This document shows, one piece after another, positions 1-64,000 of a DNA stretch of 64,000 bases. Origin of the DNA: a virus; the IMG/VR virus record IMGVR_UViG_3300028394_000038. The stretch is one strand, 5' to 3'. Positions within the stretch are counted from its first letter, which is position 1; each line of letters begins with the position of its first letter. The position numbers and the translations under genes were made by a program. Below the pieces are notes generated by a model, which was not told the DNA's origin, searched no databases, and saw only the letters and a list, made by a program, of their open reading frames with translations.

Positions 1-1064
1 CAGCACGTGATGTAATTCAAGCCATGATGAAATCCGCCACTAAAAAAGAGTGGAATGGCTGGTACCGTCGCATCCTTATTAAAGACCTGCGTTGCGGAAC
101 TAGTGAAAAAACCATCAACAAAGTAGTGGAGAAGAAATATGCTGACTATGCTATTCCTGTATTCAGTTGTCAGCTTGCTCACGATAGTGCTAATCATGAG
201 TCAAAGGTATCAGGTAAAAAACTCATCGAAGTTAAGCTCGACGGAGTTAGAGTTATTACTATTGTACGGTGTGATGGTCGGGTGGATATGTTCAGTCGCA
301 ATGGTAAAGAACTTGTTAATTTTCCGCACATTGTAGAACAAATTAGTACAGTAGTTAAAAAAGCACCCCCTAAATATGATCTAGTGCTAGACGGTGAGAT
401 TATGAGTAGCAGTTTTCAAGACTTAATGACACAGGTGCATCGCAAGAGTGATGTCAAGGCTAATGATGCGATTTTAAATCTATTTGACATGTGTCCATTG
501 ACTGCCTTTGAACAAGGTACTTGGGATAAAAGTCAGACCCTTCGCAGTCAAATGGTGCAGGCATGGGTAGAAAAGAATCACACAGACTTACCTAATGTTA
601 CTTGTCTTGCCAACGAACTAGTTGATTTAGATACTGCCAAAGGTCAGTTGCGTTATAAAGAAATCAATGCACAGGCAGTCACAGGCGGATATGAGGGCAT
701 TATGATTAAAGATCCAGAAGCTGGATACGAATGTAAGCGTAGTGTAGCGTGGCTTAAACTTAAACCATTTATTGAAGTCTCTTTGGAGGTTAAAGATGTT
801 GAAGAAGGTACAGGAAAAAATGTTGGACGTCTCGGCGCTCTTGTTTGCGAAGGTGTTGACGATGGTAAATCTATTTCAGTCAATGTGGGAAGTGGTTTTA
901 CTGATGATCATCGCATTGAGTTTTGGGCTAGCAGGACTTTACTCCCTGGCAACATTGTAGAAGTCCGTGCAGATGCAGTAACACAGAATCAGGACGGTAC
1001 ATATAGTTTGCGTTTTCCACGTTTCAAAGGATTCCGTGGTTTTGAACTAGGAGAAAAGATATGA
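1..1064 (+). CDS. lig: ATP-dependent DNA ligase (5' end probably outside the window)
   Basis: Motif I EVKLDGVR, LDGE, EGIMIK, WLKLKP and OB-fold end SLRFPRF. The frame is open from the window edge to the ATG at 24. Confidence 0.95.
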   Translation, partial: ARDVIQAMMKSATKKEWNGWYRRILIKDLRCGTSEKTINKVVEKKYADYAIPVFSCQLAHDSANHESKVSGKKLIEVKLDGVRVITIVRCDGRVDMFSRNGKELVNFPHIVEQISTVVKKAPPKYDLVLDGEIMSSSFQDLMTQVHRKSDVKANDAILNLFDMCPLTAFEQGTWDKSQTLRSQMVQAWVEKNHTDLPNVTCLANELVDLDTAKGQLRYKEINAQAVTGGYEGIMIKDPEAGYECKRSVAWLKLKPFIEVSLEVKDVEEGTGKNVGRLGALVCEGVDDGKSISVNVGSGFTDDHRIEFWASRTLLPGNIVEVRADAVTQNQDGTYSLRFPRFKGFRGFELGEKI

Positions 1065-1261
1065 CAGAAATCAGTAGAGTCTCTGCTCAAAATGCAGAGA
1101 TTCAAAAACAGATAGAGATTAAAAAACTAGACAAACGGCACGAGGAACTTCGTATTGAAGAACAACGTGTCAAATTAAATCTCAAAGATAATGAAGAAAA
1201 ACGAATTGAAATGAATCGCCGGATGAATCGTCCGGGACAAAATATAGATAGGATAGCATAA
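1061..1261 (+). CDS. hypothetical coiled-coil protein (66 aa)
   Basis: ATGA overlap with the ligase stop, GGAG upstream, charged helical sequence. Confidence 0.7.
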   Translation: MTEISRVSAQNAEIQKQIEIKKLDKRHEELRIEEQRVKLNLKDNEEKRIEMNRRMNRPGQNIDRIA

Positions 1262-1869
1262 TGAAACAAGAACTAGACGCATTGCTATGCGAGAAGTATC
1301 CTAAGATGATGATCAACCGCAACAAGGACATGAAAGAAACTTGTATGTGTTGGGGCTTTGAATGTGGCGATGGTTGGTACAATATCCTTAATCAACTCAT
1401 GGGTAATATCCAGCATCACATTGATTGGAAAGAGAAACAGCACAACTGGGCTGTCAAGTATAACGAAATGGCACAGGCTGGTAAGAGTGGTAACACAGAA
1501 CTGTTTGCTGATTTGGTAGCCAAGGAGTATGCAGACAAGCCAACCATCAGTGCAGACTACATCCGTGAACGTTGCGAAGACATGATTAAAGATCCGCTAC
1601 GTGATGTTCCAGAACTTGTTCCCCAGGTAACATTGGACCAAGTTAAAGAAAAGTTTGGCACACTACGTTTTTACTACACAGGCGGTGATGACTATATTAG
1701 CGGTATGGTTACTATGGCAGAAGCTATGAGTGGCTGTACTTGTGAAGGGTGTGGTAACCCTGCAAAAACACATGGTCCGGGCTGGATTAGAACTATTTGC
1801 GGACCTTGTGAAGAAAAGCGTGAAGCTGAACGTGCCAAATACGCAAAGCAAAATGGCTTTGAAGAATGA
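1261..1869 (+). CDS. conserved phage hypothetical protein with C-terminal CxxC...CxxC Zn ribbon
   Basis: Motifs GFECGDGWY, QVKEKFGTLRFY and CEGCG...CGPC. Translationally coupled to the upstream gene. Confidence 0.8.
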   Translation: MKQELDALLCEKYPKMMINRNKDMKETCMCWGFECGDGWYNILNQLMGNIQHHIDWKEKQHNWAVKYNEMAQAGKSGNTELFADLVAKEYADKPTISADYIRERCEDMIKDPLRDVPELVPQVTLDQVKEKFGTLRFYYTGGDDYISGMVTMAEAMSGCTCEGCGNPAKTHGPGWIRTICGPCEEKREAERAKYAKQNGFEE

Positions 1870-1882
1870 CGCACAGGGGCAC

Positions 1883-2206
1883 TTGGGTGTCAAATCAGTA
1901 AAGCCCACGTTTGAGGTTATGGTAATAGATGGCTTTGCACATCGAATCCACAAAACAGTAGTACACAAGTTTACAATGGGCGATGTTGAAGATCCAGACT
2001 TGTATGCCGCTCAGCCATTATTGGATTGGCAACAAAGCGAAATGGGCGAATGGATTATGGCTAGAGCAGTGGATACCCCTGAATGGCATAGACATGCTGA
2101 TGTAATGAGCTACGGATATCAATATGCAGTTGTTGCCAAACTAAAAGAAAAAGATTACACCTATTGGATTCTTAAATGGGGTAATGATGTTGACAAAAAA
2201 CGTTAA
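1883..2206 (+). CDS. hypothetical protein (start uncertain: TTG 1883 or ATG 1919)
   Basis: 3' part of the 1730..2206 ORF, with a GDVEDPDLYAA motif. The 5' part overlaps the previous gene and is probably not translated. Confidence 0.65.
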   Translation: MGVKSVKPTFEVMVIDGFAHRIHKTVVHKFTMGDVEDPDLYAAQPLLDWQQSEMGEWIMARAVDTPEWHRHADVMSYGYQYAVVAKLKEKDYTYWILKWGNDVDKKR

Positions 2207-2218
2207 ATGTAGTATAAT
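2190..2218 (+). promoter_or_regulatory. sigma70 promoter, perfect consensus, probably leaderless transcript
   Basis: TTGACA (2190-2195), 17-bp spacer, TATAAT (2213-2218). The ATG at 2225 is 7 nt downstream and has no SD. Confidence 0.85.
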
Positions 2219-2224
2219 ACTAAT

Positions 2225-3085
2225 ATGAAAATCAAACTTGTATCAGACTTGCACTTGGAGTTTAGTGATATTAACATCACTAATGACGACAACTGCGATG
2301 TCCTTATTCTAGGTGGCGACATTATGATCGCACAGGATCTACACGATCATCCAGAGTTGAGCAATACTGCCGATCAACGGGCTATTGCCGCGGGTACTGG
2401 GTTGGGTCGTAGACAAGAACGTGCTCAAAGATTCCGCGACTTTTTTAAGCGTTGTTCATTCCAGTTTCCTCATGTAATCTACATTGCAGGTAACCATGAA
2501 TTTTATAATGGAAAGTTCTATGCTGGTATTGACTACTTGCGTGAAGAGTGCGCCAAGTATCCCAACATTTACTTTTTAGAATGTGATACTAAGGTCATCG
2601 ACGATGTGACATTTATCGGCGGTACACTCTGGACTGACATGAACAAGGGTGATCCTTTGACCATGCATGCCATTGAAGGTATGATGAACGACTTCCGTAT
2701 CATTAAAAACGACAAGCGTAACTATGCTCCTATGAGTTCTAGGGACGTTGCTGGCCGCCATGCTAGAACATTGCAGTACTTTAGAAGTGTACTTGCAGAA
2801 CAGCATGACAAGAAGTTTGTTGTGGTTGGGCACCACAGTCCTAGTTTCCAAAGTGCCCATGAAATGTATAAGCATGAAACCTTGATGAACGGCGGCTATC
2901 ACAGTGATTTGAGTGAGTTTATTATGGATCACCCGCAGATCAAACTGTGGACACATGGACATACTCATCATCCGTTTGATTATGTCATTGGAGAAACCCG
3001 TGTTGTGTGCAATCCGCGCGGTTATGAAAACGATGGTTACAGCGAAGACACAGGCTGGAACCCTAATATTGTATTGGAAGTTTAA
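2225..3085 (+). CDS. calcineurin-like metallophosphoesterase
   Basis: Motifs SDLH, GGD, GNHE, GHH and HGHTH. Confidence 0.92.
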   Translation: MKIKLVSDLHLEFSDINITNDDNCDVLILGGDIMIAQDLHDHPELSNTADQRAIAAGTGLGRRQERAQRFRDFFKRCSFQFPHVIYIAGNHEFYNGKFYAGIDYLREECAKYPNIYFLECDTKVIDDVTFIGGTLWTDMNKGDPLTMHAIEGMMNDFRIIKNDKRNYAPMSSRDVAGRHARTLQYFRSVLAEQHDKKFVVVGHHSPSFQSAHEMYKHETLMNGGYHSDLSEFIMDHPQIKLWTHGHTHHPFDYVIGETRVVCNPRGYENDGYSEDTGWNPNIVLEV

Positions 3086-3086
3086 T

Positions 3087-3284
3087 ATGACCTTAGAAGA
3101 TCTACAACATATCTTTGATCGACAGATAGAAGAAGGCACAGAAAAACTGTACTTCATGCTAGTTGATGGTGATTGCATGCCTGTGATCGAACGGCATCCT
3201 AGTGGAGATTTGGCTGGCCTATTGCCCATGCTAGATCATTTTCAATATGCAGGTAATGAAGTTATGCCGAGGTTTAAAAAATGA
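3087..3284 (+). CDS. hypothetical protein
   Basis: ATG at 3087 directly after the upstream stop (MTLEDLQ...), ATGA overlap with the next gene. Confidence 0.6.
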   Translation: MTLEDLQHIFDRQIEEGTEKLYFMLVDGDCMPVIERHPSGDLAGLLPMLDHFQYAGNEVMPRFKK

Positions 3285-3721
3285 AAATTGGACTTAGTTA
3301 TAGCCGTTGCGTTAGAGATATCGTTGACGGCAAAGTGGATATTGAAGATGTTCTAATATTAATCACTCGTACGGATTTTGATCCGCATGATGACAAACAG
3401 TGGGAAGGTATTTGGATTGGCTACGGTGGTGGTACAGAAAATGCTTACAGTCGCGGATTCTTTAGTCACAGCAATCCCGAATGGGCTGGCTATGAAGATG
3501 AAGATCAGTTCCGTAGTGTCAGCATTGAACTTTGGGAGTCTGGTAAACTACATCAGCCACGCAAGTTTGGCGCACATCCTCAGCGCCGTCCTGAGATTTG
3601 GTTAGAAGCTGTATTGCCGAGCGAAGAATTGGCAAAGAACCCTGCGGCTAAAACAGCGTGGGACAAGTTTCAAATGATTGCAGGGTTGACTAACGTAGAG
3701 TTGGACGACAAGTACAAATGA
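3281..3721 (+). CDS. hypothetical protein
   Basis: Coupled ORF of 146 aa in the operon. Confidence 0.75.
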   Translation: MKIGLSYSRCVRDIVDGKVDIEDVLILITRTDFDPHDDKQWEGIWIGYGGGTENAYSRGFFSHSNPEWAGYEDEDQFRSVSIELWESGKLHQPRKFGAHPQRRPEIWLEAVLPSEELAKNPAAKTAWDKFQMIAGLTNVELDDKYK

Positions 3722-4086
3722 TTAAAGGAATATCAGCATCCGTAGGATTAACAGTATCAGGCGGCAACACCGCACTACCTTATGTTGGACCTAATACTAG
3801 TAACCCCATGACGGGTATGCTACGCATCCACAACACAGAGATCGAAGTGTTCAACGGATCAAGTTGGCAACTGATACCTAGCAGTTACGCTACTGTGAGC
3901 ATGGATCAAGAAGTACTGGACGTAATACAATGGGCACGTACTCAACGTACTATGGCCATGAACCGTTTAGCCCTTGCTCAAAAGAATCCTGCACTGATGA
4001 AAGCTCTTGAGGCAGTTAAACGAGCAGAAGATAATTTTGAGTTACTGTCAACCATTGCTGGAGAATACGAGCATGTCGAACGTTAA
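3718..4086 (+). CDS. hypothetical protein
   Basis: Coupled ORF of 122 aa. Confidence 0.7.
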   Translation: MIKGISASVGLTVSGGNTALPYVGPNTSNPMTGMLRIHNTEIEVFNGSSWQLIPSSYATVSMDQEVLDVIQWARTQRTMAMNRLALAQKNPALMKALEAVKRAEDNFELLSTIAGEYEHVER

Positions 4087-4309
4087 GATTAGATACAGCG
4101 ATCAATGTAGTGTTAAAAATGTTGCCAGTGGCAAAAGCGTTGATGCAGAAGTCATGTCCTTTAATGAAGGTCGTAACTTAACAGTAGTCCTAAACAAAAG
4201 CGTAAAGATTCTTATGAACTGGAATGGTCGTATGTATGAAGGACGTTCAGCAGGTATGGACTTTACTAGCGACGGGCCTAAAGGTCAACAATATTCGGAG
4301 GGAAGATGA
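4073..4309 (+). CDS. hypothetical protein
   Basis: ATG 4073 (MSNVKIRYS...) with GGAG upstream, ATGA overlap with the next gene. Confidence 0.65.
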   Translation: MSNVKIRYSDQCSVKNVASGKSVDAEVMSFNEGRNLTVVLNKSVKILMNWNGRMYEGRSAGMDFTSDGPKGQQYSEGR

Positions 4310-5019
4310 GCAATGTATTAGAAGTAACTGATTGGATTAAAGACTTTGAGTTAACAGCAACCTACGAAGAAAAACCCGATACTTACAAGTTTGATCTATT
4401 AGAAGCGGCTGTTGTCCTTCATGATCATGCTCCGACATTTTTAAGCATTGAGGAGTCAAGAGTATTAGATGCTATCGATCAATCAGTTAAAGATCGTGCA
4501 GAAGCCATTCGCAAGTTCTATACCAAGCAATGGTTTTGGACTTCATTGTCAAGTAATAGAAGCATGAGTGCATTTCGTCAACGTGCTCACTACCTGTTAG
4601 AAAGCCGAACTCGAGAGGTCTTGAAGAAGGATATAGGTATATATGTAAAACTACCATGGTTCTACGAAGAAGATATGATCTATAACGATTTTAAAAAGAC
4701 ATTAAAGACAACCAAAGATATTCCAACTGTTAATCACGGTAGGAACAAAGTAGAAGTTGCTATTACATTTTTAAAGACATCAAATGGCTGGCAGGGAAAA
4801 CGTCGAACAACCAAGTATTGGTTTAAAGATGACAGTGACTATCTGTATTGTATCGATTTAGAAATGACCAACCCTCTAATGAGCATGTTTGACGAAGCTG
4901 TTAAAGAACGTGGCACTTGCAAATTTGAAACACTCATTCAGACTGATCGCATTGATCAACTATATTTTTATAAACTACACCAATATAAACTCTTAAAGGA
5001 AACAAATGAAATTTCGTAA
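4306..5019 (+). CDS. hypothetical protein
   Basis: 237-aa ORF with GGAGG RBS. Confidence 0.75.
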   Translation: MSNVLEVTDWIKDFELTATYEEKPDTYKFDLLEAAVVLHDHAPTFLSIEESRVLDAIDQSVKDRAEAIRKFYTKQWFWTSLSSNRSMSAFRQRAHYLLESRTREVLKKDIGIYVKLPWFYEEDMIYNDFKKTLKTTKDIPTVNHGRNKVEVAITFLKTSNGWQGKRRTTKYWFKDDSDYLYCIDLEMTNPLMSMFDEAVKERGTCKFETLIQTDRIDQLYFYKLHQYKLLKETNEIS

Positions 5020-5290
5020 GAAGCCGGTTGTTATAGAAGCCGTACAATTTTTCTTTACAGATGAATCAGTATCGCAGTTAGAAGAATTCTGCGGAGAATC
5101 TCTAGGCAACATTCGAAAAGAGCATGATAGTAGTCCTGCTGAAGCAGAGATTCGTACATTAGAAGATGGAACCCATTTAACTGTTAAGCATATTGCCACA
5201 GAGGGCGATTGGATTATCAAGGGGGTGCAAGGTGAGTTCTATGCTTGCAAGCCAGATATTTTTGAACAAACATATGAAAAGGTAGAATAA
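5006..5290 (+). CDS. PGDYG-like phage protein
   Basis: [15 protein letters not shown] start and [21 protein letters not shown] motif, typical of this phage family. Confidence 0.8.
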
Positions 5291-5291
5291 G

Positions 5292-5885
5292 ATGTCCAAT
5301 TTAGTACCAATGGTAGTTGAGTCTACTAGCAAAGGTGAACGTGCGTATGACATTTACAGTCGTTTATTAAAAGATCGCATTGTGATGTTGGATACAGATG
5401 TTAATGAGCATACTGCTAGTCTAGTTGTTGCACAAATGTTATTCTTAGAAAGTGAAGATCCAAACAAAGACATTAGTTTCTTTATCAACAGTCCAGGTGG
5501 TGTTATCACTGCTGGTATGGCCATCTATGATACAATGCAGTTTATCAAATGTGATGTACAGACTATTGTTATGGGACAGGCTTGTAGCATGGGATCATTC
5601 TTAGCTCAGGCGGGTGCGGCCGGCAAGCGTAAAATACTTCCATATGCTCGTCATATGATTCATCAACCTAGTGGCGGTGCTCGTGGTATGCAAAGTGACA
5701 TTGAGATCCAATACAAAGAGATTACCAAGATGAAAACCATCTTAACTGAACTCTATGTCAAGCATAACACTAAGGGCAAGACCTATGCTGATTTTGAGCG
5801 TGATATGGATCGAGACACATTTATGTCAGCACAAGAGTCACTAGACTACGGATTGTGTGACGAAATCATTACAAAAAGACAATGA
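5292..5885 (+). CDS. clpP: ATP-dependent Clp protease proteolytic subunit
   Basis: [18 protein letters not shown], catalytic Ser (ACSMGS), His (MIHQP) and Asp (RDTFM). Confidence 0.97.
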
Positions 5886-6448
5886 CCATTCTATTTCAAA
5901 ATGGTTGGGAAACCGTTGAAACTTTTGACTTCAGTAGCCTAATCACTGCCGAAGATCAAAGACTTGCAATGACTGATATCGAACGAGTTATTGCTGATGG
6001 TAACTATTTTAAAAATAGTCCTGCCTATCAAACCAATATTAATGTCTTCAATCATCCTGGAGAACATTGGTTAAAGTTTAGAATGAGTTTTACATTTAGT
6101 TGCTTTATGTACCTAAAGAAAGAAGTAAAGATTGATCAAATACAAGCATGGAGTTTTATGACTTCAGATGCTGTTGTAGAGGATAGAGATAAGCTATGGC
6201 ATACTCATCAATACGGAAGCGAAAAGGCATTGTCAGGTATTTGGTATTTGCATATTCCAGATGATGTTGAGGATTGTAGCCAATGCGGTACCGAGTTTGC
6301 AATTAATGGAGTAGAGAATCCAGAACGTTGGGTAGCTGAGCCACAGGACTTTAGTTGGTTAATCTATCCGGGCAAGACTTGGCACAGGCCAATGCCTCCA
6401 CAATCAAGTAAGAACAGATTTATTATTGCCGCCGATATGGTATTTTAA
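5882..6448 (+). CDS. 2OG-Fe(II) oxygenase-like protein
   Basis: HxH (WHTH), SGIWYL, distal His (WHRP) and terminal R (NRFIIA). Confidence 0.7.
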
Positions 6449-6455
6449 GGAATAT

Positions 6456-6761
6456 ATGACAGACATTACAGAACTAGCAGACTTTAAAGATACATGGTAC
6501 TCAACAGCCAATGAAGAGGAACGTAAACAATTCCGCAAATGGCTTTTGGGTATACTCAATATGCATGAAACAGTGGAAGTTACTTTCAAAAAAGCAGACG
6601 GAACCATTCGTGAAATGAAGTGTACACTCAAAGAAGGCATTCGTCCAGAAGTAAAAGAACCAAAAACTTCAGATACACTCTGTACGGTTTGGGCAACGGA
6701 TGTGACTGCCTGGCGCAGTTTTAAGTTCGAAAACATTACCAAAATCAATTTTAGCCTCTAA
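6456..6761 (+). CDS. SH3/Sm-like beta-barrel protein (WYL_2/DUF2693-like)
   Basis: VEVTFKKADGTIREMKCTL...WRSFK motif, AAGGA RBS before ATG 6456. Confidence 0.75.
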   Translation: MTDITELADFKDTWYSTANEEERKQFRKWLLGILNMHETVEVTFKKADGTIREMKCTLKEGIRPEVKEPKTSDTLCTVWATDVTAWRSFKFENITKINFSL

Positions 6762-6778
6762 GTTCAGCCCAAAACAGG

Positions 6779-6807
6779 TTGACAAAGTGGCCGTTTGACT
6801 ATATAAT
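6779..6807 (+). promoter_or_regulatory. sigma70 promoter
   Basis: TTGACA (6779-6784), 17-bp spacer, TATAAT (6802-6807). Confidence 0.85.
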
Positions 6808-6839
6808 ATGTTTATTGTTTAGTTAATCAGGAGCAAAAA

Positions 6840-8045
6840 ATGGCAACAAAGACAGCAACAAAAACTCGTGTAACCAAAAAGCAAGTTACAGCCCACCGTA
6901 CTCGTGCAGTTAAAGATCACAGTCCTGTTTGGGAAGGTTGCGAAACTTGGGATGACAATACATTCCACCGTCACTTTAAACGCTCAATGGATTACTATCG
7001 CTTGGAATCCGAAATTAAAACTTACAAGCCCACAGTAGTCAAGTGGATGGAGTCAGTTGGCTGTACCAAAGCTGATATCACTGCTTTTAAGAAAGTCAAA
7101 GACAATCGCATTAGTACCACAATGGGTGCTGTTGCCGCTTGTTTGAATCGCGGTATGACTCCACAACGTGCTGGTTTTAATAATGGCCGCGATACTGCCG
7201 CATGGATGAGAGCAGAGATTGTTAAAGTTCTTGCTGAAGGCAAAAACGATATCGACCCAGAAACACTTGCCGCTGAAAAAGAAGCCGCAAAGAAAGAAGT
7301 ATATACTCCAAGTATTCAAGAACGCCTGCGTGAAGTTGCATTAGGTATGACTGAAGAACTAGAAAACGCATACGAAAACTTTCAAACCGATCCAGAAAAC
7401 TTTGATCCAAAAGCATTTAAAGTTCTTAACGTGTTAAAGAGTCAGCAGGCTAAAGCCGCCCACGCTCGCATCATCCGTGATTTTTATGCTCGTGATTTAG
7501 CAGAGCTTGAGGAACTTGCCAGTGGCCAAGGTGATGAACAGTTACGTGAAGCATATAGTCATCGTAGCAAGAAGCAGATCAAAGCATTTATTGCGTTCTT
7601 AACTGAAATCCAAAATGCCTGTACAATGCTCATGCAAGAAGCCAAAGTCAATCGTGCGCCACGTGCTAAGAAAGCTGTTCCGGCCGAAAAGATTGTTGGC
7701 AAACTCAAGTACATGAAGACTAATGAACCTTTAAAGCTCGTAAGTATTAACCCTGCAGATATTTTGGGTGCAAAAGAGCTGTGGGTTTACAATACCAAGA
7801 ACCGTAAAATTGGTCGTTATGTTGCTAAAGAGTACGGAGACCTTAGTGTAAAAGGTACTAGTATTATTAACTTTGATGAAAATCTCAGCATACAAAAGAC
7901 TGTTCGCAAGCCAGAAGATAAACTCAAAGAGTTTAAAGCCGCTGGTAAGGTTGCATTGCGTAAGTTCTTAGATGACATTAATGCTACAGATACCAAGTTA
8001 AACGGCCGTCTTAACGAAGAAACACTACTGCTTAAGGTACAATAA
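6840..8045 (+). CDS. basic hypothetical protein (401 aa)
   Basis: AGGAG RBS, own consensus promoter, Lys/Ala-rich, no recognisable catalytic motif. Confidence 0.85.
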   Translation: MATKTATKTRVTKKQVTAHRTRAVKDHSPVWEGCETWDDNTFHRHFKRSMDYYRLESEIKTYKPTVVKWMESVGCTKADITAFKKVKDNRISTTMGAVAACLNRGMTPQRAGFNNGRDTAAWMRAEIVKVLAEGKNDIDPETLAAEKEAAKKEVYTPSIQERLREVALGMTEELENAYENFQTDPENFDPKAFKVLNVLKSQQAKAAHARIIRDFYARDLAELEELASGQGDEQLREAYSHRSKKQIKAFIAFLTEIQNACTMLMQEAKVNRAPRAKKAVPAEKIVGKLKYMKTNEPLKLVSINPADILGAKELWVYNTKNRKIGRYVAKEYGDLSVKGTSIINFDENLSIQKTVRKPEDKLKEFKAAGKVALRKFLDDINATDTKLNGRLNEETLLLKVQ

Positions 8046-8085
8046 AGACTGTTTATGCGTTCGTAAAACAAGTTTACAGGCATAG

Positions 8086-8092
8086 ATAAATA
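8086..8092 (+). promoter_or_regulatory. T4-like late promoter box (ATAAATA)
   Basis: ATAAATA about 20 nt before the giant structural gene. The same box precedes most structural genes in the window. Confidence 0.7.
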
Positions 8093-8112
8093 CTCTAAAG
8101 TGGAGTATTTCT

Positions 8113-11100
8113 ATGTCTGTGATTAGTGCTGACGCATTTAGAAGAATTGTTTTAGTTGATAACCTTGGTACGACCCAACCCGTTTTACGAGCAGATGACC
8201 GTAATGACGTATTAACAATCCGTGCAGGCACTGGCATTTCAATTCAGAAAGATGAAGGAGATGTAAACGCCGGATTTACAATCTATAATACAGGTGAGCC
8301 GGGACCTACTAGTATTGACGATATACTAGAAATTCCAACAATTGGAGAACGTCCACAACCAGCGGGCGTAAGCTGGAAGCCAATGGAGCTTGGTAAGTTA
8401 ACTGTTCAAGATTACTTGCCCGATAACCTAACAAAAACAACAAAGATGTTCTACACCGGACACGGTGTACAGGCTCCTACTAACAGTAGTCTCTCTTTAA
8501 CCGTTGCTGGAACAGGTACAGTTATTGTAGACGGCACTTCAGCATTGCGTTTGCCAGTTGGCGACATTGCTAGTCGTCCGGGAACTACAATTGGCACAGT
8601 ACAAGCAGGTCAAATACGTTTCAATTCCGAGATACCAAGATTTGAAGGCTATGATGGTCGAGGTTGGAACACGCTAGGCGGTGTAAGTAGTATTGATGGC
8701 GGTACAACTATTGCACCGGATCCTACATTACCCATACTAAACTTTAATGCTAACGGCTACCTAGTAGCCACAATGAGTAGCTTAAACACAAAAATCTTTA
8801 GTCCGGGACTTGTAATCCCAACTGGAACTACTGCTGAACGTCCGCCTGCTATTGTTGGACAGATTCGTTTCAATACGCAAAACACTCAGTTTGAAGGATA
8901 CAATGGTAGTGGTTGGTCAAGTCTAGGTGGGGTTCGAGACATTGATGGCAACACTTACATTGTTCCGGAACTAGGCCCAGGTACAAATGAAAATACCCTA
9001 TACTTTGTAACCAATGCCAATCTAGCTCTTACTCTAGACGGCAGTAGACTGTCTTTACAAAATGGTCGTTCTCTAATGTTTAGAGAAGGCATTGCCAGCG
9101 GCAATCAAACTGCAACTATTGCACCTCCAACAAATATTACATCAAGCTACACTCTTAAATTACCAACTAGTCTTGGATCAGCTGGTAGTGTATTAGGAGT
9201 TGATGGGTCAGGACAACTAGAATTTGTCAATGCCGATTCGAGTGCGGGTAGTAAGATCAACGTATCTGAACTATTTGGTGACGATAACAATGACGGGTTT
9301 AGTCGCCCTGTTAGAACACTAAAACGTGCATTGCAAATAGCATCAGGTTATGTTTATAGCCCAACATTTATCTATGAAGAGGAAGTATGTCGACGTGACG
9401 CTGGACTTATTATTGACAGTTTGGGTTGGGACCTAGTAACAGGATCCAACTGGAGATCTTTAAAGAGCGGACTTACTTATTTTAACGCCACAGCATTGCC
9501 TGTTATAACAACTCAACGTCCTCAAACAATACAGGCTGTTTCTTTCTTAAAACGAAAAGTATTAGACCTAGTAACAAGTGAACCAACAGTTACTACTACT
9601 CTTACAAGTTTATCAAATGAGATTATTGATATATTGACTAATGGCGTTGGTGCGGCAAATGCTGTATCAATGCCCGCACTAGCAGGTACACCTAGTGGTG
9701 TTGAAAACGCTAAGAACTTACTGTTATCTAACGCCAACTTCTTAGTAGCAGAAACTATTGCATGGATCAATTATCAAGCGGCAAACAATATTGCTCCATT
9801 TGACAAGAGCATTAGTTATGATGAGACTAAGTGTCGTAGAGATACTGGATTAATTTTAGATGCTGTAGGTTTTGACCTAGCACTAGGAACAAATTATAAT
9901 GCTGTAACTACTGGACTAGCATATCAACGATATTCTTATACAACACTACCATCACAAAAAACAGTAACCCTTTCTGCTATACAATTTGCAAAAACTAATA
10001 CTCTAGCACTTGCAGGAGTTAGTGCTGATGGAACTGCTACTACTAGAGCGGGTGCGGCATTTAATGAAATTATTGACATAATAACCAATGGCATAGTTCA
10101 AACAGCAACGGCCGCGGACGCATTAATATTCCCAACACCGACTGGAGCAAGTTCAAATAAAACTAATGCTAAAGATCAACTAATAGCCAATAAAGATTTC
10201 TTAAAAGCAGAAGTTATTGCTTGGTTAAATTTAAACTACCCGTCTGTTGGATTTGACCCTGCTCTATGCAGTCGAGATATGGGATACATTATTGATGCCC
10301 TATGTTATGATGTGTTGTATGGCGGCGATAGTGCAAGCATTCAAGTTGCTCAAACATATTTTACAGGCAGTGGCGCACAAGTATTACCATTGTTTCAAAG
10401 AGCCGCAACTGTGGCTGCATTTAATAGACTATCAGAAATTGCTCAACAGGTTATTATAAAAGACGAAGTAGTACCAACTGCTGGTAATACTGTCAGTCAA
10501 GATATTATTAACCCTGCAGGCACTACAACTGAATCGAATATAGTCTTTACACTGATCTCATATATTACTAGTTCTATTGCTAGTAATACAACTGCTGGAT
10601 TACCAAGTGTAACTTATCCATCAGTTACTTGGTCAGATGCCGGCCTACAAACTGCAAAGTCTGCTATTGCATCTGCTAGATCAACTATTATTAATGATAC
10701 TATTATTAATATTAACGCTAGCAACCCGTTTACCTATGACAGTGCCAAGTGTGCTAGGGATACTGCCTTTATTGTCAACTCAGTCGCATACGATTTAATC
10801 TACGGTGGTAACAGTCAAAGTCGAGATGCTGGCTTAAAATATTACAGTAATGTAACTGGTCTAACTCTAATTGGATCTCAAAATGCTCAAACTGCGGCGG
10901 CAATAGAAAGACTTAGAGCAGTTTCAATTCAAGTTGCACAAAATATTTCGATTGTTAAAACATCAGGTAATGCACAAAATCAAGTATCGGGTTCTGCAGG
11001 CAGTAGCGGTGCGGCTGCAATTATTTCAGCAAGGCTATCAGAAATTATATCAGTTGTTAGTGCTGGAACAAGTTATGCCCCAACATTGGTAGATCCAACA

Positions 11101-14100
11101 GTTGCAATAGATCCAGCATTAGGTCTCATACAAACAAAATTAGACAATGCTAAAGATCGTATTGCTGATAACGTAGTTGCGTTTACTAGCAAATATAAAC
11201 CAAATGGCAAGAAGATTGTTGTACAAGTTGCGGCCGGTAACTATGTTGAAGACAATCCAGTTATCATTCCAGACAATACAAGCGTACTAGGCGCAAGTCT
11301 TCGTGCCTGTGACATTCGTCCGTTAAATGCTAACCAAGACATGTTCCGTTTACGTAACGGTGCATACTTTGGTGAGTTTACTTTCCGAGATGCAGTTGAT
11401 GCGAGTGGCGTGCCAACATTCACTTTTGACTACGCTACTTCGTTTGATGATGCTACTGACATTTACACTAGTCGTCTTGGTTATACTAATATGCCTATTA
11501 GTAAACCTATTATTACTGTATCTCCATATATTCAAAACGTTTCCATCTTAAGTTTCTTAGGTGGTAACGGCGCAAAGGTTGACGGTAACCTAGTTGAAAC
11601 TCCTAACATTCCGTTGATTAGAGAAACTGCTGAATTCCCATTAAGTGGTCCAGCACCTGAACAAGGTAAGTCATTTGTTGCTAACGCATTTACCACATTG
11701 AGCTTTGGCGGTACTGGCTGGCGTATTATTAACGATGCCTATGCTCAGATTGTGTCATGCTTCCAGATTTTCATGTTGAACGGTTCGTATGCTCAGTCAG
11801 GCGGATATCTATCTGTTACTAACTCTGCTACTAACTTTGGTATCTATGCGCTTCGTGCATCTGGTTACAGCCCAAATGCATTTGCCTTTGACAAAGGTTA
11901 TATTGCATCAACTGGAACTAGCAACAGTAAACAGACTCTTACTACTCTAGGATTTGGTCGTGCGCCAACACAAGATTATGTTTTAAGATTTAGAAGCCCC
12001 GACTATAAGGTTGCCTATGACTTATTGTTAGCCAGCAAACTTGCAATACAGAACGCAACTATAACTTGGATTAATTTAACATATCCAAGTTTAACATATA
12101 ACAATGCAACTTGTTTTAGAGACGTTGGCCTGATCATCGATGCTGTTGCTTATGATACCTTCACTGGTGGTAACAGCAAGAGCGTAGAAGCCGCTACAAG
12201 TTACTATAAAGGCTCTACATCTAGTCAAATAGTTATAACTGGACAACTAACTGAAACTATTGCGGCAATTAATTATGCTAGAAGTCTAGCGTTGACTGCT
12301 GTTTCTAATAGCGGACTAGGCACATATGTTGGTAGTAAGTTTGATATTATTACCAACGGCCTTGCAGACCCAGCGGGAGTTCCTGTATCAGTTGGCTACG
12401 GTAATATTGGTGATATTACCAACAACTACAAACCGGCGGCAGTTAGTGTATCATTTGATGCGGCAGTTAATATAAATCCCGCCCTTGACACTATTACCAT
12501 TAACGCACACGGATTCACAAACGGTCAAGCAATTGTTTATCACGCAAATGACAATCCAGAAATTCCAGGATTAAACAACGAGCAAACTTACTATGTCAGT
12601 TATGTTGACCTTGATACCATTCGATTGACATTTGACGAAGGCGGAACTGTTTCTGTAGACATTAGAGCCACAGGTGTTGGTACACATTTCTTCTTTAAAA
12701 ATATTCAAGAGTTCTTTGTTGATGAAATACTTGAAAGTCATAACACCTATCAAGAACTAACTCTACAAGCTGGCTCATATAACTTTGTGCCAGGTAGTGA
12801 AATTACTGGCGTAACTGGCACTTCTAGTAACAATGCATTTGTGTATAGTTATGATCCAGTTAGCTATAAACTAGTTGTTAGTCTAAACAAAGTTACTGTT
12901 GGTGCAAGTATTATTCGAAATGCCTTTGCGGCCAACAGTACTATTAATTCAGATAACGGTGCACCTGCTACAACAAATATTGTAGTAAGTGATGTACTTG
13001 CTATCAATACATTATACTCTGCTAGATTTAGCGTACAGGGCACAACTGGAAACGGTCTACTAACTAACCTAGGTAATCTTCCAAATAAACAAATTTGGCT
13101 ACATCGTCCAAGTATTGTTAACAGTTCTGGACACACTTGGGAATATGCTGGATCGGGTGTTGACTACAATGCCCTACCACAAAACGGTGGACAAAGTATT
13201 TTCAAATATGAACAGTACAGTGATTTGCCAGGTCGAGTTTACTCTTCAGGTACTAACGAACTAGGTGACTTTAAAGTTGGTGACTTCATTAAGGCTGAAA
13301 ACAAAACTGGTAATGTTAGCTTTACCAACAAGGTATCAGTTGCACAGTTAGATGCACTACGTCTAGCGGTGGGTAATATTGTTATTGACTTTATCAGTGA
13401 TGACGTTGACCTAGGTGATAATGAACCAGGTGGCGCAAGTAACAGTCGTCTAACAACACAGTTAGCCATTCGTACATTCTTATCAAACAGACTAGGCGGA
13501 TTCATTGACAAGGCTGTAAGTACCAATGCTGTACCGGGTGCGGTTATTCAGTTGAATAGCTCAGGTCAGATTAATCCAGACTTGTTGCCTGCGGTCCGTG
13601 CCTTCAACTCAGCTAAGAGCAAGGGCTTCTATAGCAGACTAAGTCTAGTTGAAGAAGTACCTGCCTACGATTTCCTAAACGGTGACATTGTAACTGAAGA
13701 ATATGCCACAGTACAGTTGACATTAAGTGCGGCAATTTCAGCACCTGTTGGTTCACTAGTTGTTCAAGCAACTACAGGCGCCAGTGGTTACCTAATTGGC
13801 GATGTACTTGCTGAAACAGTTATCACAGTTGCCAGTGTGGGCGCATCTTTTAGTGCGGCATTTAATACTGTAGATAATTTAACAGTAGCCGGTGATGCTA
13901 CACCTTCTACAGGCAACGGAGTCGTAAAGCCAAACTTGGTAGGTACTGTGGCTAGTAACGTGCCTGCAAACTTTGTATTGTCAAATGCCAATGAAGGGCA
14001 ATATTTAAATCTACGTGCAGATCAAAGTTACAGCTTTACCAACGGCACAATTGTTACCAGTGCTAATGATAACGTACAAGGTACTGTTACATCTACAAGA

Positions 14101-17100
14101 TTTGGAGTATTAGATACTGTAGACAACGGAAGCATTACTCCAGGAACATTGTATACTCCACTATCTGGATCAGTTACTTACTCTTACGTTGCACTAACTA
14201 ATATTTCAGGAAGTGGTACTGGTGGTATTGCAGATATTACTGTAACCAATGGTGCTGTTAGCAGTGTTGACTTACGTAGAGGCGGTACCGGTTATGCTGT
14301 AGGAGATGTTCTATCAGCGGCTAGCGGTACCATTGGCGGAACAGGTAGTGGCTTCAGAATCCCAGTAACTGGTATCGAACAGCGTGTATACCTTAGCTTG
14401 CTAGGTGGTGAAAGATTTACAGCTACACTAGCAAGTCCAAACTTTATTGCTGATAATAATGCTCCAGTAAAAGCAATAACTGCTACCGGTACATCTACAA
14501 AAACATTTAGTGCTAATTCAATTGGTGGTAATGTAAACTATGTTACCAGTCGAATCACTATTACCGGCCACACATATGCAGACGGCGATCCAGTAAAATA
14601 TGTCAGCAGTCCAAACACTGCTATTGATCCGTTGGTCAATGCCGAAGTCTATTATGTAAATGTTTATGATGCTAATACCATTGAGCTGTACGAAGACTAT
14701 GCGTTGATACAAAAAGTTGTATTTACAAGTTCAAGTACTGGTAATCATACTCTAACAATCTTTAATGCCAACGTAATTGATAACTCATTCTATTATGCGG
14801 CACATGGATTAACTACAGGTGACCCATTAAGACTAACAGGATCAAGTTTACCATTAGTCGGCGGCTCTGCTATTGTTACTGGTACATTCTATTTTGCCGG
14901 TTCAATAACTGCAAACTCATTTACTATCCATGCATCAAGAAGTGAAGCATTAGCAAGTATTAACGGTCTTGTAACTAATAAAATTGTGTTCACTACTACA
15001 GGTAGTGGTACACTGACATTTACCAAACAGAACGTACAGGTATTTGGAACTGTAAACACTAGTTCTACAAACAAAGACAACTGGAGCTCATTGAGTGCTA
15101 CCACTATTGATGCTTCAAGCATTACCGGTGGCGTTATCTCAACAAGTCGTTTAGCAGGTACTGGTAGTGCTAATGATACTACATTTCTACGTGGTGATAG
15201 TTCATGGCGCACAGCAGTTCAAAGTATTAGAGAAGTCAACACACCGTTGACATTTACTGGTTCTTATAATACCGTTGGTAGTAACAATTATTACTATGGC
15301 GATGTACAATTAGACATTGAAAAGGTTGACAGCAACAGTGGAGACGACAACTACACTAATCTAGGTGTTGCTAAATTCCGTAAGACACAATTTGCTGTTG
15401 GAACTAGTGTTGCGGCCGGCGAAGTTTATATTAAAGACGGCGTAGTTGATGCAGGTACCTTAGACAGTTTAGACAGCGCATACTTTTTAAATCCTGCTAA
15501 CCTAACTAGTAACGTGCCTGTTACACGTGGCGGAACTAATATTAGTTCGTATGCTGTGGGTGATTTATTGTATGCTAGTGCTACTAGTATTTTAAGTAAG
15601 GTAGCGATTGGGCCAGCTAATACCATATTAACCAGTGACGGCACTAAGCCTGCTTGGAGATCTAGTCTAACAGTTGACGGTGCATTGACTGTTGGCAGTC
15701 CGGCAGAACAAGCTCTTATTGTTACAACAGGCGGAGCTAACATTGGCGGCAACTTGTGGGTTGGTAAAAATGGGTACATAACAGGCGATTTGAATGTTAC
15801 TGGTAATGTAAACATTAAAGGTTCAATACTAACTATTAATTCAACTACAGTTAACGTTGACGATAAGAATATTGAATTAGGCAGTGTATCTACACTATCA
15901 GATTTATCGGGTACTATTAGTGGAAACATAGTAGCAGGATTAATAGACACGTCCGGATTAACTAGCGGAATGAGATTAGTTAAAACTACTGGTGCCGGGG
16001 CATTTGGTGGTATTACTGTTATCAATACTATTGTTAACCCGACAACAATTACTGTAACCCCAACAACTGCAAACACAGATGGTACTATCACGTTTGATGT
16101 ATTAACCGCAACTAATGCCACAGCAGACGGTGGCGGCATTACACTAAAAGGTACAACTGACAAAACATTCAATTGGGTCAACTCAACTAGCGCATGGACC
16201 TCAAGTGAGCACATGAACCTTGCCGCTGGTAAAGAATATCGAATTGGTGGTATAACTGTACTAACAAGTGCAAGAGTATTAGGCAAGCTACCAGGCGGAA
16301 CTACTACTGGTGACTTGGTTGATATTGACAGCACACAAACATTAACTAATAAAACCCTAACTAATCCTATAATTAGTGGAACAACTACCAGCATTACTAA
16401 CATTGGCACATTAGCAATAAGAGATGCCAGTGCGGCTTTTGATGTAACACTTGCGGCCAACAGCTCAACTGCGCTAACAGCAGGTCGTACATTAACCCTT
16501 GACATGGTCAATGCGGCAAGAACTATTAAGCTAGGCGGCAATTTAACTCTAGCCAATAACTTTACAACTGTTGGCAATGCTATAACATTAACAGTAAGTG
16601 GTGCAACTAACGTTACAGTACCAACTACAGGTACATTGGCTACCTTAGACGGTACAGAAACATTTACTAACAAGACACTAACAAGTCCAGTGATTGGTAC
16701 TATTGTTAATACAGGTACATTGACACTGCCAACAACTACAGATACTATTGTTGGTCGTGCTACTACTGATACACTATCTAACAAGACCTTGACATTACCT
16801 AAGATTAATGACACAAGTTCAGACCATACATATAATTTTGCAGTCAGCGAGTTAACGGCTAATAGAACTATAACCTTGCCACTATTAACAGGTAATGATA
16901 CGTTTGCGTTTATTGGTCAAACTCAGACATTTACTAACAAAACATTTACTGATGCTAGTACTTACTTCCAAGACGAAGCTGATAATCTTAAAAAATTACA
17001 GTTTCAACTAAGCGGAATTACTAGCGGAGTTACTCGTACATTAACTATTAATGATGTTAGCGGAACTATTGTAACAACAGGCGACACTGGTTCTATTACC

Positions 17101-18798
17101 AGCACCATGATTGCCAATGACACTATTGTTAATGCTGATATTAACTCGGCGGCTGCTATTGCCTATAGCAAACTAAGTTTGGGTAATAGTATTGTTAATG
17201 CAGATGTAAGTAGCACAGCGGCAATTGCCTATAGCAAATTAAGTTTAGGTAATAGTATTGTCAATGCTGATGTAAGTACTAGTGCGGCGATTGCTTATAG
17301 CAAACTAAACTTATCAGCAAGTATTGTTAATGCTGACATTAGTGCAAGTGCGGCGATTGCAACAAGTAAAATTGCTGGCTTGGCTGCTTCAGCAACTACT
17401 GACACAACTAATGCAAGTAACATTACAAGTGGGTCATTACCAAACGCACGTTTAACTTACAGTAGTATTACTATTGGTACTACTCCAATTAGCTTAGGAT
17501 CGTCAAGTACAACACTAGCCGGATTGACTAGTGTAACATCAACAACTTTTGTCGGAGCATTAAGTGGTAATGCTACTACAGCAACCAACGGAGTCGTTAC
17601 TACAGGTAGTTATAGTGACCCAAGTTGGTTAACAATTAGTAAGAGTAAAGTTGGTTTAGGTAACGTTGATAATACTGCTGATGCAAACAAATCAGTTAAC
17701 TATGCTACTAGCGCAGGTAGTGCCTCAGCAAATGACGTATATCCTTGGGCCAAGTCTTCTACTAAGCCAAGCTATACTAAATCAGAAGTTGGGTTAGGAA
17801 ATGTTGACAATACCGCCGACGCTAATAAATCAGTGAGTAATGCAACTACGGCTGGTGGTTTAGCAGTTGCTACTGGTCGAAATAATAGTGCTAATCAAAT
17901 TGTTCGCACTGATGCTAATGGTTATTTACAAACAGGCTACATCAACTCTAGCAACGGTGACGAAGGCAACAACAGTAGCCCAAGTAGAGTCTGGGGTACA
18001 AATGGTAGTGATAGTTATTTACGAACATACTTAACTAGTGCGTTAAGTGTTAGTTATGCGGCAACAGCAGGTAGTGTAAGTGGTACTGTAGCTAATGCAA
18101 CTAACGCAACTAATGCAACTAACGCGACTAATGCAACCTATGCACGTTATGTTTATGATAACGGTGCCTACAGCGGCGGTGCCGCTTATAGAGAACCATC
18201 TGGTATGTACGTTGTTTATGCGGCATCGGCAGGCAGTGCACCGGCTAGTGACGTTTACTCTTGGGCTAAACAACCTAATCCGCCTGCGGCAGGTACTGCA
18301 ACTTATGTGGGAGCCAGCGGATATACTGCGGTGTCAGGAGTTGTTACTATAGCAGGCAGTGGCGATACTAGTGTTACACAAAGTGGTAATACAATTACTA
18401 TTAGCTCCAATACCACTGCGGTATATGCGGCTGACTTAGCTGAGAATTATCAAGCTGATGCGGTCTATGAGCCTGGAACTGTACTAATGTTTGGTGGAGA
18501 GTTTGAAGTAACTGTAGCCGATGAAGATACTATTCGAGTCGCTGGTATTGTTTCCACAGACCCAGCTTACCTAATGAACATTGGGTTAGAGGGCGATAAG
18601 GTAGTTGCTCTAGCATTGACTGGTCGAGTGCCATGTAAGGTTAAGGGCAAAATACGCAAGGGCGATATGCTAGTTTCAGCTGGTGGCGGATATGCCCGTG
18701 CTACTGATAACCCAAGATTAGGTGCAATTATTGGTAAAGCTCTAGAAAACTTTGACGGTGATGAGGGTGTTATCGAAGTAGTTGTAGGAAGAATTTAA
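8113..18798 (+). CDS. giant virion/tail-fibre protein 1 (3561 aa): beta-helix core, five CxRD helical repeats, fibre repeats, C-terminal chaperone-like domain
   Basis: T/S/G/N/V-rich. Pectin-lyase-like motifs (GDDNNDG..P..T..RA, VAAGNYVEDNP, SPYIQN), TLTNKT repeats, two VGLGNVDNT motifs, C-terminal ADLAENY...GRVPCKV...GAIIGK. Confidence 0.85.
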   Translation: MSVISADAFRRIVLVDNLGTTQPVLRADDRNDVLTIRAGTGISIQKDEGDVNAGFTIYNTGEPGPTSIDDILEIPTIGERPQPAGVSWKPMELGKLTVQDYLPDNLTKTTKMFYTGHGVQAPTNSSLSLTVAGTGTVIVDGTSALRLPVGDIASRPGTTIGTVQAGQIRFNSEIPRFEGYDGRGWNTLGGVSSIDGGTTIAPDPTLPILNFNANGYLVATMSSLNTKIFSPGLVIPTGTTAERPPAIVGQIRFNTQNTQFEGYNGSGWSSLGGVRDIDGNTYIVPELGPGTNENTLYFVTNANLALTLDGSRLSLQNGRSLMFREGIASGNQTATIAPPTNITSSYTLKLPTSLGSAGSVLGVDGSGQLEFVNADSSAGSKINVSELFGDDNNDGFSRPVRTLKRALQIASGYVYSPTFIYEEEVCRRDAGLIIDSLGWDLVTGSNWRSLKSGLTYFNATALPVITTQRPQTIQAVSFLKRKVLDLVTSEPTVTTTLTSLSNEIIDILTNGVGAANAVSMPALAGTPSGVENAKNLLLSNANFLVAETIAWINYQAANNIAPFDKSISYDETKCRRDTGLILDAVGFDLALGTNYNAVTTGLAYQRYSYTTLPSQKTVTLSAIQFAKTNTLALAGVSADGTATTRAGAAFNEIIDIITNGIVQTATAADALIFPTPTGASSNKTNAKDQLIANKDFLKAEVIAWLNLNYPSVGFDPALCSRDMGYIIDALCYDVLYGGDSASIQVAQTYFTGSGAQVLPLFQRAATVAAFNRLSEIAQQVIIKDEVVPTAGNTVSQDIINPAGTTTESNIVFTLISYITSSIASNTTAGLPSVTYPSVTWSDAGLQTAKSAIASARSTIINDTIININASNPFTYDSAKCARDTAFIVNSVAYDLIYGGNSQSRDAGLKYYSNVTGLTLIGSQNAQTAAAIERLRAVSIQVAQNISIVKTSGNAQNQVSGSAGSSGAAAIISARLSEIISVVSAGTSYAPTLVDPTVAIDPALGLIQTKLDNAKDRIADNVVAFTSKYKPNGKKIVVQVAAGNYVEDNPVIIPDNTSVLGASLRACDIRPLNANQDMFRLRNGAYFGEFTFRDAVDASGVPTFTFDYATSFDDATDIYTSRLGYTNMPISKPIITVSPYIQNVSILSFLGGNGAKVDGNLVETPNIPLIRETAEFPLSGPAPEQGKSFVANAFTTLSFGGTGWRIINDAYAQIVSCFQIFMLNGSYAQSGGYLSVTNSATNFGIYALRASGYSPNAFAFDKGYIASTGTSNSKQTLTTLGFGRAPTQDYVLRFRSPDYKVAYDLLLASKLAIQNATITWINLTYPSLTYNNATCFRDVGLIIDAVAYDTFTGGNSKSVEAATSYYKGSTSSQIVITGQLTETIAAINYARSLALTAVSNSGLGTYVGSKFDIITNGLADPAGVPVSVGYGNIGDITNNYKPAAVSVSFDAAVNINPALDTITINAHGFTNGQAIVYHANDNPEIPGLNNEQTYYVSYVDLDTIRLTFDEGGTVSVDIRATGVGTHFFFKNIQEFFVDEILESHNTYQELTLQAGSYNFVPGSEITGVTGTSSNNAFVYSYDPVSYKLVVSLNKVTVGASIIRNAFAANSTINSDNGAPATTNIVVSDVLAINTLYSARFSVQGTTGNGLLTNLGNLPNKQIWLHRPSIVNSSGHTWEYAGSGVDYNALPQNGGQSIFKYEQYSDLPGRVYSSGTNELGDFKVGDFIKAENKTGNVSFTNKVSVAQLDALRLAVGNIVIDFISDDVDLGDNEPGGASNSRLTTQLAIRTFLSNRLGGFIDKAVSTNAVPGAVIQLNSSGQINPDLLPAVRAFNSAKSKGFYSRLSLVEEVPAYDFLNGDIVTEEYATVQLTLSAAISAPVGSLVVQATTGASGYLIGDVLAETVITVASVGASFSAAFNTVDNLTVAGDATPSTGNGVVKPNLVGTVASNVPANFVLSNANEGQYLNLRADQSYSFTNGTIVTSANDNVQGTVTSTRFGVLDTVDNGSITPGTLYTPLSGSVTYSYVALTNISGSGTGGIADITVTNGAVSSVDLRRGGTGYAVGDVLSAASGTIGGTGSGFRIPVTGIEQRVYLSLLGGERFTATLASPNFIADNNAPVKAITATGTSTKTFSANSIGGNVNYVTSRITITGHTYADGDPVKYVSSPNTAIDPLVNAEVYYVNVYDANTIELYEDYALIQKVVFTSSSTGNHTLTIFNANVIDNSFYYAAHGLTTGDPLRLTGSSLPLVGGSAIVTGTFYFAGSITANSFTIHASRSEALASINGLVTNKIVFTTTGSGTLTFTKQNVQVFGTVNTSSTNKDNWSSLSATTIDASSITGGVISTSRLAGTGSANDTTFLRGDSSWRTAVQSIREVNTPLTFTGSYNTVGSNNYYYGDVQLDIEKVDSNSGDDNYTNLGVAKFRKTQFAVGTSVAAGEVYIKDGVVDAGTLDSLDSAYFLNPANLTSNVPVTRGGTNISSYAVGDLLYASATSILSKVAIGPANTILTSDGTKPAWRSSLTVDGALTVGSPAEQALIVTTGGANIGGNLWVGKNGYITGDLNVTGNVNIKGSILTINSTTVNVDDKNIELGSVSTLSDLSGTISGNIVAGLIDTSGLTSGMRLVKTTGAGAFGGITVINTIVNPTTITVTPTTANTDGTITFDVLTATNATADGGGITLKGTTDKTFNWVNSTSAWTSSEHMNLAAGKEYRIGGITVLTSARVLGKLPGGTTTGDLVDIDSTQTLTNKTLTNPIISGTTTSITNIGTLAIRDASAAFDVTLAANSSTALTAGRTLTLDMVNAARTIKLGGNLTLANNFTTVGNAITLTVSGATNVTVPTTGTLATLDGTETFTNKTLTSPVIGTIVNTGTLTLPTTTDTIVGRATTDTLSNKTLTLPKINDTSSDHTYNFAVSELTANRTITLPLLTGNDTFAFIGQTQTFTNKTFTDASTYFQDEADNLKKLQFQLSGITSGVTRTLTINDVSGTIVTTGDTGSITSTMIANDTIVNADINSAAAIAYSKLSLGNSIVNADVSSTAAIAYSKLSLGNSIVNADVSTSAAIAYSKLNLSASIVNADISASAAIATSKIAGLAASATTDTTNASNITSGSLPNARLTYSSITIGTTPISLGSSSTTLAGLTSVTSTTFVGALSGNATTATNGVVTTGSYSDPSWLTISKSKVGLGNVDNTADANKSVNYATSAGSASANDVYPWAKSSTKPSYTKSEVGLGNVDNTADANKSVSNATTAGGLAVATGRNNSANQIVRTDANGYLQTGYINSSNGDEGNNSSPSRVWGTNGSDSYLRTYLTSALSVSYAATAGSVSGTVANATNATNATNATNATYARYVYDNGAYSGGAAYREPSGMYVVYAASAGSAPASDVYSWAKQPNPPAAGTATYVGASGYTAVSGVVTIAGSGDTSVTQSGNTITISSNTTAVYAADLAENYQADAVYEPGTVLMFGGEFEVTVADEDTIRVAGIVSTDPAYLMNIGLEGDKVVALALTGRVPCKVKGKIRKGDMLVSAGGGYARATDNPRLGAIIGKALENFDGDEGVIEVVVGRI
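17125..17373 (+). repeat. intragenic 66-nt (22-aa) tandem repeat, 4 copies: IVNADxxxxAAIAYSKLSLGNS
   Basis: Copies start at 17125, 17191, 17257 and 17323. Confidence 0.9.
18094..18138 (+). repeat. 9-nt (NAT) tandem repeat, 5 copies
   Basis: aatgcaact aacgcaact aatgcaact aacgcgact aatgcaacc. Confidence 0.85.
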
Positions 18799-18801
18799 AC
18801 G

Positions 18802-18808
18802 ATAAATA
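18802..18808 (+). promoter_or_regulatory. T4-like late promoter box
   Basis: ATAAATA in the intergenic gap before 18827. Confidence 0.65.
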
Positions 18809-18826
18809 TTCTAAAGAGAACTGATT

Positions 18827-20350
18827 ATGAGCCAATTGCTTTCCATTGTTGATGATAAAATTGTTATTGAAAAACTAAGTCTAAAATATCTAGACGGCAA
18901 CACCACGCACGTAGGAACATTAGATATTAAGGGTGGCTTAAAAGTTGTTCAAAGCGTATCATTTGACACTGATCTTAGAGTACGTGGTACTTTAAATGTT
19001 GATACTATTAATGTTAAAAATCTTAATAGAGGTGATGCTAGTCAACTTGATGCATTTACTTTTTCAGCAGACATAGAGTCAGGATTAGACGGGCGTGGCG
19101 TAGTTTGGGGAGTGGGTGATACTTCTTATCAATTAGTGTTTAAATCACAGCCTCGCAGAATCTATTCAAGCGAATCGTTTGATATTAGTAAAAATTCTAC
19201 ATATCAAATTGACGGCGTTAATGTACTACTAAAAGACAGTTTAGGCAGTTCAATCAAACACTCAAAACTAACTGAACTTGGTACACTTACAGGATTAGAA
19301 GTAGATGGCAATGCTAATTTGGGCAACACAGTAATTGTAAACAGTTACCTAAATCGTGTTGGTATTAATACTGAAATCCCAAATGCCGCATTTAGCGTTA
19401 TGGAAAACGGCATTGAGATCGTTGTTGGTACAGAAGACAACCGTGCTGTTATTGGAACTTGGGGCAATCAAGCATTAGATATTATTACTGATAATACTTC
19501 TAGGATTAGTATACAAGGTAATACAGTAACCTTTGGTAACGAGTCTAGTAAAAATGCACAAGTTAAAATTAATGGAACACTAACTGTTGATAGTATTGTT
19601 AGCGATCTACGAGTTGAAAGAATTGCTCCAATTGAATTCTTGGAAGATAACAACAGCGGAGTTTACGGCAAAGGTTTAATTTGGAAAGCTAAGGGAGTAA
19701 GTTCTAGACAATTCTTTTTAATGCCAAACCCAGATAGATTTTATAGTACAGAGTCTATTGATCTTGCTAGCGGAAACTATTTTAGTATTGGTAAGAATTT
19801 AGTTATTAGCGAAACAGCCGTCGGTGAAGGTGTTAAAAACAGTAGTCTAGAAACACTAGGTACTTTATCTGGGTTAACAGTAGGCGGCAATGTCAATCTA
19901 AGTGACGCATTAAAAGTTATTGACTCAGCGGCAATTGCCAACAGATTGTTTACAGTAGCTTCAGGTGATGTAACTCTTAAATTAACTGCTGATAGTATCA
20001 GTGCTAGCGATAGCATTAGAGTATTTGTAAAAGACACACAAGAACTATCAGTTACTGATACTGGTATTACCGTTGGTAATAAAAATAATACTGCTAGAAC
20101 TATTAACGCATATGGCAAACTAGCAGTAAACATTACTCATCCAGATCCAGATGCGGCATTTAGCGTGGACGGGCCGGTGGTTATGAATGGCAAAAAGTTT
20201 GTAACCGCAGACGCAATGCCCACATCGGGCGAATGGAACGTCGGTGACATTGCCTGGAACTCTACACCGCAAACATCTAGCTATATTGGTTGGGTTTGTG
20301 TTATCAGCGGCAATCCGGGCGTTTGGAAACCTTTTGGACAAATTGCCTAA
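18827..20350 (+). CDS. virion structural/fibre-associated protein with internal duplication
   Basis: Two copies of G.G..W...Q.....P.R.YS.ES.D...S.L..LGTL.GL.V.G. C-terminal PTSGEWNVGDIAWN...GWVC...PGVWKPFG module. Late box upstream. Confidence 0.75.
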   Translation: MSQLLSIVDDKIVIEKLSLKYLDGNTTHVGTLDIKGGLKVVQSVSFDTDLRVRGTLNVDTINVKNLNRGDASQLDAFTFSADIESGLDGRGVVWGVGDTSYQLVFKSQPRRIYSSESFDISKNSTYQIDGVNVLLKDSLGSSIKHSKLTELGTLTGLEVDGNANLGNTVIVNSYLNRVGINTEIPNAAFSVMENGIEIVVGTEDNRAVIGTWGNQALDIITDNTSRISIQGNTVTFGNESSKNAQVKINGTLTVDSIVSDLRVERIAPIEFLEDNNSGVYGKGLIWKAKGVSSRQFFLMPNPDRFYSTESIDLASGNYFSIGKNLVISETAVGEGVKNSSLETLGTLSGLTVGGNVNLSDALKVIDSAAIANRLFTVASGDVTLKLTADSISASDSIRVFVKDTQELSVTDTGITVGNKNNTARTINAYGKLAVNITHPDPDAAFSVDGPVVMNGKKFVTADAMPTSGEWNVGDIAWNSTPQTSSYIGWVCVISGNPGVWKPFGQIA

Positions 20351-20359
20351 CCACAATCG

Positions 20360-20387
20360 TTGACTTTGTCTAATAAGAGTGTATAAT
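20360..20387 (+). promoter_or_regulatory. sigma70 promoter of queD
   Basis: TTGACT (20360-20365), 16-bp spacer, TATAAT (20382-20387). Confidence 0.7.
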
Positions 20388-20403
20388 TATTAGACACACA
20401 CAA

Positions 20404-20448
20404 AGAGGACTCTATGGCATCATCCCTCTATAAACACTCTGCAGTCAT
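20404..20448 (+). ncRNA. candidate preQ1-I-like riboswitch aptamer in the queD leader
   Basis: P1 stem AGAGG (20404-20408)/CCTCT (20425-20429), C immediately 5' of the 3' strand, then ATAAAC. Possible pseudoknot ATGGC (20414-20418)/GTCAT (20444-20448). Sits upstream of queD. Confidence 0.5.
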
Positions 20449-20480
20449 CAAACTTGCTACCTTAATAAAGGAGACTAGAG

Positions 20481-20996
20481 ATGGCAAAATTTTATTCAAC
20501 AAAAACTTACGGCAACGATAGGGGTCTATCATGCTGTTTCAGACAGTGGAGAGCGACCCATAGTCACTGCTCAACACTTCACGGATACTCAATCGGTATT
20601 AAACTAATATTTGAATGCGACACACTAGATGACAAAAACTGGTGTATGGACTTTGGCGGTCTTAAAGAATTCAAAGCATGGGCAGATCATATGTTTGATC
20701 ACACTTTGGTGATTGCTATTGATGATCCTATGATGCCTTTTTTCAAACAAATGGCCGCACAAGTCAACATGAGCTCTGAAGATCCTTCTAGCATTATTCC
20801 TCACAAACGTGGTGCTATTTGCGATATTAGAGTAGTAGATGGCGTAGGCTGTGAAATGTTTGCCAAAATGGCGTATGACAAAATGGCTGAACTTTTGGCT
20901 AGTGGCGATATGCGTTACCCAATTAACCCGACAGTAAGAGTTAAATCAGTTGAAGTATTTGAACACGGTGCTAACTCAGCTACATACGAAGGTTAA
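20481..20996 (+). CDS. queD: 6-carboxy-5,6,7,8-tetrahydropterin synthase (QueD/PTPS family)
   Basis: HCSTLHGYS, MDFGGLK, FDHT, terminal EVFEHGANSATY. AAGGAG RBS. Confidence 0.88.
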   Translation: MAKFYSTKTYGNDRGLSCCFRQWRATHSHCSTLHGYSIGIKLIFECDTLDDKNWCMDFGGLKEFKAWADHMFDHTLVIAIDDPMMPFFKQMAAQVNMSSEDPSSIIPHKRGAICDIRVVDGVGCEMFAKMAYDKMAELLASGDMRYPINPTVRVKSVEVFEHGANSATYEG

Positions 20997-21008
20997 TAAT
21001 CTTTGGAC

Positions 21009-21037
21009 TTGACCTAAATAGGCGTACATGCTATAAT
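21009..21037 (+). promoter_or_regulatory. sigma70 promoter with extended -10
   Basis: TTGACC (21009-21014), 17-bp spacer ending in TGC, TATAAT (21032-21037). The spacer also contains TAAATA. Confidence 0.75.
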
Positions 21038-21068
21038 GCTGTATGTCTATTTTTTTTGATTGGTAACT

Positions 21069-22097
21069 ATGATTAAGCGTATTGGATTTGCTTGTAAGTG
21101 GATTGATGGTCCTAGCCAAATTAATGGCATTAAACAAACGGATACAGCTAAACAATACAACACAGGTACCACAACAGTAGCATGGCTTAAACGCCAAACA
21201 CGTGACGTAGCAGAACAAAAACTATGGGACTTAATGGTAAGTAACATACAAGCTACACAAAAACTCGTAGATCGAGTAGGAGAGTTAAATGAAAATCTTA
21301 GGATGGTTCGTCTTAGTAGTGATATTCTTCCTGTATACACTCAACCCGACTTTAGCTACTTCTGGCGAAGAGCCGATGTTATTGACTATCTCGAGCGCAA
21401 TTTTATCCTTGTTGGCAATAGTGCTCGCGCAAGCAATACCCGTCTTTCTATGCATCCTGGTCAGTTTACTGTTCTTGCTAGCGTTGATCCGGGCATTGTT
21501 CAACGATCGATAGAGGAATTTGAATATCATGCTGATATGGCAAAATGGATGGGTTTTGGCCGCTCCTTTCAGGACTTTAAGATCAACGTCCACATATCGG
21601 GTAGAGCCGGTCCCGAAGGTATTAGAAATGCCTACAAAAGACTTACCCCCGAAGCCCGGAATTGTATTACAATTGAAAACGAAGAAAACTCATGGGGGTT
21701 AGATGATTGCACTAGTCTTGGAGACATATTGCCTATTGTGCTTGATATACATCATCACTGGATTCGCGAAGGCGAGTATTTACTCCCCACCGATGATCGT
21801 GTTAGCAAGGTGCTTGATAGTTGGCGTGGCCTCCGCCCTACTATGCATTATAGCCTTAGTCGTGAAGATGTTATTATGGGGCATTCAACTACCAGTAGGC
21901 CAGACATGGCAACACTACTACTAGAAGGCTACAAAAAGCAAAAACTCAGAGCGCACTCTAACTTTTACTGGAATATTCCGGCAAATGAATGGGCTTTGAG
22001 CTTCTGGGATCGCTTTGATATCATGTGTGAATCTAAAGCGAAAAACCTAGCAAGTGCTAGGCTATTCGAACAAGCTGAAGAACTAGGTCTTATTTAG
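21069..22097 (+). CDS. uvsE: UV DNA damage endonuclease (UvsE/UvdE family)
   Basis: RIGFACK, RLSSD, RLSMHPGQF, IENEE, LDIHHH, RAHS and MCESKAKNLA motifs. Confidence 0.93.
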   Translation: MIKRIGFACKWIDGPSQINGIKQTDTAKQYNTGTTTVAWLKRQTRDVAEQKLWDLMVSNIQATQKLVDRVGELNENLRMVRLSSDILPVYTQPDFSYFWRRADVIDYLERNFILVGNSARASNTRLSMHPGQFTVLASVDPGIVQRSIEEFEYHADMAKWMGFGRSFQDFKINVHISGRAGPEGIRNAYKRLTPEARNCITIENEENSWGLDDCTSLGDILPIVLDIHHHWIREGEYLLPTDDRVSKVLDSWRGLRPTMHYSLSREDVIMGHSTTSRPDMATLLLEGYKKQKLRAHSNFYWNIPANEWALSFWDRFDIMCESKAKNLASARLFEQAEELGLI

Positions 22098-22326
22098 GTG
22101 CTTTTGGAGCACGTGGCTTTTTAGCAGCCGGTGCTTTCTTAGCAGCCGGCTTTTTCTTGGCTGGTGCTTCAGCCACTACCGGGATTGCTTCTGCTATAGG
22201 AGCTACTTCCACTGCTGGTGCTACTTCAACTACTGGTGCTACTTCAACTTTATACTCAGCTACTGGAGCTGGTGTCTCTACAACTGCTGGTTTGCCTGTA
22301 AAGAACTCTTTGATTGCTTTGAACAT
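22090..22326 (-). CDS. small protein with V/E/A/P repeats and a basic PAAKK tail
   Basis: AGGAGG RBS and TATAAATA (22350-22357) on the minus strand. VEVAP repeats, histone-H1-like C-terminus. Confidence 0.75.
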   Translation of the reverse strand: MFKAIKEFFTGKPAVVETPAPVAEYKVEVAPVVEVAPAVEVAPIAEAIPVVAEAPAKKKPAAKKAPAAKKPRAPKAPK

Positions 22327-22352
22327 TTGAATGTCCTCCTTTGTTAGTTTAT

Positions 22353-22640
22353 TTATAATCTGCTAATATCATTTAGACTGCTAACGGGCGTATCCCATAT
22401 GTGTTTACGCTCTACACCGCGTTTTTGGGCAAACCGTTTACTGTCACAATTTTTACACACGTGAAAATAGTTATTACTTAATCTAGCGGGATCCATTGAC
22501 CCTTTTGGCCTAGTAAAAATCTCCTTGCAGTTATCACAGCGCAATACTACTATAGATCGTTTACGTTCGTATTCGTGTTTATGCCCTAGCTTACTAGTTC
22601 GTTCGTGTGTGGTTTTTTCTATATCTATTTTGATGAACAT
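22353..22640 (-). CDS. putative zinc-ribbon protein
   Basis: CDNC...CKNC, basic. TAAATA box 6 nt upstream of the ATG on the minus strand. Confidence 0.7.
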   Translation of the reverse strand: MFIKIDIEKTTHERTSKLGHKHEYERKRSIVVLRCDNCKEIFTRPKGSMDPARLSNNYFHVCKNCDSKRFAQKRGVERKHIWDTPVSSLNDISRL

Positions 22641-22646
22641 ATAGTG

Positions 22647-22682
22647 TATTTACATTAAGGTTATAAAACGGAAAGATAAATA
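22647..22682. promoter_or_regulatory. divergent late promoter pair
   Basis: TAAATA on the minus strand (22647-22652) and ATAAATA on the plus strand (22676-22682). Confidence 0.6.
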
Positions 22683-22710
22683 TCATATACAAGACTTATT
22701 GGAGCATTCA

Positions 22711-25700
22711 ATGGCACGTAAAATAGTAGACATCGGCGTAGAAGGTAATGACGGAACTGGTGATAGTATCCGCGAAGGTTTTAGAAAAACCAACGAAAAC
22801 TTTAAAGAAATATACGCTGTATTTGGGCAAGAAGGTACATTAGCATTTTTAAACTTAGGCGATGTAGAAGCCGGACAGCTTAAGAATTATTCTGCCATAG
22901 CTAATCAATTCCCTGTTGTTAACAATCAAGGGTCTGGAATTAAGTTCAAGCCCTTAGTAGGTGCTGCCGGTTTAACTATTACGTATCCAGATGATCCTGC
23001 CGATCCCAACTATAACAAAATTGTTCTAACACAGCAACGAGCTGTAGCAGAATTAGGCTCTGCCGATGCGGCTGGTAAATTTGGCAATTCTGTTGATGGA
23101 CAAGGATTTGTCTTTGGAAATATTGCAGATCCTACACAAGCTAATGTATTAAATTGGAATACTGCTTTTGATCGTCACGGTCAAACTGTTATTGGGGCTG
23201 AAAAGTTTCCGGTTCCGTTAGGATTTGCAGACAATAGGTACATTAATAAAGGTACAATACCGGGCGAAGTTGCTGATGCAATGGTAGGTTATCTTTCTGT
23301 TCCAGCAGGCGCAACGGGTGATCAAGTGCCGCAGGCCGCTGAAACTGTTCTAAAAGCCGGCGCTACAATGACCGGTAAACTATTCCTAAGTGATCATCCG
23401 GGTGATCTAGCAGGCGCAGGTAATCCAATTGGACTCGATGATAAGCAAGCGGCTACCAAATATTATGTAGATACAACTGCATATTCAAGTAAAGTTAATT
23501 TGTATGTTAGTACCAGCGGCGATGACTCACAACGCAAAACTCCAGTGGGGAAAGAAGGCCGAGCATTTGCTTATGCCTATGCTAGTCTAGTTGCGGCTTG
23601 TTTAAAAGCTGAACAGCTTATTGACGAAAGTCCATGGGAAACTGGCCCATATCGTCAGTTAATTGCTTACGGTGGAGCAAAATACTATTCAGAAATTACG
23701 CCAGGCGGTATTATTATTGGTGGCGGGTTAAACGGAACTACCCGTATTAAATTCACTAACGACAGCGGTAGCCCAGTTGATCAAGGTATTGCAAACAATA
23801 GAGATATTATTCCAGGCAAACTAGTAGTTGGTCGTAATAGCGGAGCAAGAGGTTTTATTGTAAAATATGGAACAATTGATAATACTGACTATGTTGACCT
23901 ACGAGATGTAACTGGATCATTCTCAGTTGGTGAAAACTTATTCTTTGACCAAGCTGTTAAGCGTTTAGAAATTTCTATCTTTATTGAGTCAGGTAATTAT
24001 TATGAAGATTATCCAATTCGTATTCCGCGTAACTGTTCTATTCTAGGTGATGAATTTAGACGTACAGTTATCCGCCCTGCGGATCGAATAAGTAAAAGCC
24101 CATGGGCTGGTACTTGGTTCTATCGTGATCTAGAATTTGATAACCTAGCTATTGCAGAAACAAATTGGGGATATCATTATCTATCAGACCCAACTAACAA
24201 GGCATCAACTCCAAAAAATAACAAAGACTTAGACGTATTCTTATGTAATGATGCTACTATTATTCGTCAGATCAGTTGTCAAGGTCACGGTGGATTCATG
24301 ATGGTGCTTGACCCTAACGGTCAAATTTTAACCAAGTCACCTTACTGTCAACAGTCAGGTTGCTTCTCCGGGTCATTAAACAAACAAGCATTCCGCGGTG
24401 GTCAATATGTTGACGGGCAAGCAGGAAGTATGCCTGTAACTTCAGTTAGTACTAATTCAGATAAAACTGAAATTACAGTTACTGATGCATTCCGTATACC
24501 GCAAACTCCTACTGCATTCTTTGTTAAAGGTAAACGCTATAAGATTGATACATTTACTGATAACGGTTTAGGATATCGAGGTGCTAGAGAATTACTAATA
24601 GCAAACAAAGAATTTATTGTTGCAGAAACTATTGCCTATATCAATGATGTCATTACTCCAACTTTTACATATGATGCTGTTAAATTTAGTCAAGCTGTAG
24701 GAAATATTATCAATGCAGTTGCATGGGACGTAGTATTTGATAGTAATATTCAATCTATTTTAATAGCCGAAGAATATTATGTAAGAACCAAATACACAAC
24801 GTTCCCTTCAGAAAAAACACAAACACTAGCCGCTCTTAATTATGTAAAAGATTCTCTAGTAGCACTACTATCAACTAATGCAACAGCGGCAGCCCGTGCT
24901 AGTGCAAAAATGGATATAATATTACAAATCCTTACTAGCGGTGTCAATGACCGTAATATTTTAGATGCAAGCTCATGGACTTATCTTGGCACCACTATTA
25001 CTGTAACAAAATCTGGTGGTCATGGATTGGGTGCAGGCTGGTCAGTTAAAATTGTAGATGCTACTGCAACAACCAATGCCCCTAACGGTATATTTAATGT
25101 TGCATCTATTGTTGATGCTAATACATTTACATATACTGTTACTAATGCTCCGACTGGTACTGCTGGTGGTAACATTAGATTTACCAGCTCACCAATTCCA
25201 ATTAGATCAATTCCTAACCCGCCTGTAGATCCACAGGCATTGCCTGCTACTACATTAGGCATTCAAAATAGTCTTGCATTATTAATTGCTAATAGAGAAT
25301 TAATTAAAGCTGAATACATTGCCTACATTCAAACTTATTATTCCGATTTCTTATTTGGAACTATCGGGGTTGCTGGTTATATTAGAGATGCTGACAGAAT
25401 CGTCAACGCAGTAATATATGATTCTATTTACGGTGGCACTAGTCAAAGTGTGTTAGTGTCTAACAACTTCTTTGATGCTGAAGGCAAATCAACAATATCC
25501 ACTGAAGTTACACAAATATATAATGCATTAGAATGGATTAGAGATGTTGCCAAACAAGTAGTCACTAATACAGAAATTACCGGTTTGTTACAAGTATCTA
25601 TTAGACAAGCTAGAGGAACTGCAGGTACTTTAGAAATTGCTACACTTGTAGAAGATAATTTTAATTCTGTTGTTACTGCTATTAGATTTGGTGCTGACAC

Positions 25701-28700
25701 ACTGCCTGCTGTGTCATATCCAAGTATTGAAAATGTTGTTACAAGTTTACAATCAGCAAAGAGTTTATTAGATATAAATTCAAATAATATTCGTTCAAAT
25801 ACTATTTCGTTTATTAATAACAAATATTTGTACGATGTGGCAGCGGCACAACGAGATATTAGATTCCTAGTAGATGATCTAGCGCACGATATTGTCTACA
25901 CTGGCGATTTAAAAATGGTAGAGCACGGTCTAGGATACTTTGTTGGAGATGCTAAACTTGTTAGTGACCCTGAACGCCCAAGAACACTGGCTATTCTTGA
26001 TTACATAAAACAATTAGCATTGGCTATTGTTGACAACGTTTCTATTCCAAACCCACAGTTGACCAAGGTCGGAAGTTTAATCATTGGACAAACTTACAAA
26101 ATTAATACTGCCGGATCAACTATTTGGACCGCATTGGGTTCTGCAGATAATTTACACAATACAGTCTTTACTGCAACTGCCACCGGTACAGTAAATGCCA
26201 CTCAGATTACTGTTGGTCGTACTTATACTATTGTATCAAGAGGAAGTCCAACTAATTTAACTAATTACATCAGTATTGGTTCTTCAAGTAATGCTGTAGG
26301 AACTTCATTTATTGCCAATGCTGTAGGAACTGGTACCGGCACTGTTGTACAAGGAACAGGAGATGCTAGACTTGCTAGTGGCAGTGATTTCTATAGAAGA
26401 CAATTTGGTATTAGTCAAACAATACAATTAATTTCAAGCGGTGCTGGTCCTTCTACTATTGTACCGAGTTTAACATGGGTTAATACTAACCTAGTAAATG
26501 CTTTCCAAAAATTGCAAGACACTAAAGAAGTTATTCAATCAGCAGTCATTACTTGGATCAATAACAATATAGCATCAAACGTTACTAATCCAAATAGCAT
26601 ATGGTACGGCTTCGCTTACAATAGCGGAACTTGCAGTCGAGATGTAGGATTAGTTGTTGATGCCGTCGGTTACGATATGATGTTTAACAGTAACTTCCGT
26701 AGTAGTAAAGCTGGTATGGCTTATTACAGGGGAGTTGCTAGTGCCGCTATAGTAAGAGACAATCAATTGTCTGCAACAATAGCGTCATTTGCTTATCTAA
26801 AAAATTATCTATTGTCAACTATTACATCTGCTGCCTATGGTAATACGGCTAATACTAGAGTTGGCGATAAGATGGATGTTGTTATATCAATTCTTACCGA
26901 CGGCCTTAGTGCAGTTCCTGCATTTGTATTACCGGATCCAACAGGTTTTGATATCGACTATAGTAATGCTAGAAGACTAATTAGCGATAATAAAGCGTTC
27001 ATTGTTGATGAAATTACATCATGGATTGCCGCACAAATAGTTGGAAACATTACGCCGTTCACTACACAGTTCCAATACAACTCAGCAAAGTGTGCTCAGG
27101 ACGTTGGATACATTATTGATGCTATTCGTTATGATTTAACATATGGCGGAAATTTAGAAACTCTTGTTGCGGCCAATGCATACTTTGTTGGTGCTGACAC
27201 AACATTAGGTACAGACCAAAAAGATAAAACTATTGCCGCATATGCTCGCTTAAAAGAAATTATTGGCAAGGTAGCACAAGCTGTCCAAGTATTAGATAAG
27301 AATACAGCTCTTATACAAACTACCGCAGTAAGCGGTGGTGGTGCAAGTACATCAGTAGCATTTGCTCAAGCTCGTGTTCAAGATATTATTAAACAAATTA
27401 ATATTACAGCCGTTGATAGTAAACCTCAATTAGAATATTTGATTGGCACTACTAGAACAATGGTTGCTAATACTAAACCAACGGGGTATGTATCTGCTAA
27501 AAACTTATTAGTAGCTAACCGTGCATTTATTCAAGCTGAAGTGTTTAACTACTTAAAGAATACTTACACCTTTACTATTACACAATCAACTAACAATCAA
27601 TTTGTAACAGCTAGTACTGCTAAAATGAGAGTTGGCATGCCGGTTAAGTTTCTTGGTACTGACCCGTTTCAACAAACAATTTTATCAGCATCAACTCCGC
27701 TACTAGTAGACGGCAAGTATGTAGTTACTTTTGAATTTGTAAGACAAAGAGTTAGACCAGATTCAACAAAAGAATACGAGGTTCAAGGCAATGCTAATGG
27801 CCTATACAATTTAATTGTACCAGTTGCTGTTGTACCTGATCAATCAACTACTGATACTACAACTACTAGTATTACAGTAGTATATCCGTTTAATCCAGGT
27901 GTGTTCGATTATGCTAATCAAACAACTATTCGTGTGTCAGGCGGAACATTTGGTGGCGTAAACCGCGATGCCAAATACTATGTTAAACAAGTTGTTAGCG
28001 GAACTAATTTTACAATATCAGAAACAATTAGTGGCGGAACTCCTGGATCACTATTTTCAGTAGATAGTGATACCGGAACAATGTATTGCTCGTTTGCATT
28101 TGATGAAGCTACCTGCAGAAGAGATACTGGATTCTTAGTTAGCAATATTTCTACTGATATATTATACGGTGGAAGATATAATACTATTAAGTCTGGTAAG
28201 AGATACTTAGTTGCAAGTTCTGTATTAGTTGTAACAGAACAAAGTGTTGAGTGTCGAGCCGGTATTAGTTACATTGACACGCTAGCACAACGTATTATTA
28301 ACAATCAAGCACCGTTGGTAAATTATCAAACTTTGAATAATGTTAACCCTAACGATTTTGTTGCTCAAGTTTTTGATACTAATGCTACTGGTGGTAGTGC
28401 CGCTGGCGCCACAATTAATGGGCTAGTCGGGTTAGTAAACGATATTATTTTAAACGGAAAATTATGGGCTGACAGTATTAGTAATATTCCAGATGCTGTA
28501 GTATATCCAAAATATGTTTTACAATTAAATCAAGATACTCCATATAATACATATTTGTCTGGACCATTGCCAGACGAACTAGTTCTACAAGCGGCAGGTA
28601 ATACAAGTATGTTGTCTAATGACTGGACACAGTTAAACGACTTAGCCTATGGTCTAGTTGCTACAAATAACGGATTGATTGAAACAGTATCAGTGTTTAC

Positions 28701-31700
28701 CTACTACTGTTGGACTGCTTACTATTCACGCAATGGTGGACAAATTCGTTCTGTTGCAGGTTCTAATGCACACGGTGAGTATGCTCTTGTTGCAGAAGGT
28801 AGTGACCCATTTGAAGTTCCTGATGCGGCCAACTTAGCCAATGACATGCCTCAGGTGGCTCGAATTTATAAATCCGGGCCTTTTGCCGCAGAGATGGGGA
28901 AAACAAAAACAACTGTTTACATCGATACCTATAGCTATTTGCCATATAACGTAAGTGAGATAGAAATCAATCACGGATATACCATAGTTGACGGTGCTAT
29001 CACTGATATTGGTATTACTAGATACGAAGTTGCAGGTATTACTGATGCTTCAGGAACATATTTCTCAACTGCTCAGCCATCAGCTGAGGCTGCGGCACTA
29101 TATGGAGGGAATGGCAAATATAGAGTTAAATTTACTTTTCCTCCAAAAACTTATATTCCAGATGTTGGAAGATATTATACCATTACTGGTAATGCAAACA
29201 CTGCCTACAACAATAATTTAACAGGTTGGTTATGCGTAGCATCTGATGTAAATTATGTCACTTTAGAATTTACCAGTGTCAATCCTGGAACATTTAGTAC
29301 TACTACAGCTACTACTCTTAAATTAAAGAGTGGAACTATCCTTAGATTAAATCTAAACACTAGTGGCACAAACAATACTAGTTCTACTGGTTTACAAAAT
29401 GAGTTGTTTGATAATCAGTTAGTGGTTATTAGACCAAATCAAAACTTTAAGTTCTACAATGTTGATAACATTAGCCCGACTCGACCAAGTACGGCATTAA
29501 CATTTAGAGGTGACCCACTGGATAATGCTGATGCTCCAGTATATCGTGTACTAGCGTTCAACACTAAAGATCCGTTGAGTAATCCAATGACGTTGACTTA
29601 CAATACTATTGAGAGGGCATACAGCTCTAGTAACGTAATCACTGTTGGATCAACCCTTTCACTACGTGCGGGTATGAAAGTCTCTATAGTTAGTGGAACC
29701 GGTAGTTTATCTGAATCAACTACAGTAGTTTCAATTACTAGTGATACTACATTTACGGTTTCCCCAGCCCCGGCTGTAGCATTATCAAATGCAATTATAC
29801 AAGCAGTATCTCCAACACAAAATGATATTATTTTAACATTTGACTCTAGTTATAGTTATATTGGTTTAGTTATTGATCCTGATCATAATACCTTAACAGA
29901 AGCGCAGGCGGGCATTGACGGCGGAAGTACTACTAGAACATTAGGTTCACAAATTGGAGACCAGTACTTATCTATTAGAAAAATTAATAGTGCCGGAGAA
30001 CTACAACGTATTCTAACTGGGCAAATGTGTTTTGCTTGGAACGGTCGTGTTCATAGAATTTCTAACTATCTTGTTAGAACTATTAGTAGCACTGAAGGTT
30101 ATGGTATTGTACAACTTAACGAAGTTACTGCTGATGCTACTAGGTCATATCAAGACATTAGCGGGTACGGTGGTACTGGTATTGCCGCACCAACAAGACC
30201 GGGAGAAGGATATAATATTTCTACTGCCGTATATGACTCTGATGCTCAATTAATCACATATTCAATTACTGGATTAGAGACTGCACCAAATGCGGCAAGA
30301 TTCACTGGTGTCATTTCTGCTACTACGTTAACTGTTAGTAATATCACATCCGGTACTATATTAGTAGGATCTACTATTACAGGTATCACTGGTACTAGTG
30401 TAACTGCTGGAACTAGAATAACAGAACAATTAACTTGTTCAGCGGCATCAATATATAGTTCAACTGCAACAGGAATTAGCGGAGCATATACAATAACGCT
30501 TAGTGTAGGATCAGCTAATATATTACAAGGACAATTTGTTTCTGGTAACGCGGCAACAATTGCTGGCTTACCAACTAATACATATGTAACTAATATTAGC
30601 GGTACTACTATTACATTGAGTAATGCGCTGACAAGCAACATTTCTGCTACTGTTTATTTTTTTACAGCAGGCCTAGCAGGTACATATAGTGTAAACAATT
30701 TATACCCTGCTCCAGTTTCAAGTCAGTTGATGGGAGTTCACTATACAGTGTATGGTAATAGTAATATCAGTTACAATATTGCCGGCCCAATACTGACTTC
30801 AACTTATCAGTCATTGACCATTGCGGCTGCAAAAGCAACTGTTGTTGGCTCTGTATCAGGACTATTCTTAACCGTTAATTATGTAAGCGGTAATACAATA
30901 CAACTTGGTCAAAATATTAGTGGAACTGGTTTAAGTGCAGGCACATATGTTGTAGCACAAAGTTCAGGTACACCTGGCGGTGTTGGAGTATATCAATTAA
31001 ACACTGTTGCTAGTATTCTAACTCCAACATTTACTGCGTCTATTAATAACGGTAGTGGTAGTGCAGGCACTATATTAAATGTTAGCACGGTAGATAGCGG
31101 TACAATTTTAGTCGGCGCTGATATTCAGAAAACTGGCGGGACTGGTGTAACTACTGGGACTACTATTACAGGACAGTTAACTGGTGTAACTGTAGCTACA
31201 ACTACTGCTACAGGTACTAGTGGTACTAATATTTTATCTGTAGCCTCAGTAGTAGGTATTGTTGTAGGACAACTAGTAACTGGTACTGGAGTTCCTAACG
31301 ATACATATGTCAAAGAAATTAACATAACCGGAATACAACTAGTAGGCAGTAACGGTGCAACTAGAGTATTAACACAGGCAGCAACCGGAGGTAGCTATGT
31401 ATTTGCCACTGCTGGTGGTCAAGGTACATACTCAGTAGATGTAAGTCAACTGGTTACTTCAGGAGAGATGAAGGCATTGTTTATAGCGATTCCTGGAATA
31501 TTTGGTCCAACTAGTGCTACACGTATTTTCCCAACTGAAAAATTATATAACCCTGCTCTAGTACAAGATAATACAATTACTCTACGTACTGGTTTAAGTG
31601 CCGGTGAACCTGCAGATATTATTATTAACATTAGTACTTGCCGAGTAACTGGTCACGACTTTAGTGATATTGGTACTGGTGGTTATAACCAAACTAACTA

Positions 31701-34700
31701 TCCAAATAAAGTTTACGGTGTTGGTAAAGCAAAGAATCAAAAGAAAGAAGTTGCTGAGCGTGGCACAGGTCGTGTGTTCTGGGTTGCGACTGACCAGGAC
31801 GGATTCTTCCGTGTAGGTCGATTCTTTACAGTTGACCAAGGTACTGGTACCGTTACATTTGCGGCTTCATTGGCTTTAAGTAACTTAGATGGACTAGGAT
31901 TTAAACGTGGTCGTGCTATTTCTGAGTTCTCAGACGATGACACATTCCAAGATTTATCAGATACTAAAGTTCCAACAGAACATGCGATTGACGGCTACAT
32001 TAATCGTCGATTGGGCATTGACCGTAACAACGTTATTATCAGCGAAGGAACATTGGGTGCAGGATTCTTAGACAGAAACGGTATTCTAGAAATGAATGCC
32101 AACCTAAGACTTGGCGGACATTACGTTGAGAACTTGGGAGAAATCACTTCTACTACTCCATTCAACTATGCTGTTACAAAACGATATGTTGATAACCAAC
32201 AGATGTCAGATGCGTTTGTTGATGTTGATGGAAAGTTTAACAACGATATATTAATTTATAACGGTGATAGATCACCTCCGCTTACACCAGCATGGGTCAA
32301 TGCCAAGAGCTCAAGCTATAACAGTCAAATTTATGTTGAGTTGATTGCGGATAAAGAAGTTGACATTCGTGTCAAGAGTGAAACTATTGTCAATAGTCAA
32401 ATTAAAGAAGATGCTAATATATCACAGAATAAACTTGATATTAATGTTGCCAATGAGCAAAGAGATCAAGGTGTATTATTATCTGGCGTACAATTATCTA
32501 GTGGATATGTAGTAGCAACATCAGATGCTCCTACAGGCAAGTCACCACATTGGTTAGTTAAACTATCTGTAAGTGGAACTCCTACTCTACTGTCAAGCAA
32601 TATTTGGTACACAGTATCTGGCAATAGTAATTTAAACTACAATGGAAAATTCTTTTGTGTAAGTTCTAGTTTACGAGTTGGCGGCGCAAATGCCTATATA
32701 ATATTAGAGTATCCTGAATATCCAGGAGTCTTTGGCGGAACTACCACTACAGTAACTCCGTGGGAAACAACAATTACTAGTCAGTTAAATCACGGGTTAG
32801 TTGCCGGGGATAATGTTTTAATTACTGGGTCAATGGTAGCTTCAGTTAGTGTGGTGGCAAGTGGCCAAATTAATAGTCGTCGATTAATTTTAACTTCGCA
32901 AAATAGCGGAGTTGGAACTGGACAACTAGTAACTGGAACTAATATTCCAGACAATACTTATGTAGCATCAGTTGATGGTTCATCTGTAACATTAACTGAA
33001 AAATTAATTGGTGTAGTAGATGCCGCAACAGTGACCTTTGCTAGTAACATTAATGGTAACTGGTTGGTTAAATCTGTCCCGGCTACTAATTCGTTTGTAA
33101 TATCTCTTGATACAAGACTATCGGGTGCATTTACATTAACTACTGCAAGAGCAACTAAGTTAGGACTATCGACATTTAATAAAAATCAGTTTGCTGTTAC
33201 TAATGGTTTTGTATCGTTAAAAACAAGTTTAACTGATGCAGTAACAGCCACAATTAATGCTAACAGTAATATTGTAACTATTTCAAATAGTGACATGGCT
33301 AAGATTGGTGTAGGGCATGTGATTACTATTAGATCCGGCGGCTCTAATGTAATTGTTCCAACAACTGCTCTAGCTAACCCAACAGGTATTGATAACGGTG
33401 TTCAACCACAACCAATGACTGTAACTGCCATTACTAGCGATACTACATTTACTGTGTCAGTAGCATTTGGCGGAACTGGATCTGCAGCCAGTGCAATTTT
33501 AAATATTATTTCAGGTGTGCCGCTATCAAGTGTACAACAAATAGAAACTGACAGGATCATTGGTAATCTAAGCGGAAGTAGAACTACTCCTAATACAGTA
33601 ACCACAGGACAAATTGTCAAAGCTGGTGATGGTATTAAGAACATACAGTTCAATGACGATCAATTAGCTGATGTAGCTGTACGTGGTATCATGAGTATTA
33701 TTACAAGAGATACTGAGTATCCACACAAGAATACATACGGTGTATGGAACGTAACTAAGACCGGTGCTGGTAATAGTGTTGTTCGTACAACTAACGAAGG
33801 TGCAATTGAAGCTACACAATACATTTTAGATAGTAAGAAAGCTATCGATACGTCAGGTGGTGCTAACATTGACTTCTTTACTCCTGGGCAAGCCAAGTTC
33901 TTAACAGCGTCCGGTAACAGTGGAGTTGCGGCACAACCAAATATTTCAGTTGGTACGTTTACAACTTCTATTAATACTACTGCAACTAGAAACGACAGCG
34001 GTCTTATTACTGTTAGAGATACTGCTAATATGTATATAGGACAAGAAATAGCAATAAGTGGAACACCATTTGGTGGACTTACTGTTGGAACATACTATAT
34101 TGTTTCTATAAACGGGCTTACAAATCAAATTACATTAAGCACTAGCGATACATTGTCTCCTGTATTTTCTGGAACAACAGGCGTTGCGCCAAGCGGTCAA
34201 GCTATGACTGTTGCTGGCACCACTATTAATCCAGGTGTACTAAATGGTCAAGTTTATGTGCCAAATTTAAAAGCATACGGTAATGTAATTTTTAATCCTA
34301 TTAATGCAAATATTAGTTTCCAACCACGATCAACTAACGGATCATCTGGTACTATTACCATGTATCCTGCTGTTAACGGTAGTATCAATAATATGTCTAT
34401 TGGTTCATCATCTGAATCAACTGGTAAATTTACTACAGTAGAAATTACCAGCACAACTGATGCTGTAAATTCTACAACTGGTCCGTTAAAGGTTGCAGGT
34501 GGTGCGTCTATTGCCAAGAAACTATTTGTTGGCGGAAACTTTGAAGTTACTGGTGATACACTATTAACTGGTAATTTAGTAGTTAAGGGTGTAACTACAA
34601 CTGTTAATTCAAATACAGTTAATATTGCTGACAAAAATATTATACTAGCCGGTGTAAGTACATCACCAAAAATTAGCGGCGATATTGATGCTAGTGGTAT

Positions 34701-36882
34701 TGTAACAAATATGCTTGCTGAAAATGCATTAGCAATTACTGGTCTAATTCCAGGAATGGTTATTACTAAAGATGGAACAACTGGACCAACTAATAATGCC
34801 GTGCTCGGTGGGTTTTTAAGTGTTGCTACTATTGCTGAAGTATTCAGTGCAACTAGTATACGAATTACATTATCAACAGGATCTATTACAGCAGGTAAGA
34901 TAATATTTACTGCGGCTGGTGGTAACGACACCACAGGTGATGGTGGTGGTATTACTGTTAAGGCAGCGGTTGATAAGACTCTAATCTGGGTTGCCGCAAC
35001 TAACAAGTGGACAACCAACGTTGGTATAGATGTACCAGATGTTACAGTAACTAACGGGTTTAGTGCAGATACAGTTAGTGTTAAAACATTAACTGCGAAA
35101 GACACAATAACATTAGGTGATAGTACTAATGAGTTTGGTAACACTGATAATATTACTACCAATGCATATTTTGTAGCAGGCAATCAATTAAAGACTGCTA
35201 AAACAACTGGCAATACATTGTCAGTATCAGCATACGATGTTGATGGATTGGCATATCAAGATTTGATTAAACTTACTGCGGGCAACACACCGTTTGTAAC
35301 TATTAAGTCAGATGGTCTTGGAACTTTAGACGGCATAGACATTGGTCAGACTAGTCATAAGCAAGGTAAGTTTACTATATTAGAAACCACCGATACTGCT
35401 ACATTTGGTGCCGCAGTTACTATGACTGCCGCTAACAAAAATGTAACATTTAGCCCAAGTGGTACTGGAACTGTTAAGTTAGAACCTGCTGCCGCATTAA
35501 GTTTAAAATCAACTACCGCTGCCGTAACTATTAGTTCCTATACTGCGGGTAATATGGATGGTATTATTATTGGTGCTAATACTGCTAAGGACGGTACATT
35601 TGTAAACTTAACAGCCACTACCGCAGTAACGTTTTCACGTAATGGCCAAGGTACAAGTACAACTGATGCAACACATACATTAAAAGTTACAGGTGGTGCA
35701 GGATTTAGTGGAAACGTATATGCGGCTAAATTCTACGGTGCTTTTGAAGTACCAGCAGGCTCAGGCACAATCAAAGGACAAATTGACGGTGCTGATAAAG
35801 TTTTAACTGTTACAGCGAGTGACGGAGTCGGTCCATACTACTTGACATTTGCTGATTCTAATAATGCCATTGCTACAAATGAAACTATCTATACTGATGG
35901 CTCATTAAGTTATAATGCAAGTTCTAATACACTAACCGCTGATAACTTTGCAGGTATTGCAACTAAAGCAACAAACTTGACAGGCGGAATATTAGGTTCA
36001 ATACATTATCAATCAGCAAATAATACATCAGCAATCCTAGCACCAAACGTAACTATAACTAACAAGTTTTTACGTTCAGTAGGTGATGGCGCGAGCGGTA
36101 CTGCACCATCTTGGATACAGCTTGCGTCTACTGATATTAGTGATTTTGGTACTGCTGTTAGTGGTTACATTGGTACTGGCACAGAGATAGCCGGTAATGC
36201 GGCAACTGCTAGTAAGTGGAAAACTGCTCGTACAATTTCATTCACCGGTGGAGCAACTGGTAGTGTATCAATCCAGGGCGATGCTAACGTTACTTGTCAG
36301 TTGACATTAGCGGCTGCGGCGGCTGATACAGTAAAAGTTACAGATGAAGCAACAGCAAGTACTGCTAGGTACATAACATTTACTAGCCAAGGTACTAGCG
36401 GGCAACAAGCCAACATCGGAATTGACGGTGACTTGTTCTACAAACCAAGTACAAACACATTAACTGCTAGTTATTTTGCAGGTATTGCTAGCTATGCCAA
36501 CTACGGTGACTTAGCAGAAAAATATCTAGCAGATGCAGACTACGAAGAAGGAACAGTTTTAGTATTTGGCGGAGATGAAGAAGTAACTCAAAGTACAGTC
36601 TTCAACGATCGTAGAGTAGCTGGTGTTATATCCTTAAAAGCTGCCTATACTATGAATGATAAATTAGAAGGCAATCATGTAGCAGTTGTTGCTCTACAAG
36701 GTCGTGTGCCAGTTAAAGTTATCGGTCGTGTACAAAAAGGTGACTTGCTAGTATCAAGCGGTAAGCCAGGATATGCGATTGTTAATAACGATCCACGTGT
36801 TGGCACAGTTATTGGTAAGTCGATAGCAGTAAAAACAACAGACGGCGAAGGCGTTGTCGAAGCTGTTGTAGGTAAACATTAA
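22711..36882 (+). CDS. giant virion/baseplate-fibre protein 2 (about 4723 aa), paralog of 8113..18798
   Basis: GGAG RBS and ATG 22711. N-terminal IGVEGNDGTGDSIREGFRKTNENF (T4 gp9/gp10-type anchor), beta-helix core, six CxRD-type repeats, C-terminal DLAEKY...GRVPVKV...GTVIGK domain. Confidence 0.88.
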   Translation: MARKIVDIGVEGNDGTGDSIREGFRKTNENFKEIYAVFGQEGTLAFLNLGDVEAGQLKNYSAIANQFPVVNNQGSGIKFKPLVGAAGLTITYPDDPADPNYNKIVLTQQRAVAELGSADAAGKFGNSVDGQGFVFGNIADPTQANVLNWNTAFDRHGQTVIGAEKFPVPLGFADNRYINKGTIPGEVADAMVGYLSVPAGATGDQVPQAAETVLKAGATMTGKLFLSDHPGDLAGAGNPIGLDDKQAATKYYVDTTAYSSKVNLYVSTSGDDSQRKTPVGKEGRAFAYAYASLVAACLKAEQLIDESPWETGPYRQLIAYGGAKYYSEITPGGIIIGGGLNGTTRIKFTNDSGSPVDQGIANNRDIIPGKLVVGRNSGARGFIVKYGTIDNTDYVDLRDVTGSFSVGENLFFDQAVKRLEISIFIESGNYYEDYPIRIPRNCSILGDEFRRTVIRPADRISKSPWAGTWFYRDLEFDNLAIAETNWGYHYLSDPTNKASTPKNNKDLDVFLCNDATIIRQISCQGHGGFMMVLDPNGQILTKSPYCQQSGCFSGSLNKQAFRGGQYVDGQAGSMPVTSVSTNSDKTEITVTDAFRIPQTPTAFFVKGKRYKIDTFTDNGLGYRGARELLIANKEFIVAETIAYINDVITPTFTYDAVKFSQAVGNIINAVAWDVVFDSNIQSILIAEEYYVRTKYTTFPSEKTQTLAALNYVKDSLVALLSTNATAAARASAKMDIILQILTSGVNDRNILDASSWTYLGTTITVTKSGGHGLGAGWSVKIVDATATTNAPNGIFNVASIVDANTFTYTVTNAPTGTAGGNIRFTSSPIPIRSIPNPPVDPQALPATTLGIQNSLALLIANRELIKAEYIAYIQTYYSDFLFGTIGVAGYIRDADRIVNAVIYDSIYGGTSQSVLVSNNFFDAEGKSTISTEVTQIYNALEWIRDVAKQVVTNTEITGLLQVSIRQARGTAGTLEIATLVEDNFNSVVTAIRFGADTLPAVSYPSIENVVTSLQSAKSLLDINSNNIRSNTISFINNKYLYDVAAAQRDIRFLVDDLAHDIVYTGDLKMVEHGLGYFVGDAKLVSDPERPRTLAILDYIKQLALAIVDNVSIPNPQLTKVGSLIIGQTYKINTAGSTIWTALGSADNLHNTVFTATATGTVNATQITVGRTYTIVSRGSPTNLTNYISIGSSSNAVGTSFIANAVGTGTGTVVQGTGDARLASGSDFYRRQFGISQTIQLISSGAGPSTIVPSLTWVNTNLVNAFQKLQDTKEVIQSAVITWINNNIASNVTNPNSIWYGFAYNSGTCSRDVGLVVDAVGYDMMFNSNFRSSKAGMAYYRGVASAAIVRDNQLSATIASFAYLKNYLLSTITSAAYGNTANTRVGDKMDVVISILTDGLSAVPAFVLPDPTGFDIDYSNARRLISDNKAFIVDEITSWIAAQIVGNITPFTTQFQYNSAKCAQDVGYIIDAIRYDLTYGGNLETLVAANAYFVGADTTLGTDQKDKTIAAYARLKEIIGKVAQAVQVLDKNTALIQTTAVSGGGASTSVAFAQARVQDIIKQINITAVDSKPQLEYLIGTTRTMVANTKPTGYVSAKNLLVANRAFIQAEVFNYLKNTYTFTITQSTNNQFVTASTAKMRVGMPVKFLGTDPFQQTILSASTPLLVDGKYVVTFEFVRQRVRPDSTKEYEVQGNANGLYNLIVPVAVVPDQSTTDTTTTSITVVYPFNPGVFDYANQTTIRVSGGTFGGVNRDAKYYVKQVVSGTNFTISETISGGTPGSLFSVDSDTGTMYCSFAFDEATCRRDTGFLVSNISTDILYGGRYNTIKSGKRYLVASSVLVVTEQSVECRAGISYIDTLAQRIINNQAPLVNYQTLNNVNPNDFVAQVFDTNATGGSAAGATINGLVGLVNDIILNGKLWADSISNIPDAVVYPKYVLQLNQDTPYNTYLSGPLPDELVLQAAGNTSMLSNDWTQLNDLAYGLVATNNGLIETVSVFTYYCWTAYYSRNGGQIRSVAGSNAHGEYALVAEGSDPFEVPDAANLANDMPQVARIYKSGPFAAEMGKTKTTVYIDTYSYLPYNVSEIEINHGYTIVDGAITDIGITRYEVAGITDASGTYFSTAQPSAEAAALYGGNGKYRVKFTFPPKTYIPDVGRYYTITGNANTAYNNNLTGWLCVASDVNYVTLEFTSVNPGTFSTTTATTLKLKSGTILRLNLNTSGTNNTSSTGLQNELFDNQLVVIRPNQNFKFYNVDNISPTRPSTALTFRGDPLDNADAPVYRVLAFNTKDPLSNPMTLTYNTIERAYSSSNVITVGSTLSLRAGMKVSIVSGTGSLSESTTVVSITSDTTFTVSPAPAVALSNAIIQAVSPTQNDIILTFDSSYSYIGLVIDPDHNTLTEAQAGIDGGSTTRTLGSQIGDQYLSIRKINSAGELQRILTGQMCFAWNGRVHRISNYLVRTISSTEGYGIVQLNEVTADATRSYQDISGYGGTGIAAPTRPGEGYNISTAVYDSDAQLITYSITGLETAPNAARFTGVISATTLTVSNITSGTILVGSTITGITGTSVTAGTRITEQLTCSAASIYSSTATGISGAYTITLSVGSANILQGQFVSGNAATIAGLPTNTYVTNISGTTITLSNALTSNISATVYFFTAGLAGTYSVNNLYPAPVSSQLMGVHYTVYGNSNISYNIAGPILTSTYQSLTIAAAKATVVGSVSGLFLTVNYVSGNTIQLGQNISGTGLSAGTYVVAQSSGTPGGVGVYQLNTVASILTPTFTASINNGSGSAGTILNVSTVDSGTILVGADIQKTGGTGVTTGTTITGQLTGVTVATTTATGTSGTNILSVASVVGIVVGQLVTGTGVPNDTYVKEINITGIQLVGSNGATRVLTQAATGGSYVFATAGGQGTYSVDVSQLVTSGEMKALFIAIPGIFGPTSATRIFPTEKLYNPALVQDNTITLRTGLSAGEPADIIINISTCRVTGHDFSDIGTGGYNQTNYPNKVYGVGKAKNQKKEVAERGTGRVFWVATDQDGFFRVGRFFTVDQGTGTVTFAASLALSNLDGLGFKRGRAISEFSDDDTFQDLSDTKVPTEHAIDGYINRRLGIDRNNVIISEGTLGAGFLDRNGILEMNANLRLGGHYVENLGEITSTTPFNYAVTKRYVDNQQMSDAFVDVDGKFNNDILIYNGDRSPPLTPAWVNAKSSSYNSQIYVELIADKEVDIRVKSETIVNSQIKEDANISQNKLDINVANEQRDQGVLLSGVQLSSGYVVATSDAPTGKSPHWLVKLSVSGTPTLLSSNIWYTVSGNSNLNYNGKFFCVSSSLRVGGANAYIILEYPEYPGVFGGTTTTVTPWETTITSQLNHGLVAGDNVLITGSMVASVSVVASGQINSRRLILTSQNSGVGTGQLVTGTNIPDNTYVASVDGSSVTLTEKLIGVVDAATVTFASNINGNWLVKSVPATNSFVISLDTRLSGAFTLTTARATKLGLSTFNKNQFAVTNGFVSLKTSLTDAVTATINANSNIVTISNSDMAKIGVGHVITIRSGGSNVIVPTTALANPTGIDNGVQPQPMTVTAITSDTTFTVSVAFGGTGSAASAILNIISGVPLSSVQQIETDRIIGNLSGSRTTPNTVTTGQIVKAGDGIKNIQFNDDQLADVAVRGIMSIITRDTEYPHKNTYGVWNVTKTGAGNSVVRTTNEGAIEATQYILDSKKAIDTSGGANIDFFTPGQAKFLTASGNSGVAAQPNISVGTFTTSINTTATRNDSGLITVRDTANMYIGQEIAISGTPFGGLTVGTYYIVSINGLTNQITLSTSDTLSPVFSGTTGVAPSGQAMTVAGTTINPGVLNGQVYVPNLKAYGNVIFNPINANISFQPRSTNGSSGTITMYPAVNGSINNMSIGSSSESTGKFTTVEITSTTDAVNSTTGPLKVAGGASIAKKLFVGGNFEVTGDTLLTGNLVVKGVTTTVNSNTVNIADKNIILAGVSTSPKISGDIDASGIVTNMLAENALAITGLIPGMVITKDGTTGPTNNAVLGGFLSVATIAEVFSATSIRITLSTGSITAGKIIFTAAGGNDTTGDGGGITVKAAVDKTLIWVAATNKWTTNVGIDVPDVTVTNGFSADTVSVKTLTAKDTITLGDSTNEFGNTDNITTNAYFVAGNQLKTAKTTGNTLSVSAYDVDGLAYQDLIKLTAGNTPFVTIKSDGLGTLDGIDIGQTSHKQGKFTILETTDTATFGAAVTMTAANKNVTFSPSGTGTVKLEPAAALSLKSTTAAVTISSYTAGNMDGIIIGANTAKDGTFVNLTATTAVTFSRNGQGTSTTDATHTLKVTGGAGFSGNVYAAKFYGAFEVPAGSGTIKGQIDGADKVLTVTASDGVGPYYLTFADSNNAIATNETIYTDGSLSYNASSNTLTADNFAGIATKATNLTGGILGSIHYQSANNTSAILAPNVTITNKFLRSVGDGASGTAPSWIQLASTDISDFGTAVSGYIGTGTEIAGNAATASKWKTARTISFTGGATGSVSIQGDANVTCQLTLAAAAADTVKVTDEATASTARYITFTSQGTSGQQANIGIDGDLFYKPSTNTLTASYFAGIASYANYGDLAEKYLADADYEEGTVLVFGGDEEVTQSTVFNDRRVAGVISLKAAYTMNDKLEGNHVAVVALQGRVPVKVIGRVQKGDLLVSSGKPGYAIVNNDPRVGTVIGKSIAVKTTDGEGVVEAVVGKH

Positions 36883-36893
36883 AGGAAACAACT

Positions 36894-37688
36894 ATGCCAG
36901 TTCCATTTGAAATTCGAGACAATCTTGTTAACGTTGGCGTAGTTGCCAACGACGGTACAGGTGACGATCTTAGAGATGCATTTTTAAAAATTAACGGAAA
37001 TTTCTTATACTTAGGTAATAGATTAGGAACAAATCCTAGCGGAGCTAACATAGGGCCACGAGGTGAATCAGTTTTTAAAGAAGTTGTAGATTTTCAATAT
37101 CGATTTAGAAAAATTGATGCTGATGGCAATCTGCATGTTAGACTTGTAGGCGATGTTATAACTTTAGAGTTTAAACCAAATAGCGCAGTTAATTTCCAAG
37201 GGCAGGCAATTACTAATGCTGGCGCTGTTACTGCTACTAGTTTCACTGGTAACCTAAGTGGTAATGTAACTGGTAATGTAACGGGCAACGCAGGTTCTGT
37301 AACAAACGGTGTTTACACCACCGGTGATCAAACAATTGGCGGAGTTAAAACATTTAACTCTAGAATAAACGCAAGTATTAACGGAAATGCACATACAGTA
37401 GATGACGGAGTTTACACCCAGGGAAATCAGAACATAGATGGTTTTAAAACTTTCCTCCAACCTATCTCAGGGCTATTATCCGGCAACGTAACCGGGCTAA
37501 TTAGAAGCCCTAACCAAACTGCTTACGTGGATGTGAGTAACCTAGAAAGACGAATAAATACATTTGACTATGGAGTTATCAATCCAGTGTTTATGGACCC
37601 TATAAGATATTATTTGTATGCTGTAGGGACAGATATGGGCACATTCAATAACCCTAGCGACTTTGGCATAGACGCTGGAACTATATAA
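36894..37688 (+). CDS. baseplate/fibre protein with gp9/gp10-like N-terminus
   Basis: VNVGVVANDGTGDDLRDAFLKINGNF, GNVT repeats, two GVYT.G.Q.I.G.KTF motifs. Confidence 0.8.
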   Translation: MPVPFEIRDNLVNVGVVANDGTGDDLRDAFLKINGNFLYLGNRLGTNPSGANIGPRGESVFKEVVDFQYRFRKIDADGNLHVRLVGDVITLEFKPNSAVNFQGQAITNAGAVTATSFTGNLSGNVTGNVTGNAGSVTNGVYTTGDQTIGGVKTFNSRINASINGNAHTVDDGVYTQGNQNIDGFKTFLQPISGLLSGNVTGLIRSPNQTAYVDVSNLERRINTFDYGVINPVFMDPIRYYLYAVGTDMGTFNNPSDFGIDAGTI

Positions 37689-37699
37689 CGGAGAATAAA

Positions 37700-39406
37700 A
37701 TGGCATTACAAATTAGACGCGGACCAACAGCAGACAGAACAACTAAGAGATTTGTCGAAGGTGAGTTGGTTTACGACACGCAAGAAAAAGCACTGTATGT
37801 TGGTGATAGCGCCGATGGTGGTGTTACTGGGACTTTAGGCGGAAAAGCGGCATCGTCTTATACTGACGAGCGAGCGGTTGACGCAGTAGGTGCGGCACTG
37901 GTTGCTGGTACCGGAAATGTTGTCTTTACCTATGGCACTACGCAAGATAATGCAAATAGAATAGATGCAACTGTTACATTAGATGGTATTGGTTTGTTGA
38001 ATGTTGTAGAAGATACAACACCACAACTAGGCGGTAACTTAGATTTAAATAGTCGCGATATTACAGGCACTGGAAATGTTAACATTACCGGAACAGTAAC
38101 TGCCACAGGGTTTACAGGACCATTAACTGGTAATGCCTCAACAGTTACTAACGGAATATATGCTGGACAGAAATTTTATGTTGGTACTACAGAGATTGAT
38201 ATACAAAGATCTAGTCTTGCCCAAACACTAACTGGCACAAGTATCGATGGTAATGCAGGTGGTAATGCGGCAACAGCAACCAAGCTAGCCGCTACTAAAA
38301 ACATTAACGGTGTAGCATTTGACGGCAGTGCAGACATTACAGTTATTACACAAGGAACTGGCGTAACTGTTAGCGGAAGTACTATTAGTATCGGTCAAGC
38401 AGTTGCTACAACTAGTAATGTTACATTCAATAATGTAACAGTTAGCGGTGATTTAACAGTTAATGGTGATACTACAACACTTAATACATCAACACTAACT
38501 GTTGAGGACATTAATATTAACATTGCTAAAAATGCTACAAGTAACGGTTTTGTCGACGGTGCCGGTATTACTATTGGTAATTATGCAAATAGTCCTTCGA
38601 TAACATATACAGCAACTGGCGATAAACTTGTTTTTAATAGACAAGTTGAAGCTACTAGTTTTGCTGGTAATGTGTCTGGTAGCGTAACTGGTAACGTAAC
38701 TGGTAACGTAACTGGTAACGTAACTAGTACAGGAGATAACGCATTTTCAACTGCAACTGTCAGTGGCGGAGATGCTAATAACTCTAGTTTAAAACTTGCA
38801 GGTTACAATCAACGTGGAGGTGTTGGATTTCATGGTTTCTTAGAAGTTAGAAACAACTATTCTTCTGCGGCAAATCCCAACAGATATTTCCGTTTAAATT
38901 CCGACGGTGTTTTAGAAATTATTAATAGCTCGTATGCCGTAACATTATTGGCATTAGACAATGACGGAAATATGGAAATCCACGGAACATTTAATTCTAC
39001 TGGTAACATTACTGCTCCGCAATTTAACGGAACAGTAGCAGGTAATGTTATTACTACTAGTATTAACACCCCAAGTCTTGGCACTACACTTACAATGACC
39101 CCTCAGGTAACATTTAGCAATTATGTTAACATTGACCAAGGTCTTTTAATATCCGGTGATTATGCATTATCAGTTTCAGGATATAAAGTTATTAGTCAAA
39201 ATACTCCAGGATACACAACTGCGGCTGATTTGAATAATACTAGAGCAACATTTAATGTTCCTGTACGCTTTGGCAGCTATACAACTGTACAAAGAAATGC
39301 ATTATCGGCTACCAACGGCGATGTGGTTTACTGTACAGATAGCGGCCCCGGTGGTATTGGACAGTTTTGTGGCTATGCAAACGGCGCTTGGGTATCACTA
39401 AGTTAA
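37700..39406 (+). CDS. tail fibre protein with Mtd/hyaluronidase-type N-terminal domain
   Basis: MALQIRRG...GELVYDT...LYVGD, DTTPQLGGNLDLN, ATATKLA...INGVAFDGSADI. Confidence 0.8.
   Translation: MALQIRRGPTADRTTKRFVEGELVYDTQEKALYVGDSADGGVTGTLGGKAASSYTDERAVDAVGAALVAGTGNVVFTYGTTQDNANRIDATVTLDGIGLLNVVEDTTPQLGGNLDLNSRDITGTGNVNITGTVTATGFTGPLTGNASTVTNGIYAGQKFYVGTTEIDIQRSSLAQTLTGTSIDGNAGGNAATATKLAATKNINGVAFDGSADITVITQGTGVTVSGSTISIGQAVATTSNVTFNNVTVSGDLTVNGDTTTLNTSTLTVEDININIAKNATSNGFVDGAGITIGNYANSPSITYTATGDKLVFNRQVEATSFAGNVSGSVTGNVTGNVTGNVTSTGDNAFSTATVSGGDANNSSLKLAGYNQRGGVGFHGFLEVRNNYSSAANPNRYFRLNSDGVLEIINSSYAVTLLALDNDGNMEIHGTFNSTGNITAPQFNGTVAGNVITTSINTPSLGTTLTMTPQVTFSNYVNIDQGLLISGDYALSVSGYKVISQNTPGYTTAADLNNTRATFNVPVRFGSYTTVQRNALSATNGDVVYCTDSGPGGIGQFCGYANGAWVSLS
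38683..38725 (+). repeat. perfect 12-nt tandem repeat (CGTAACTGGTAA, about 3.5 copies) encoding VTGN
   Basis: Units start at 38683, 38695 and 38707, with a partial unit at 38719. Confidence 0.9.
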
Positions 39407-39434
39407 CAATAAATACAGCATATAGGATAATAAT

Positions 39435-42400
39435 ATGCTGAATATTTGGAGCGTAAAATCTGGGCACTCACTTGGATCCCTACAAGAAGGTACGGTATTC
39501 AAGAATATCCACGGGGCAGACAATCGTATACCCCTACCACTAATCAACGGTGCTGATTTATCCAATTTAACTTTTAGTTTAATTTCTGGAAAACTACCCC
39601 AAGGACTTAGACTGATAGATCATTACATTTCAGGATCTCCATACGAAGTTGTTAGATCAACTGTTTCAACATTTGTTATTAGAGCAAGTAATTCAGTTAC
39701 TGGCGAAATATCGGACCGCACGTTATCAATTACAGTTGAAGGTGCAGATGCTCCAAAATGGGTTACTACGGAAGGTACATTGCCTGTAGGGGCAGTACCC
39801 TATAGAATAGCACGGATAGTAAGTGCATCAAGATATAATAATATTGTTACACTTACAACTGACAAAGCACACGACTTTGTTTTTGATAACGAGATCTCAG
39901 TAACTAGTTCATTAGCTGATATCAATAATAATAAAATAAAAATTATACGTCCAGGATTTTCTGGAGTTGAAACGCCCGACGAATACATTTATAGAATAGC
40001 ACACACTATAACATATAGAGATGTTGGTATTAACTTTGGTACTAGATCCGTTACAGGCACAGTCCAGTTATTAAAAGCGCCGCTGACTTTTGTGTTAGAC
40101 GGAACCTATATTGATTTTCAATTACTAGCCACTGACACTGATCTGCGAGCAGGGGACGAATTAGAATTCTTTATTGAAGATAACAGCGGACAACTTCCAC
40201 CGGGTCTAACATTAAATAGAAATGGACGCATTACTGGATTTATTGATCCTATTCTTGCTCTTGACATTACTGCCCGAGACGGAACATTTGACGTTAATAC
40301 GTTTGATGATTATCCGTATGATTTTGCTCCGTTGCCTAACATTGGTATTGCAGGATACGAACAAGTACTTACTCCTAAAAAATTAAATAGATTCTATGAA
40401 TTTATTGTTAGTGTAAGTGACGGCGAAACTATTACCAAACGTACATTTAAAATATATGTAGTTGGAGATGACTTCTTACGCACAGATAATACCATAATGA
40501 AAATTGGTGGCGGTGCTTATATTTCCTATACTTCCGACAGCACCTATCTACGTAGCCCAATTTGGTTAAGCGCGGCTAACCTAGGAACTAAACGTGCTAA
40601 TAATTATGTTACTGTTATACTAGATACATTTGATCCGAATCCAGCAATTGGGCCAGTTGATTATCGTTTAGAAAAATTTAACCCTGATGGTACTCCAAGC
40701 GAGTTGCCGGCAGGTCTAGCACTTGATCCTAGCAACAGCGAAATTTTTGGTTTTGTTCCTTACCAACCAGCTGTTACAATAAATTATAAATTTACAGTTA
40801 GTGCAACAAAGTACGATAAAGAAAATCTTGAACAAATTGAAGTTGAAATTGTCAATGCAGAATTAGCGCCAATTGGTCAAAATTATTTAAAAATTAACAA
40901 ATTACCAACAAGTGATCAACAATTGATCACTAATGACAACATACGAATTGGTGCTTATACTTACAAGATTAACTCTTACGAAGTGCTGTCTAATCAAGCA
41001 TATGACACTATTAAATTAGATAAGCCCCTAAAGAATGTAGTTATTAAAAGTTTTGTTATTGCCAATTCTTATTACAGAGTACTAAGTCAGCTGTATACAA
41101 CACGTACAAGTTCAAAAACTTTTACCATGCAGGTGCTTGGAGAGATTGACAGCGTTATTAGATTCTTAACTCCTGCTAACTTGGGATCAGTTAGAGCAAA
41201 CTTATCAAGTCAATTAGAAATACAAGCAGAAACTACAGTAATAGGTGCTGTACTAACTTATAGACAAGTTAGAGGAACATTACCTCCGGGTGTTGAGTTA
41301 CGTGCTAATGGCGAACTGATTGGGCGTGTTACACAATTTGGAAATATTGTCTACAGAAGTTTTTGGAAAAGCGGAAAGCAATATAAAATTAATGATGTTA
41401 TAAAATATCAAGATCAATTATATAAAGCTAACTTTGCACATACTAGTAGCACACCGTTTAATATATCTCATTGGGACAAATATACTTTTAGAAATAATAT
41501 CACAGGTCTCACAACATATGATAGCAGAACTACTAGCTTTGATGGTCGCACAGGAACGCAAGATCGATCTTATACATTTACTGTATTGGCCCAAGATCAA
41601 TTTAAATACAGTGCCATATCCGGAACGTTTACAGTATTTGTAGAAGACCCCGATGTGAAATTGTTTAGTAATGTTTATGTTAAACCGTTTCCTACATTAG
41701 CCAAACGAGCAAAGTTTTATACGTTTATTAACGACTTGGATATTTTTACTGAAAGTAAGATATATCGATCAAGTGATCCAAACTATGGTGTACAAAAAGA
41801 ATTAAAAATGTTGATATATGCTGGCATTGAAACTCTAGAAATTAAAAACTATGTGCCTGCACTAGCTATGAATACTAAACGTAAACGTTTTCGTATAGGT
41901 AGTCCAAAGAAGGCCATTGCAAGGAACCAGGGTTCAAACGATACAATATATGAAGTAATATATCTTGAAATTTTTGACGAGTACGAAATTGGAAAACTTA
42001 GTCCTGCTCAGGCAATAAAGTTATCATACGGCTCCCGTTCTAAAGTTCAAGTTAATCAAACTGACATAAATCCGGTTAACGGACTATTAAACTTATCTAA
42101 TAACAAAATACGCAATAAATTAAACGAAGATAGCATAGATAGATTTCGAGGTGCTGGAGATAATTTAAAAGCAGATACAACTGCGGTTAGGGCTAGTGGT
42201 AAAGATCTTGAATACATCTATCCTTCTAGCGTTAGTAATATTAGGCGCAATATAAAAACATTAATTGTTGGGGACAGTCCTAGACAAATTGATACAGAAA
42301 ATAGCTTTTTGCCGCCATGGATGGTTACTCCGCAGGACTCAAAAACTCCTGCGACAGGGTATATAAAGGCGGTGCCGTTATGCTATTGCAAACCCGGTGA

Positions 42401-42548
42401 AGCAGACTATATTTTACAAAATATAGCACACAGCGGATTTGATTTTACTAGTTTAGACTTTGAAATTGATAGATTTATTATCGATGCAGTTTCTGGAAAC
42501 AATGAAGACCAGTATTTGAAAATTCCTAATTACAAGTTTAACGTATGA
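39435..42548 (+). CDS. baseplate/virion protein with Ig-like (He_PIG-type) repeats and a CBM5/12-like module
   Basis: Repeated SG.LP.GL.L...G.I.G motifs, WKSGKQYKINDVIKYQDQLYKA. Late box at 39409-39415. Confidence 0.78.
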   Translation: MLNIWSVKSGHSLGSLQEGTVFKNIHGADNRIPLPLINGADLSNLTFSLISGKLPQGLRLIDHYISGSPYEVVRSTVSTFVIRASNSVTGEISDRTLSITVEGADAPKWVTTEGTLPVGAVPYRIARIVSASRYNNIVTLTTDKAHDFVFDNEISVTSSLADINNNKIKIIRPGFSGVETPDEYIYRIAHTITYRDVGINFGTRSVTGTVQLLKAPLTFVLDGTYIDFQLLATDTDLRAGDELEFFIEDNSGQLPPGLTLNRNGRITGFIDPILALDITARDGTFDVNTFDDYPYDFAPLPNIGIAGYEQVLTPKKLNRFYEFIVSVSDGETITKRTFKIYVVGDDFLRTDNTIMKIGGGAYISYTSDSTYLRSPIWLSAANLGTKRANNYVTVILDTFDPNPAIGPVDYRLEKFNPDGTPSELPAGLALDPSNSEIFGFVPYQPAVTINYKFTVSATKYDKENLEQIEVEIVNAELAPIGQNYLKINKLPTSDQQLITNDNIRIGAYTYKINSYEVLSNQAYDTIKLDKPLKNVVIKSFVIANSYYRVLSQLYTTRTSSKTFTMQVLGEIDSVIRFLTPANLGSVRANLSSQLEIQAETTVIGAVLTYRQVRGTLPPGVELRANGELIGRVTQFGNIVYRSFWKSGKQYKINDVIKYQDQLYKANFAHTSSTPFNISHWDKYTFRNNITGLTTYDSRTTSFDGRTGTQDRSYTFTVLAQDQFKYSAISGTFTVFVEDPDVKLFSNVYVKPFPTLAKRAKFYTFINDLDIFTESKIYRSSDPNYGVQKELKMLIYAGIETLEIKNYVPALAMNTKRKRFRIGSPKKAIARNQGSNDTIYEVIYLEIFDEYEIGKLSPAQAIKLSYGSRSKVQVNQTDINPVNGLLNLSNNKIRNKLNEDSIDRFRGAGDNLKADTTAVRASGKDLEYIYPSSVSNIRRNIKTLIVGDSPRQIDTENSFLPPWMVTPQDSKTPATGYIKAVPLCYCKPGEADYILQNIAHSGFDFTSLDFEIDRFIIDAVSGNNEDQYLKIPNYKFNV

Positions 42549-42575
42549 TAAATACTTAATCAAGGATACTATAAC

Positions 42576-43586
42576 ATGGCTACAATGAGAAATTTAGATA
42601 TTGACCAGGATTTTCCAGTTGCTGGGCAAGATAACGAAAGTCAAGGCTTTAGAGATAACTTTAGTGCAATTAAAGATTCTCTAACCTATCTTGACGAACA
42701 ACTTTTTAAAACTGGTGGACTAACTGAAACTACTGTAAAGTTAGGAGAAAGAAACGAATTTGATATCAATGCTAGTTTAGAAACTGTTAAATTATTAGGA
42801 ACTTCAGAAGCTACAGTTAAAAGCGGACAAGCAATTGTATTAACTAGTGGTCAAGAATTAAATTATTCAGCTGGTTCTTATCATTCTATTTTACTAACCT
42901 CTAGTACTAGTTTAGATGTTATTGGTTTTCCTATGCCAGACGGAACTGAGGATGGACGTTTTGCCAAGCTACGTCTCGACGCTACGTTAAGTACATTTAA
43001 TGTAACCACAGCAGGATCATTTGTTGTAGGTCATGTTTATACTATTTTTGCATTGGGCAACACTAATTTTACAGCAATTGGTGCTACTGCAAATACAGTG
43101 GGAATTACATTTAAAGCCACAGGAGTTGGCAGCGGAACTGGCACTGCCAAAGAAGCTAAAACATTAAGTTTTACAAACTCAGTAGCAGGCGGTACTATAA
43201 AGTACGAAGGTAACTGGCCAACAACATTATATGTTACTAGTGAAACAAATCCAGTAGTTGTTGAGTTTTGGTCTTATGACGGTGGCGAAGTAGTATATGC
43301 ACAGTATTTAGGACAATTTGGACAGACTGTTAGAGACACCGCAGTAGTCAATTTAACAGTAACAGGTACTAGTACATTAGGTGATGCAGTTACAGATAGA
43401 ATTATTTTTAACGGTATACCAAAACTACCATTAGTAGATGGTGTTACTCTCTCTGGGCTAACTCCAGAAGTGGGTATGATGATTTTTAATACTACTACTA
43501 AACGTGTGCAAGCATATGTTCCAGATACTGGTCTTGCTCAAGGTAATAATGCATCTAACACTGCTGGTTGGATTAATATAAGCTAA
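42576..43586 (+). CDS. virion structural protein
   Basis: DFPVAGQDNESQGFRDNF N-terminus. Late box at 42548-42554. Confidence 0.72.
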   Translation: MATMRNLDIDQDFPVAGQDNESQGFRDNFSAIKDSLTYLDEQLFKTGGLTETTVKLGERNEFDINASLETVKLLGTSEATVKSGQAIVLTSGQELNYSAGSYHSILLTSSTSLDVIGFPMPDGTEDGRFAKLRLDATLSTFNVTTAGSFVVGHVYTIFALGNTNFTAIGATANTVGITFKATGVGSGTGTAKEAKTLSFTNSVAGGTIKYEGNWPTTLYVTSETNPVVVEFWSYDGGEVVYAQYLGQFGQTVRDTAVVNLTVTGTSTLGDAVTDRIIFNGIPKLPLVDGVTLSGLTPEVGMMIFNTTTKRVQAYVPDTGLAQGNNASNTAGWINIS

Positions 43587-43819
43587 TGTTACATCCGCTA
43601 GCACCAGACTTGTCAAAGTTAAAAGATAACGAGCTTGAGAATAAACTTCAAGAGCTTAGTAAGCGTTATTTTCAAACTAGTAATTCTGGTATACAACAAC
43701 AACTGATAATGTTAATTGAAGGCTACAAAGAAGAATTGGCAAACCGCAGATCCAGAATGTGGCAAGAACAGTACCAAAAACGCGACACAGATCTTGACAG
43801 TTTAATAAAAGTCAGTTAA
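43586..43819 (+). CDS. hypothetical coiled-coil protein
   Basis: Coupled ORF (TAATG), 77 aa. Confidence 0.7.
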   Translation: MLHPLAPDLSKLKDNELENKLQELSKRYFQTSNSGIQQQLIMLIEGYKEELANRRSRMWQEQYQKRDTDLDSLIKVS

Positions 43820-43822
43820 AAT
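43794..43822 (+). promoter_or_regulatory. sigma70 promoter, probably leaderless
   Basis: TTGACA (43794-43799), 17-bp spacer, TAAAAT (43817-43822). The ATG at 43829 is 7 nt downstream. Confidence 0.7.
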
Positions 43823-43828
43823 AGCTGA

Positions 43829-44347
43829 ATGCATACTGACCTTTTAGGAATACCCATCTACTCTAAATCTGATATACTTGATATTATCTATCAAGGTAAA
43901 TTGGATATCTTAAATACAGTCCTAGTTGATCTTGAAGATGCTGAGATTAACAAATTTAATTCTGCCGCTAAAGAAGCCGGTATTGCAGAATTAAAACAAT
44001 ACTACCCACTAGATATTAATGTAAAAGAATTTGATCGATCTATGCAGGATAATTGGTTAATGCCCGATAGCTATAGAGAAATGGATATTGCCAAGTGGGT
44101 ATTAGATAAATGCACTACGCAGGATCAATTACAGCGTGTTGGTGCAGAACTGTTAGAATTTCAACGCAGAGATATGATGCCATTATTAAAATGGATGAAG
44201 TATTTTGTTGATACTTGCAGGACTAATCGTGTAGTTTGGGGTGTAGGTAGAGGTAGCTCTGTGGCTAGTTATGTGTTATACTTAATAGGCGTGCATCGCA
44301 TAGATAGTATGAAATATAATTTAGACTGGCAGGAATTTCTGAGATAA
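43829..44347 (+). CDS. DNA polymerase III alpha (DnaE)-like fragment, probably one piece of a split polymerase
   Basis: RVGAEL..F...M...L......VD......V.WGVGRGSSVASYVLYLIGVHRIDSMKYNL.W.EFL matches the DnaE GRGS region. Only 172 aa. Confidence 0.85.
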   Translation: MHTDLLGIPIYSKSDILDIIYQGKLDILNTVLVDLEDAEINKFNSAAKEAGIAELKQYYPLDINVKEFDRSMQDNWLMPDSYREMDIAKWVLDKCTTQDQLQRVGAELLEFQRRDMMPLLKWMKYFVDTCRTNRVVWGVGRGSSVASYVLYLIGVHRIDSMKYNLDWQEFLR

Positions 44348-44374
44348 GTAATACTATAATAGGAGGCTAGTAAA

Positions 44375-44605
44375 ATGGCACAAAAACCGCAAGCAAAAAA
44401 AGTATACCGTACTGCAAACGGTCGCGTAGTAGATATGGATTTATTACGTCAAAAAAATGAATTAACTCCAGCAGTTGGTAATGTTCGTGTAAATGCACGT
44501 GGAGATGAACTAGGCGCAGGTGGACAAATTGTTCGCAGTCGTGAAGACATCCTAAAAGACTTTTATGCATCAGCCGAAGCTGAAGCAGCCAAACCAAAGG
44601 AATAA
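44375..44605 (+). CDS. hypothetical protein
   Basis: AGGAGG RBS, ATAAGTA late-like box at 44344-44350, AVGNVRVNARGDELG motif. Confidence 0.78.
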   Translation: MAQKPQAKKVYRTANGRVVDMDLLRQKNELTPAVGNVRVNARGDELGAGGQIVRSREDILKDFYASAEAEAAKPKE

Positions 44606-44607
44606 CA

Positions 44608-45006
44608 GTGAACGTCAACGCAGTAAAAGGTAAAATTATACCGCTAGGTAATAAAATATTTGTTCATAACATGAACTTTGGCGAGCAAGTGACTACCGGC
44701 GGTATTGTATTGATGAGTGATGATGCCAAGGATCACGGCATCCATGCTAGATGGGCGCAAGTCTGGGCAGTAGGTAAAGATCATAATGAAGAATTTAATG
44801 TCGGTGATTGGATTTTAATAGAACACGGTCGCTGGACTAGGGGCATTCCATACGAGTATGAAGATGGTACAGAAACTACTATTCGTATGGTAGAAAACAA
44901 ATCTATCATTATGTGGGATACTGAACAACCTAAAGATGCCATTATTGGTCATTTAGATGGCGGTGGCCCTCCCCCAACAGTTAGCCCAGATGAGTTTTTA
45001 AGATGA
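44608..45006 (+). CDS. groES: GroES/Cpn10-like co-chaperonin
   Basis: IIPLGNKIFV, mobile loop EQVTTGGIVL, VWAVG, VGDWIL. Confidence 0.82.
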   Translation: MNVNAVKGKIIPLGNKIFVHNMNFGEQVTTGGIVLMSDDAKDHGIHARWAQVWAVGKDHNEEFNVGDWILIEHGRWTRGIPYEYEDGTETTIRMVENKSIIMWDTEQPKDAIIGHLDGGGPPPTVSPDEFLR

Positions 45007-45368
45007 CAAATCCATTCCGAGATCAAGAAAAGTTTATGAAAGCCTGTGATCAAACTACAGGTGGAGAATTTGACCAAGAACAATTTAAAATGTACCTCGG
45101 TCTTATTGACGAAGAATACAAAGAACTTAGGGTCGCAGTGGACAACAATGATCAATTGGAAACACTGGACGCATTAATTGATATTCTTGTTGTTACAATT
45201 GGTGCTATACATAGTATGGGTAGTGATGCTGAGGGTGCTTGGAAAGAAGTCATGAAAACAAACTTTGCTAAGATCGACTCCGAAACAGGAAAGGTTCGGA
45301 AACGTGAAGATGGTAAGGTATTGAAGCCGCTAGGTTGGACTCCTCCAGATTTAAAACCATTTGTATAA
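45003..45368 (+). CDS. MazG-like/all-alpha NTP pyrophosphohydrolase
   Basis: LIDEEYKEL, ETLDALIDILVV, EVMKTNFAK, REDGKVLKP.GW..PD. Confidence 0.85.
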   Translation: MTNPFRDQEKFMKACDQTTGGEFDQEQFKMYLGLIDEEYKELRVAVDNNDQLETLDALIDILVVTIGAIHSMGSDAEGAWKEVMKTNFAKIDSETGKVRKREDGKVLKPLGWTPPDLKPFV

Positions 45369-45371
45369 AAG

Positions 45372-45503
45372 ATGTATAGAGTAAAATATTACACATATGA
45401 AACATTACATTCCAGATATTTTGAAACACTACACGAAGCAGTGATGTTTTCTGTATACAGTGTTCGGAGTGGCAATGTTTACGGAATAGATTTGATCAAA
45501 TAG
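45372..45503 (+). CDS. small hypothetical protein (43 aa, not in the ORF track)
   Basis: ATG 45372 to TAG 45503 (MYRVKYYTYETLHSRYF...), filling the gap before a terminator. Confidence 0.5.
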   Translation: MYRVKYYTYETLHSRYFETLHEAVMFSVYSVRSGNVYGIDLIK

Positions 45504-45511
45504 ATAACACC

Positions 45512-45536
45512 AAAGGGTCTTGACAGACCCTTTTTT
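45512..45536 (+). terminator. rho-independent terminator overlapping a -35 box
   Basis: AAAGGGTCT-TGAC-AGACCCTTTTTT hairpin followed by a U-tract. Confidence 0.8.
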
Positions 45537-45548
45537 AACCTCTATAAT
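45520..45548 (+). promoter_or_regulatory. sigma70 promoter
   Basis: TTGACA (45520-45525), 17-bp spacer, TATAAT (45543-45548). Confidence 0.85.
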
Positions 45549-45573
45549 AGCAGTATATGCCAGGAGGAAAAAT

Positions 45574-45729
45574 ATGAAATGTAATACTTGTAATCAGCAA
45601 TACAGCGTTACCTGTGATTGGAATCAAGGAAGATGTCCACATCATCCTCCAGCAATTAATATGTATAGTATGAGATTTTATAATCTCTTACAGTTTATCA
45701 AAAACATCTTTAAAGGAAAAACACCATGA
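45574..45729 (+). CDS. small Cys/His-rich protein (51 aa)
   Basis: AGGAGG RBS, MKCNTC...C......CPHH. Confidence 0.65.
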   Translation: MKCNTCNQQYSVTCDWNQGRCPHHPPAINMYSMRFYNLLQFIKNIFKGKTP

Positions 45730-45977
45730 CAGACAACGAACAAAATATAGAAATAATGAAAGACCTAAGAAATAGGTTAGACAGAGTACTTGATAATACT
45801 CCCGCAGAAACATCAACAGTTAAACATCCGGATGCAAGAAAACATTTTTATGTTAGCGTTGTTAAGAGTGCTGTACGTATTGGTGCCGCATCAGCTCTTA
45901 TTATGGGATCGTTTACACTAGCAGGCGCATTGTTTATTCTAGCAGAAATCTTAGGCATTGTTGAGGAAATAGTATGA
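45726..45977 (+). CDS. small membrane protein
   Basis: Hydrophobic C-terminal hairpin, coupled on both sides. Confidence 0.7.
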   Translation: MTDNEQNIEIMKDLRNRLDRVLDNTPAETSTVKHPDARKHFYVSVVKSAVRIGAASALIMGSFTLAGALFILAEILGIVEEIV

Positions 45978-46894
45978 AAGAGTTGTGGGTAGAAAAATAT
46001 CGTCCTAAAACTGTAGAAGGTTATGTTTTTAAAGACGACGCCCTAAAAGAGCAAATTGCTAAATGGATAAAGGACGGATCAATTCCGCATATCTTGTTAA
46101 GCGGTAATGCTGGTACTGGTAAAACAACATTAGCAAAGTTACTACTAAATGAAATTGGAGTACAAGATACAGACATCTTAGTTGCTAACGGAAGTAAAGA
46201 AGGTCGTAAGATTGAATGGGTTGACAAGCTGATTGGTTTTTGTCAAACAATGCCCTTTGGTGATTTTAAGGTTGTACTTATTGACGAAGCAGATTACATG
46301 AATAAAGAATCTGTACAGCCAGCACTACGCAACCTAATGGAAGACTATTCGAATAGCGTTCGCTTTATTTTTACCTGTAACTATCCACATAGGATTATTA
46401 CTCCTGTAAAGAGTCGTTGCCAAGAGATTAAGATTGAAAAAACAGACTTAACAGAGTTTACTGCCCGTGTTGCTACTATTTTAGTAGAAGAAAGCATTGA
46501 CTTTGATCTTGAAACATTAGATACTTTTGTACAAGGTACATATCCAGACTTGCGTAAGTGTATTAACAATGTACAAATGAACAGTACTAATGGTACATTA
46601 AAAGTTCCAGAAGTAGTTGACGGCGCAGGAGACTATCGTGTAGAGATGGTAGACTTGTTTAAGAAGGGCAAGATTAGCGAAGCACGTAAACTGTTATGCA
46701 GTCAAGCCCGTCCGGAAGAAATGGAAGAGATCTATCGTTGGATGTACGATAATATCGAATTGTTTGGTTCCGATGAAGAGAAACAAGATAGTGCAGTTCT
46801 TATTATCAAGCAAGGTCTTGTAGATAATGCATCAGTAGCAGATCAAGAGATTAATCTTGCGGCAACAATGATCAGGCTTGCGAGGTTGCAATGA
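45974..46894 (+). CDS. clamp loader AAA+ subunit (T4 gp44/RFC small-subunit-like)
   Basis: [10 protein letters not shown], Walker [10 protein letters not shown], Walker B LIDEAD, SRC motif, DLRKCIN. Confidence 0.93.
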
Positions 46895-47214
46895 CATATC
46901 TAGTAACAGAAAATTGTATTAAATGTAAACATACTGATTGTGTAAGTGTTTGTCCAGTTGACTGTTTTTATGAAGGACCAAATTTTCTAGTAATCGATCC
47001 CGACGAATGTATTGACTGTGGCGTTTGCGTTAGTGAATGTCCTGTAGATGCTATTGTTGCTGATAGTGATGCTACAGTCGATGTGCCATTTTGGTTAGAA
47101 ATTAATACTAGACTAAGTAAAAAATGGCCAGTAATTACAAAACAAAAATCTGCACTTCCTGATGCAGACAATTGGAAAGATGTTCCAAATAAAATAAAAC
47201 TATTAGAGGAATAA
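46891..47214 (+). CDS. fdxA: 7Fe ferredoxin (FdxA type)
   Basis: [18 protein letters not shown] and [12 protein letters not shown], with a proteobacterial-type C-terminal extension. Confidence 0.92.
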
Positions 47215-47215
47215 C

Positions 47216-48034
47216 ATGACGCAACGTATTTTAATTATGGGATTGCCAGGTGCTGGTAAAACAACCTTAGCAGAAGCATTAAAAAATAAATTAGAAGATC
47301 GTATTACTAATGCAGAAATGGAACCAATATTTCCTAAGGTAACTTGGTTTAATGCAGATGATGTCCGCCGCAAGTATAATGATTGGGACTTCAGCAAAGA
47401 GGGAAGAATCCGTCAAAGTTTACGTATGTTTCAATTTAGTATAGAAGCAGGCACAGAATATGTTATTTGTGATTTTGTTGCTCCGCTAGTTGAAATGCGT
47501 AACAATTTTAAAGCAGACTGGACTATTTGGGTAGACACTATTCGAGAAAGTCGATATGCCGATACCAATGCGGCATTTGTTGAACCTGAACATTATGATT
47601 TTCGTATAACAGAGCAAGATGCAGAAAAATGGGCAGACTTTATTGCTGATCATATAGTTGACAATCGCAGACGCCCTGTATTTGATTGGAAGAAAGAAAC
47701 TGTGCAGATGCTAGGACGTTGGCAACCTTGGCACGATGGCCATCGTGCATTGTTTGAAAGATTGTTAGCTAAGACTGGCCAAGTTGTTATTCAAGTGCGT
47801 GATGTGCAAGGATGGCAAGGTAGTAATCCGTTTGAAGTGGCAAAGGTTAAAAGTTTTATTCGCCGTGATTTAGACCCGTTATATCAAGGTCAATATGAGA
47901 TACAGGTTGTACCTAATATTGTTCACATTGGTTGGGGTCGAGGTGTAGGCTATACTGCCGGTGAAGAAACATTCGATGACACTGTCACCGATATTTCAGC
48001 TACCAAAATACGTAAAGAACTAGGACTAAAGTAA
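47216..48034 (+). CDS. APS-kinase-like P-loop kinase fused to an HxGH nucleotidyltransferase
   Basis: GLPGAGKTT, NADDVRR..DWDFS.EGR, then GRWQPWHDGH and ISATKIR. Confidence 0.8.
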   Translation: MTQRILIMGLPGAGKTTLAEALKNKLEDRITNAEMEPIFPKVTWFNADDVRRKYNDWDFSKEGRIRQSLRMFQFSIEAGTEYVICDFVAPLVEMRNNFKADWTIWVDTIRESRYADTNAAFVEPEHYDFRITEQDAEKWADFIADHIVDNRRRPVFDWKKETVQMLGRWQPWHDGHRALFERLLAKTGQVVIQVRDVQGWQGSNPFEVAKVKSFIRRDLDPLYQGQYEIQVVPNIVHIGWGRGVGYTAGEETFDDTVTDISATKIRKELGLK

Positions 48035-48058
48035 AAAGGGCCGAGAGGCCCTTTTTTT
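48033..48058. terminator. bidirectional rho-independent terminator
   Basis: AAAAAGGGCC-GAGA-GGCCCTTTTTTT between convergent genes. Confidence 0.9.
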
Positions 48059-48812
48059 ATTCGTCACCGTATAACGATAATACCTCCTTAACAGCTTCGT
48101 GACGTTCGATATCTTTCATACCAAACTGGCATACGCTCAATAAATCTAACTGCTTACCGTGTAATCGCTCACAGAAATCGATCAAGCCATTATCGTTTAA
48201 TCGATCAGCTTGACGCAAATCTCCAGTTACGACCATTTTAGAACCTTCACCCAGTCTCGTTAGCAACATCTTCATTTGATTTGGCGTAGCATTTTGCATT
48301 TCGTCTGCAATAATGTATGCGTTCTTGAAGGTGCGACCTCTCATATAAGCTAACGGGCTAATTTCAATCACTCCCTCACGGATCATGTTCTCGATATCCT
48401 TAGCGTAATAGTACTCTGCTAACACATCCATAATAGGGCGTGTCCATGGAGCCATTTTTTGCTCAAGGGTTCCGGGAAGGAAACCGTGATCTTCATCAAC
48501 AGAAACAGCAGGGCGTGTAACCACGATTTTATCTACCAACCCTTCTTTGAAGAGTTTGATACCGACTTGGCAAGCAATCAATGTTTTTCCTGTGCCAGCG
48601 GGGCCCAGTGCGAAAACTATGTTTTTCGATGGGTCTAATAGTTGTAGTAGATATTCTTCTTGATTTCGATTGCGTGGAACTACGTGAACGCTACGTTTTT
48701 TCTGTGGAAGATTTTGTGAAAGTGTGTGTTGAAAGGGTTGAAACTCAATCACGTTTGCACGTGGATCGTTAAATCCGTCGTTAAAACGCTTTTTGGCTCT
48801 TTTTGTCGTCAT
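48057..48812 (-). CDS. phoH: PhoH-like ATPase
   Basis: GPAGTGKT, TRPAV, GFLPG, YMRGRTF, ADEMQN, TRLGEGSK.VVTGD..Q. Confidence 0.95.
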   Translation of the reverse strand: MTTKRAKKRFNDGFNDPRANVIEFQPFQHTLSQNLPQKKRSVHVVPRNRNQEEYLLQLLDPSKNIVFALGPAGTGKTLIACQVGIKLFKEGLVDKIVVTRPAVSVDEDHGFLPGTLEQKMAPWTRPIMDVLAEYYYAKDIENMIREGVIEISPLAYMRGRTFKNAYIIADEMQNATPNQMKMLLTRLGEGSKMVVTGDLRQADRLNDNGLIDFCERLHGKQLDLLSVCQFGMKDIERHEAVKEVLSLYGDE

Positions 48813-48972
48813 TAACTGCTCTCCTTTTGGGGCTGTAGGACGTCATTGTCACACTACTCTTTGTAGGACAACTGAGAGGTCCTACACTCATATTTAAGAC
48901 CTAATCAAAAAACAGAACTGATACTATATCAAAACGCTCAAGATAAATACATTGACAAAGGATCATTTGAAC

Positions 48973-49536
48973 ATGGCAGATATTTTAGACATTATCGAGA
49001 ACATTAGTACTATCTACGAAAGTAATAGTAGCTTGGCTATTCTCAAAGACTACGAACGTGTATTTGACGAGTTAGATCTCTACGTGTTTGAAAACTGGCA
49101 GGACGGCGAACTTATATCAGGTCCGCAAGTAGAACGCCATTGGGTTACTTGTAGTTTTATGTGGCCGAAAGAAAAAATGCCTGATCCAGAAGCAGGCAAA
49201 CGATTATTAGAATACGGATGTTCTGTTAAATATAAAAAAGATTTTTTAGTTAAACCTAGAAAAATTAAAAAGCCTGACGATATTCGCCCAGGAAGCAAAA
49301 AAGGCAAACTTGACGAGCACCCGATATGGGTTGTTGAGGTTACTATGCCAAAGAAGTTGATGTTAGATATATTCCGTGGATACCACAATCAACTAATGGA
49401 TGACCTAGGTATTGATAAAAATATCACTGCTCCAGAGTTACAAGCGCCACCGGCAGGTGAAGCAGTACAAGCACAAGAAGCGCCAGTAGCACCAGGAACG
49501 GCGGCACCAGAGGGAACACCTAATGCAACTCAATGA
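48973..49536 (+). CDS. conserved phage hypothetical protein (late)
   Basis: ATG 48973, ATAAATA at 48943-48949, Pro/Ala-rich tail. Confidence 0.75.
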   Translation: MADILDIIENISTIYESNSSLAILKDYERVFDELDLYVFENWQDGELISGPQVERHWVTCSFMWPKEKMPDPEAGKRLLEYGCSVKYKKDFLVKPRKIKKPDDIRPGSKKGKLDEHPIWVVEVTMPKKLMLDIFRGYHNQLMDDLGIDKNITAPELQAPPAGEAVQAQEAPVAPGTAAPEGTPNATQ

Positions 49537-50251
49537 AGATAGCTTACAAGCAGGCGACCTACGAGATCTAGTACATCATGTATTTGAAGTAGATAGCTAT
49601 CGCTCAAAAATGGGCAATGATAAAGATGTAGTAGTACTAAGTTTTACAGTAGAAAGCAAAGACCCAGCAGATGACCTAGTTAACTTTATTGAAAAAGGTT
49701 ATCAGTTTGTTTTAGATGCTGATGTAACACCTGGTGAACTAAGCAACGGCAAATACAAAGTATTTGTTGAGCTACAACGTGATAGTCATGTTGCTGAACA
49801 TATTAGTGACTTACTATATGGCGTTAAAAAACTTACAGGCTTAGAAGATTTTAAATTTCGTTACTACAAGAGTTTTGACAGTAAAGATGCTGTTAGAGAA
49901 ATGTTAGAGGAAGTTATTCCTAACGATCCTAACACTTACGAAGAAAGTATTAAAGAACATGCAATGGAAAGCTATGAGCATTTCTTTGCTAAAGGACGTT
50001 TAGAAAAAGTTGTAATGGAAGGCGATCTATTACGAGTTAAAAAGATCTATGCTGACCCACTACAGTTTAAAGTTATTAGAGCAGGAACACCGGCAGGTAT
50101 TTTAGAGTCAATTGAAGAAAAGATCAATGTCAACGAATGGGCAGAAGTTATCTTTTTGACTAAGTACTTTGGAGACTTTAATATTACCAAGTTTGGTAAC
50201 AAACTCATGTTCGAAGATAACGGACATGCAGTACTAATGGAGCGACTATAA
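49523..50251 (+). CDS. hypothetical protein
   Basis: 242-aa ORF coupled to the endolysin gene. Confidence 0.78.
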   Translation: MQLNEDSLQAGDLRDLVHHVFEVDSYRSKMGNDKDVVVLSFTVESKDPADDLVNFIEKGYQFVLDADVTPGELSNGKYKVFVELQRDSHVAEHISDLLYGVKKLTGLEDFKFRYYKSFDSKDAVREMLEEVIPNDPNTYEESIKEHAMESYEHFFAKGRLEKVVMEGDLLRVKKIYADPLQFKVIRAGTPAGILESIEEKINVNEWAEVIFLTKYFGDFNITKFGNKLMFEDNGHAVLMERL

Positions 50252-50880
50252 TGAGCGGATTTGAATTTAATTTTACACAAGCAAAGTTTGAAGAATGTAT
50301 AGGTAAGAACCCTTATGCTGATCATTGGTTTGAGGCATTATGTGAGATTCTTCCAGACTATGAAATTAACACAGTGCCACGTGTGGCAGCTTTCCTAGCA
50401 CAAACAGCACACGAGTCAGGCGGATATCGTGCTATTAAAGAAAACTTAAACTACAAAGCAGAAAGTCTGTGTCGTGTTTGGCCCCGACTATTTCCCAACA
50501 TAGATATTGCACGTCAGTATGCAATGCAACCAGAACGTATTGCAAATCGTGCGTACGGAAATCGTATGGGCAATGGTCCAGAAGAAAGCGGTGATGGTTG
50601 GAAATTTTGCGGACGTGGTCTTATTCAGTTGACTGGCAAAGATAACTATACTCGTTATGCACAGAGTTTAGAAATTAGCGTAGAAGAAGCCAGCGAACAT
50701 TTAACAACATTTGAAGGTTGTGTACAATCAGCCGCTTGGTTCTGGGAAGCTAACAATCTAAATCAATGGGCCGATGCAGGTGATATACTTACATTAACAA
50801 AACGCATCAACGGCGGTACTATTGGACTAGAGGATCGTATAAAGCATTATAATCATGCTATACACGTTCTACAAGGATAA
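50251..50880 (+). CDS. glycoside hydrolase family 19 endolysin
   Basis: AAFLAQTAHESGG, ENLNY, GRGLIQLTG..NY, SAAWFW, TKRINGG..GL..R. Confidence 0.92.
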   Translation: MSGFEFNFTQAKFEECIGKNPYADHWFEALCEILPDYEINTVPRVAAFLAQTAHESGGYRAIKENLNYKAESLCRVWPRLFPNIDIARQYAMQPERIANRAYGNRMGNGPEESGDGWKFCGRGLIQLTGKDNYTRYAQSLEISVEEASEHLTTFEGCVQSAAWFWEANNLNQWADAGDILTLTKRINGGTIGLEDRIKHYNHAIHVLQG

Positions 50881-50883
50881 AAA

Positions 50884-51372
50884 ATGAGTCAACTTCAGTG
50901 GATGTTTAGCATCATCCCAGATGCAATACTGAACTGGGTATATTGGGCTATTATTGCCGTCGGTATTACAGGAATGTTTGCCGGATGGTTTGGTAAATTT
51001 ATTCCTATGTATGGCAAGTATGTAGGTATCTTAAAACCTGTTGGAATTGCGTTAGTAATATTAGGTGTTTGGTTACGCGGTGGATATGATGTAGAAATGG
51101 CTTGGCGATCTAAAGTTGCAGAAGCTGAAGCAAAAGTAGCCAAAGCAGAAGCCGCTAGCCAAGAAGTTAATATTAAACTAGAAGCTAAGATTAAAGAAAA
51201 ACAAAAAGTTCGTACAGAATACATTACCACAGTCAAAGAGCGTATTGTTAAAGAAACACAAGTTATAGATGCAGAGTGTAAAGTTGCTCCTGAAGCAATA
51301 AACATTTTAAATGATGCGGCTAAAAACTCTATAAAGAAAGGAACTGTTACTATTGAGGAGGTTAAGAAATGA
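50884..51372 (+). CDS. putative inner-membrane spanin (Rz-like)
   Basis: N-terminal TM segments, periplasmic coiled coil with a C-terminal Cys, directly after the endolysin. Confidence 0.65.
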   Translation: MSQLQWMFSIIPDAILNWVYWAIIAVGITGMFAGWFGKFIPMYGKYVGILKPVGIALVILGVWLRGGYDVEMAWRSKVAEAEAKVAKAEAASQEVNIKLEAKIKEKQKVRTEYITTVKERIVKETQVIDAECKVAPEAINILNDAAKNSIKKGTVTIEEVKK

Positions 51373-51629
51373 AACATCTTATCATAGTAGCTGTGTTACT
51401 AATTACAGGCTGTTCGAGTGTTCCAGTAGCTGTAAAGTTTCCAGATGTTCCTAGAGATATGTTAGAAACATGTCCAGATTTAAAACTAATACCAGAAACA
51501 ACTAAGTTAAGCGAAGTATTACCTACAGTTGTAGACAACTACGGACAGTATTATACCTGCAAAGACACAGTGGATAACTGGATTGATTGGTATAAATCCC
51601 AAAAGAAAATATTTGATAGTATCAAATAA
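51369..51629 (+). CDS. putative outer-membrane lipoprotein spanin (Rz1-like)
   Basis: Lipobox LITGC, Pro-rich region, two further Cys. Confidence 0.7.
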   Translation: MKHLIIVAVLLITGCSSVPVAVKFPDVPRDMLETCPDLKLIPETTKLSEVLPTVVDNYGQYYTCKDTVDNWIDWYKSQKKIFDSIK

Positions 51630-51655
51630 ATACTAACATAATAGAAGGAGCGAAG

Positions 51656-52240
51656 ATGGCACTAATAGACAGCGTACTAAATTTAGTAAACAAGACACCT
51701 AAAGATCCGGATGCACCTAAGCCTCCGGTTGGATCACGTAGCGAGCGTGAAGCGAAGATCAAAGATAAAGCGGGTATGGTTATTAACATATTTGCACTAT
51801 GTCTAGCAGTCAACGCATGGTACGGCGGCAAGTTGTCTAGCACAGTATTAAACAATACTATCAAGGCTAACGACACCTACAGTTTTTATCAAGCAAAATC
51901 AATCAAGCAATCACTTGCAGAACAAAATCTATATGAAGCACAACACAATGGCGATAAAGCCCGTGCTGTTGAAATGGCTGCTAAGATTGAACGTTACGAA
52001 AACGAGCCTAAAGAAGGTAAAAAAGATCTTATGGCAAAAGCCAAAGCATTAGAAGCAGAACGTGACGATGCTAAAACACGTAGCCCATGGATTGGATATG
52101 CAAGCACAGCATACCAGTTGGCAATCGTATTATTGTCAGCAAGTATTCTTGCTGTTAGCATGCCGTTGTTCTGGGGTAGTTTTGTAGTAGCAGGATTAGG
52201 ATTAGTATTGAGTCTACAGGGCGCATTACTAATATTTTAA
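51656..52240 (+). CDS. DUF4337-like membrane protein
   Basis: TM, ANDTYSFYQAKSIKQ, coiled coil, two TM. Late box at 51626-51632. Confidence 0.7.
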   Translation: MALIDSVLNLVNKTPKDPDAPKPPVGSRSEREAKIKDKAGMVINIFALCLAVNAWYGGKLSSTVLNNTIKANDTYSFYQAKSIKQSLAEQNLYEAQHNGDKARAVEMAAKIERYENEPKEGKKDLMAKAKALEAERDDAKTRSPWIGYASTAYQLAIVLLSASILAVSMPLFWGSFVVAGLGLVLSLQGALLIF

Positions 52241-52256
52241 AATACAGGAGCAACAA

Positions 52257-52787
52257 ATGAGCGAAGAAGTTAAAAGCACAAGCGAATCAAAAAAAGAAGA
52301 TTGGATGAATTCAAAATGGCGTCCAATGATGGGTTGGATGTACATGTTAGTATGTACTATGGACATGATTGTATTCCCAATTCTGTGGAGTTTATTGCAG
52401 ACATTTACCCATACACAAATTACACAATGGAATCCATTGACCTTACAGGGTGCTGGACTATTCCATATCGCAATGGGTGCAGTATTAGGCATTGCGGCAT
52501 TTGGTCGTACACAAGAAAAATTAAACGGAGCAAACAATGGCGGAGCACAACTACCATCAAGCGGGTCTACAACACCTAGCGCACCTGCGTCAGGATTTGG
52601 TGCCCAGACAGGGGGCTTCGGTTCTCCAGCACCAACAAGTAGCTTTAGCGGAAGCGGGTTTGGAAGCACACCTCCAGCTCCAGCAACATCAAGTTTTACA
52701 CCCCCAGCAAGTTGGAGTACAACACCAGTAGCAACAACGGCCGGCGGCAAAAAGATTGTGCCTGACGAGCCACAACCAGCAATTTAA
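52257..52787 (+). CDS. putative holin (GTA-type 3TM holin family) with a low-complexity tail
   Basis: WMNSKWRPMMGW...GAVLGIAAFGRTQEK, located in the lysis cluster. Confidence 0.75.
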   Translation: MSEEVKSTSESKKEDWMNSKWRPMMGWMYMLVCTMDMIVFPILWSLLQTFTHTQITQWNPLTLQGAGLFHIAMGAVLGIAAFGRTQEKLNGANNGGAQLPSSGSTTPSAPASGFGAQTGGFGSPAPTSSFSGSGFGSTPPAPATSSFTPPASWSTTPVATTAGGKKIVPDEPQPAI

Positions 52788-52798
52788 AGGAGCAGGAT

Positions 52799-52921
52799 AT
52801 GTTAGATACATTATTTTGGGTAGCACTAGGAGCATTTGTAGGATGGAATTTTCCACAGCCGTTTTGGGCAAAGATTATTCAAGAAAAAGTTCAAGCTATG
52901 TTAGCTAAGAAAGGAGTATAA
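52799..52921 (+). CDS. small membrane protein (40 aa, not in the ORF track)
   Basis: AGGAG RBS, MLDTLFWVALGAFVGWNFPQPFWAKIIQEKVQAMLAKKGV. Confidence 0.7.
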   Translation: MLDTLFWVALGAFVGWNFPQPFWAKIIQEKVQAMLAKKGV

Positions 52922-52922
52922 A

Positions 52923-53150
52923 ATGAAAAAGTTTTTAATTGCATTAAACATTGTAATATGGTCTTTTGTAGGATATCAAGCTACTGCATACGCAGAAGCA
53001 GTGGTTAAAGAAGTTTGTACACCAAAAGTGGACAAAGCTGGCAAGCCAGTGAATGATAAGAAAACTGGTAAACAAGCTCAAGATTGTAAAAAAATCAAAA
53101 CTCATAAAAAAGTAGAAGGTGAAGCTGTTCCAGACGGCAAGAAGAAATAA
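52923..53150 (+). CDS. small secreted basic protein
   Basis: Signal peptide ending AYA, two Cys, Lys-rich. Confidence 0.72.
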   Translation: MKKFLIALNIVIWSFVGYQATAYAEAVVKEVCTPKVDKAGKPVNDKKTGKQAQDCKKIKTHKKVEGEAVPDGKKK

Positions 53151-53155
53151 AAGTC

Positions 53156-53184
53156 TTGACATAAGTAAAAAGGTATAGTATAAT
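53156..53184 (+). promoter_or_regulatory. sigma70 promoter of dnaJ
   Basis: TTGACA (53156-53161), 17-bp spacer, TATAAT (53179-53184). Confidence 0.85.
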
Positions 53185-53201
53185 GTTTACTATACCTTTT
53201 T
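53167..53201. terminator. perfect 14-bp inverted repeat (terminator or operator) overlapping the -10 box
   Basis: AAAAAGGTATAGTA-taatgtt-TACTATACCTTTTT. Confidence 0.7.
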
Positions 53202-53219
53202 TCACCAATAAAATAAAAT

Positions 53220-54050
53220 ATGGACTATTATAATGTATTAGGTGTTCCTAGAGGTGCTAGCCCCGAGGACATTAAAAAAGCCTATAGAAAACTAGCCGCT
53301 GTACATCATCCAGATAGGGGTGGTGATACACAACAGTTTCAACAACTGCAAGAAGCATACGCAACACTCAGTGACGATCAAAAACGTGCCGAGTACGATA
53401 ACCCGCAACCACAATTTGGCGGGCCAGGTGGATTCCACTTTAATACCGGAAATATGAATGATATTTTTGGTAATATGTTTGGCGGACCGTTTGGCGGATT
53501 TCAGCAACGTGGAATGATGCGTAAAAATAAAAGTATCAATATCACTGTACAGATGACTCTTAAAGATATTCTGCATGGTAAAGATGTTATTGGTAGTATT
53601 CGATTACCTTCCGGTAGAGAACAAGCACTGCAACTTAAAATCCCTAGAGGGGTTGCAATGGGCGACAGTATTCGATTCCACGAGATGGGAGACGATACTC
53701 ATCCGCAACTGCAACGTGGAGACCTAATTGCTGTTATTCAAGAAATACCGCATCCACAGTTTGAACGTAGGTGTGCAGACCTGTACACCACTGCACCGAT
53801 ATCTGTGTTTGATACAATGCTTGGAACATCAATTAAGATTCAAACTGTAGAAGATTCAACATTGGATATCACCATACCGGCAGGTATCAATCCAGGTACT
53901 ACTATGTCATGTAATCAATACGGATTGCCACTTGGTATGCATGAACACCGACGCGGTAATTTGTATGTTAAAATTGATGTTGTTGTTCCAAAGTCAATAG
54001 ACTACGAAGATGCTGAAATATTAAGACATTTAAAATCCAAGTACGGTTGA
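53220..54050 (+). CDS. dnaJ: DnaJ/CbpA-type co-chaperone (no Zn finger)
   Basis: DYYNVLGV, HPD motif, G/F-rich linker, C-terminal DnaJ_C domain. Confidence 0.93.
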   Translation: MDYYNVLGVPRGASPEDIKKAYRKLAAVHHPDRGGDTQQFQQLQEAYATLSDDQKRAEYDNPQPQFGGPGGFHFNTGNMNDIFGNMFGGPFGGFQQRGMMRKNKSINITVQMTLKDILHGKDVIGSIRLPSGREQALQLKIPRGVAMGDSIRFHEMGDDTHPQLQRGDLIAVIQEIPHPQFERRCADLYTTAPISVFDTMLGTSIKIQTVEDSTLDITIPAGINPGTTMSCNQYGLPLGMHEHRRGNLYVKIDVVVPKSIDYEDAEILRHLKSKYG

Positions 54051-54074
54051 CAATAATCTTAATTCGTGTATAAT
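54047..54074 (+). promoter_or_regulatory. sigma70 promoter of clpA
   Basis: TTGACA (54047-54052), 16-bp spacer, TATAAT (54069-54074). Confidence 0.72.
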
Positions 54075-54101
54075 TAACTCATCATAACCCAAGGAAACGT
54101 A

Positions 54102-56354
54102 ATGGTAGAACCAAGTGATCAATTACAACAAGTATTTGAAAAAGCAGTTGAAGACTGTAAAAAACTCTCGCACGAGTATGTAACGCTAGAACATTTAGTG
54201 TATGCTATGCTTTGCGAAGAAAAATTCTTTGAGCTATTAACAAATTTTGGTTCTGATACAACATATATCAAAACCAACCTAGAGCATTATTTGAAAACTA
54301 ATCTTGACGAGATTAAAATTGAAAATGCTCCAAGGGGATTTAAACCTAAAAAGACGCAGACAGTCGAGCGTGTGCTAAATCGTGCGTTTACACAGGTGTT
54401 GTTTAGCGGACGTCAAAGTATTGAACTTGTTGATGTGTTTTTAAGTATCCTTAGTGAAAAACGTAGCTACGCTGTTTATTATATTAATAAGGGCGGTATT
54501 GAGCGTGATAAATTTGCCGATTTTGTTAATAACGAACTCAACGAAGAAGAAGAAGATACTGTAGTAGATGCACAAAGCGAAAAAGCATTAAGAGCATTTA
54601 CCACTAACCTTAATGATCAAGTTAAGAAAGCAAAAGTTGATCCTGTAATTGGTCGAGTGGAAGAGCTTGAGCAAATTGCATTAGGACTAGGTCGTCGTAC
54701 TAAAAACAATGTATTATTAGTCGGAGACCCGGGCGTTGGTAAGACTGCTATCGCAGAGGGCCTTGCATTTAATATTATTCACGGTGCTGTTCCAGAATTC
54801 TTAAAAGAATACACCGTATTCAATTTAGATATTAGTGCTATGCTTGCCGGCAGTAAGTATCGTGGAGACTTTGAAGAACGTTTCAAACTAGTGCTTAAAG
54901 CTCTTGCCGGCAAAGGTAAGACTATTTTATTCATTGATGAAGCGCACATGATTAGTGGCGCAGGTGCCGGTGGTAGCAATAGTAGTAATGATCTTGCTAA
55001 CATGATGAAGCCAGCATTGAGTAAAGGCACTATCAAAGTTGTAGCTAGTACCACATGGGAAGAATATCGCAAGCACTTTGAAAAAGATCGCGCATTGATG
55101 CGTCGATTCCAACGTATCACCGTTGACGAGCCTACTCCAGAAGTGGCCATTGATATTCTTAAAGGTATTAAGAAGTATTACGAAAAGCACCACAATGCTA
55201 CTATTAGCGATGCGGCTGTTGAGTCAGCAGTTAAGTTAAGCGTTAAGTATCTGACTGATCGTAAGCTACCAGACAAGGCTATTGACTTGATCGATGTTGC
55301 ATGTTCACGCTTTAACATCAAACAAGTTGATAACAGAAGTGTTGATGTAGCTGAGATTCAATTTGAGCTTGCTAAGATGGCTAACTTACCTGAAGAAACT
55401 GTCAAAGAAAAAGAAAGTGAAAATCTTGTTCACCTTGAAAAGAATCTTAAAGGTGAAATTTACGGACAAGACGAAGCTATTACAGAAGTTGTTGACAAGA
55501 TTCTTGTTGCACAGGCTGGCTTGAAAGCAGAAAATAAACCTATTGGTAGTTTTGTGTTCATGGGCCCAACTGGTGTTGGTAAAACTGAAGCGGCCAAACA
55601 ATTGGCTAGACAATTGGGTATTCCAATGATCCGTTTTGATATGAGTGAATATCAAGAAAAACATTCTGTAAGCAAGTTAATTGGAAGCCCTCCAGGTTAT
55701 GTTGGCTTTGAAGAAAACGCAGGTCTACTGATTACTAAACTGCAAGAACAACCACATTGTGTATTATTGCTAGACGAGATTGAAAAGTCACACCCAGATG
55801 TGTCAACTATCTTATTACAGTTAATGGACAATGGTAAAGTTACAGGATCTAATGGTAAAGAAGCAGACTGCCGAAATGTAGTGCTTATTATGACCACTAA
55901 CTTAGGTGCCGCTGACGCAGATCGTAATGTTATTGGTTTTGGTAGTCAAGAAAACGACTACGAAGATAAAGAACTTAAGAAGTTCTTTGCTCCAGAGTTC
56001 CGTAATCGTTTAGATGGTATCATTACATTCAGCAAACTAAGCAAAGAAACAATGATTAAAATTGTTGGCAAGTTCCTAGTAGAACTCAAAGCTCAAGTTA
56101 ATGATAAAGGCATTAAAGTTACTATTAGCAACGAAGCTATCGACTACTTGGTAGAAAAAGGTTTTGACAGCAAGATGGGTGCTAGGCCATTACAGCGTGT
56201 TATTGACAAAGATGTTAAACGTCCGCTGTCACGCGAAATGTTATTTGGTGGATTAAAAGACGGCGGCACAGTTGAGATTGATGTTAATGACTCTGGTATT
56301 ATATTGAAAGTTAAAGAGAATGTATCAGAAGAAAACTACCAAACTATTCTTTAA
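54102..56354 (+). CDS. clpA: ATP-dependent Clp protease ATP-binding subunit ClpA
   Basis: Clp N domain, two AAA+ modules (GDPGVGKT, GPTGVGKT), no ClpB middle domain, IGF ClpP-docking loop (NVIGFG), GARPL. Confidence 0.94.
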   Translation: MVEPSDQLQQVFEKAVEDCKKLSHEYVTLEHLVYAMLCEEKFFELLTNFGSDTTYIKTNLEHYLKTNLDEIKIENAPRGFKPKKTQTVERVLNRAFTQVLFSGRQSIELVDVFLSILSEKRSYAVYYINKGGIERDKFADFVNNELNEEEEDTVVDAQSEKALRAFTTNLNDQVKKAKVDPVIGRVEELEQIALGLGRRTKNNVLLVGDPGVGKTAIAEGLAFNIIHGAVPEFLKEYTVFNLDISAMLAGSKYRGDFEERFKLVLKALAGKGKTILFIDEAHMISGAGAGGSNSSNDLANMMKPALSKGTIKVVASTTWEEYRKHFEKDRALMRRFQRITVDEPTPEVAIDILKGIKKYYEKHHNATISDAAVESAVKLSVKYLTDRKLPDKAIDLIDVACSRFNIKQVDNRSVDVAEIQFELAKMANLPEETVKEKESENLVHLEKNLKGEIYGQDEAITEVVDKILVAQAGLKAENKPIGSFVFMGPTGVGKTEAAKQLARQLGIPMIRFDMSEYQEKHSVSKLIGSPPGYVGFEENAGLLITKLQEQPHCVLLLDEIEKSHPDVSTILLQLMDNGKVTGSNGKEADCRNVVLIMTTNLGAADADRNVIGFGSQENDYEDKELKKFFAPEFRNRLDGIITFSKLSKETMIKIVGKFLVELKAQVNDKGIKVTISNEAIDYLVEKGFDSKMGARPLQRVIDKDVKRPLSREMLFGGLKDGGTVEIDVNDSGIILKVKENVSEENYQTIL

Positions 56355-56973
56355 CAGGTTTGTTTATAAGGTAGCAGTTCGTACTCCGTTGTCTACGCTG
56401 TTTAGAGGTAAAAATCTTCCAAACACTAGACAACAGATCGAAGTTCTAGCTGATCGATTTAGCAATAATCGAGTATCATCGACTAATATAACCAACGGGT
56501 GGCGAAGCAGACAACAAGCAACATCAACAGATGTGTTTGTTGGTCTATTGCTATTAGATCAATTAGAGTCGCTGAGTGATTTTACACTTAGGGTTGAAAA
56601 TAGTACATTAGGTTTGTACTCTAATGATTTAGATTTTATCTCAAAAATTACTAATATTGTTAATATTGATGTAGAAGAAATTGCCGTTCCTGAAACTGAC
56701 GAAGTTCGTGACTTCTTATTGTCAAATCCCAAAGCTATTATTCGTGGAGAGTACACTCATAAGTATAAAGTAACTATTACTGGCTTATGGGATTCTGCTG
56801 ATAATTTTAAAGAATGGGCCGTTAAACTGCCTAAGATTAAGACTACTAACAACAAATACAAGTACGGTGGGCACTTTTACGTAGCAGATGAAAAGACTTT
56901 AAGCCTTTGTCACATCTTTTTAGCTGATAAAATACGTAAAGTAGAGCAGTTAGTCACTACAACGGAAATTTAA
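56320..56973 (+). CDS. hypothetical protein
   Basis: 217-aa ORF overlapping the clpA end by 35 nt. Confidence 0.7.
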   Translation: MYQKKTTKLFFNRFVYKVAVRTPLSTLFRGKNLPNTRQQIEVLADRFSNNRVSSTNITNGWRSRQQATSTDVFVGLLLLDQLESLSDFTLRVENSTLGLYSNDLDFISKITNIVNIDVEEIAVPETDEVRDFLLSNPKAIIRGEYTHKYKVTITGLWDSADNFKEWAVKLPKIKTTNNKYKYGGHFYVADEKTLSLCHIFLADKIRKVEQLVTTTEI

Positions 56974-57020
56974 CCTAACTTCAAAATAGCATAAATACTC
57001 TATAATAAGGTATCTGTGCT

Positions 57021-57365
57021 ATGAGAATGGATGAAGTTGTAAACTCAGTATTAAATCTAGAAGAAATGGATCTGCCTGACGATCTACATTTCTTCATGCA
57101 TAACGATCACAATTTCTATCGTAAAGTGTTCTTTCCTATGATTAGCAAGGTTAAAGCACACATTAAAGCAGGTAATCGTTGTCACGATGGTGTTTTTCGT
57201 CCTGTAGTTGATCATGCCGCAGAAGCATACTGCAAAAAATTTAATATTCCCGATAACCATAAGTCAGTGTTTACTAACATTGACCGTGACGAACTAGCCC
57301 GTAAGATTTTTGGTCAAGAAAAGGATCGCATTGAGCAGGGCGACTATGATGGAGACGACCAATGA
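57021..57365 (+). CDS. hypothetical late protein
   Basis: ATAAATA at 56991-56997, 114 aa. Confidence 0.75.
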   Translation: MRMDEVVNSVLNLEEMDLPDDLHFFMHNDHNFYRKVFFPMISKVKAHIKAGNRCHDGVFRPVVDHAAEAYCKKFNIPDNHKSVFTNIDRDELARKIFGQEKDRIEQGDYDGDDQ

Positions 57366-58123
57366 TTTTATTAGAAGGCGGAAATGTATTTGCTAATGCA
57401 ACTCCATTTGATCACAAAGATGTTCCTGCAATACTCAAAACAATTAACGGAGCACTAGCTGGCACAGGTATTACTGCTATCCCCGTTGGCTCTGCCGCAA
57501 CTCCTAAACCAGGTAAGACTAGTGGCGATATGGATGTTATTGTTGACGAACAGGCTGTATTAAACTACTTTAAAGTCAAAGATGCTAAAGCAGGTCGTAA
57601 AGCACTTAACGATTATATCAGCAGTAAAGGTTTAGAAACAGCACAAAGCGGTATTAACGTTCACGTAAATGTTCCAGTTGGCGGAGAATTTCATCAAGTA
57701 GATGTTATGGTATCAGCTAATGCTGAGAAAGTATCTAAGTTTCACACACATACTATTCCCGATAACAGTCCGTACAAGGGTGTCAACAAACAACTAATGA
57801 TGGCTATCCTTGCCAAACAGAAAAACTACATGTGGTCAGCATGGCAGGGATTGTTTAGTCGTACACCAGAAGGTAAGAAGGGCGACCTAGTTGCTGACAA
57901 CTTAGATGATGTAGCTAAACACCTATTTGGACCTAACGGTAGTGCTAAAGATTTAGGTAGCGTAGAAAGTATTCTTGCCGCATTACCAAAACAAGAAGCA
58001 GATGCATTACTAGCAAAAGCCAAAGAAGATGCCAACTGGAAAGAAGTACCAGTCCGTCAAGAAAGTTATCGTATTGGAACTAATGAATGGTTTCGCCACA
58101 TGTTGGATAAGGTACAGTTATGA
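57362..58123 (+). CDS. Pol-beta-superfamily nucleotidyltransferase-like protein
   Basis: PVGSA...SGDMDVIV and a downstream QVDVM third acidic residue. Confidence 0.6.
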   Translation: MILLEGGNVFANATPFDHKDVPAILKTINGALAGTGITAIPVGSAATPKPGKTSGDMDVIVDEQAVLNYFKVKDAKAGRKALNDYISSKGLETAQSGINVHVNVPVGGEFHQVDVMVSANAEKVSKFHTHTIPDNSPYKGVNKQLMMAILAKQKNYMWSAWQGLFSRTPEGKKGDLVADNLDDVAKHLFGPNGSAKDLGSVESILAALPKQEADALLAKAKEDANWKEVPVRQESYRIGTNEWFRHMLDKVQL

Positions 58124-59262
58124 GATTAAGACAACTGTTTAAAGAAGCAGAAGCACCTAAACAGTTAGGTCGAGCATTTAACCACCTAGAAGATCTAGTT
58201 TTCTTTCACGGTACTAAAGGCACACTTGAAGCACTAAGTCATATCAAAGATTTTGCTAGTCAAGAAGGAGCTAATAGTATTCGTATGAAGTGGGACGGTA
58301 ATCCACAAATATATTGGGGCCGTGCTGAGGCTAACGGTCCTTTAATACTTGCAGGACATAATGGTTGGAGCAAAGGTGCTGTAACAGATAGTCCAGAAGC
58401 AGTACAAGATTTTATTGCCAATAAGTCGGGAAGTCCAAAAACTCCCGAAGAGAAAGAAGCAAGAGATAAATTTGCCAGCGAGTTCGCTAGTCTGTATCCC
58501 CTGTTTGACAAAGCTACTCCACGAGACTTCGTGGGCTTTGTATATGCAGATGGTTTGTTCTTACAACAACCTCCAGCAGATAAAGAAGGCATATATAACT
58601 TTTGTCCCAATAATAAAAGTCAAACATGTTATCATGTGAGATCCAATAGCGGATTAGGTAAGCGTATTGCTAATGCACAAGTAATGGTAGTGGGACATGC
58701 GTTTTTTCCAGAGTTTGGTATGCCAGATGCTAGTCAAAAGCCTATCAGTGACTTCAGTCAGTTCAATAGTAATCCACAGTTAATTGTTCTTGGCCCAATA
58801 TACAACAGCAAGCCTGTTAAGATTGATACTACAGCAGTCGATGCCATTGAGCAGTTTGCACAGGCGCACGGTGGTCAAATGGATGGATTCCTACAAGGGC
58901 TTCCGGGACTAAGCGACCTAAAAAATATTATCTACACTTATGTAAATCAAACTGCCAAAGCAAAACAGTTAGACAGTCTAAGTCCAAAACATTTTACAGA
59001 TTGGTTAGCTGTATCAAAGACTAGTCCAGGCAAACAACAAAAGATTAATGATCTAGTTGCGGCAAACCCAACTGCACTAGCAACTATCTTTACACTGGTA
59101 AAAAGAATACAAGCAATGAAAGACGACATCATTGATCAAATCGAAGGCGAACAGGGTGAGATATGGGACACAAATGGCGAAGGTCGTGTTCGATATGCGG
59201 ATCAAAATAAACAGCTAGGTCACGTTAAACTTGTACCTCGCAAGCGTTGGACGCCGACCTAA
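58120..59262 (+). CDS. ligase-fold (KxDG) nucleotidyltransferase-like protein
   Basis: MKWDGNP (motif I-like), YADGLF, EGRV (motif IV-like), VKLVPR (motif V-like). Confidence 0.6.
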   Translation: MRLRQLFKEAEAPKQLGRAFNHLEDLVFFHGTKGTLEALSHIKDFASQEGANSIRMKWDGNPQIYWGRAEANGPLILAGHNGWSKGAVTDSPEAVQDFIANKSGSPKTPEEKEARDKFASEFASLYPLFDKATPRDFVGFVYADGLFLQQPPADKEGIYNFCPNNKSQTCYHVRSNSGLGKRIANAQVMVVGHAFFPEFGMPDASQKPISDFSQFNSNPQLIVLGPIYNSKPVKIDTTAVDAIEQFAQAHGGQMDGFLQGLPGLSDLKNIIYTYVNQTAKAKQLDSLSPKHFTDWLAVSKTSPGKQQKINDLVAANPTALATIFTLVKRIQAMKDDIIDQIEGEQGEIWDTNGEGRVRYADQNKQLGHVKLVPRKRWTPT

Positions 59263-59271
59263 GGACTTATT

Positions 59272-60303
59272 ATGAAACTAAGACAGATATTTGAAGGGCT
59301 AGGACAAGAAGTTGCCATTATATTTGGTCGCTTTAATCCTCCGCACAAGGGACATAGAGCCGCATGGGAACTTGCCGCTAAGAGTCCTGTTTGGTATGTA
59401 GGTACTAACGAAAGCACAGTAGGTCCAAAAGATCCATTGCCTTACGGCATTAAGGTAGAAGCAATGACTGCTATATGGCCAGAAGTTGAAGGACATATTA
59501 TTGCAGAAACATCATGGCTAACGCTAGCCAGTCTGGTCTATGAAAAACACGGTGATGTTACACTACTATGTCTAACTGATGAAGATTGGGTTACTAAAAC
59601 CATTGTACAGTATAATGGTAAAGAAGGCGCACACGGTTTCTATAATTTTAAAACTATTAAACAAAAACCAACACCACGTTTAAGTTCAGCTACAGCATTA
59701 CGTGATGCAGTTTCTAAAGGTGATCGTGAAGCGTTTGCCACTGCCGCTGGTGTAGATGCTGATACTCCTGTAGCTGGTAAACCGTTCTTTGATCTAGTAG
59801 CAGAATACCTGCTACCATACTCTAATGCACCTGTAAAGAAAGTAGCAAAGAAAAAAGTTGCGGCTCCTGTGGAAGGCGTAACAGAAGCCACCTTAGGAAC
59901 TGCATTAGAGTGGCCAGAAGTTGCAAACAAAGTTAACAGCGCAATGAGGGCTATGGGTTGGAAAGGTCAACGTAAAGGCGATGATGCGTTTATGTTCTCA
60001 ACTAAAGGTCAAGAAACTGACGATCAGTTTTATTTTGTTATCATAGAAAATGCAGGTAACAACATGTTTCATTATGCACTAGGTACAGTAGAAGACGGTG
60101 ATCCTCATATTGATGATGCTTATAAAGGTAATCTACCCAATACTGAAGCAAGTGTTAGTGAATTAATGAACGATATACGTGAAGGCTTTGGATTGCACGA
60201 AGATGCCGCAGGTGTAGGTATCATTACTAAACAGAATTCAACTGTGGATGTAAACAAAGGTACACCCCGTAAAAATCTCAAAGCATTTAGACTAGTAAAA
60301 TGA
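59272..60303 (+). CDS. HxGH cytidylyltransferase-like protein with C-terminal extension
   Basis: FGRFNPPHKGH, KDPL, SSATALR. Confidence 0.8.
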   Translation: MKLRQIFEGLGQEVAIIFGRFNPPHKGHRAAWELAAKSPVWYVGTNESTVGPKDPLPYGIKVEAMTAIWPEVEGHIIAETSWLTLASLVYEKHGDVTLLCLTDEDWVTKTIVQYNGKEGAHGFYNFKTIKQKPTPRLSSATALRDAVSKGDREAFATAAGVDADTPVAGKPFFDLVAEYLLPYSNAPVKKVAKKKVAAPVEGVTEATLGTALEWPEVANKVNSAMRAMGWKGQRKGDDAFMFSTKGQETDDQFYFVIIENAGNNMFHYALGTVEDGDPHIDDAYKGNLPNTEASVSELMNDIREGFGLHEDAAGVGIITKQNSTVDVNKGTPRKNLKAFRLVK

Positions 60304-60587
60304 AACAATATAAGATAACAAGTCAAGATTTAAATCAGGATAGTCCTGATGATTGTTATCTTGCGCCCAATGATCCTGTACATGAACTAAAAATATTATC
60401 AGGTATGGGCGGACTAGGTGCAGAAGCTAGACTACACGAGTATCGTGCCAATCAAGGTAGTAACATAAGTGTTACTGGAGATAGCAAGGGCGAACTAATG
60501 AAGAAGCATAACATACAACCTGGAACTAAAGAATGGTTTAAGTTATGGTTTAGTCGTCCTTATCTTACCGGAGAACCTCCCGTATGA
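60300..60587 (+). CDS. hypothetical protein
   Basis: Coupled ORF, NIQPGTKEWFKLWF motif. Confidence 0.72.
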   Translation: MKQYKITSQDLNQDSPDDCYLAPNDPVHELKILSGMGGLGAEARLHEYRANQGSNISVTGDSKGELMKKHNIQPGTKEWFKLWFSRPYLTGEPPV

Positions 60588-60991
60588 CTTTACGTGAACT
60601 GTTTGAACATAAAAAAGGCATTCGTGCTAAAAAATATAACAAGAAACCTAAGAAGTTTATTGAACCAATCAAGCCAAAGAAAGCAGAAGCGCCCCATACA
60701 ACAGAAGACCTAGACGAAGGTTGGAAAACTAAAGTTGCAGGTGCCGCAATGGCAGCGGCAAATATGTTAGGAACACCGGCTCATGCTAACGATGTAGAAT
60801 ATAAACTTCCCGATATTGTTGCTCATATTACTATGACAGTAAATGGCAAGACGATTGAAAAAGAAATCAATCTAGGTACTGAATATCAAAGTCCGGCAGA
60901 AGCAGAAAAAGCTGTTGCTAAATGGTTAAAAGAAAAAGGTATTAAAAGTTATAGAATAGATTTACAACGTGCTAATACAAATAAAGATTAG
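60584..60991 (+). CDS. putative internal head protein
   Basis: MTLRELFE N-terminus, Lys-rich, LDEGWK...AGAAMAAA segment. Confidence 0.65.
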   Translation: MTLRELFEHKKGIRAKKYNKKPKKFIEPIKPKKAEAPHTTEDLDEGWKTKVAGAAMAAANMLGTPAHANDVEYKLPDIVAHITMTVNGKTIEKEINLGTEYQSPAEAEKAVAKWLKEKGIKSYRIDLQRANTNKD

Positions 60992-61025
60992 AAAAATATA
61001 TTAAATATTGCATGAGGAAAATATT

Positions 61026-61358
61026 ATGAAAATGCGCGAACTATTAGAAGCAAAAACTAAAAAAGCCGAAACACCCAAGCCACGTAACTTTGTAGCTAAA
61101 AATGCTATCAATACTGGCGCTGGCGCACATAAAGACAAAAAGAAAGCCGCAAAGCAAGGTGATGCTAAACACAAGAATAAAGACTATGAAATGGCTGAAT
61201 CTGCTAGTGCAGGTGCTACTAGTGCGGCTAACGTAGGAGTTGGGCCAGTATACCCTAACAAAACAGGTAAAACTAATAAGAATAAAGACGGTACAACAAA
61301 AAATGCATTAGATGTTAAGGGTACTAACTTACTTACTGGTGGCAGCTTAAAACGATAA
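61026..61358 (+). CDS. putative internal head protein (basic)
   Basis: MKMRELLE, PRNFVAKN..GAGAHKDKK, ESASAGATSAANV. TTAAATA at 61001-61007. Confidence 0.7.
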   Translation: MKMRELLEAKTKKAETPKPRNFVAKNAINTGAGAHKDKKKAAKQGDAKHKNKDYEMAESASAGATSAANVGVGPVYPNKTGKTNKNKDGTTKNALDVKGTNLLTGGSLKR

Positions 61359-61384
61359 ATACATAAAGACAACGGAGTTACCTC

Positions 61385-62425
61385 ATGCAACCACAAGTAC
61401 AAATGCAAGGACCAGATGACGAAGGCGGAATGGCCCGTGCTGACCTATATAGAGCTGCCAAGCACTCTATGAAACTGTTTCAAATGATTCAGAATAACCA
61501 ACAGTTAGAAGGTTGGGTACAAGCAAAGATTACTAAAGCGGCAGATTACTTAGACAGTATCTACCACTATATGGAATATCAAGTAAAGTTTGGACAAGGC
61601 GCAGTTGCGTCAAGTGTTGATGACATTACTGGAGATATGGAAACTGCCGCTCGTGCCGCAGAAGAAGCCGATGACGAAAAAATGGAAATGGAAGAATCTA
61701 TGAACTACGAACAAAAACTACAGGCACTATTAGAAAGTGCTGTTAAGAAAGCCAAGAAAGATTATGATGGCGATGGCAAAGTTGAAACAAACAAAGATGA
61801 AGTTTGGGGATCACGTGCCAAGGCTGCGGCAAAAGCAGGCAAGCCATTCAAAGAAGGTTTCCCAACTGTCGATGATGCAAAGAAAAATGCACAGGGTACA
61901 GCAGGCATGAAGCCAGGCGAAAAGAAAAAGTCTAGCACTGGTGGTACTATTGAAAAGACCAAGACCGGTATCAAACATACTGCTGGTAAAAACTACAGTG
62001 GCAAAGGCGTTGCTGAAGCAAAGTTTGATCCGCTAAAGCACGTTAAGAATCCTACTCCAGGTGAGAAGAAAGCCGCTAAAGATGTCAAGCGTGGTAGCTA
62101 TGCAGATCGTGCGGCAATGTTAAAGTCAGCTGAAAAAGACGGACGTTTAAAAGAAGCTGATGGCAAATGCAATCACTCTGCTAAAGGTGAGAAGTGTCCA
62201 GTACACGGTCTAAAAGAATGTGGTAGTACAATGGCATACGAAGCGGCAAAGCCAAGCGCAGGCATGAGTAAAGGTGCTAAGTCAGCATTAGTTAAAAAAG
62301 CTAAGGCAGGCGGTGACGTTGGCAAACCAGGCAAGAGCTTTGACAAGGTAGCTAAAGCCGCAGGTGGTGGTGAGAAAGGTAAGAAGATTGCCGCTGCCGC
62401 TATGTGGAAAAACGCTGCCAAATAA
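61385..62425 (+). CDS. putative internal head/scaffold-associated protein
   Basis: Late box at 61355-61361, LEGWVQAKITKAADYL, DYDGDGKVE, K/A/G-rich modules separated by Glu motifs. Confidence 0.72.
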   Translation: MQPQVQMQGPDDEGGMARADLYRAAKHSMKLFQMIQNNQQLEGWVQAKITKAADYLDSIYHYMEYQVKFGQGAVASSVDDITGDMETAARAAEEADDEKMEMEESMNYEQKLQALLESAVKKAKKDYDGDGKVETNKDEVWGSRAKAAAKAGKPFKEGFPTVDDAKKNAQGTAGMKPGEKKKSSTGGTIEKTKTGIKHTAGKNYSGKGVAEAKFDPLKHVKNPTPGEKKAAKDVKRGSYADRAAMLKSAEKDGRLKEADGKCNHSAKGEKCPVHGLKECGSTMAYEAAKPSAGMSKGAKSALVKKAKAGGDVGKPGKSFDKVAKAAGGGEKGKKIAAAAMWKNAAK

Positions 62426-62437
62426 GGAATAGACAAA

Positions 62438-63292
62438 ATGGATATGAAGAAGATATTACAAGCCTTTGACGGGGCAACTACGAAGAAGCCTGTTCAAGGT
62501 GCTAATGATATGAAAAAATTTGTATCTATTATTCGAGAAAGCAGTAATCCATATACACCTACACAAGAATCTGTTATTACAAGTTTTGAAGAAGGTTCAG
62601 TAGGCGGTGATGCTAATGCGTTCTTATTGGCTGCTGATACTATCCAAGACGAAGTAATGGCACAGGTCAATAAGATTAAGATTAACGCAGACGAAGCTAG
62701 CCTACGTGACATGATGGATAAGTTTAATGCGTTCATGACTGCTTATCACAATGTTGGCAAAGGTATTCTACAACCAGACATGTTTAACGACAGCATGGGC
62801 GAAAGCACAGAAGAACAAGTTGATGAAGCTGGTGCATTCCGCAAACCTGGTAGTCCAACAGCATACGATAGAGATTATGCAAGTAGCGTAAGTGGTATGG
62901 GTAGAACTAATGGGCCAAAAGGGTATGACAGTGATGGCAATCCTCAAGGCGGCGGATATGATGAATATCCTAATGAGCCACGTGGTCAACGTTATCAAGC
63001 TCCGCAAGACAGACCTGTAATGACTGGCATGTTCTTTTATAATGTACAACCAGGTCAAGAAGAACTTGCCGCAAGTTTAGGTGTTAAGAAAACAAAAAGT
63101 GGTAAGTGGGCAAAGACCAAATATACTACTAGCGGTGATTCTTTTAAATTTCAAAAGGGCAGAGCTGATAAAGAGTTTGGCGTCGGCAAATGGTGGGCTC
63201 CTAAAACAGAAAGTGTTGAGCAAGGTGTGGCGGAAGGTCTAAGTTTTAAAGATTATTTTAATTTAACAGAAGCTAAAAAAGGTCTTGAATAA
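62438..63292 (+). CDS. putative internal head protein
   Basis: MDMKKIL, AYDRDYASSVSGMG, QGVAEG, SFKDY. Confidence 0.68.
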   Translation: MDMKKILQAFDGATTKKPVQGANDMKKFVSIIRESSNPYTPTQESVITSFEEGSVGGDANAFLLAADTIQDEVMAQVNKIKINADEASLRDMMDKFNAFMTAYHNVGKGILQPDMFNDSMGESTEEQVDEAGAFRKPGSPTAYDRDYASSVSGMGRTNGPKGYDSDGNPQGGGYDEYPNEPRGQRYQAPQDRPVMTGMFFYNVQPGQEELAASLGVKKTKSGKWAKTKYTTSGDSFKFQKGRADKEFGVGKWWAPKTESVEQGVAEGLSFKDYFNLTEAKKGLE

Positions 63293-63681
63293 TGAGATAC
63301 TTAGCTGTTGCACTAATATTGTGCTTAACTGGATGTGCTAGTATTAAGGAAATGATTCCTAGTTTTCAAGACGTTAATCAATCAGCTAAGATTATTGATG
63401 TGCGTCAAAGTGTAGCACAGTTAGATTGCAAACAACCACATGCACCGCAAGTTAAACAGATTAAAGATAACCTAGAATGGTTTGAACTATATAGTACTAG
63501 TAAAGGCGAAAGACAAAACGATGTATTGCGTTTGATTAAACCAATGCAAGAAACTGTAGATGATTTTTACAAACGTAGTACAAGTGAAAAGCAAGGTAGC
63601 GATACCTATTGCGAGATTAAGAAAAAGTTAATGACTACACAGGCCGAACGTGCGGCTAGTGTAGTACTAGGGAGATTCTAA
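63292..63681 (+). CDS. lipoprotein
   Basis: Signal peptide with lipobox LTGC. Confidence 0.75.
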   Translation: MRYLAVALILCLTGCASIKEMIPSFQDVNQSAKIIDVRQSVAQLDCKQPHAPQVKQIKDNLEWFELYSTSKGERQNDVLRLIKPMQETVDDFYKRSTSEKQGSDTYCEIKKKLMTTQAERAASVVLGRF

Positions 63682-63914
63682 TGAACGAACTTATGCAATG
63701 TATTAACTCAGGTAAAGGCTGGGCGGCTGAACGTGCTAATACAGCATATCAGATTGGACAGGCATTAGAATCTGGACAGATTGATCCAAGTGAAGCAAAA
63801 GAGTTATTAGAAGATTTGGTTAGAACAGATAGATTAGATGCAGAAGCAGACGATATGGCTCTTAAGGCCATGTTAGTCACAGGCATCTATGCAGTAATAC
63901 AGATATGTGGCTAA
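63681..63914 (+). CDS. hypothetical protein
   Basis: Coupled ORF (TAATG), 77 aa. Confidence 0.68.
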   Translation: MNELMQCINSGKGWAAERANTAYQIGQALESGQIDPSEAKELLEDLVRTDRLDAEADDMALKAMLVTGIYAVIQICG

Positions 63915-63915
63915 T

Positions 63916-64000
63916 ATGGAACAGTTAATCAACGCATTAAAAATAGCATTTGCCAGTGAATATGCATTTGCATTAAAAGCACAAAACTTTCATTGGAACA
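63916..64000 (+). CDS. dps: Dps/ferritin-like DNA protection protein (truncated by the window end)
   Basis: MEQLINALKIAFASEYAFALKAQNFHWN, containing the K..xFHWN Dps signature. Confidence 0.75.
   Translation, partial: MEQLINALKIAFASEYAFALKAQNFHWN

Follow-up and report, generated by a model that had tools for sequence, protein, structure and literature searches.

Tandem phycobiliprotein-like globin domains in giant tail-fiber proteins of a freshwater jumbo phage

Why would the virion proteins of a lake phage carry row upon row of domains that resemble the pigment-binding subunits of cyanobacterial antennae? The question is raised by a 64-kb stretch of DNA (the window) from an uncultured freshwater jumbo phage of ~360 kb, by its other genes kin to PA5oct/Atu_ph07-type phages, in which two giant ORFs encode proteins of 3561 and 4727 amino acids. 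A sequence-only reading of this DNA had proposed that both are virion proteins containing 11 copies of a repeat with a globin/phycobilin fold, whose Cys-x-Arg-Asp motif may bind a tetrapyrrole for UV screening, light sensing or redox protection.

Results

Both giants are strongly supported as parts of the baseplate and tail-fiber apparatus, in agreement with the proposed virion location. Protein 1 opens with an N-terminal fiber-type region and four tandem phycobiliprotein (PBP)-like units; a β-rich domain and a fifth unit come next, then an extended shaft rich in Thr, Ser and Gly, and last a C-terminal domain that recurs in protein 2 (Table 1). Among PHROG families, protein 1 matches the "tail fiber protein" phrog_5342 (E = 6e-206), and both giants match the "short tail fiber protein" phrog_4527, which spans the fifth unit in protein 1. 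Protein 2, probably translated from the ATG at 22711 rather than the TTG at 22699, begins with a T4 gp9/gp10-like domain (E = 1.7e-7; 31.9 bits versus a cut-off of 25) that likely attaches it to the baseplate.

The β-rich domain has homologs across many related loci and lies in a segment with kin upstream of the first unit of protein 2 (residues 1034–1390 of protein 1 versus 424–717 of protein 2, BLASTP). Pfam and PDB sequence searches with this domain gave no match, and its AF2 model (pLDDT 41) was too poor for fold assignment. The shared C-terminal domain is 47% identical to residues 4546–4726 of protein 2 (window 36334–36876); a search for a PDB sequence relative found none, and the phrog_22593 family that it matches has no assigned function. 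A gene for a 2OG-Fe(II) oxygenase lies a short way upstream of the giants in the window, and the same arrangement is seen in cyanophage S-PM2.

Table 1. Features of the two giant genes and their PBP-like units (window coordinates; A2, profile built from 99 units)
Feature	Position	Strand	Basis and remarks
Giant fiber protein 1 (3561 aa)	8113..18798	+	ORF and translation
PBP-like unit 1, protein 1	9271..9693	+	Cys426 (codon 9388), VCRRD; A2 E 9e-35
PBP-like unit 2, protein 1	9652..10128	+	Cys574 (codon 9832), KCRRD; A2 E 6e-39
PBP-like unit 3, protein 1	10111..10581	+	Cys719 (codon 10267), LCSRD; A2 E 3e-51
PBP-like unit 4, protein 1	10591..11061	+	Cys880 (codon 10750), KCARD; A2 E 7e-43
β-rich domain between units 4 and 5, protein 1	11170..12012	+	BLASTP
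PBP-like unit 5, protein 1	11968..12420	+	Cys1334 (codon 12112), TCFRD; A2 E 2e-43
C-terminal domain common to both giants	18268..18795 (protein 1)	+	BLASTP, phrog_22593
Giant fiber/baseplate protein 2 (4727 aa from TTG)	22699..36882	+	ORF
T4 gp9/gp10-like N-terminal domain, protein 2	22717..22857	+	Pfam PF07880, residues 7-53
PBP-like unit 1, protein 2	24532..25011	+	Entire motif lost (F-S-Q-A; aa 663, codon 24685); A2 E 2e-34
PBP-like unit 2, protein 2	25225..25686	+	Cys to Tyr, Arg-Asp retained (YIRD; aa 894, codon 25378); A2 E 8e-28
PBP-like unit 3, protein 2	25693..26184	+	Cys to Ala, Arg-Asp retained (AQRD; aa 1050, codon 25846); A2 E 2e-31
PBP-like unit 4, protein 2	26443..26931	+	Cys1312 (codon 26632), TCSRD; A2 E 8e-40
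PBP-like unit 5, protein 2	26911..27408	+	Cys1465 (codon 27091), KCAQD (Arg to Gln); A2 E 6e-43
PBP-like unit 6, protein 2	27442..28455	+	Cys1806 (codon 28114), TCRRD; two A2 domains

When scored against both giants, the A2 profile finds exactly 11 units, five in protein 1 and six in protein 2, with domain E-values of 1e-27 to 3e-51. Every copy, with its Cys or Cys-less codon, lies where the sequence-only reading had placed it, and neighboring copies in protein 1 are 148, 145 and 161 amino acids apart, matching the claimed spacing of 145–161. Eight of the 11 units keep Cys-x-Arg/Gln-Asp, one of them as C-x-Q-D; the five C-x-[RQ]-D motifs in protein 1 and three in protein 2 compare with averages of 0.03 and 0.06 over 2000 shuffles. 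Cys is otherwise as scarce as had been noted (9 of 3561 residues in protein 1 and 18 of 4727 in protein 2). The KCARD of unit 4 of protein 1 is identical to the pentapeptide in phycocyanin α. At the edges of the set, the N-terminal helices of unit 1 of protein 1 match the profile poorly, and unit 6 of protein 2, hit as two profile domains (profile positions 12–52, E = 1e-7; 5–148, E = 7e-30), is probably split, with its first helices at 27442–27600 (aa 1582–1634), an insert, and the remainder within 27916–28455 (from ~aa 1800).

Profile and structure comparisons strongly support the view that the units are ~130-amino acid domains with a PBP-type globin fold, separated by short linkers. Protein 1 scores 32.6 bits against Pfam PF00502 (cut-off 22.2), a score summed over units; single window units fall just under the cut-off (21.0, 18.6 and 17.6 bits), with unit 2 of protein 1 giving 21.0 bits (E = 3.5e-4, profile positions 35–151) and unit 4 giving 17.6. 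One stretch in the nearest relative (G001) scores 23 bits, and precomputed PF00502 matches are present on many homologs of the giants. Among the 99 single units, PF00502 was the only family to recur, with nine matches at E ≤ 0.01. Compared with the PDB, the 99-unit profile returned 33 sequences at E ≤ 10, of which ~30 are PBPs, nearly all phycocyanin α, and the best match (E = 4e-4) aligned the unit Cys to Cys84. By sequence, the nearest PBP is C-/R-phycocyanin α, and the K-C-x-R-D segment on helix E of the units aligns with Lys83-Cys84-x-Arg86-Asp87 without gaps, as had been claimed.

The AF2 model of unit 2 of protein 1 (pLDDT 87.4, pTM 0.84) agrees with these assignments. All of the top Foldseek matches listed were PBPs or PBP-derived fluorescent proteins (TM 0.56–0.68). 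In VIA-align, the closest structures were allophycocyanin (Z 14.2, rmsd 2.0, 116 aa) and the bilin domain of the core-membrane linker ApcE (4xxi_A, Z 13.9; ApcE chains 7eyd, 7sc7 and 9wg7, Z 12.6–13.3), with other globins lower (photocobilins ~11, sensor globins ~10, hemoglobins 6–7). Together, the AlphaFold, fold-search and profile comparisons returned neither a non-globin fold nor a lack of profile similarity, and the proposed globin/phycobilin fold stands.

The common fold runs from helix A/B to helix H, and residues 1–130 of the model align to PBP residues 36–159 only (Z 12–14). The Pfam alignments likewise begin at profile position 35–36, and the N-terminal X-Y helical hairpin that PBPs use for α-β pairing is absent from the units; the ~146-amino acid period leaves no room for it. 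The B-E loop is also ~11 residues shorter than in phycocyanin. Both the hairpin and the B-E loop contribute to pocket shape in true PBPs, as does the partner subunit. A search for a family of short, stand-alone homologs of the units found none, and a literature search found no published report of a PBP-like domain family in phage fibers.

Is the putative chromophore site conserved? Of 307 units drawn from 36 viral contigs, 94% retain Cys and 87% retain Arg-Asp at a mean column identity of ~13%, and each unit has a single conserved Cys. A unit that has lost Cys tends to have lost Arg as well: among 215 unique units, Arg is kept in 180 of 200 that bear Cys versus 3 of 15 that do not. The best-conserved residues, Asp at Cys+14 (99%) and Tyr at Cys+30 (92%), have no PBP equivalent, which points to units under constraints of their own. 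Unit number ranges from 2 to 35 per protein among homologs.

The same domain family occurs in the same kind of protein in T4-like cyanophages, namely their giant "short tail fiber," "tail fiber" or gp7-like baseplate proteins (for example, S-PM2p091, a 3779-amino acid S-PM2 protein at 165928–177267, and PHM2_096); the S-PM2 and P-HM2 homologs are annotated as tail fiber or short tail fiber. The unit profile counts 11 units in S-PM2, 5 in P-HM2 and 2–14 in 13 other cyanomyoviruses, and KC[KRE]RD motifs are present in these giants, bearing out the statement in the sequence-only reading that giant structural proteins of cyanophages have similar repeats. During host–phage coexistence, non-synonymous mutations under strong selection arose in giant ORFs 088 and 218 of S-PM2d (PMC9910659).

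In 20 complete cultured genomes, the units and CpeT, a bilin-lyase homolog (PF06206), are both present in 15, both absent from 5 and discordant in none. In S-PM2, Syn1, S-RIM32, S-CAM1/3/4, ACG-2014e/h/j, S-WAM2, S-RSM4 and S-H9-1, cpeT precedes the giant gene by 0.7–4.5 kb in the same orientation. P-HM1, P-HM2 and S-PM2, which do not adsorb in darkness (PMC6628666), all carry units by profile search, whereas P-SSM2, P-SSP7 and P-GSP1, which adsorb in the dark, all lack them. Both correlations, with CpeT and with light, draw on few independent lineages, and the absences perhaps represent about three events.

The cyanophages with unit-bearing giants infect bilin-rich cyanobacterial hosts and all encode a CpeT-like protein, whereas we found no CpeT in the phage of the window. 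Neither a CpeT-type lyase nor a ferredoxin-dependent bilin reductase was detected in the window or in 36 related contigs (the largest 167 kb, ~46% complete), heme oxygenase was absent from the window and the five largest related contigs, those searched for it, and psbA and hli were not found in the window or related contigs of this lineage. By its other genes, the closest relatives in culture are phages of heterotrophs, so the bilin supply of this phage is uncertain. Bilin-synthesis genes do not follow the units elsewhere either, since P-SSM2, S-SSM7 and the pelagiphage Mosig have a bilin reductase and no units, and S-PM2 has units with neither reductase nor heme oxygenase.

Discussion

Although the units share fold and motif with PBPs, their setting differs. 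PBPs are free subunits of 160–180 amino acids that build phycobilisome discs, whereas phage units occur as 2–35 tandem domains within virion proteins of 2000–7000 amino acids, here embedded in the two fiber proteins, and, unlike PBPs, are encoded even by phages without cyanophage hallmark genes. ApcE, the second-best structural match, likewise holds a PBP-fold domain inside a larger multidomain protein, and it attaches its own bilin without a separate lyase. However, ApcE belongs to the phycobilisome and has just one PBP domain, in which another Cys is used, while the phage proteins carry arrays with the Cys84-equivalent site.

A second comparison is with the BBAGs (bilin biosynthesis-associated globins) of non-photosynthetic bacteria, PBP paralogs outside phycobilisomes (Rockwell, Martin and Lagarias, 2023; PMC10151467). 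Some BBAGs have CXRD and form covalent bilin adducts with no lyase; BBAG-1 and BBAG-3 are CXRD globins with such lyase-independent bilin binding, and the BBAGs have no assigned function (PMC10151467). The phage units are also CXRD-bearing, PBP-paralogous globins, a likeness of motif and fold for which we rely on the published description of BBAGs, and the CXQD of unit 5 of protein 2 is a variant seen in photoglobins (PMC10151467). In contrast to the units, BBAGs are single-domain cellular proteins encoded beside heme oxygenase and bilin reductase genes, and both genes are absent from the window.

We tentatively favor the idea that the fiber arrays double as shaft modules and putative bilin carriers that make adsorption responsive to light. 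During assembly inside the infected cell, a thioether bond would join the K-C-x-R-D cysteine to a bilin, a linear tetrapyrrole, and Asp and Arg would grip the pyrrole nitrogens and propionate, as Cys84, Arg86 and Asp87 of phycocyanin do. In phages that encode CpeT, this T-type lyase may aid attachment; in those that do not, the bilin could attach autocatalytically, the way it does in BBAG globins with CXRD. A pigmented fiber might then respond to light such that adsorption in daylight is favored, and the Cys-less units (3 of 11 in this phage) would be structural only.

It is nearly as plausible that the units are purely structural, a PBP- or BBAG-like globin that an ancestral phage captured and multiplied as a "bead" to lengthen and stiffen its fibers, with no chromophore and with the K-C-x-R-D segment and other invariant residues retained for folding or inter-domain packing. 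Unit number varies as freely as expected for length-setting modules, units lacking Cys or, in one case, the entire motif persist in the window, the X-Y hairpin is missing, bilin and lyase genes were not found in this lineage, and the most conserved positions (Asp at Cys+14, Asn at Cys+20 and Tyr at Cys+30) are not residues of the PBP pocket. However, packing alone has difficulty explaining why an unpaired extracellular Cys is kept in so many units of such low overall identity. The shared loss of Cys and Arg also speaks against this reading, as do the complete co-occurrence of units and CpeT in cultured cyanomyoviruses, where the two genes often adjoin, and the finding that every CXRD globin tested to date binds bilin (PMC10151467).

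Other chemistry at the Cys-Arg-Asp site, either a heme or metal cofactor or fiber-locking bonds, covalent or redox-sensitive, that join chains or units, seems very unlikely. The globin fold has neighboring families that bind heme, but the equivalent of the proximal His is not conserved in the unit consensus, and the nearest relatives in both sequence and structure are bilin-binding rather than heme-binding globins. Covalent cross-links are known in phage particles, such as HK97 capsids, and the upstream 2OG-Fe(II) oxygenase hints at post-translational fiber chemistry; however, the linkage to CpeT points to bilins, and a disulfide within a unit is excluded because each unit has a single conserved Cys.

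For a bilin-carrying fiber, the suggested roles in UV screening or redox protection are unsupported, and light-gated adsorption is the better fit to the indirect evidence. Whether some phage particles bear pigment and sense light is now a testable question.

Results

The Repeat Units Share the Fold of Phycobiliproteins

The two giant proteins (protein 1, a fiber protein; protein 2, a fiber/baseplate protein) contain exactly eleven repeat units, each recognized by a profile built from 99 diverse units at domain E-values of 1e-27 to 3e-51. Mean column identity across the eleven aligned units is 32%, indicating a real repeat, and the C-x-[RQ]-D motif occurs five times in protein 1 and three times in protein 2, compared with shuffle means of 0.03 and 0.06. 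Every motif listed in the sequence-only reading was found at its named codon, and cysteine is indeed rare in both proteins; three units lack the Cys. An insertion, likely beta-rich and located in the B-E loop, seems to divide the sixth unit of protein 2 and to separate its first helices from the Cys-bearing helix.

Protein 1 matches the Pfam family PF00502 (Phycobilisome protein) with 32.6 bits against a curated cut-off of 22.2, single units score 17.6–21.0 bits and cover profile positions 35–151 of 155, and the same precomputed match is present in many of at least 493 giant homologs in public metagenomes. We built an alignment of 99 diverse units, taken from a set of 307 that came from 36 IMG/VR contigs. 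When the resulting profile was compared with all PDB sequences, 33 matches were obtained at E ≤ 10, of which ~30 were phycobiliproteins (PBPs), nearly all phycocyanin alpha chains; in the best match (E 4e-4), the unit motif falls on Lys83-Cys84-x-Arg86-Asp87. Two units searched against the PDB as single sequences gave nothing meaningful. Using the same alignment, AlphaFold2 produced a confident all-helical unit model (pLDDT 87.4, pTM 0.84), for which all the top Foldseek matches listed are PBPs or PBP-derived fluorescent proteins (TM 0.56–0.68). In VIA-align, a comparison independent of Foldseek, the best score was for allophycocyanin (Z 14.2 over 116 residues, rmsd 2.0), followed by the ApcE bilin domain (Z 13.9), photocobilins (~11), sensor globins (~10), and hemoglobins (6–7). 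Because these Pfam, PDB profile, modeling, and structure comparison results agree, the earlier proposal of a PBP/globin-type fold is supported; the predicted fold is of PBP type and profile similarity to PBPs is present.

Since the model aligns to PBP residues 36–159, the unit corresponds to a globin core from which the X-Y hairpin is missing. Whereas true PBPs possess this hairpin and a longer B-E loop, the phage units lack the hairpin and have a shorter loop, and their very best conserved residues, an Asp at Cys+14 and a Tyr at Cys+30, are not PBP features. With no hairpin, no free subunit, and only a putative chromophore, the units fall short of strict PBP subunits; a phage-borne branch of the bilin-binding globin fold describes them best.

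At the candidate chromophore site, Cys is kept in 94% of the 307 units and Arg-Asp in 87%, compared with an overall column identity of ~13%, and Lys directly precedes the Cys in 58%. The Arg is kept in 180 of 200 unique Cys-bearing units but in only 3 of 15 Cys-less ones; counted as about a dozen independent losses of Cys, about half retain Arg-Asp. In heterotrophs, bilin biosynthesis-associated globins with a CXRD motif bind bilin without lyases (PMC10151467).

The Units Reside in Tail Fiber and Baseplate Proteins

At its N terminus, protein 2 carries a T4 gp9/gp10-like domain (PF07880, E 1.7e-7, over the cut-off), protein 1 matches the PHROG tail-fiber family phrog_5342 at E 6e-206, and both match phrog_4527 ("short tail fiber"). 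The homologs of cultured phages carry tail fiber, short tail fiber, or baseplate protein annotations, and genes downstream of the giant genes encode BppL_N, Mtd_N, Ig, and carbohydrate-binding (CBM) domains. In a 500-day chemostat experiment with S-PM2d, the giant ORFs 088 and 218 gained strongly selected non-synonymous mutations, most of which recurred across replicate chemostats (PMC9910659); these are the two giant ORFs that bear units. Both the PBP homology of the units and their location on the virion are well supported.

A beta-rich domain of protein 1 (aa 1020–1300) was modeled by AlphaFold2 with a pLDDT of only 41, and the model was set aside; neither this domain nor the C-terminal domain shared by the two proteins had a match in PDB sequence searches. 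An ESM Atlas look-up returned no usable match.

Positions of features in the window and in reference phages
Sequence	Feature	Coordinates	Strand	Remarks
Window	2OG-Fe(II) oxygenase gene	5882-6448		shortly upstream of giant unit-bearing gene, one gene between
Window	Protein 1	8113-18798	+	3561 aa
Window	Protein 1 N-terminal region	8600-8930		two copies of G-Q-I-R-F-N...F-E-G-Y-x-G-x-G-W-x-x-L-G-G; residues 233-317 match phrog_6005 "virion structural protein"
Window	Protein 2	22699-36882	+	4727 aa
Window	Protein 2, sixth unit	27442-28455
Window	Four further probable receptor-binding/baseplate genes	36894-43586		after protein 2; include BppL_N match, Mtd_N-like start, and 1037-aa protein with He_PIG Ig domains and CBM_5_12 carbohydrate-binding module
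Window	172-aa ORF	43829-44347		matches DNA polymerase III alpha NTPase domain positions 16-94 only, E 1.4e-9; may be fragment or split gene
Window	Cpn10-like protein	44608-45006		chaperone/protease set
Window	MazG-like PRA-PH protein	45003-45368
Window	7Fe-type ferredoxin with DUF3470	46891-47214
Window	PhoH	48057-48812	-
Window	DnaJ	53220-54050		chaperone/protease set
Window	ClpA-like ATPase	54102-56354		chaperone/protease set
S-PM2 (locus L132 of NC_006820.1)	2OG-Fe(II) oxygenase gene S-PM2p220	3808-4389		follows cpeT, directly upstream of giant gene
S-PM2 (NC_006820.1)	"short tail fiber" CDS	165928-177267		3779 aa; sixteen tRNA features inside, same locus tag
P-SSM4 (AY940168.2)	CpeT-like ORF	16642-17064

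The Domain Family Is Large and Phage Borne

A search of 1.84 billion proteins with the unit profile gave 1,689 matching cluster representatives at E ≤ 1e-3, of which 731 reach E ≤ 1e-30; some have up to 35 units. The repeat region of the window matched 57 of 50,697 phage records, all cyanophages, and megablast of the region against the same records gave zero matches. A tblastn search with an S-PM2 segment matched 461 records, but through a non-PBP fiber domain inside the query, and these records therefore do not serve as a census of phages with units. No cellular relative was found in 185,579 prokaryote genomes in two scans with a few exact peptide patterns, which have limited sensitivity; only four short stand-alone homologs were found, mostly fragments; and our literature search found no report of PBP-like domains in phage structural proteins. 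As the frame of the S-PM2 giant CDS is open throughout, the coordinates of the tRNAs annotated within it look displaced.

The record closest to the window, an IMG/VR contig of 121 kb, has an estimated completeness of 33%, which would put the genome at ~360 kb. Other genes are most similar to those of jumbo phages of the PA5oct, Atu_ph07, and XaC1 types, which infect heterotrophs, and the DNA recurs in metagenomes of freshwater lakes. Related contigs, the longest of them 167 kb, yielded neither psbA nor hli. The 2OG-Fe(II) oxygenase encoded near a giant gene in both the window and S-PM2 might modify fiber proteins; since cyanophages carry several such genes, the proximity may also be coincidence.

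Units Co-occur with CpeT in Cultured Phage Genomes

Twenty complete genomes of cultured phages were screened for the units, by their profile, and for CpeT, the T-type bilin lyase homolog, by its Pfam model (PF06206). Both were present in 15 (S-PM2, P-HM2, Syn1, S-CAM3, S-WAM2, ACG-2014h, S-RIM32, S-SCSM2R, P-SSM4, S-RIM8, S-RIM2, P-RSM4, S-ShM2, metaG-MbCM1, and S-SCSM1), neither was present in five (P-SSM2, S-SSM7, the pelagiphage Mosig, P-SSP7, and P-GSP1), and no genome was discordant. Uncorrected, this concordance is a 1 in 15,504 event, but its real weight is much lower because the absences probably go back to only about three separate events. One large clade has cpeT 0.7–4.5 kb upstream of the giant gene and on the same strand. 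The CpeT-like ORFs of P-SSM4, S-RIM8, S-RIM2, P-RSM4, metaG-MbCM1, and S-ShM2 are short (~150 aa) and divergent, score over the Pfam cut-off, and are missed by tblastn with S-PM2 CpeT; a 2010 review gives P-SSM4 as lacking cpeT (PMC2984593).

We rejected, as a general rule, the idea that units act as acceptors for phage-made bilins and so track the genes for bilin synthesis: P-SSM2, S-SSM7, and Mosig encode a bilin reductase but have no units, and S-PM2 has 11 units but neither reductase nor heme oxygenase. In cyanophages, bilins are supplied by the host. Eighty viral contigs gathered from the Mosig reductase, at 4–37 kb each, are too short to inform on co-occurrence with units.

Discussion

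What might PBP-like domains do on a virion? It is possible that the units are chromophore-bearing, perhaps light-responsive fiber modules, and we place this tentative reading slightly ahead of the alternative, somewhat less probable in our estimation, that they are purely structural. The lines in favor of a pigment are indirect: conservation of the Cys and Arg-Asp, the coupling between Cys and Arg, the CXRD globin precedent, co-occurrence with CpeT, and adsorption phenotypes. Against a pigment stand the failure of bilin-synthesis genes to track units, the shorter B-E loop and missing X-Y hairpin, the foreign Asp and Tyr that are the most conserved residues, and the three window units without Cys. 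In addition, no CpeT or bilin reductase was found for the window lineage (the window and 36 related contigs, all fragments), nor a heme oxygenase in the window and the five largest of these contigs, and the pigment reading is weaker for this phage than for cyanomyoviruses.

Adsorption in cyanophages offers a lead rather than a test. Darkness is reported to prevent adsorption of P-HM1 and P-HM2 but not of P-SSM2, P-SSP7, and P-GSP1 (Liu et al., 2019; PMC6628666). The same report describes light-dependent adsorption of S-PM2 as independent of host photosynthesis and suggests light-sensitive host receptors or phage tail fibers as the basis of the light dependence (PMC6628666). Units occur in all three light-dependent phages and in none of the other three, a sample of six that includes two podoviruses and two close relatives.

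If chromophore-bearing modules and light-dependent adsorption are considered jointly, some phage particles would be pigmented photoreceptors. Fiber and baseplate arrays of PBP-fold domains would carry covalently bound bilins, the so far unexplained phage lyase homolog CpeT would attach them, and the pigments would gate adsorption to daylight; with other bilin sources, the same scheme could extend to lake jumbo phages such as that of the window. We consider this full scenario unlikely as it stands. If it is true, however, the light dependence of S-PM2 and P-HM1/2 adsorption would have an explanation. Should the domains carry bilins, they would constitute the first light-responsive, chromophore-bearing virus particle, and two old puzzles would become directly testable, namely the substrate of cyanophage CpeT and the way in which some cyanophages adsorb only in light, independently of host photosynthesis. 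Even without a pigment, the size of the family shows a second, extensive use of the PBP fold beyond photosynthesis, and this is relevant to the unresolved origin of PBPs.

Follow-up and report, generated by a model that had tools for sequence, protein, structure and literature searches.

A queD-like gene of a lake phage is preceded by a short leader that folds into a small RNA pseudoknot, and we have hardly any doubt that this pseudoknot is a conserved, functional cis-regulatory element. We think it probable that this element is a riboswitch which senses a ligand and thereby switches translation ON, and that it represents an undescribed, essentially phage-restricted class with the architecture of preQ1-I. 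The whole stretch of DNA analysed, referred to below as the window, is a viral contig of 64,000 nucleotides (IMG/VR record IMGVR_UViG_3300028394_000038). The H-type pseudoknot occupies positions 20404–20448, with a near-consensus sigma-70 promoter immediately upstream and the queD-like start codon 32 nt downstream. A preliminary description of the window had drawn attention to this leader as a candidate preQ1-I-like riboswitch. The observation holds in that the leader contains a real, conserved and covarying cis-acting RNA; the preQ1-I-like anatomy and the translational platform also stand, whereas membership of the preQ1-I family (RF00522) and the switch helix that had been suggested, CTCTA with TAGAG, do not.

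The queD-like gene and its promoter

The leader lies in a 130-nt gap between a tail-fibre-like ORF (18827–20350) and an ORF of 171 aa. Two features define the locus:

20360–20387, + strand: sigma-70-type promoter, with −35 TTGACT (20360–20365), a 16-nt spacer and −10 TATAAT (20382–20387); 11 of 12 positions match the consensus
20481–20996, + strand: QueD-like gene of the PTPS family, 171 aa (PF01242, PHROG 2389), in which C-x3-H-G-Y replaces C-x3-H-G-H

QueD is the first committed enzyme of 7-deazaguanine synthesis. The window protein scores 56.8 bits against the Pfam PTPS family PF01242, for which the cut-off is 22.4, and matches PHROG 2389, ‘QueD-like 6-pyruvoyl-tetrahydropterin synthase’, with an E-value of 2.8e-34. 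Against the NCBIfam QueD equivalog TIGR03367 it reaches 37.3 bits, under the cut-off of 89.25, and when translated and aligned its motif reads C-S-T-L-H-G-Y rather than the canonical C-x3-H-G-H. QueD-like counterparts in cultured phages share 43–47% identity with the protein; one of these phages is Pseudomonas phage Iggy, in whose record QueC-like, GTP cyclohydrolase and DpdA genes are annotated as neighbours of queD. Several cultured-phage records with the same QueD subfamily likewise annotate QueC-like, QueE-like, GTP cyclohydrolase or DpdA genes next to it.

The leader elements listed in the preliminary description (the sigma-70 promoter, AGAGG and CCTCT, C20424, and the AUAAA tail, here ATAAAC from 20430) are all present at the positions given there; the promoter spacer was corrected to 16 nt. 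From the position of the promoter, transcription of the window leader would start near 20394–20396. Neither the leader nor the gap contains an intrinsic terminator, which fits control at the level of translation. A TATAAT-like box with at least five of six matches is present in 131 of 231 related leaders and ends a median of 8 nt before the first helix (P1), so the aptamer, about 45 nt in size, starts at or near the 5' end of the mRNA. Other related leaders carry a T4-late-like TATAAATA in place of this box.

Distribution and gene association

A protein-guided scan of IMG/VR returned 373 relatives of the QueD-like protein, and the conserved leader was found in 75 of the best 80 loci. Gene-independent pattern scans added many more loci. 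All pooled counts are given as lower bounds: at least 316 loci with at least 221 unique aptamers, almost all of them on uncultured viral contigs. The first ORF downstream of the motif is homologous to the window's QueD-like protein at 199 of 204 pooled loci. In the exceptions the motif precedes cupin, methyltransferase or radical-SAM genes, which lie beside the QueD-like gene or a few genes upstream of it. Three contigs carry two copies of the motif each; the window has a single copy, as has each of four related large phage contigs, where it stands upstream of queD in every case, folE and queE lacking it. The motif-bearing phages differ widely in gene neighbourhood and in promoter type, and queD is the only gene to which the motif is constantly linked.

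Among 185,579 bacterial and archaeal species genomes the motif is nearly absent. Six contigs matched, all of them from metagenome-assembled genomes (four Bacteroidota and two labelled ‘Rickettsiales’); the motif precedes a QueD-like ORF in five, and the sixth contig stops just past the start codon. GenBank phages yielded no DNA match to window positions 20000–21200, and three aptamer queries gave only chance matches there. Nor did the covariance model find the motif in eight cultured phages with a homologous QueD (BCSR5, HD01, Pan1, Mendera, immuto 3-5A, phi13:1, phiSM and Iggy); in all eight, queD directly adjoins the upstream gene and has no leader.

A conserved pseudoknot with covarying helices

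The elements of the pseudoknot in the window, apart from a helix extension treated in the next section, are as follows:

20404–20408, + strand: P1, 5' strand, AGAGG; pairs with 20425–20429
20409–20413, + strand: loop L1, ACUCU; its first three bases follow a conserved N-C-U
20414–20418, + strand: P2a, 5' strand, AUGGC; pairs with 20444–20448
20419–20420, + strand: internal loop, 5' side; A20419 and U20420 lie opposite A20443 and C20442
20423–20424, + strand: loop L2, made up of U20423 and C20424; the latter is invariant, adjoins the P1 3' strand on its 5' side and is the candidate specificity base
20425–20429, + strand: P1, 3' strand, CCUCU; G20408–C20425 is the top P1 pair
20430–20439, + strand: loop L3, AUAAACAC followed by UC; A-rich, with A at positions 3, 5 and 7
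20442–20443, + strand: internal loop, 3' side; C20442 and A20443 face U20420 and A20419

Covariation of P1 among homologous leaders was one of the checks that the preliminary description had called for, and P1 passes it clearly. Between 98% and 99% of cells in the alignment are paired, and four of the five pairs have changed on both sides. P1 occurs in eight perfectly complementary 5-bp forms (AGCGG, AGAGG, AGUGG, UGCGG, ACCGG, AGUCG, AUCGG and AGACG, each with its complement), and the top pair is G-C in all 99 sequences.

The pseudoknot partners proposed earlier, ATGGC at 20414–20418 and GTCAT at 20444–20448, are confirmed by covariation at every aligned P2a pair, all seven having changed on both sides. 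Among relatives P2a is 4–7 bp long, and its types include GGCAU/AUGCC, GACGC/GUGUC, GGCG/CGCC, GGAA/UUCC, GACUU/AAGUC and GGUGU/ACACU. Its paired fraction of 68–71% is an underestimate, because both the MAFFT and the covariance-model alignments leave variants with a shorter 5' strand out of register. In a cross-pairing control, P2a strands gave −5.0 kcal/mol with their own partners and −3.3 kcal/mol with foreign ones, a weak separation because most of these helices share a GGC/GCC core. For the structure as a whole, the covariation score was 0.35–0.40 compared with 0.15 after shuffling, and none of 500 shuffles reached the score of the real alignment, although the relatedness of the sequences makes such shuffle statistics overstate independence. 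When the partner columns were slid, the score dropped to 0.04–0.11.

The helix sequences drift freely; a set of unpaired bases around the junction of P1 and P2 does not, and comprises N-C-U in L1, Y-C in L2, and A-N-A-N-A with the following UC in L3. N-C-U opens L1 in 151 of 153 unique aptamers from a set assembled with no filter for it, and the remainder of L1 varies in length. Of 221 unique aptamers, 127 have UC as L2, 56 have AC and 34 have CC, the C never varying. Positions 3, 5 and 7 of L3 are A in all 221, positions that were preset by the search patterns; the same three columns are also invariant in the gene-anchored set, which was collected without a motif pattern. The U·C opposition of the internal loop is found in every instance, both of its bases likewise being preset by the patterns, and the additional A·A mismatch (A20419/A20443) is limited to the subgroup to which the window belongs.

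Extension of P2 towards the junction

Two blocks of invariant bases, UCA at 20420–20422 and UCUGC at 20438–20442, had previously been taken as unpaired. They contain two short strands that could pair with each other:

20421–20422, + strand: P2b, 5' strand, C20421 and A20422; pairs with G20441 and U20440
20440–20441, + strand: P2b, 3' strand, U20440 and G20441, within the conserved UCUGC (20438–20442)

We scanned viral contigs with patterns of equal stringency for the four-way combinations of each pair, and an instance was counted only if it had a perfect P1, an N-C-U start of L1 and the correct spacing. The outcome was as follows:

A20422–U20440 as A-U: at least 110 real, about 110 of 120 matches listed
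A20422–U20440 position as G-C: 88 real among 119 matches listed
A20422–U20440 position as G·U: 0–1, one doubtful instance among 72 matches listed
A20422–U20440 position as A·C: 1 real among 70 matches listed
C20421–G20441 as C-G: more than 200, comprising all instances from the scans for A20422–U20440
C20421–G20441 position as U-A: 6 real among 119 matches listed
C20421–G20441 position as C·A: 0 among 118 matches listed
C20421–G20441 position as U·G: 0 among 119 matches listed

Because compensated forms were recovered and uncompensated ones amounted to 0–1, both P2b pairs vary only in compensated form. This pattern supports the view that P2 continues by 2 bp, C20421–G20441 and A20422–U20440, across the U·C mismatch. 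With P2b in place, L2 is a 2-nt Y-C, and the junction consists of a G-C floor pair, a canonical ceiling pair, the C beside P1 and the A-rich L3.

A competing helix at the ribosome-binding site

The 3' strand of P2a has a second potential partner further downstream, and the elements concerned are:

20444–20449, + strand: switch strand GUCAUC; 20444–20448 form the P2a 3' strand, and 20444–20449 pair alternatively with GAUGGC at 20480–20485 in the minimum-free-energy fold
20453–20479, + strand: inner hairpin of the platform in the minimum-free-energy fold, containing the Shine–Dalgarno (SD) sequence GGAG (20470–20473)
20480–20485, + strand: GAUGGC, 3' partner of the switch strand, containing the start codon (20481–20483)

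The P2a 5' strand AUGGC is the same sequence as AUGGC at 20481–20485 in the start-codon region, and the two compete for one strand (20444–20448). When related leaders were folded freely, the P2 3' strand paired into the region from the SD to the AUG over 3 nt or more in 131 of 151, and in 149 of 151 it shared at least 3 nt with the helix that covers the ribosome-binding site. The helix over the start codon or SD itself covaries, being GCCAUUG/CAAUGGC, AAGUCAUC/GAUGACUU, CCUAUG/CAUAGG (over the SD) or ACUCC/GGAGU, so that at least four different platform sequences retain the same logic of competing helices. The translational expression platform of the preliminary description is thus present, as a competition between the P2 3' strand and an anti-RBS helix and with no terminator; its composition differs from that envisaged. 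The pairing of CTCTA with TAGAG is not conserved and was rejected, since the 3' strand of P1 changes between phages (CCUCU, CCGCU, CCACU, CGACU) while ACUAGAG is fixed, and the competing helix is instead formed by GTCATC (20444–20449) and GATGGC (20480–20485).

The SD and start codon lie 17–42 nt beyond the aptamer among the loci, and the SD is outside P2. Since the start codon or the SD is a second partner of the P2 3' strand, formation of the pseudoknot should free the ribosome-binding site, as in an ON switch. We calculated the consequence of sequestering the aptamer bases for accessibility between the SD and the AUG: the mean unpaired probability rose from 0.44 to 0.62, and in the window from 0.26 to 0.61, by a calculation that forces bases unpaired and cannot model a pseudoknot, so that its direction is partly built in. 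By this measure accessibility increased by more than 0.15 in 99 leaders and decreased by that much in four. We regard the covariation among three strands (the loop strand, the switch strand and the start/SD region) as the stronger argument for an ON switch. The element combines generic features of a riboswitch, namely a covarying aptamer, an alternative-pairing platform in a 5' leader and a consistent gene association.

Relation to catalogued RNA families

The leader pseudoknot belongs to no catalogued RNA family. At the gathering score, cmscan with Rfam 15 gave no match anywhere in the window. Membership of preQ1-I, for which the preliminary description had suggested a search with RF00522, is not borne out: even at E ≤ 10, the preQ1-I, preQ1-II and preQ1-III models did not match window positions 20300–20600 or any of 12 variant loci, and the only matches in those runs were chance ones to models of snoRNAs and viral RNAs. 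No queD-leader pseudoknot element of this kind turned up in full-text searches of the literature, and the glutamine riboswitch in phage Melnitz was the only phage-encoded riboswitch described in the literature searched.

Pathway genes in related phage genomes

We surveyed pathway genes in five related large phage contigs. All five encode FolE, and each has a single PTPS-family gene. ORFs were scanned in two of the genomes, G002 and G004, and both were confirmed to encode a QueE-like radical-SAM protein (phrog_2076); the remaining three gave only sub-threshold matches to the QueE model. G004 also has a folE-queD-queE operon without the motif. Pfam searches of the related genomes for QueC returned only marginal matches of 20–23 bits, none convincing, and there was no match to the tRNA-guanine transglycosylase (TGT) family PF01702.

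One of these genomes, G002, encodes near polB a 510-aa protein with an invariant LGDSGGFQ motif and no sequence match in Pfam, PHROG or PDB. Its alignment-based AlphaFold model (pLDDT 65, pTM 0.72) has tRNA-guanine transglycosylases as all of its top 50 Foldseek matches (best E 1.9e-6); a single-sequence model reached a pLDDT of 30, and the TGT fold appears only in the alignment-based one. On the strength of that model, the protein is predicted to be a TGT-fold enzyme, found in the one genome examined for it. Given the FolE, QueE-like and TGT-fold genes, these phages appear to synthesize a 7-deazaguanine, by a route that possibly stops at, or branches from, CDG, and to rely on a TGT-like enzyme for its insertion.

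Comparison with known leader elements

In preQ1-I riboswitches, UC or AC precedes the 3' strand of P1 and the C pairs with the ligand; a conserved G-C pair forms the floor of the site, L3 adenines line the P1 minor groove and a canonical pair forms the ceiling (PMC11625349). The phage element has much in common with the members of RF00522 (types I–III), for example those from B. subtilis queC, T. tengcongensis and E. coli: a small H-type pseudoknot, a 5-bp P1 with a top G-C pair, an invariant C before the P1 3' strand that is preceded by U or A, an A-rich L3, a canonical P2 pair above the junction, and a position in the leader of a gene of the queuosine/7-deazaguanine pathway. The preQ1-I-like anatomy put forward in the preliminary description is therefore upheld in its 5-bp P1, its invariant C, its A-rich L3 and its pseudoknot partners. 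The differences are also substantial. P2 is 3–4 bp in preQ1-I but long and interrupted in the phage element (2 bp, a U·C mismatch, then 4–7 bp); L3 has an extra invariant UC, with the next UG pairing in P2b; L1 opens with N-C-U instead of UU; and the phage element, unlike preQ1-I, occurs almost only in uncultured phages. The platform differs as well, since that of the phage element implies that ligand turns expression ON, whereas P2 of preQ1-I hides the SD or favours a terminator (OFF), neither of which was seen here. We view the likeness to preQ1-I as one of architecture, rather than a demonstrated homology.

PreQ1-II (RF01054) and preQ1-III (RF02680) are likewise pseudoknotted translational switches tied to queuosine genes, but they have other folds and conserved cores and bury the SD on ligand binding (OFF), and their models do not match. 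Known preQ1 switches are described as turning the gene off in the presence of ligand, and we know of none that acts as an ON switch. The Vibrio vulnificus add adenine riboswitch is a translational ON riboswitch with a similar logic, in which folding of the ligand-stabilized aptamer takes up a strand that, left free, would pair with the SD or start codon; its aptamer is a three-way junction rather than a pseudoknot, and its ligand and gene class are also unrelated. The pseudoknot in the T4 gene 32 leader lacks a ligand pocket and serves as a nucleation site for protein binding. It resembles the phage element in being a 5'-terminal pseudoknot that governs translation from a phage mRNA leader, but it shares no sequence similarity with it and has no competing anti-start helix.

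A model for the switch and its alternatives

The model that we favour is as follows. A small ligand with a guanine-like Watson–Crick face would sit between G20408–C20425 and A20422–U20440 and pair with C20424. Candidate ligands are pathway metabolites such as 7,8-dihydroneopterin triphosphate, CPH4, CDG, preQ0 or preQ1; it is the invariant C together with the gene association that points to a pathway molecule of this shape. Binding would lock the pseudoknot during transcription and hold GUCAU off the start codon, allowing queD to be translated, and in the absence of ligand the more stable helix of GUCAUC with GAUGGC would, together with the inner hairpin, hide the AUG and the SD. Induction by the substrate dihydroneopterin triphosphate, or feed-forward by CDG or preQ0, would both fit the ON logic. 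Because QueD catalyses the first committed step, and given the accompanying FolE, QueE-like and TGT-fold proteins, such a switch would control the flow of precursor into nucleic-acid modification. Some considerations weigh against an ON riboswitch: it would be unusual for a pathway product to turn ON a gene of the pathway that makes it, and the many invariant bases would suit a protein-binding site equally well. Since the Rfam preQ1 models do not match, the analogy to the preQ1-I pocket rests on reasoning and not on homology. The fully specified version of the model, in which a phage-specific class that is a distant structural cousin of preQ1-I senses a 7-deazaguanine or pterin metabolite and turns QueD translation ON, we put at a little under an even chance.

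Together with the position at the 5' end of the mRNA, the invariant unpaired bases would serve a protein site as well as a pocket, and the T4 gene 32 leader provides a textbook precedent for a translational operator. There, the balance between the pseudoknot and the anti-start helix would be shifted, without any small ligand, by an RNA-binding protein of phage or host, which might be QueD itself. We consider such an operator in the queD leader unlikely, as the motif spans phages with differing neighbourhoods and promoters in which queD is its sole constant partner, and no conserved gene for an RNA-binding protein was seen adjoining it; the conserved bases, moreover, cluster where the ligand binds in preQ1-I (PMC11625349). 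The same bases count against an element that works independently of any ligand and sets translation or mRNA stability in a fixed or condition-dependent manner, for example as a folding timer, a sensor of temperature or Mg2+, or a protection of the 5' end. Mutually exclusive helices would suffice to tune translation, and a pseudoknot at the 5' end could protect the mRNA, but neither role needs some 15 invariant unpaired bases, an invariant C beside P1 and alternating invariant adenines that stay constant while the helices around them drift. This explanation we regard as quite unlikely.

More improbable still, in our estimation, is the idea that the ON wiring has been misread and that the element is a genuine, if divergent, preQ1-I riboswitch through which preQ1 or preQ0 represses queD. 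The P1 length, floor pair, specificity C, A-rich L3, H-type topology and link to a queuosine-pathway gene are all shared with preQ1-I. RF00522, however, gave no match at E ≤ 10 in 13 variants, the SD lies beyond the aptamer and outside P2, and the P2 3' strand competes with the anti-RBS helix in 131–149 of 151 leaders, depending on the count used. There is also no convincing QueC in the related genomes examined, so preQ1 may not be the product that these phages make.

Implications for phage biology

Modified bases in phage DNA help to evade restriction. Phage-native riboswitches are, to our knowledge, rare, the known cases being bacterial classes carried by phages. If the leader pseudoknot binds a ligand as the favoured model proposes, phages would have evolved a metabolite sensor of their own that times or meters the synthesis of modified DNA bases, and the smallest known riboswitch fold would be extended to ON regulation. 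A 7-deazaguanine or pterin intermediate for which no RNA receptor is known might also turn out to have a sensor here; the ligand could be a metabolite such as CDG, CPH4 or dihydroneopterin triphosphate, none of which has a known riboswitch as yet. Should the phage-specific class prove to be real, this fold would gain its first ON-type member, and the class would count among the very few riboswitch classes native to viruses.

Genomic setting and transcription of queD

In the window, queD and uvdE form a small island between giant ORFs of 3561 and 4727 aa. Given these flanking genes and the intervening ORF that resembles tail-fibre and virion genes, queD, a metabolic gene driven by an early-type promoter of its own, lies inside a block of structural genes.

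Features surrounding queD in the window
8113-18798: giant ORF, 3561 aa, one flank of the island
18827-20350: ORF between the giant ORFs, with PHROG matches to tail-fibre and virion proteins
20357-20376 and 20387-20406: inverted repeat, 20-nt arms, 80% complementary, 10 nt apart
21009-21037: second near-consensus sigma-70 promoter (TTGACC, 17-nt spacer, TATAAT, with TG)
21060-22097: UvdE-type endonuclease gene
22699-36882: giant ORF, 4727 aa, other flank of the island

Because the second promoter lies immediately 3' of queD and 5' of the UvdE-type gene, queD looks monocistronic in the window. In the queD promoter itself, the inverted repeat (core GTCTAATAA / TTATTAGAC) brackets the -10 box; this palindrome may serve as the operator of a dimeric regulator. 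The -10 box also falls within similar palindromes in other leaders, for example those of loci L009 and L040. In many related leaders (among them L003, L011, L026 and L052) a T4-late-like TATAAATA, located ∼12-15 nt upstream of P1, replaces the sigma-70 promoter; one RNA element therefore serves different promoter classes.

Distribution of the leader element

Some contigs (L048, L094 and L452, the last with two matches) carry two copies of the motif. On two of these, the extra copy lies upstream of the queD copy and precedes another gene:

L048:1343-1396: 5' of a 312-aa radical-SAM gene
L094:4-54: 5' of a class I methyltransferase gene

In the 335-kb related phage genome G004, queD lacks the leader element and belongs to a folE-queD-queE operon (L208, G004:C1:216000-228000). 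Next come genes for a 450-aa protein that belongs to no known family and for an NAD-dependent epimerase.

Within 'bacterial' genomes the motif is confined to short MAG contigs (L201, L203, L204 and L206), assigned to Bacteroidota (Crocinitomicaceae, Chitinophagales and an unnamed Bacteroidetes) and to a marine 'Rickettsiales' MAG. The contigs probably come from phages and were mis-binned, and their taxonomy is possibly a weak clue to the phage hosts.

Associated enzymes

Adjoining polB in the related phage G002 is a gene for a 510-aa protein (L478:6046-7578) that has no sequence match in Pfam, PHROG or PDB. It has >7900 unnamed metagenome homologues, a family in which an LGDSGGFQ motif is invariant, and the top 50 Foldseek matches of its AlphaFold model are all tRNA-guanine transglycosylases. 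The protein probably represents a highly divergent DpdA-like enzyme.

A small phosphoribosyltransferase gene (L048:776-1324; L186:3783-4331; L207:1281-1790) repeatedly adjoins the motif-queD unit or folE, and its recurrence hints at a route from the 7-deazaguanine base to a nucleotide.
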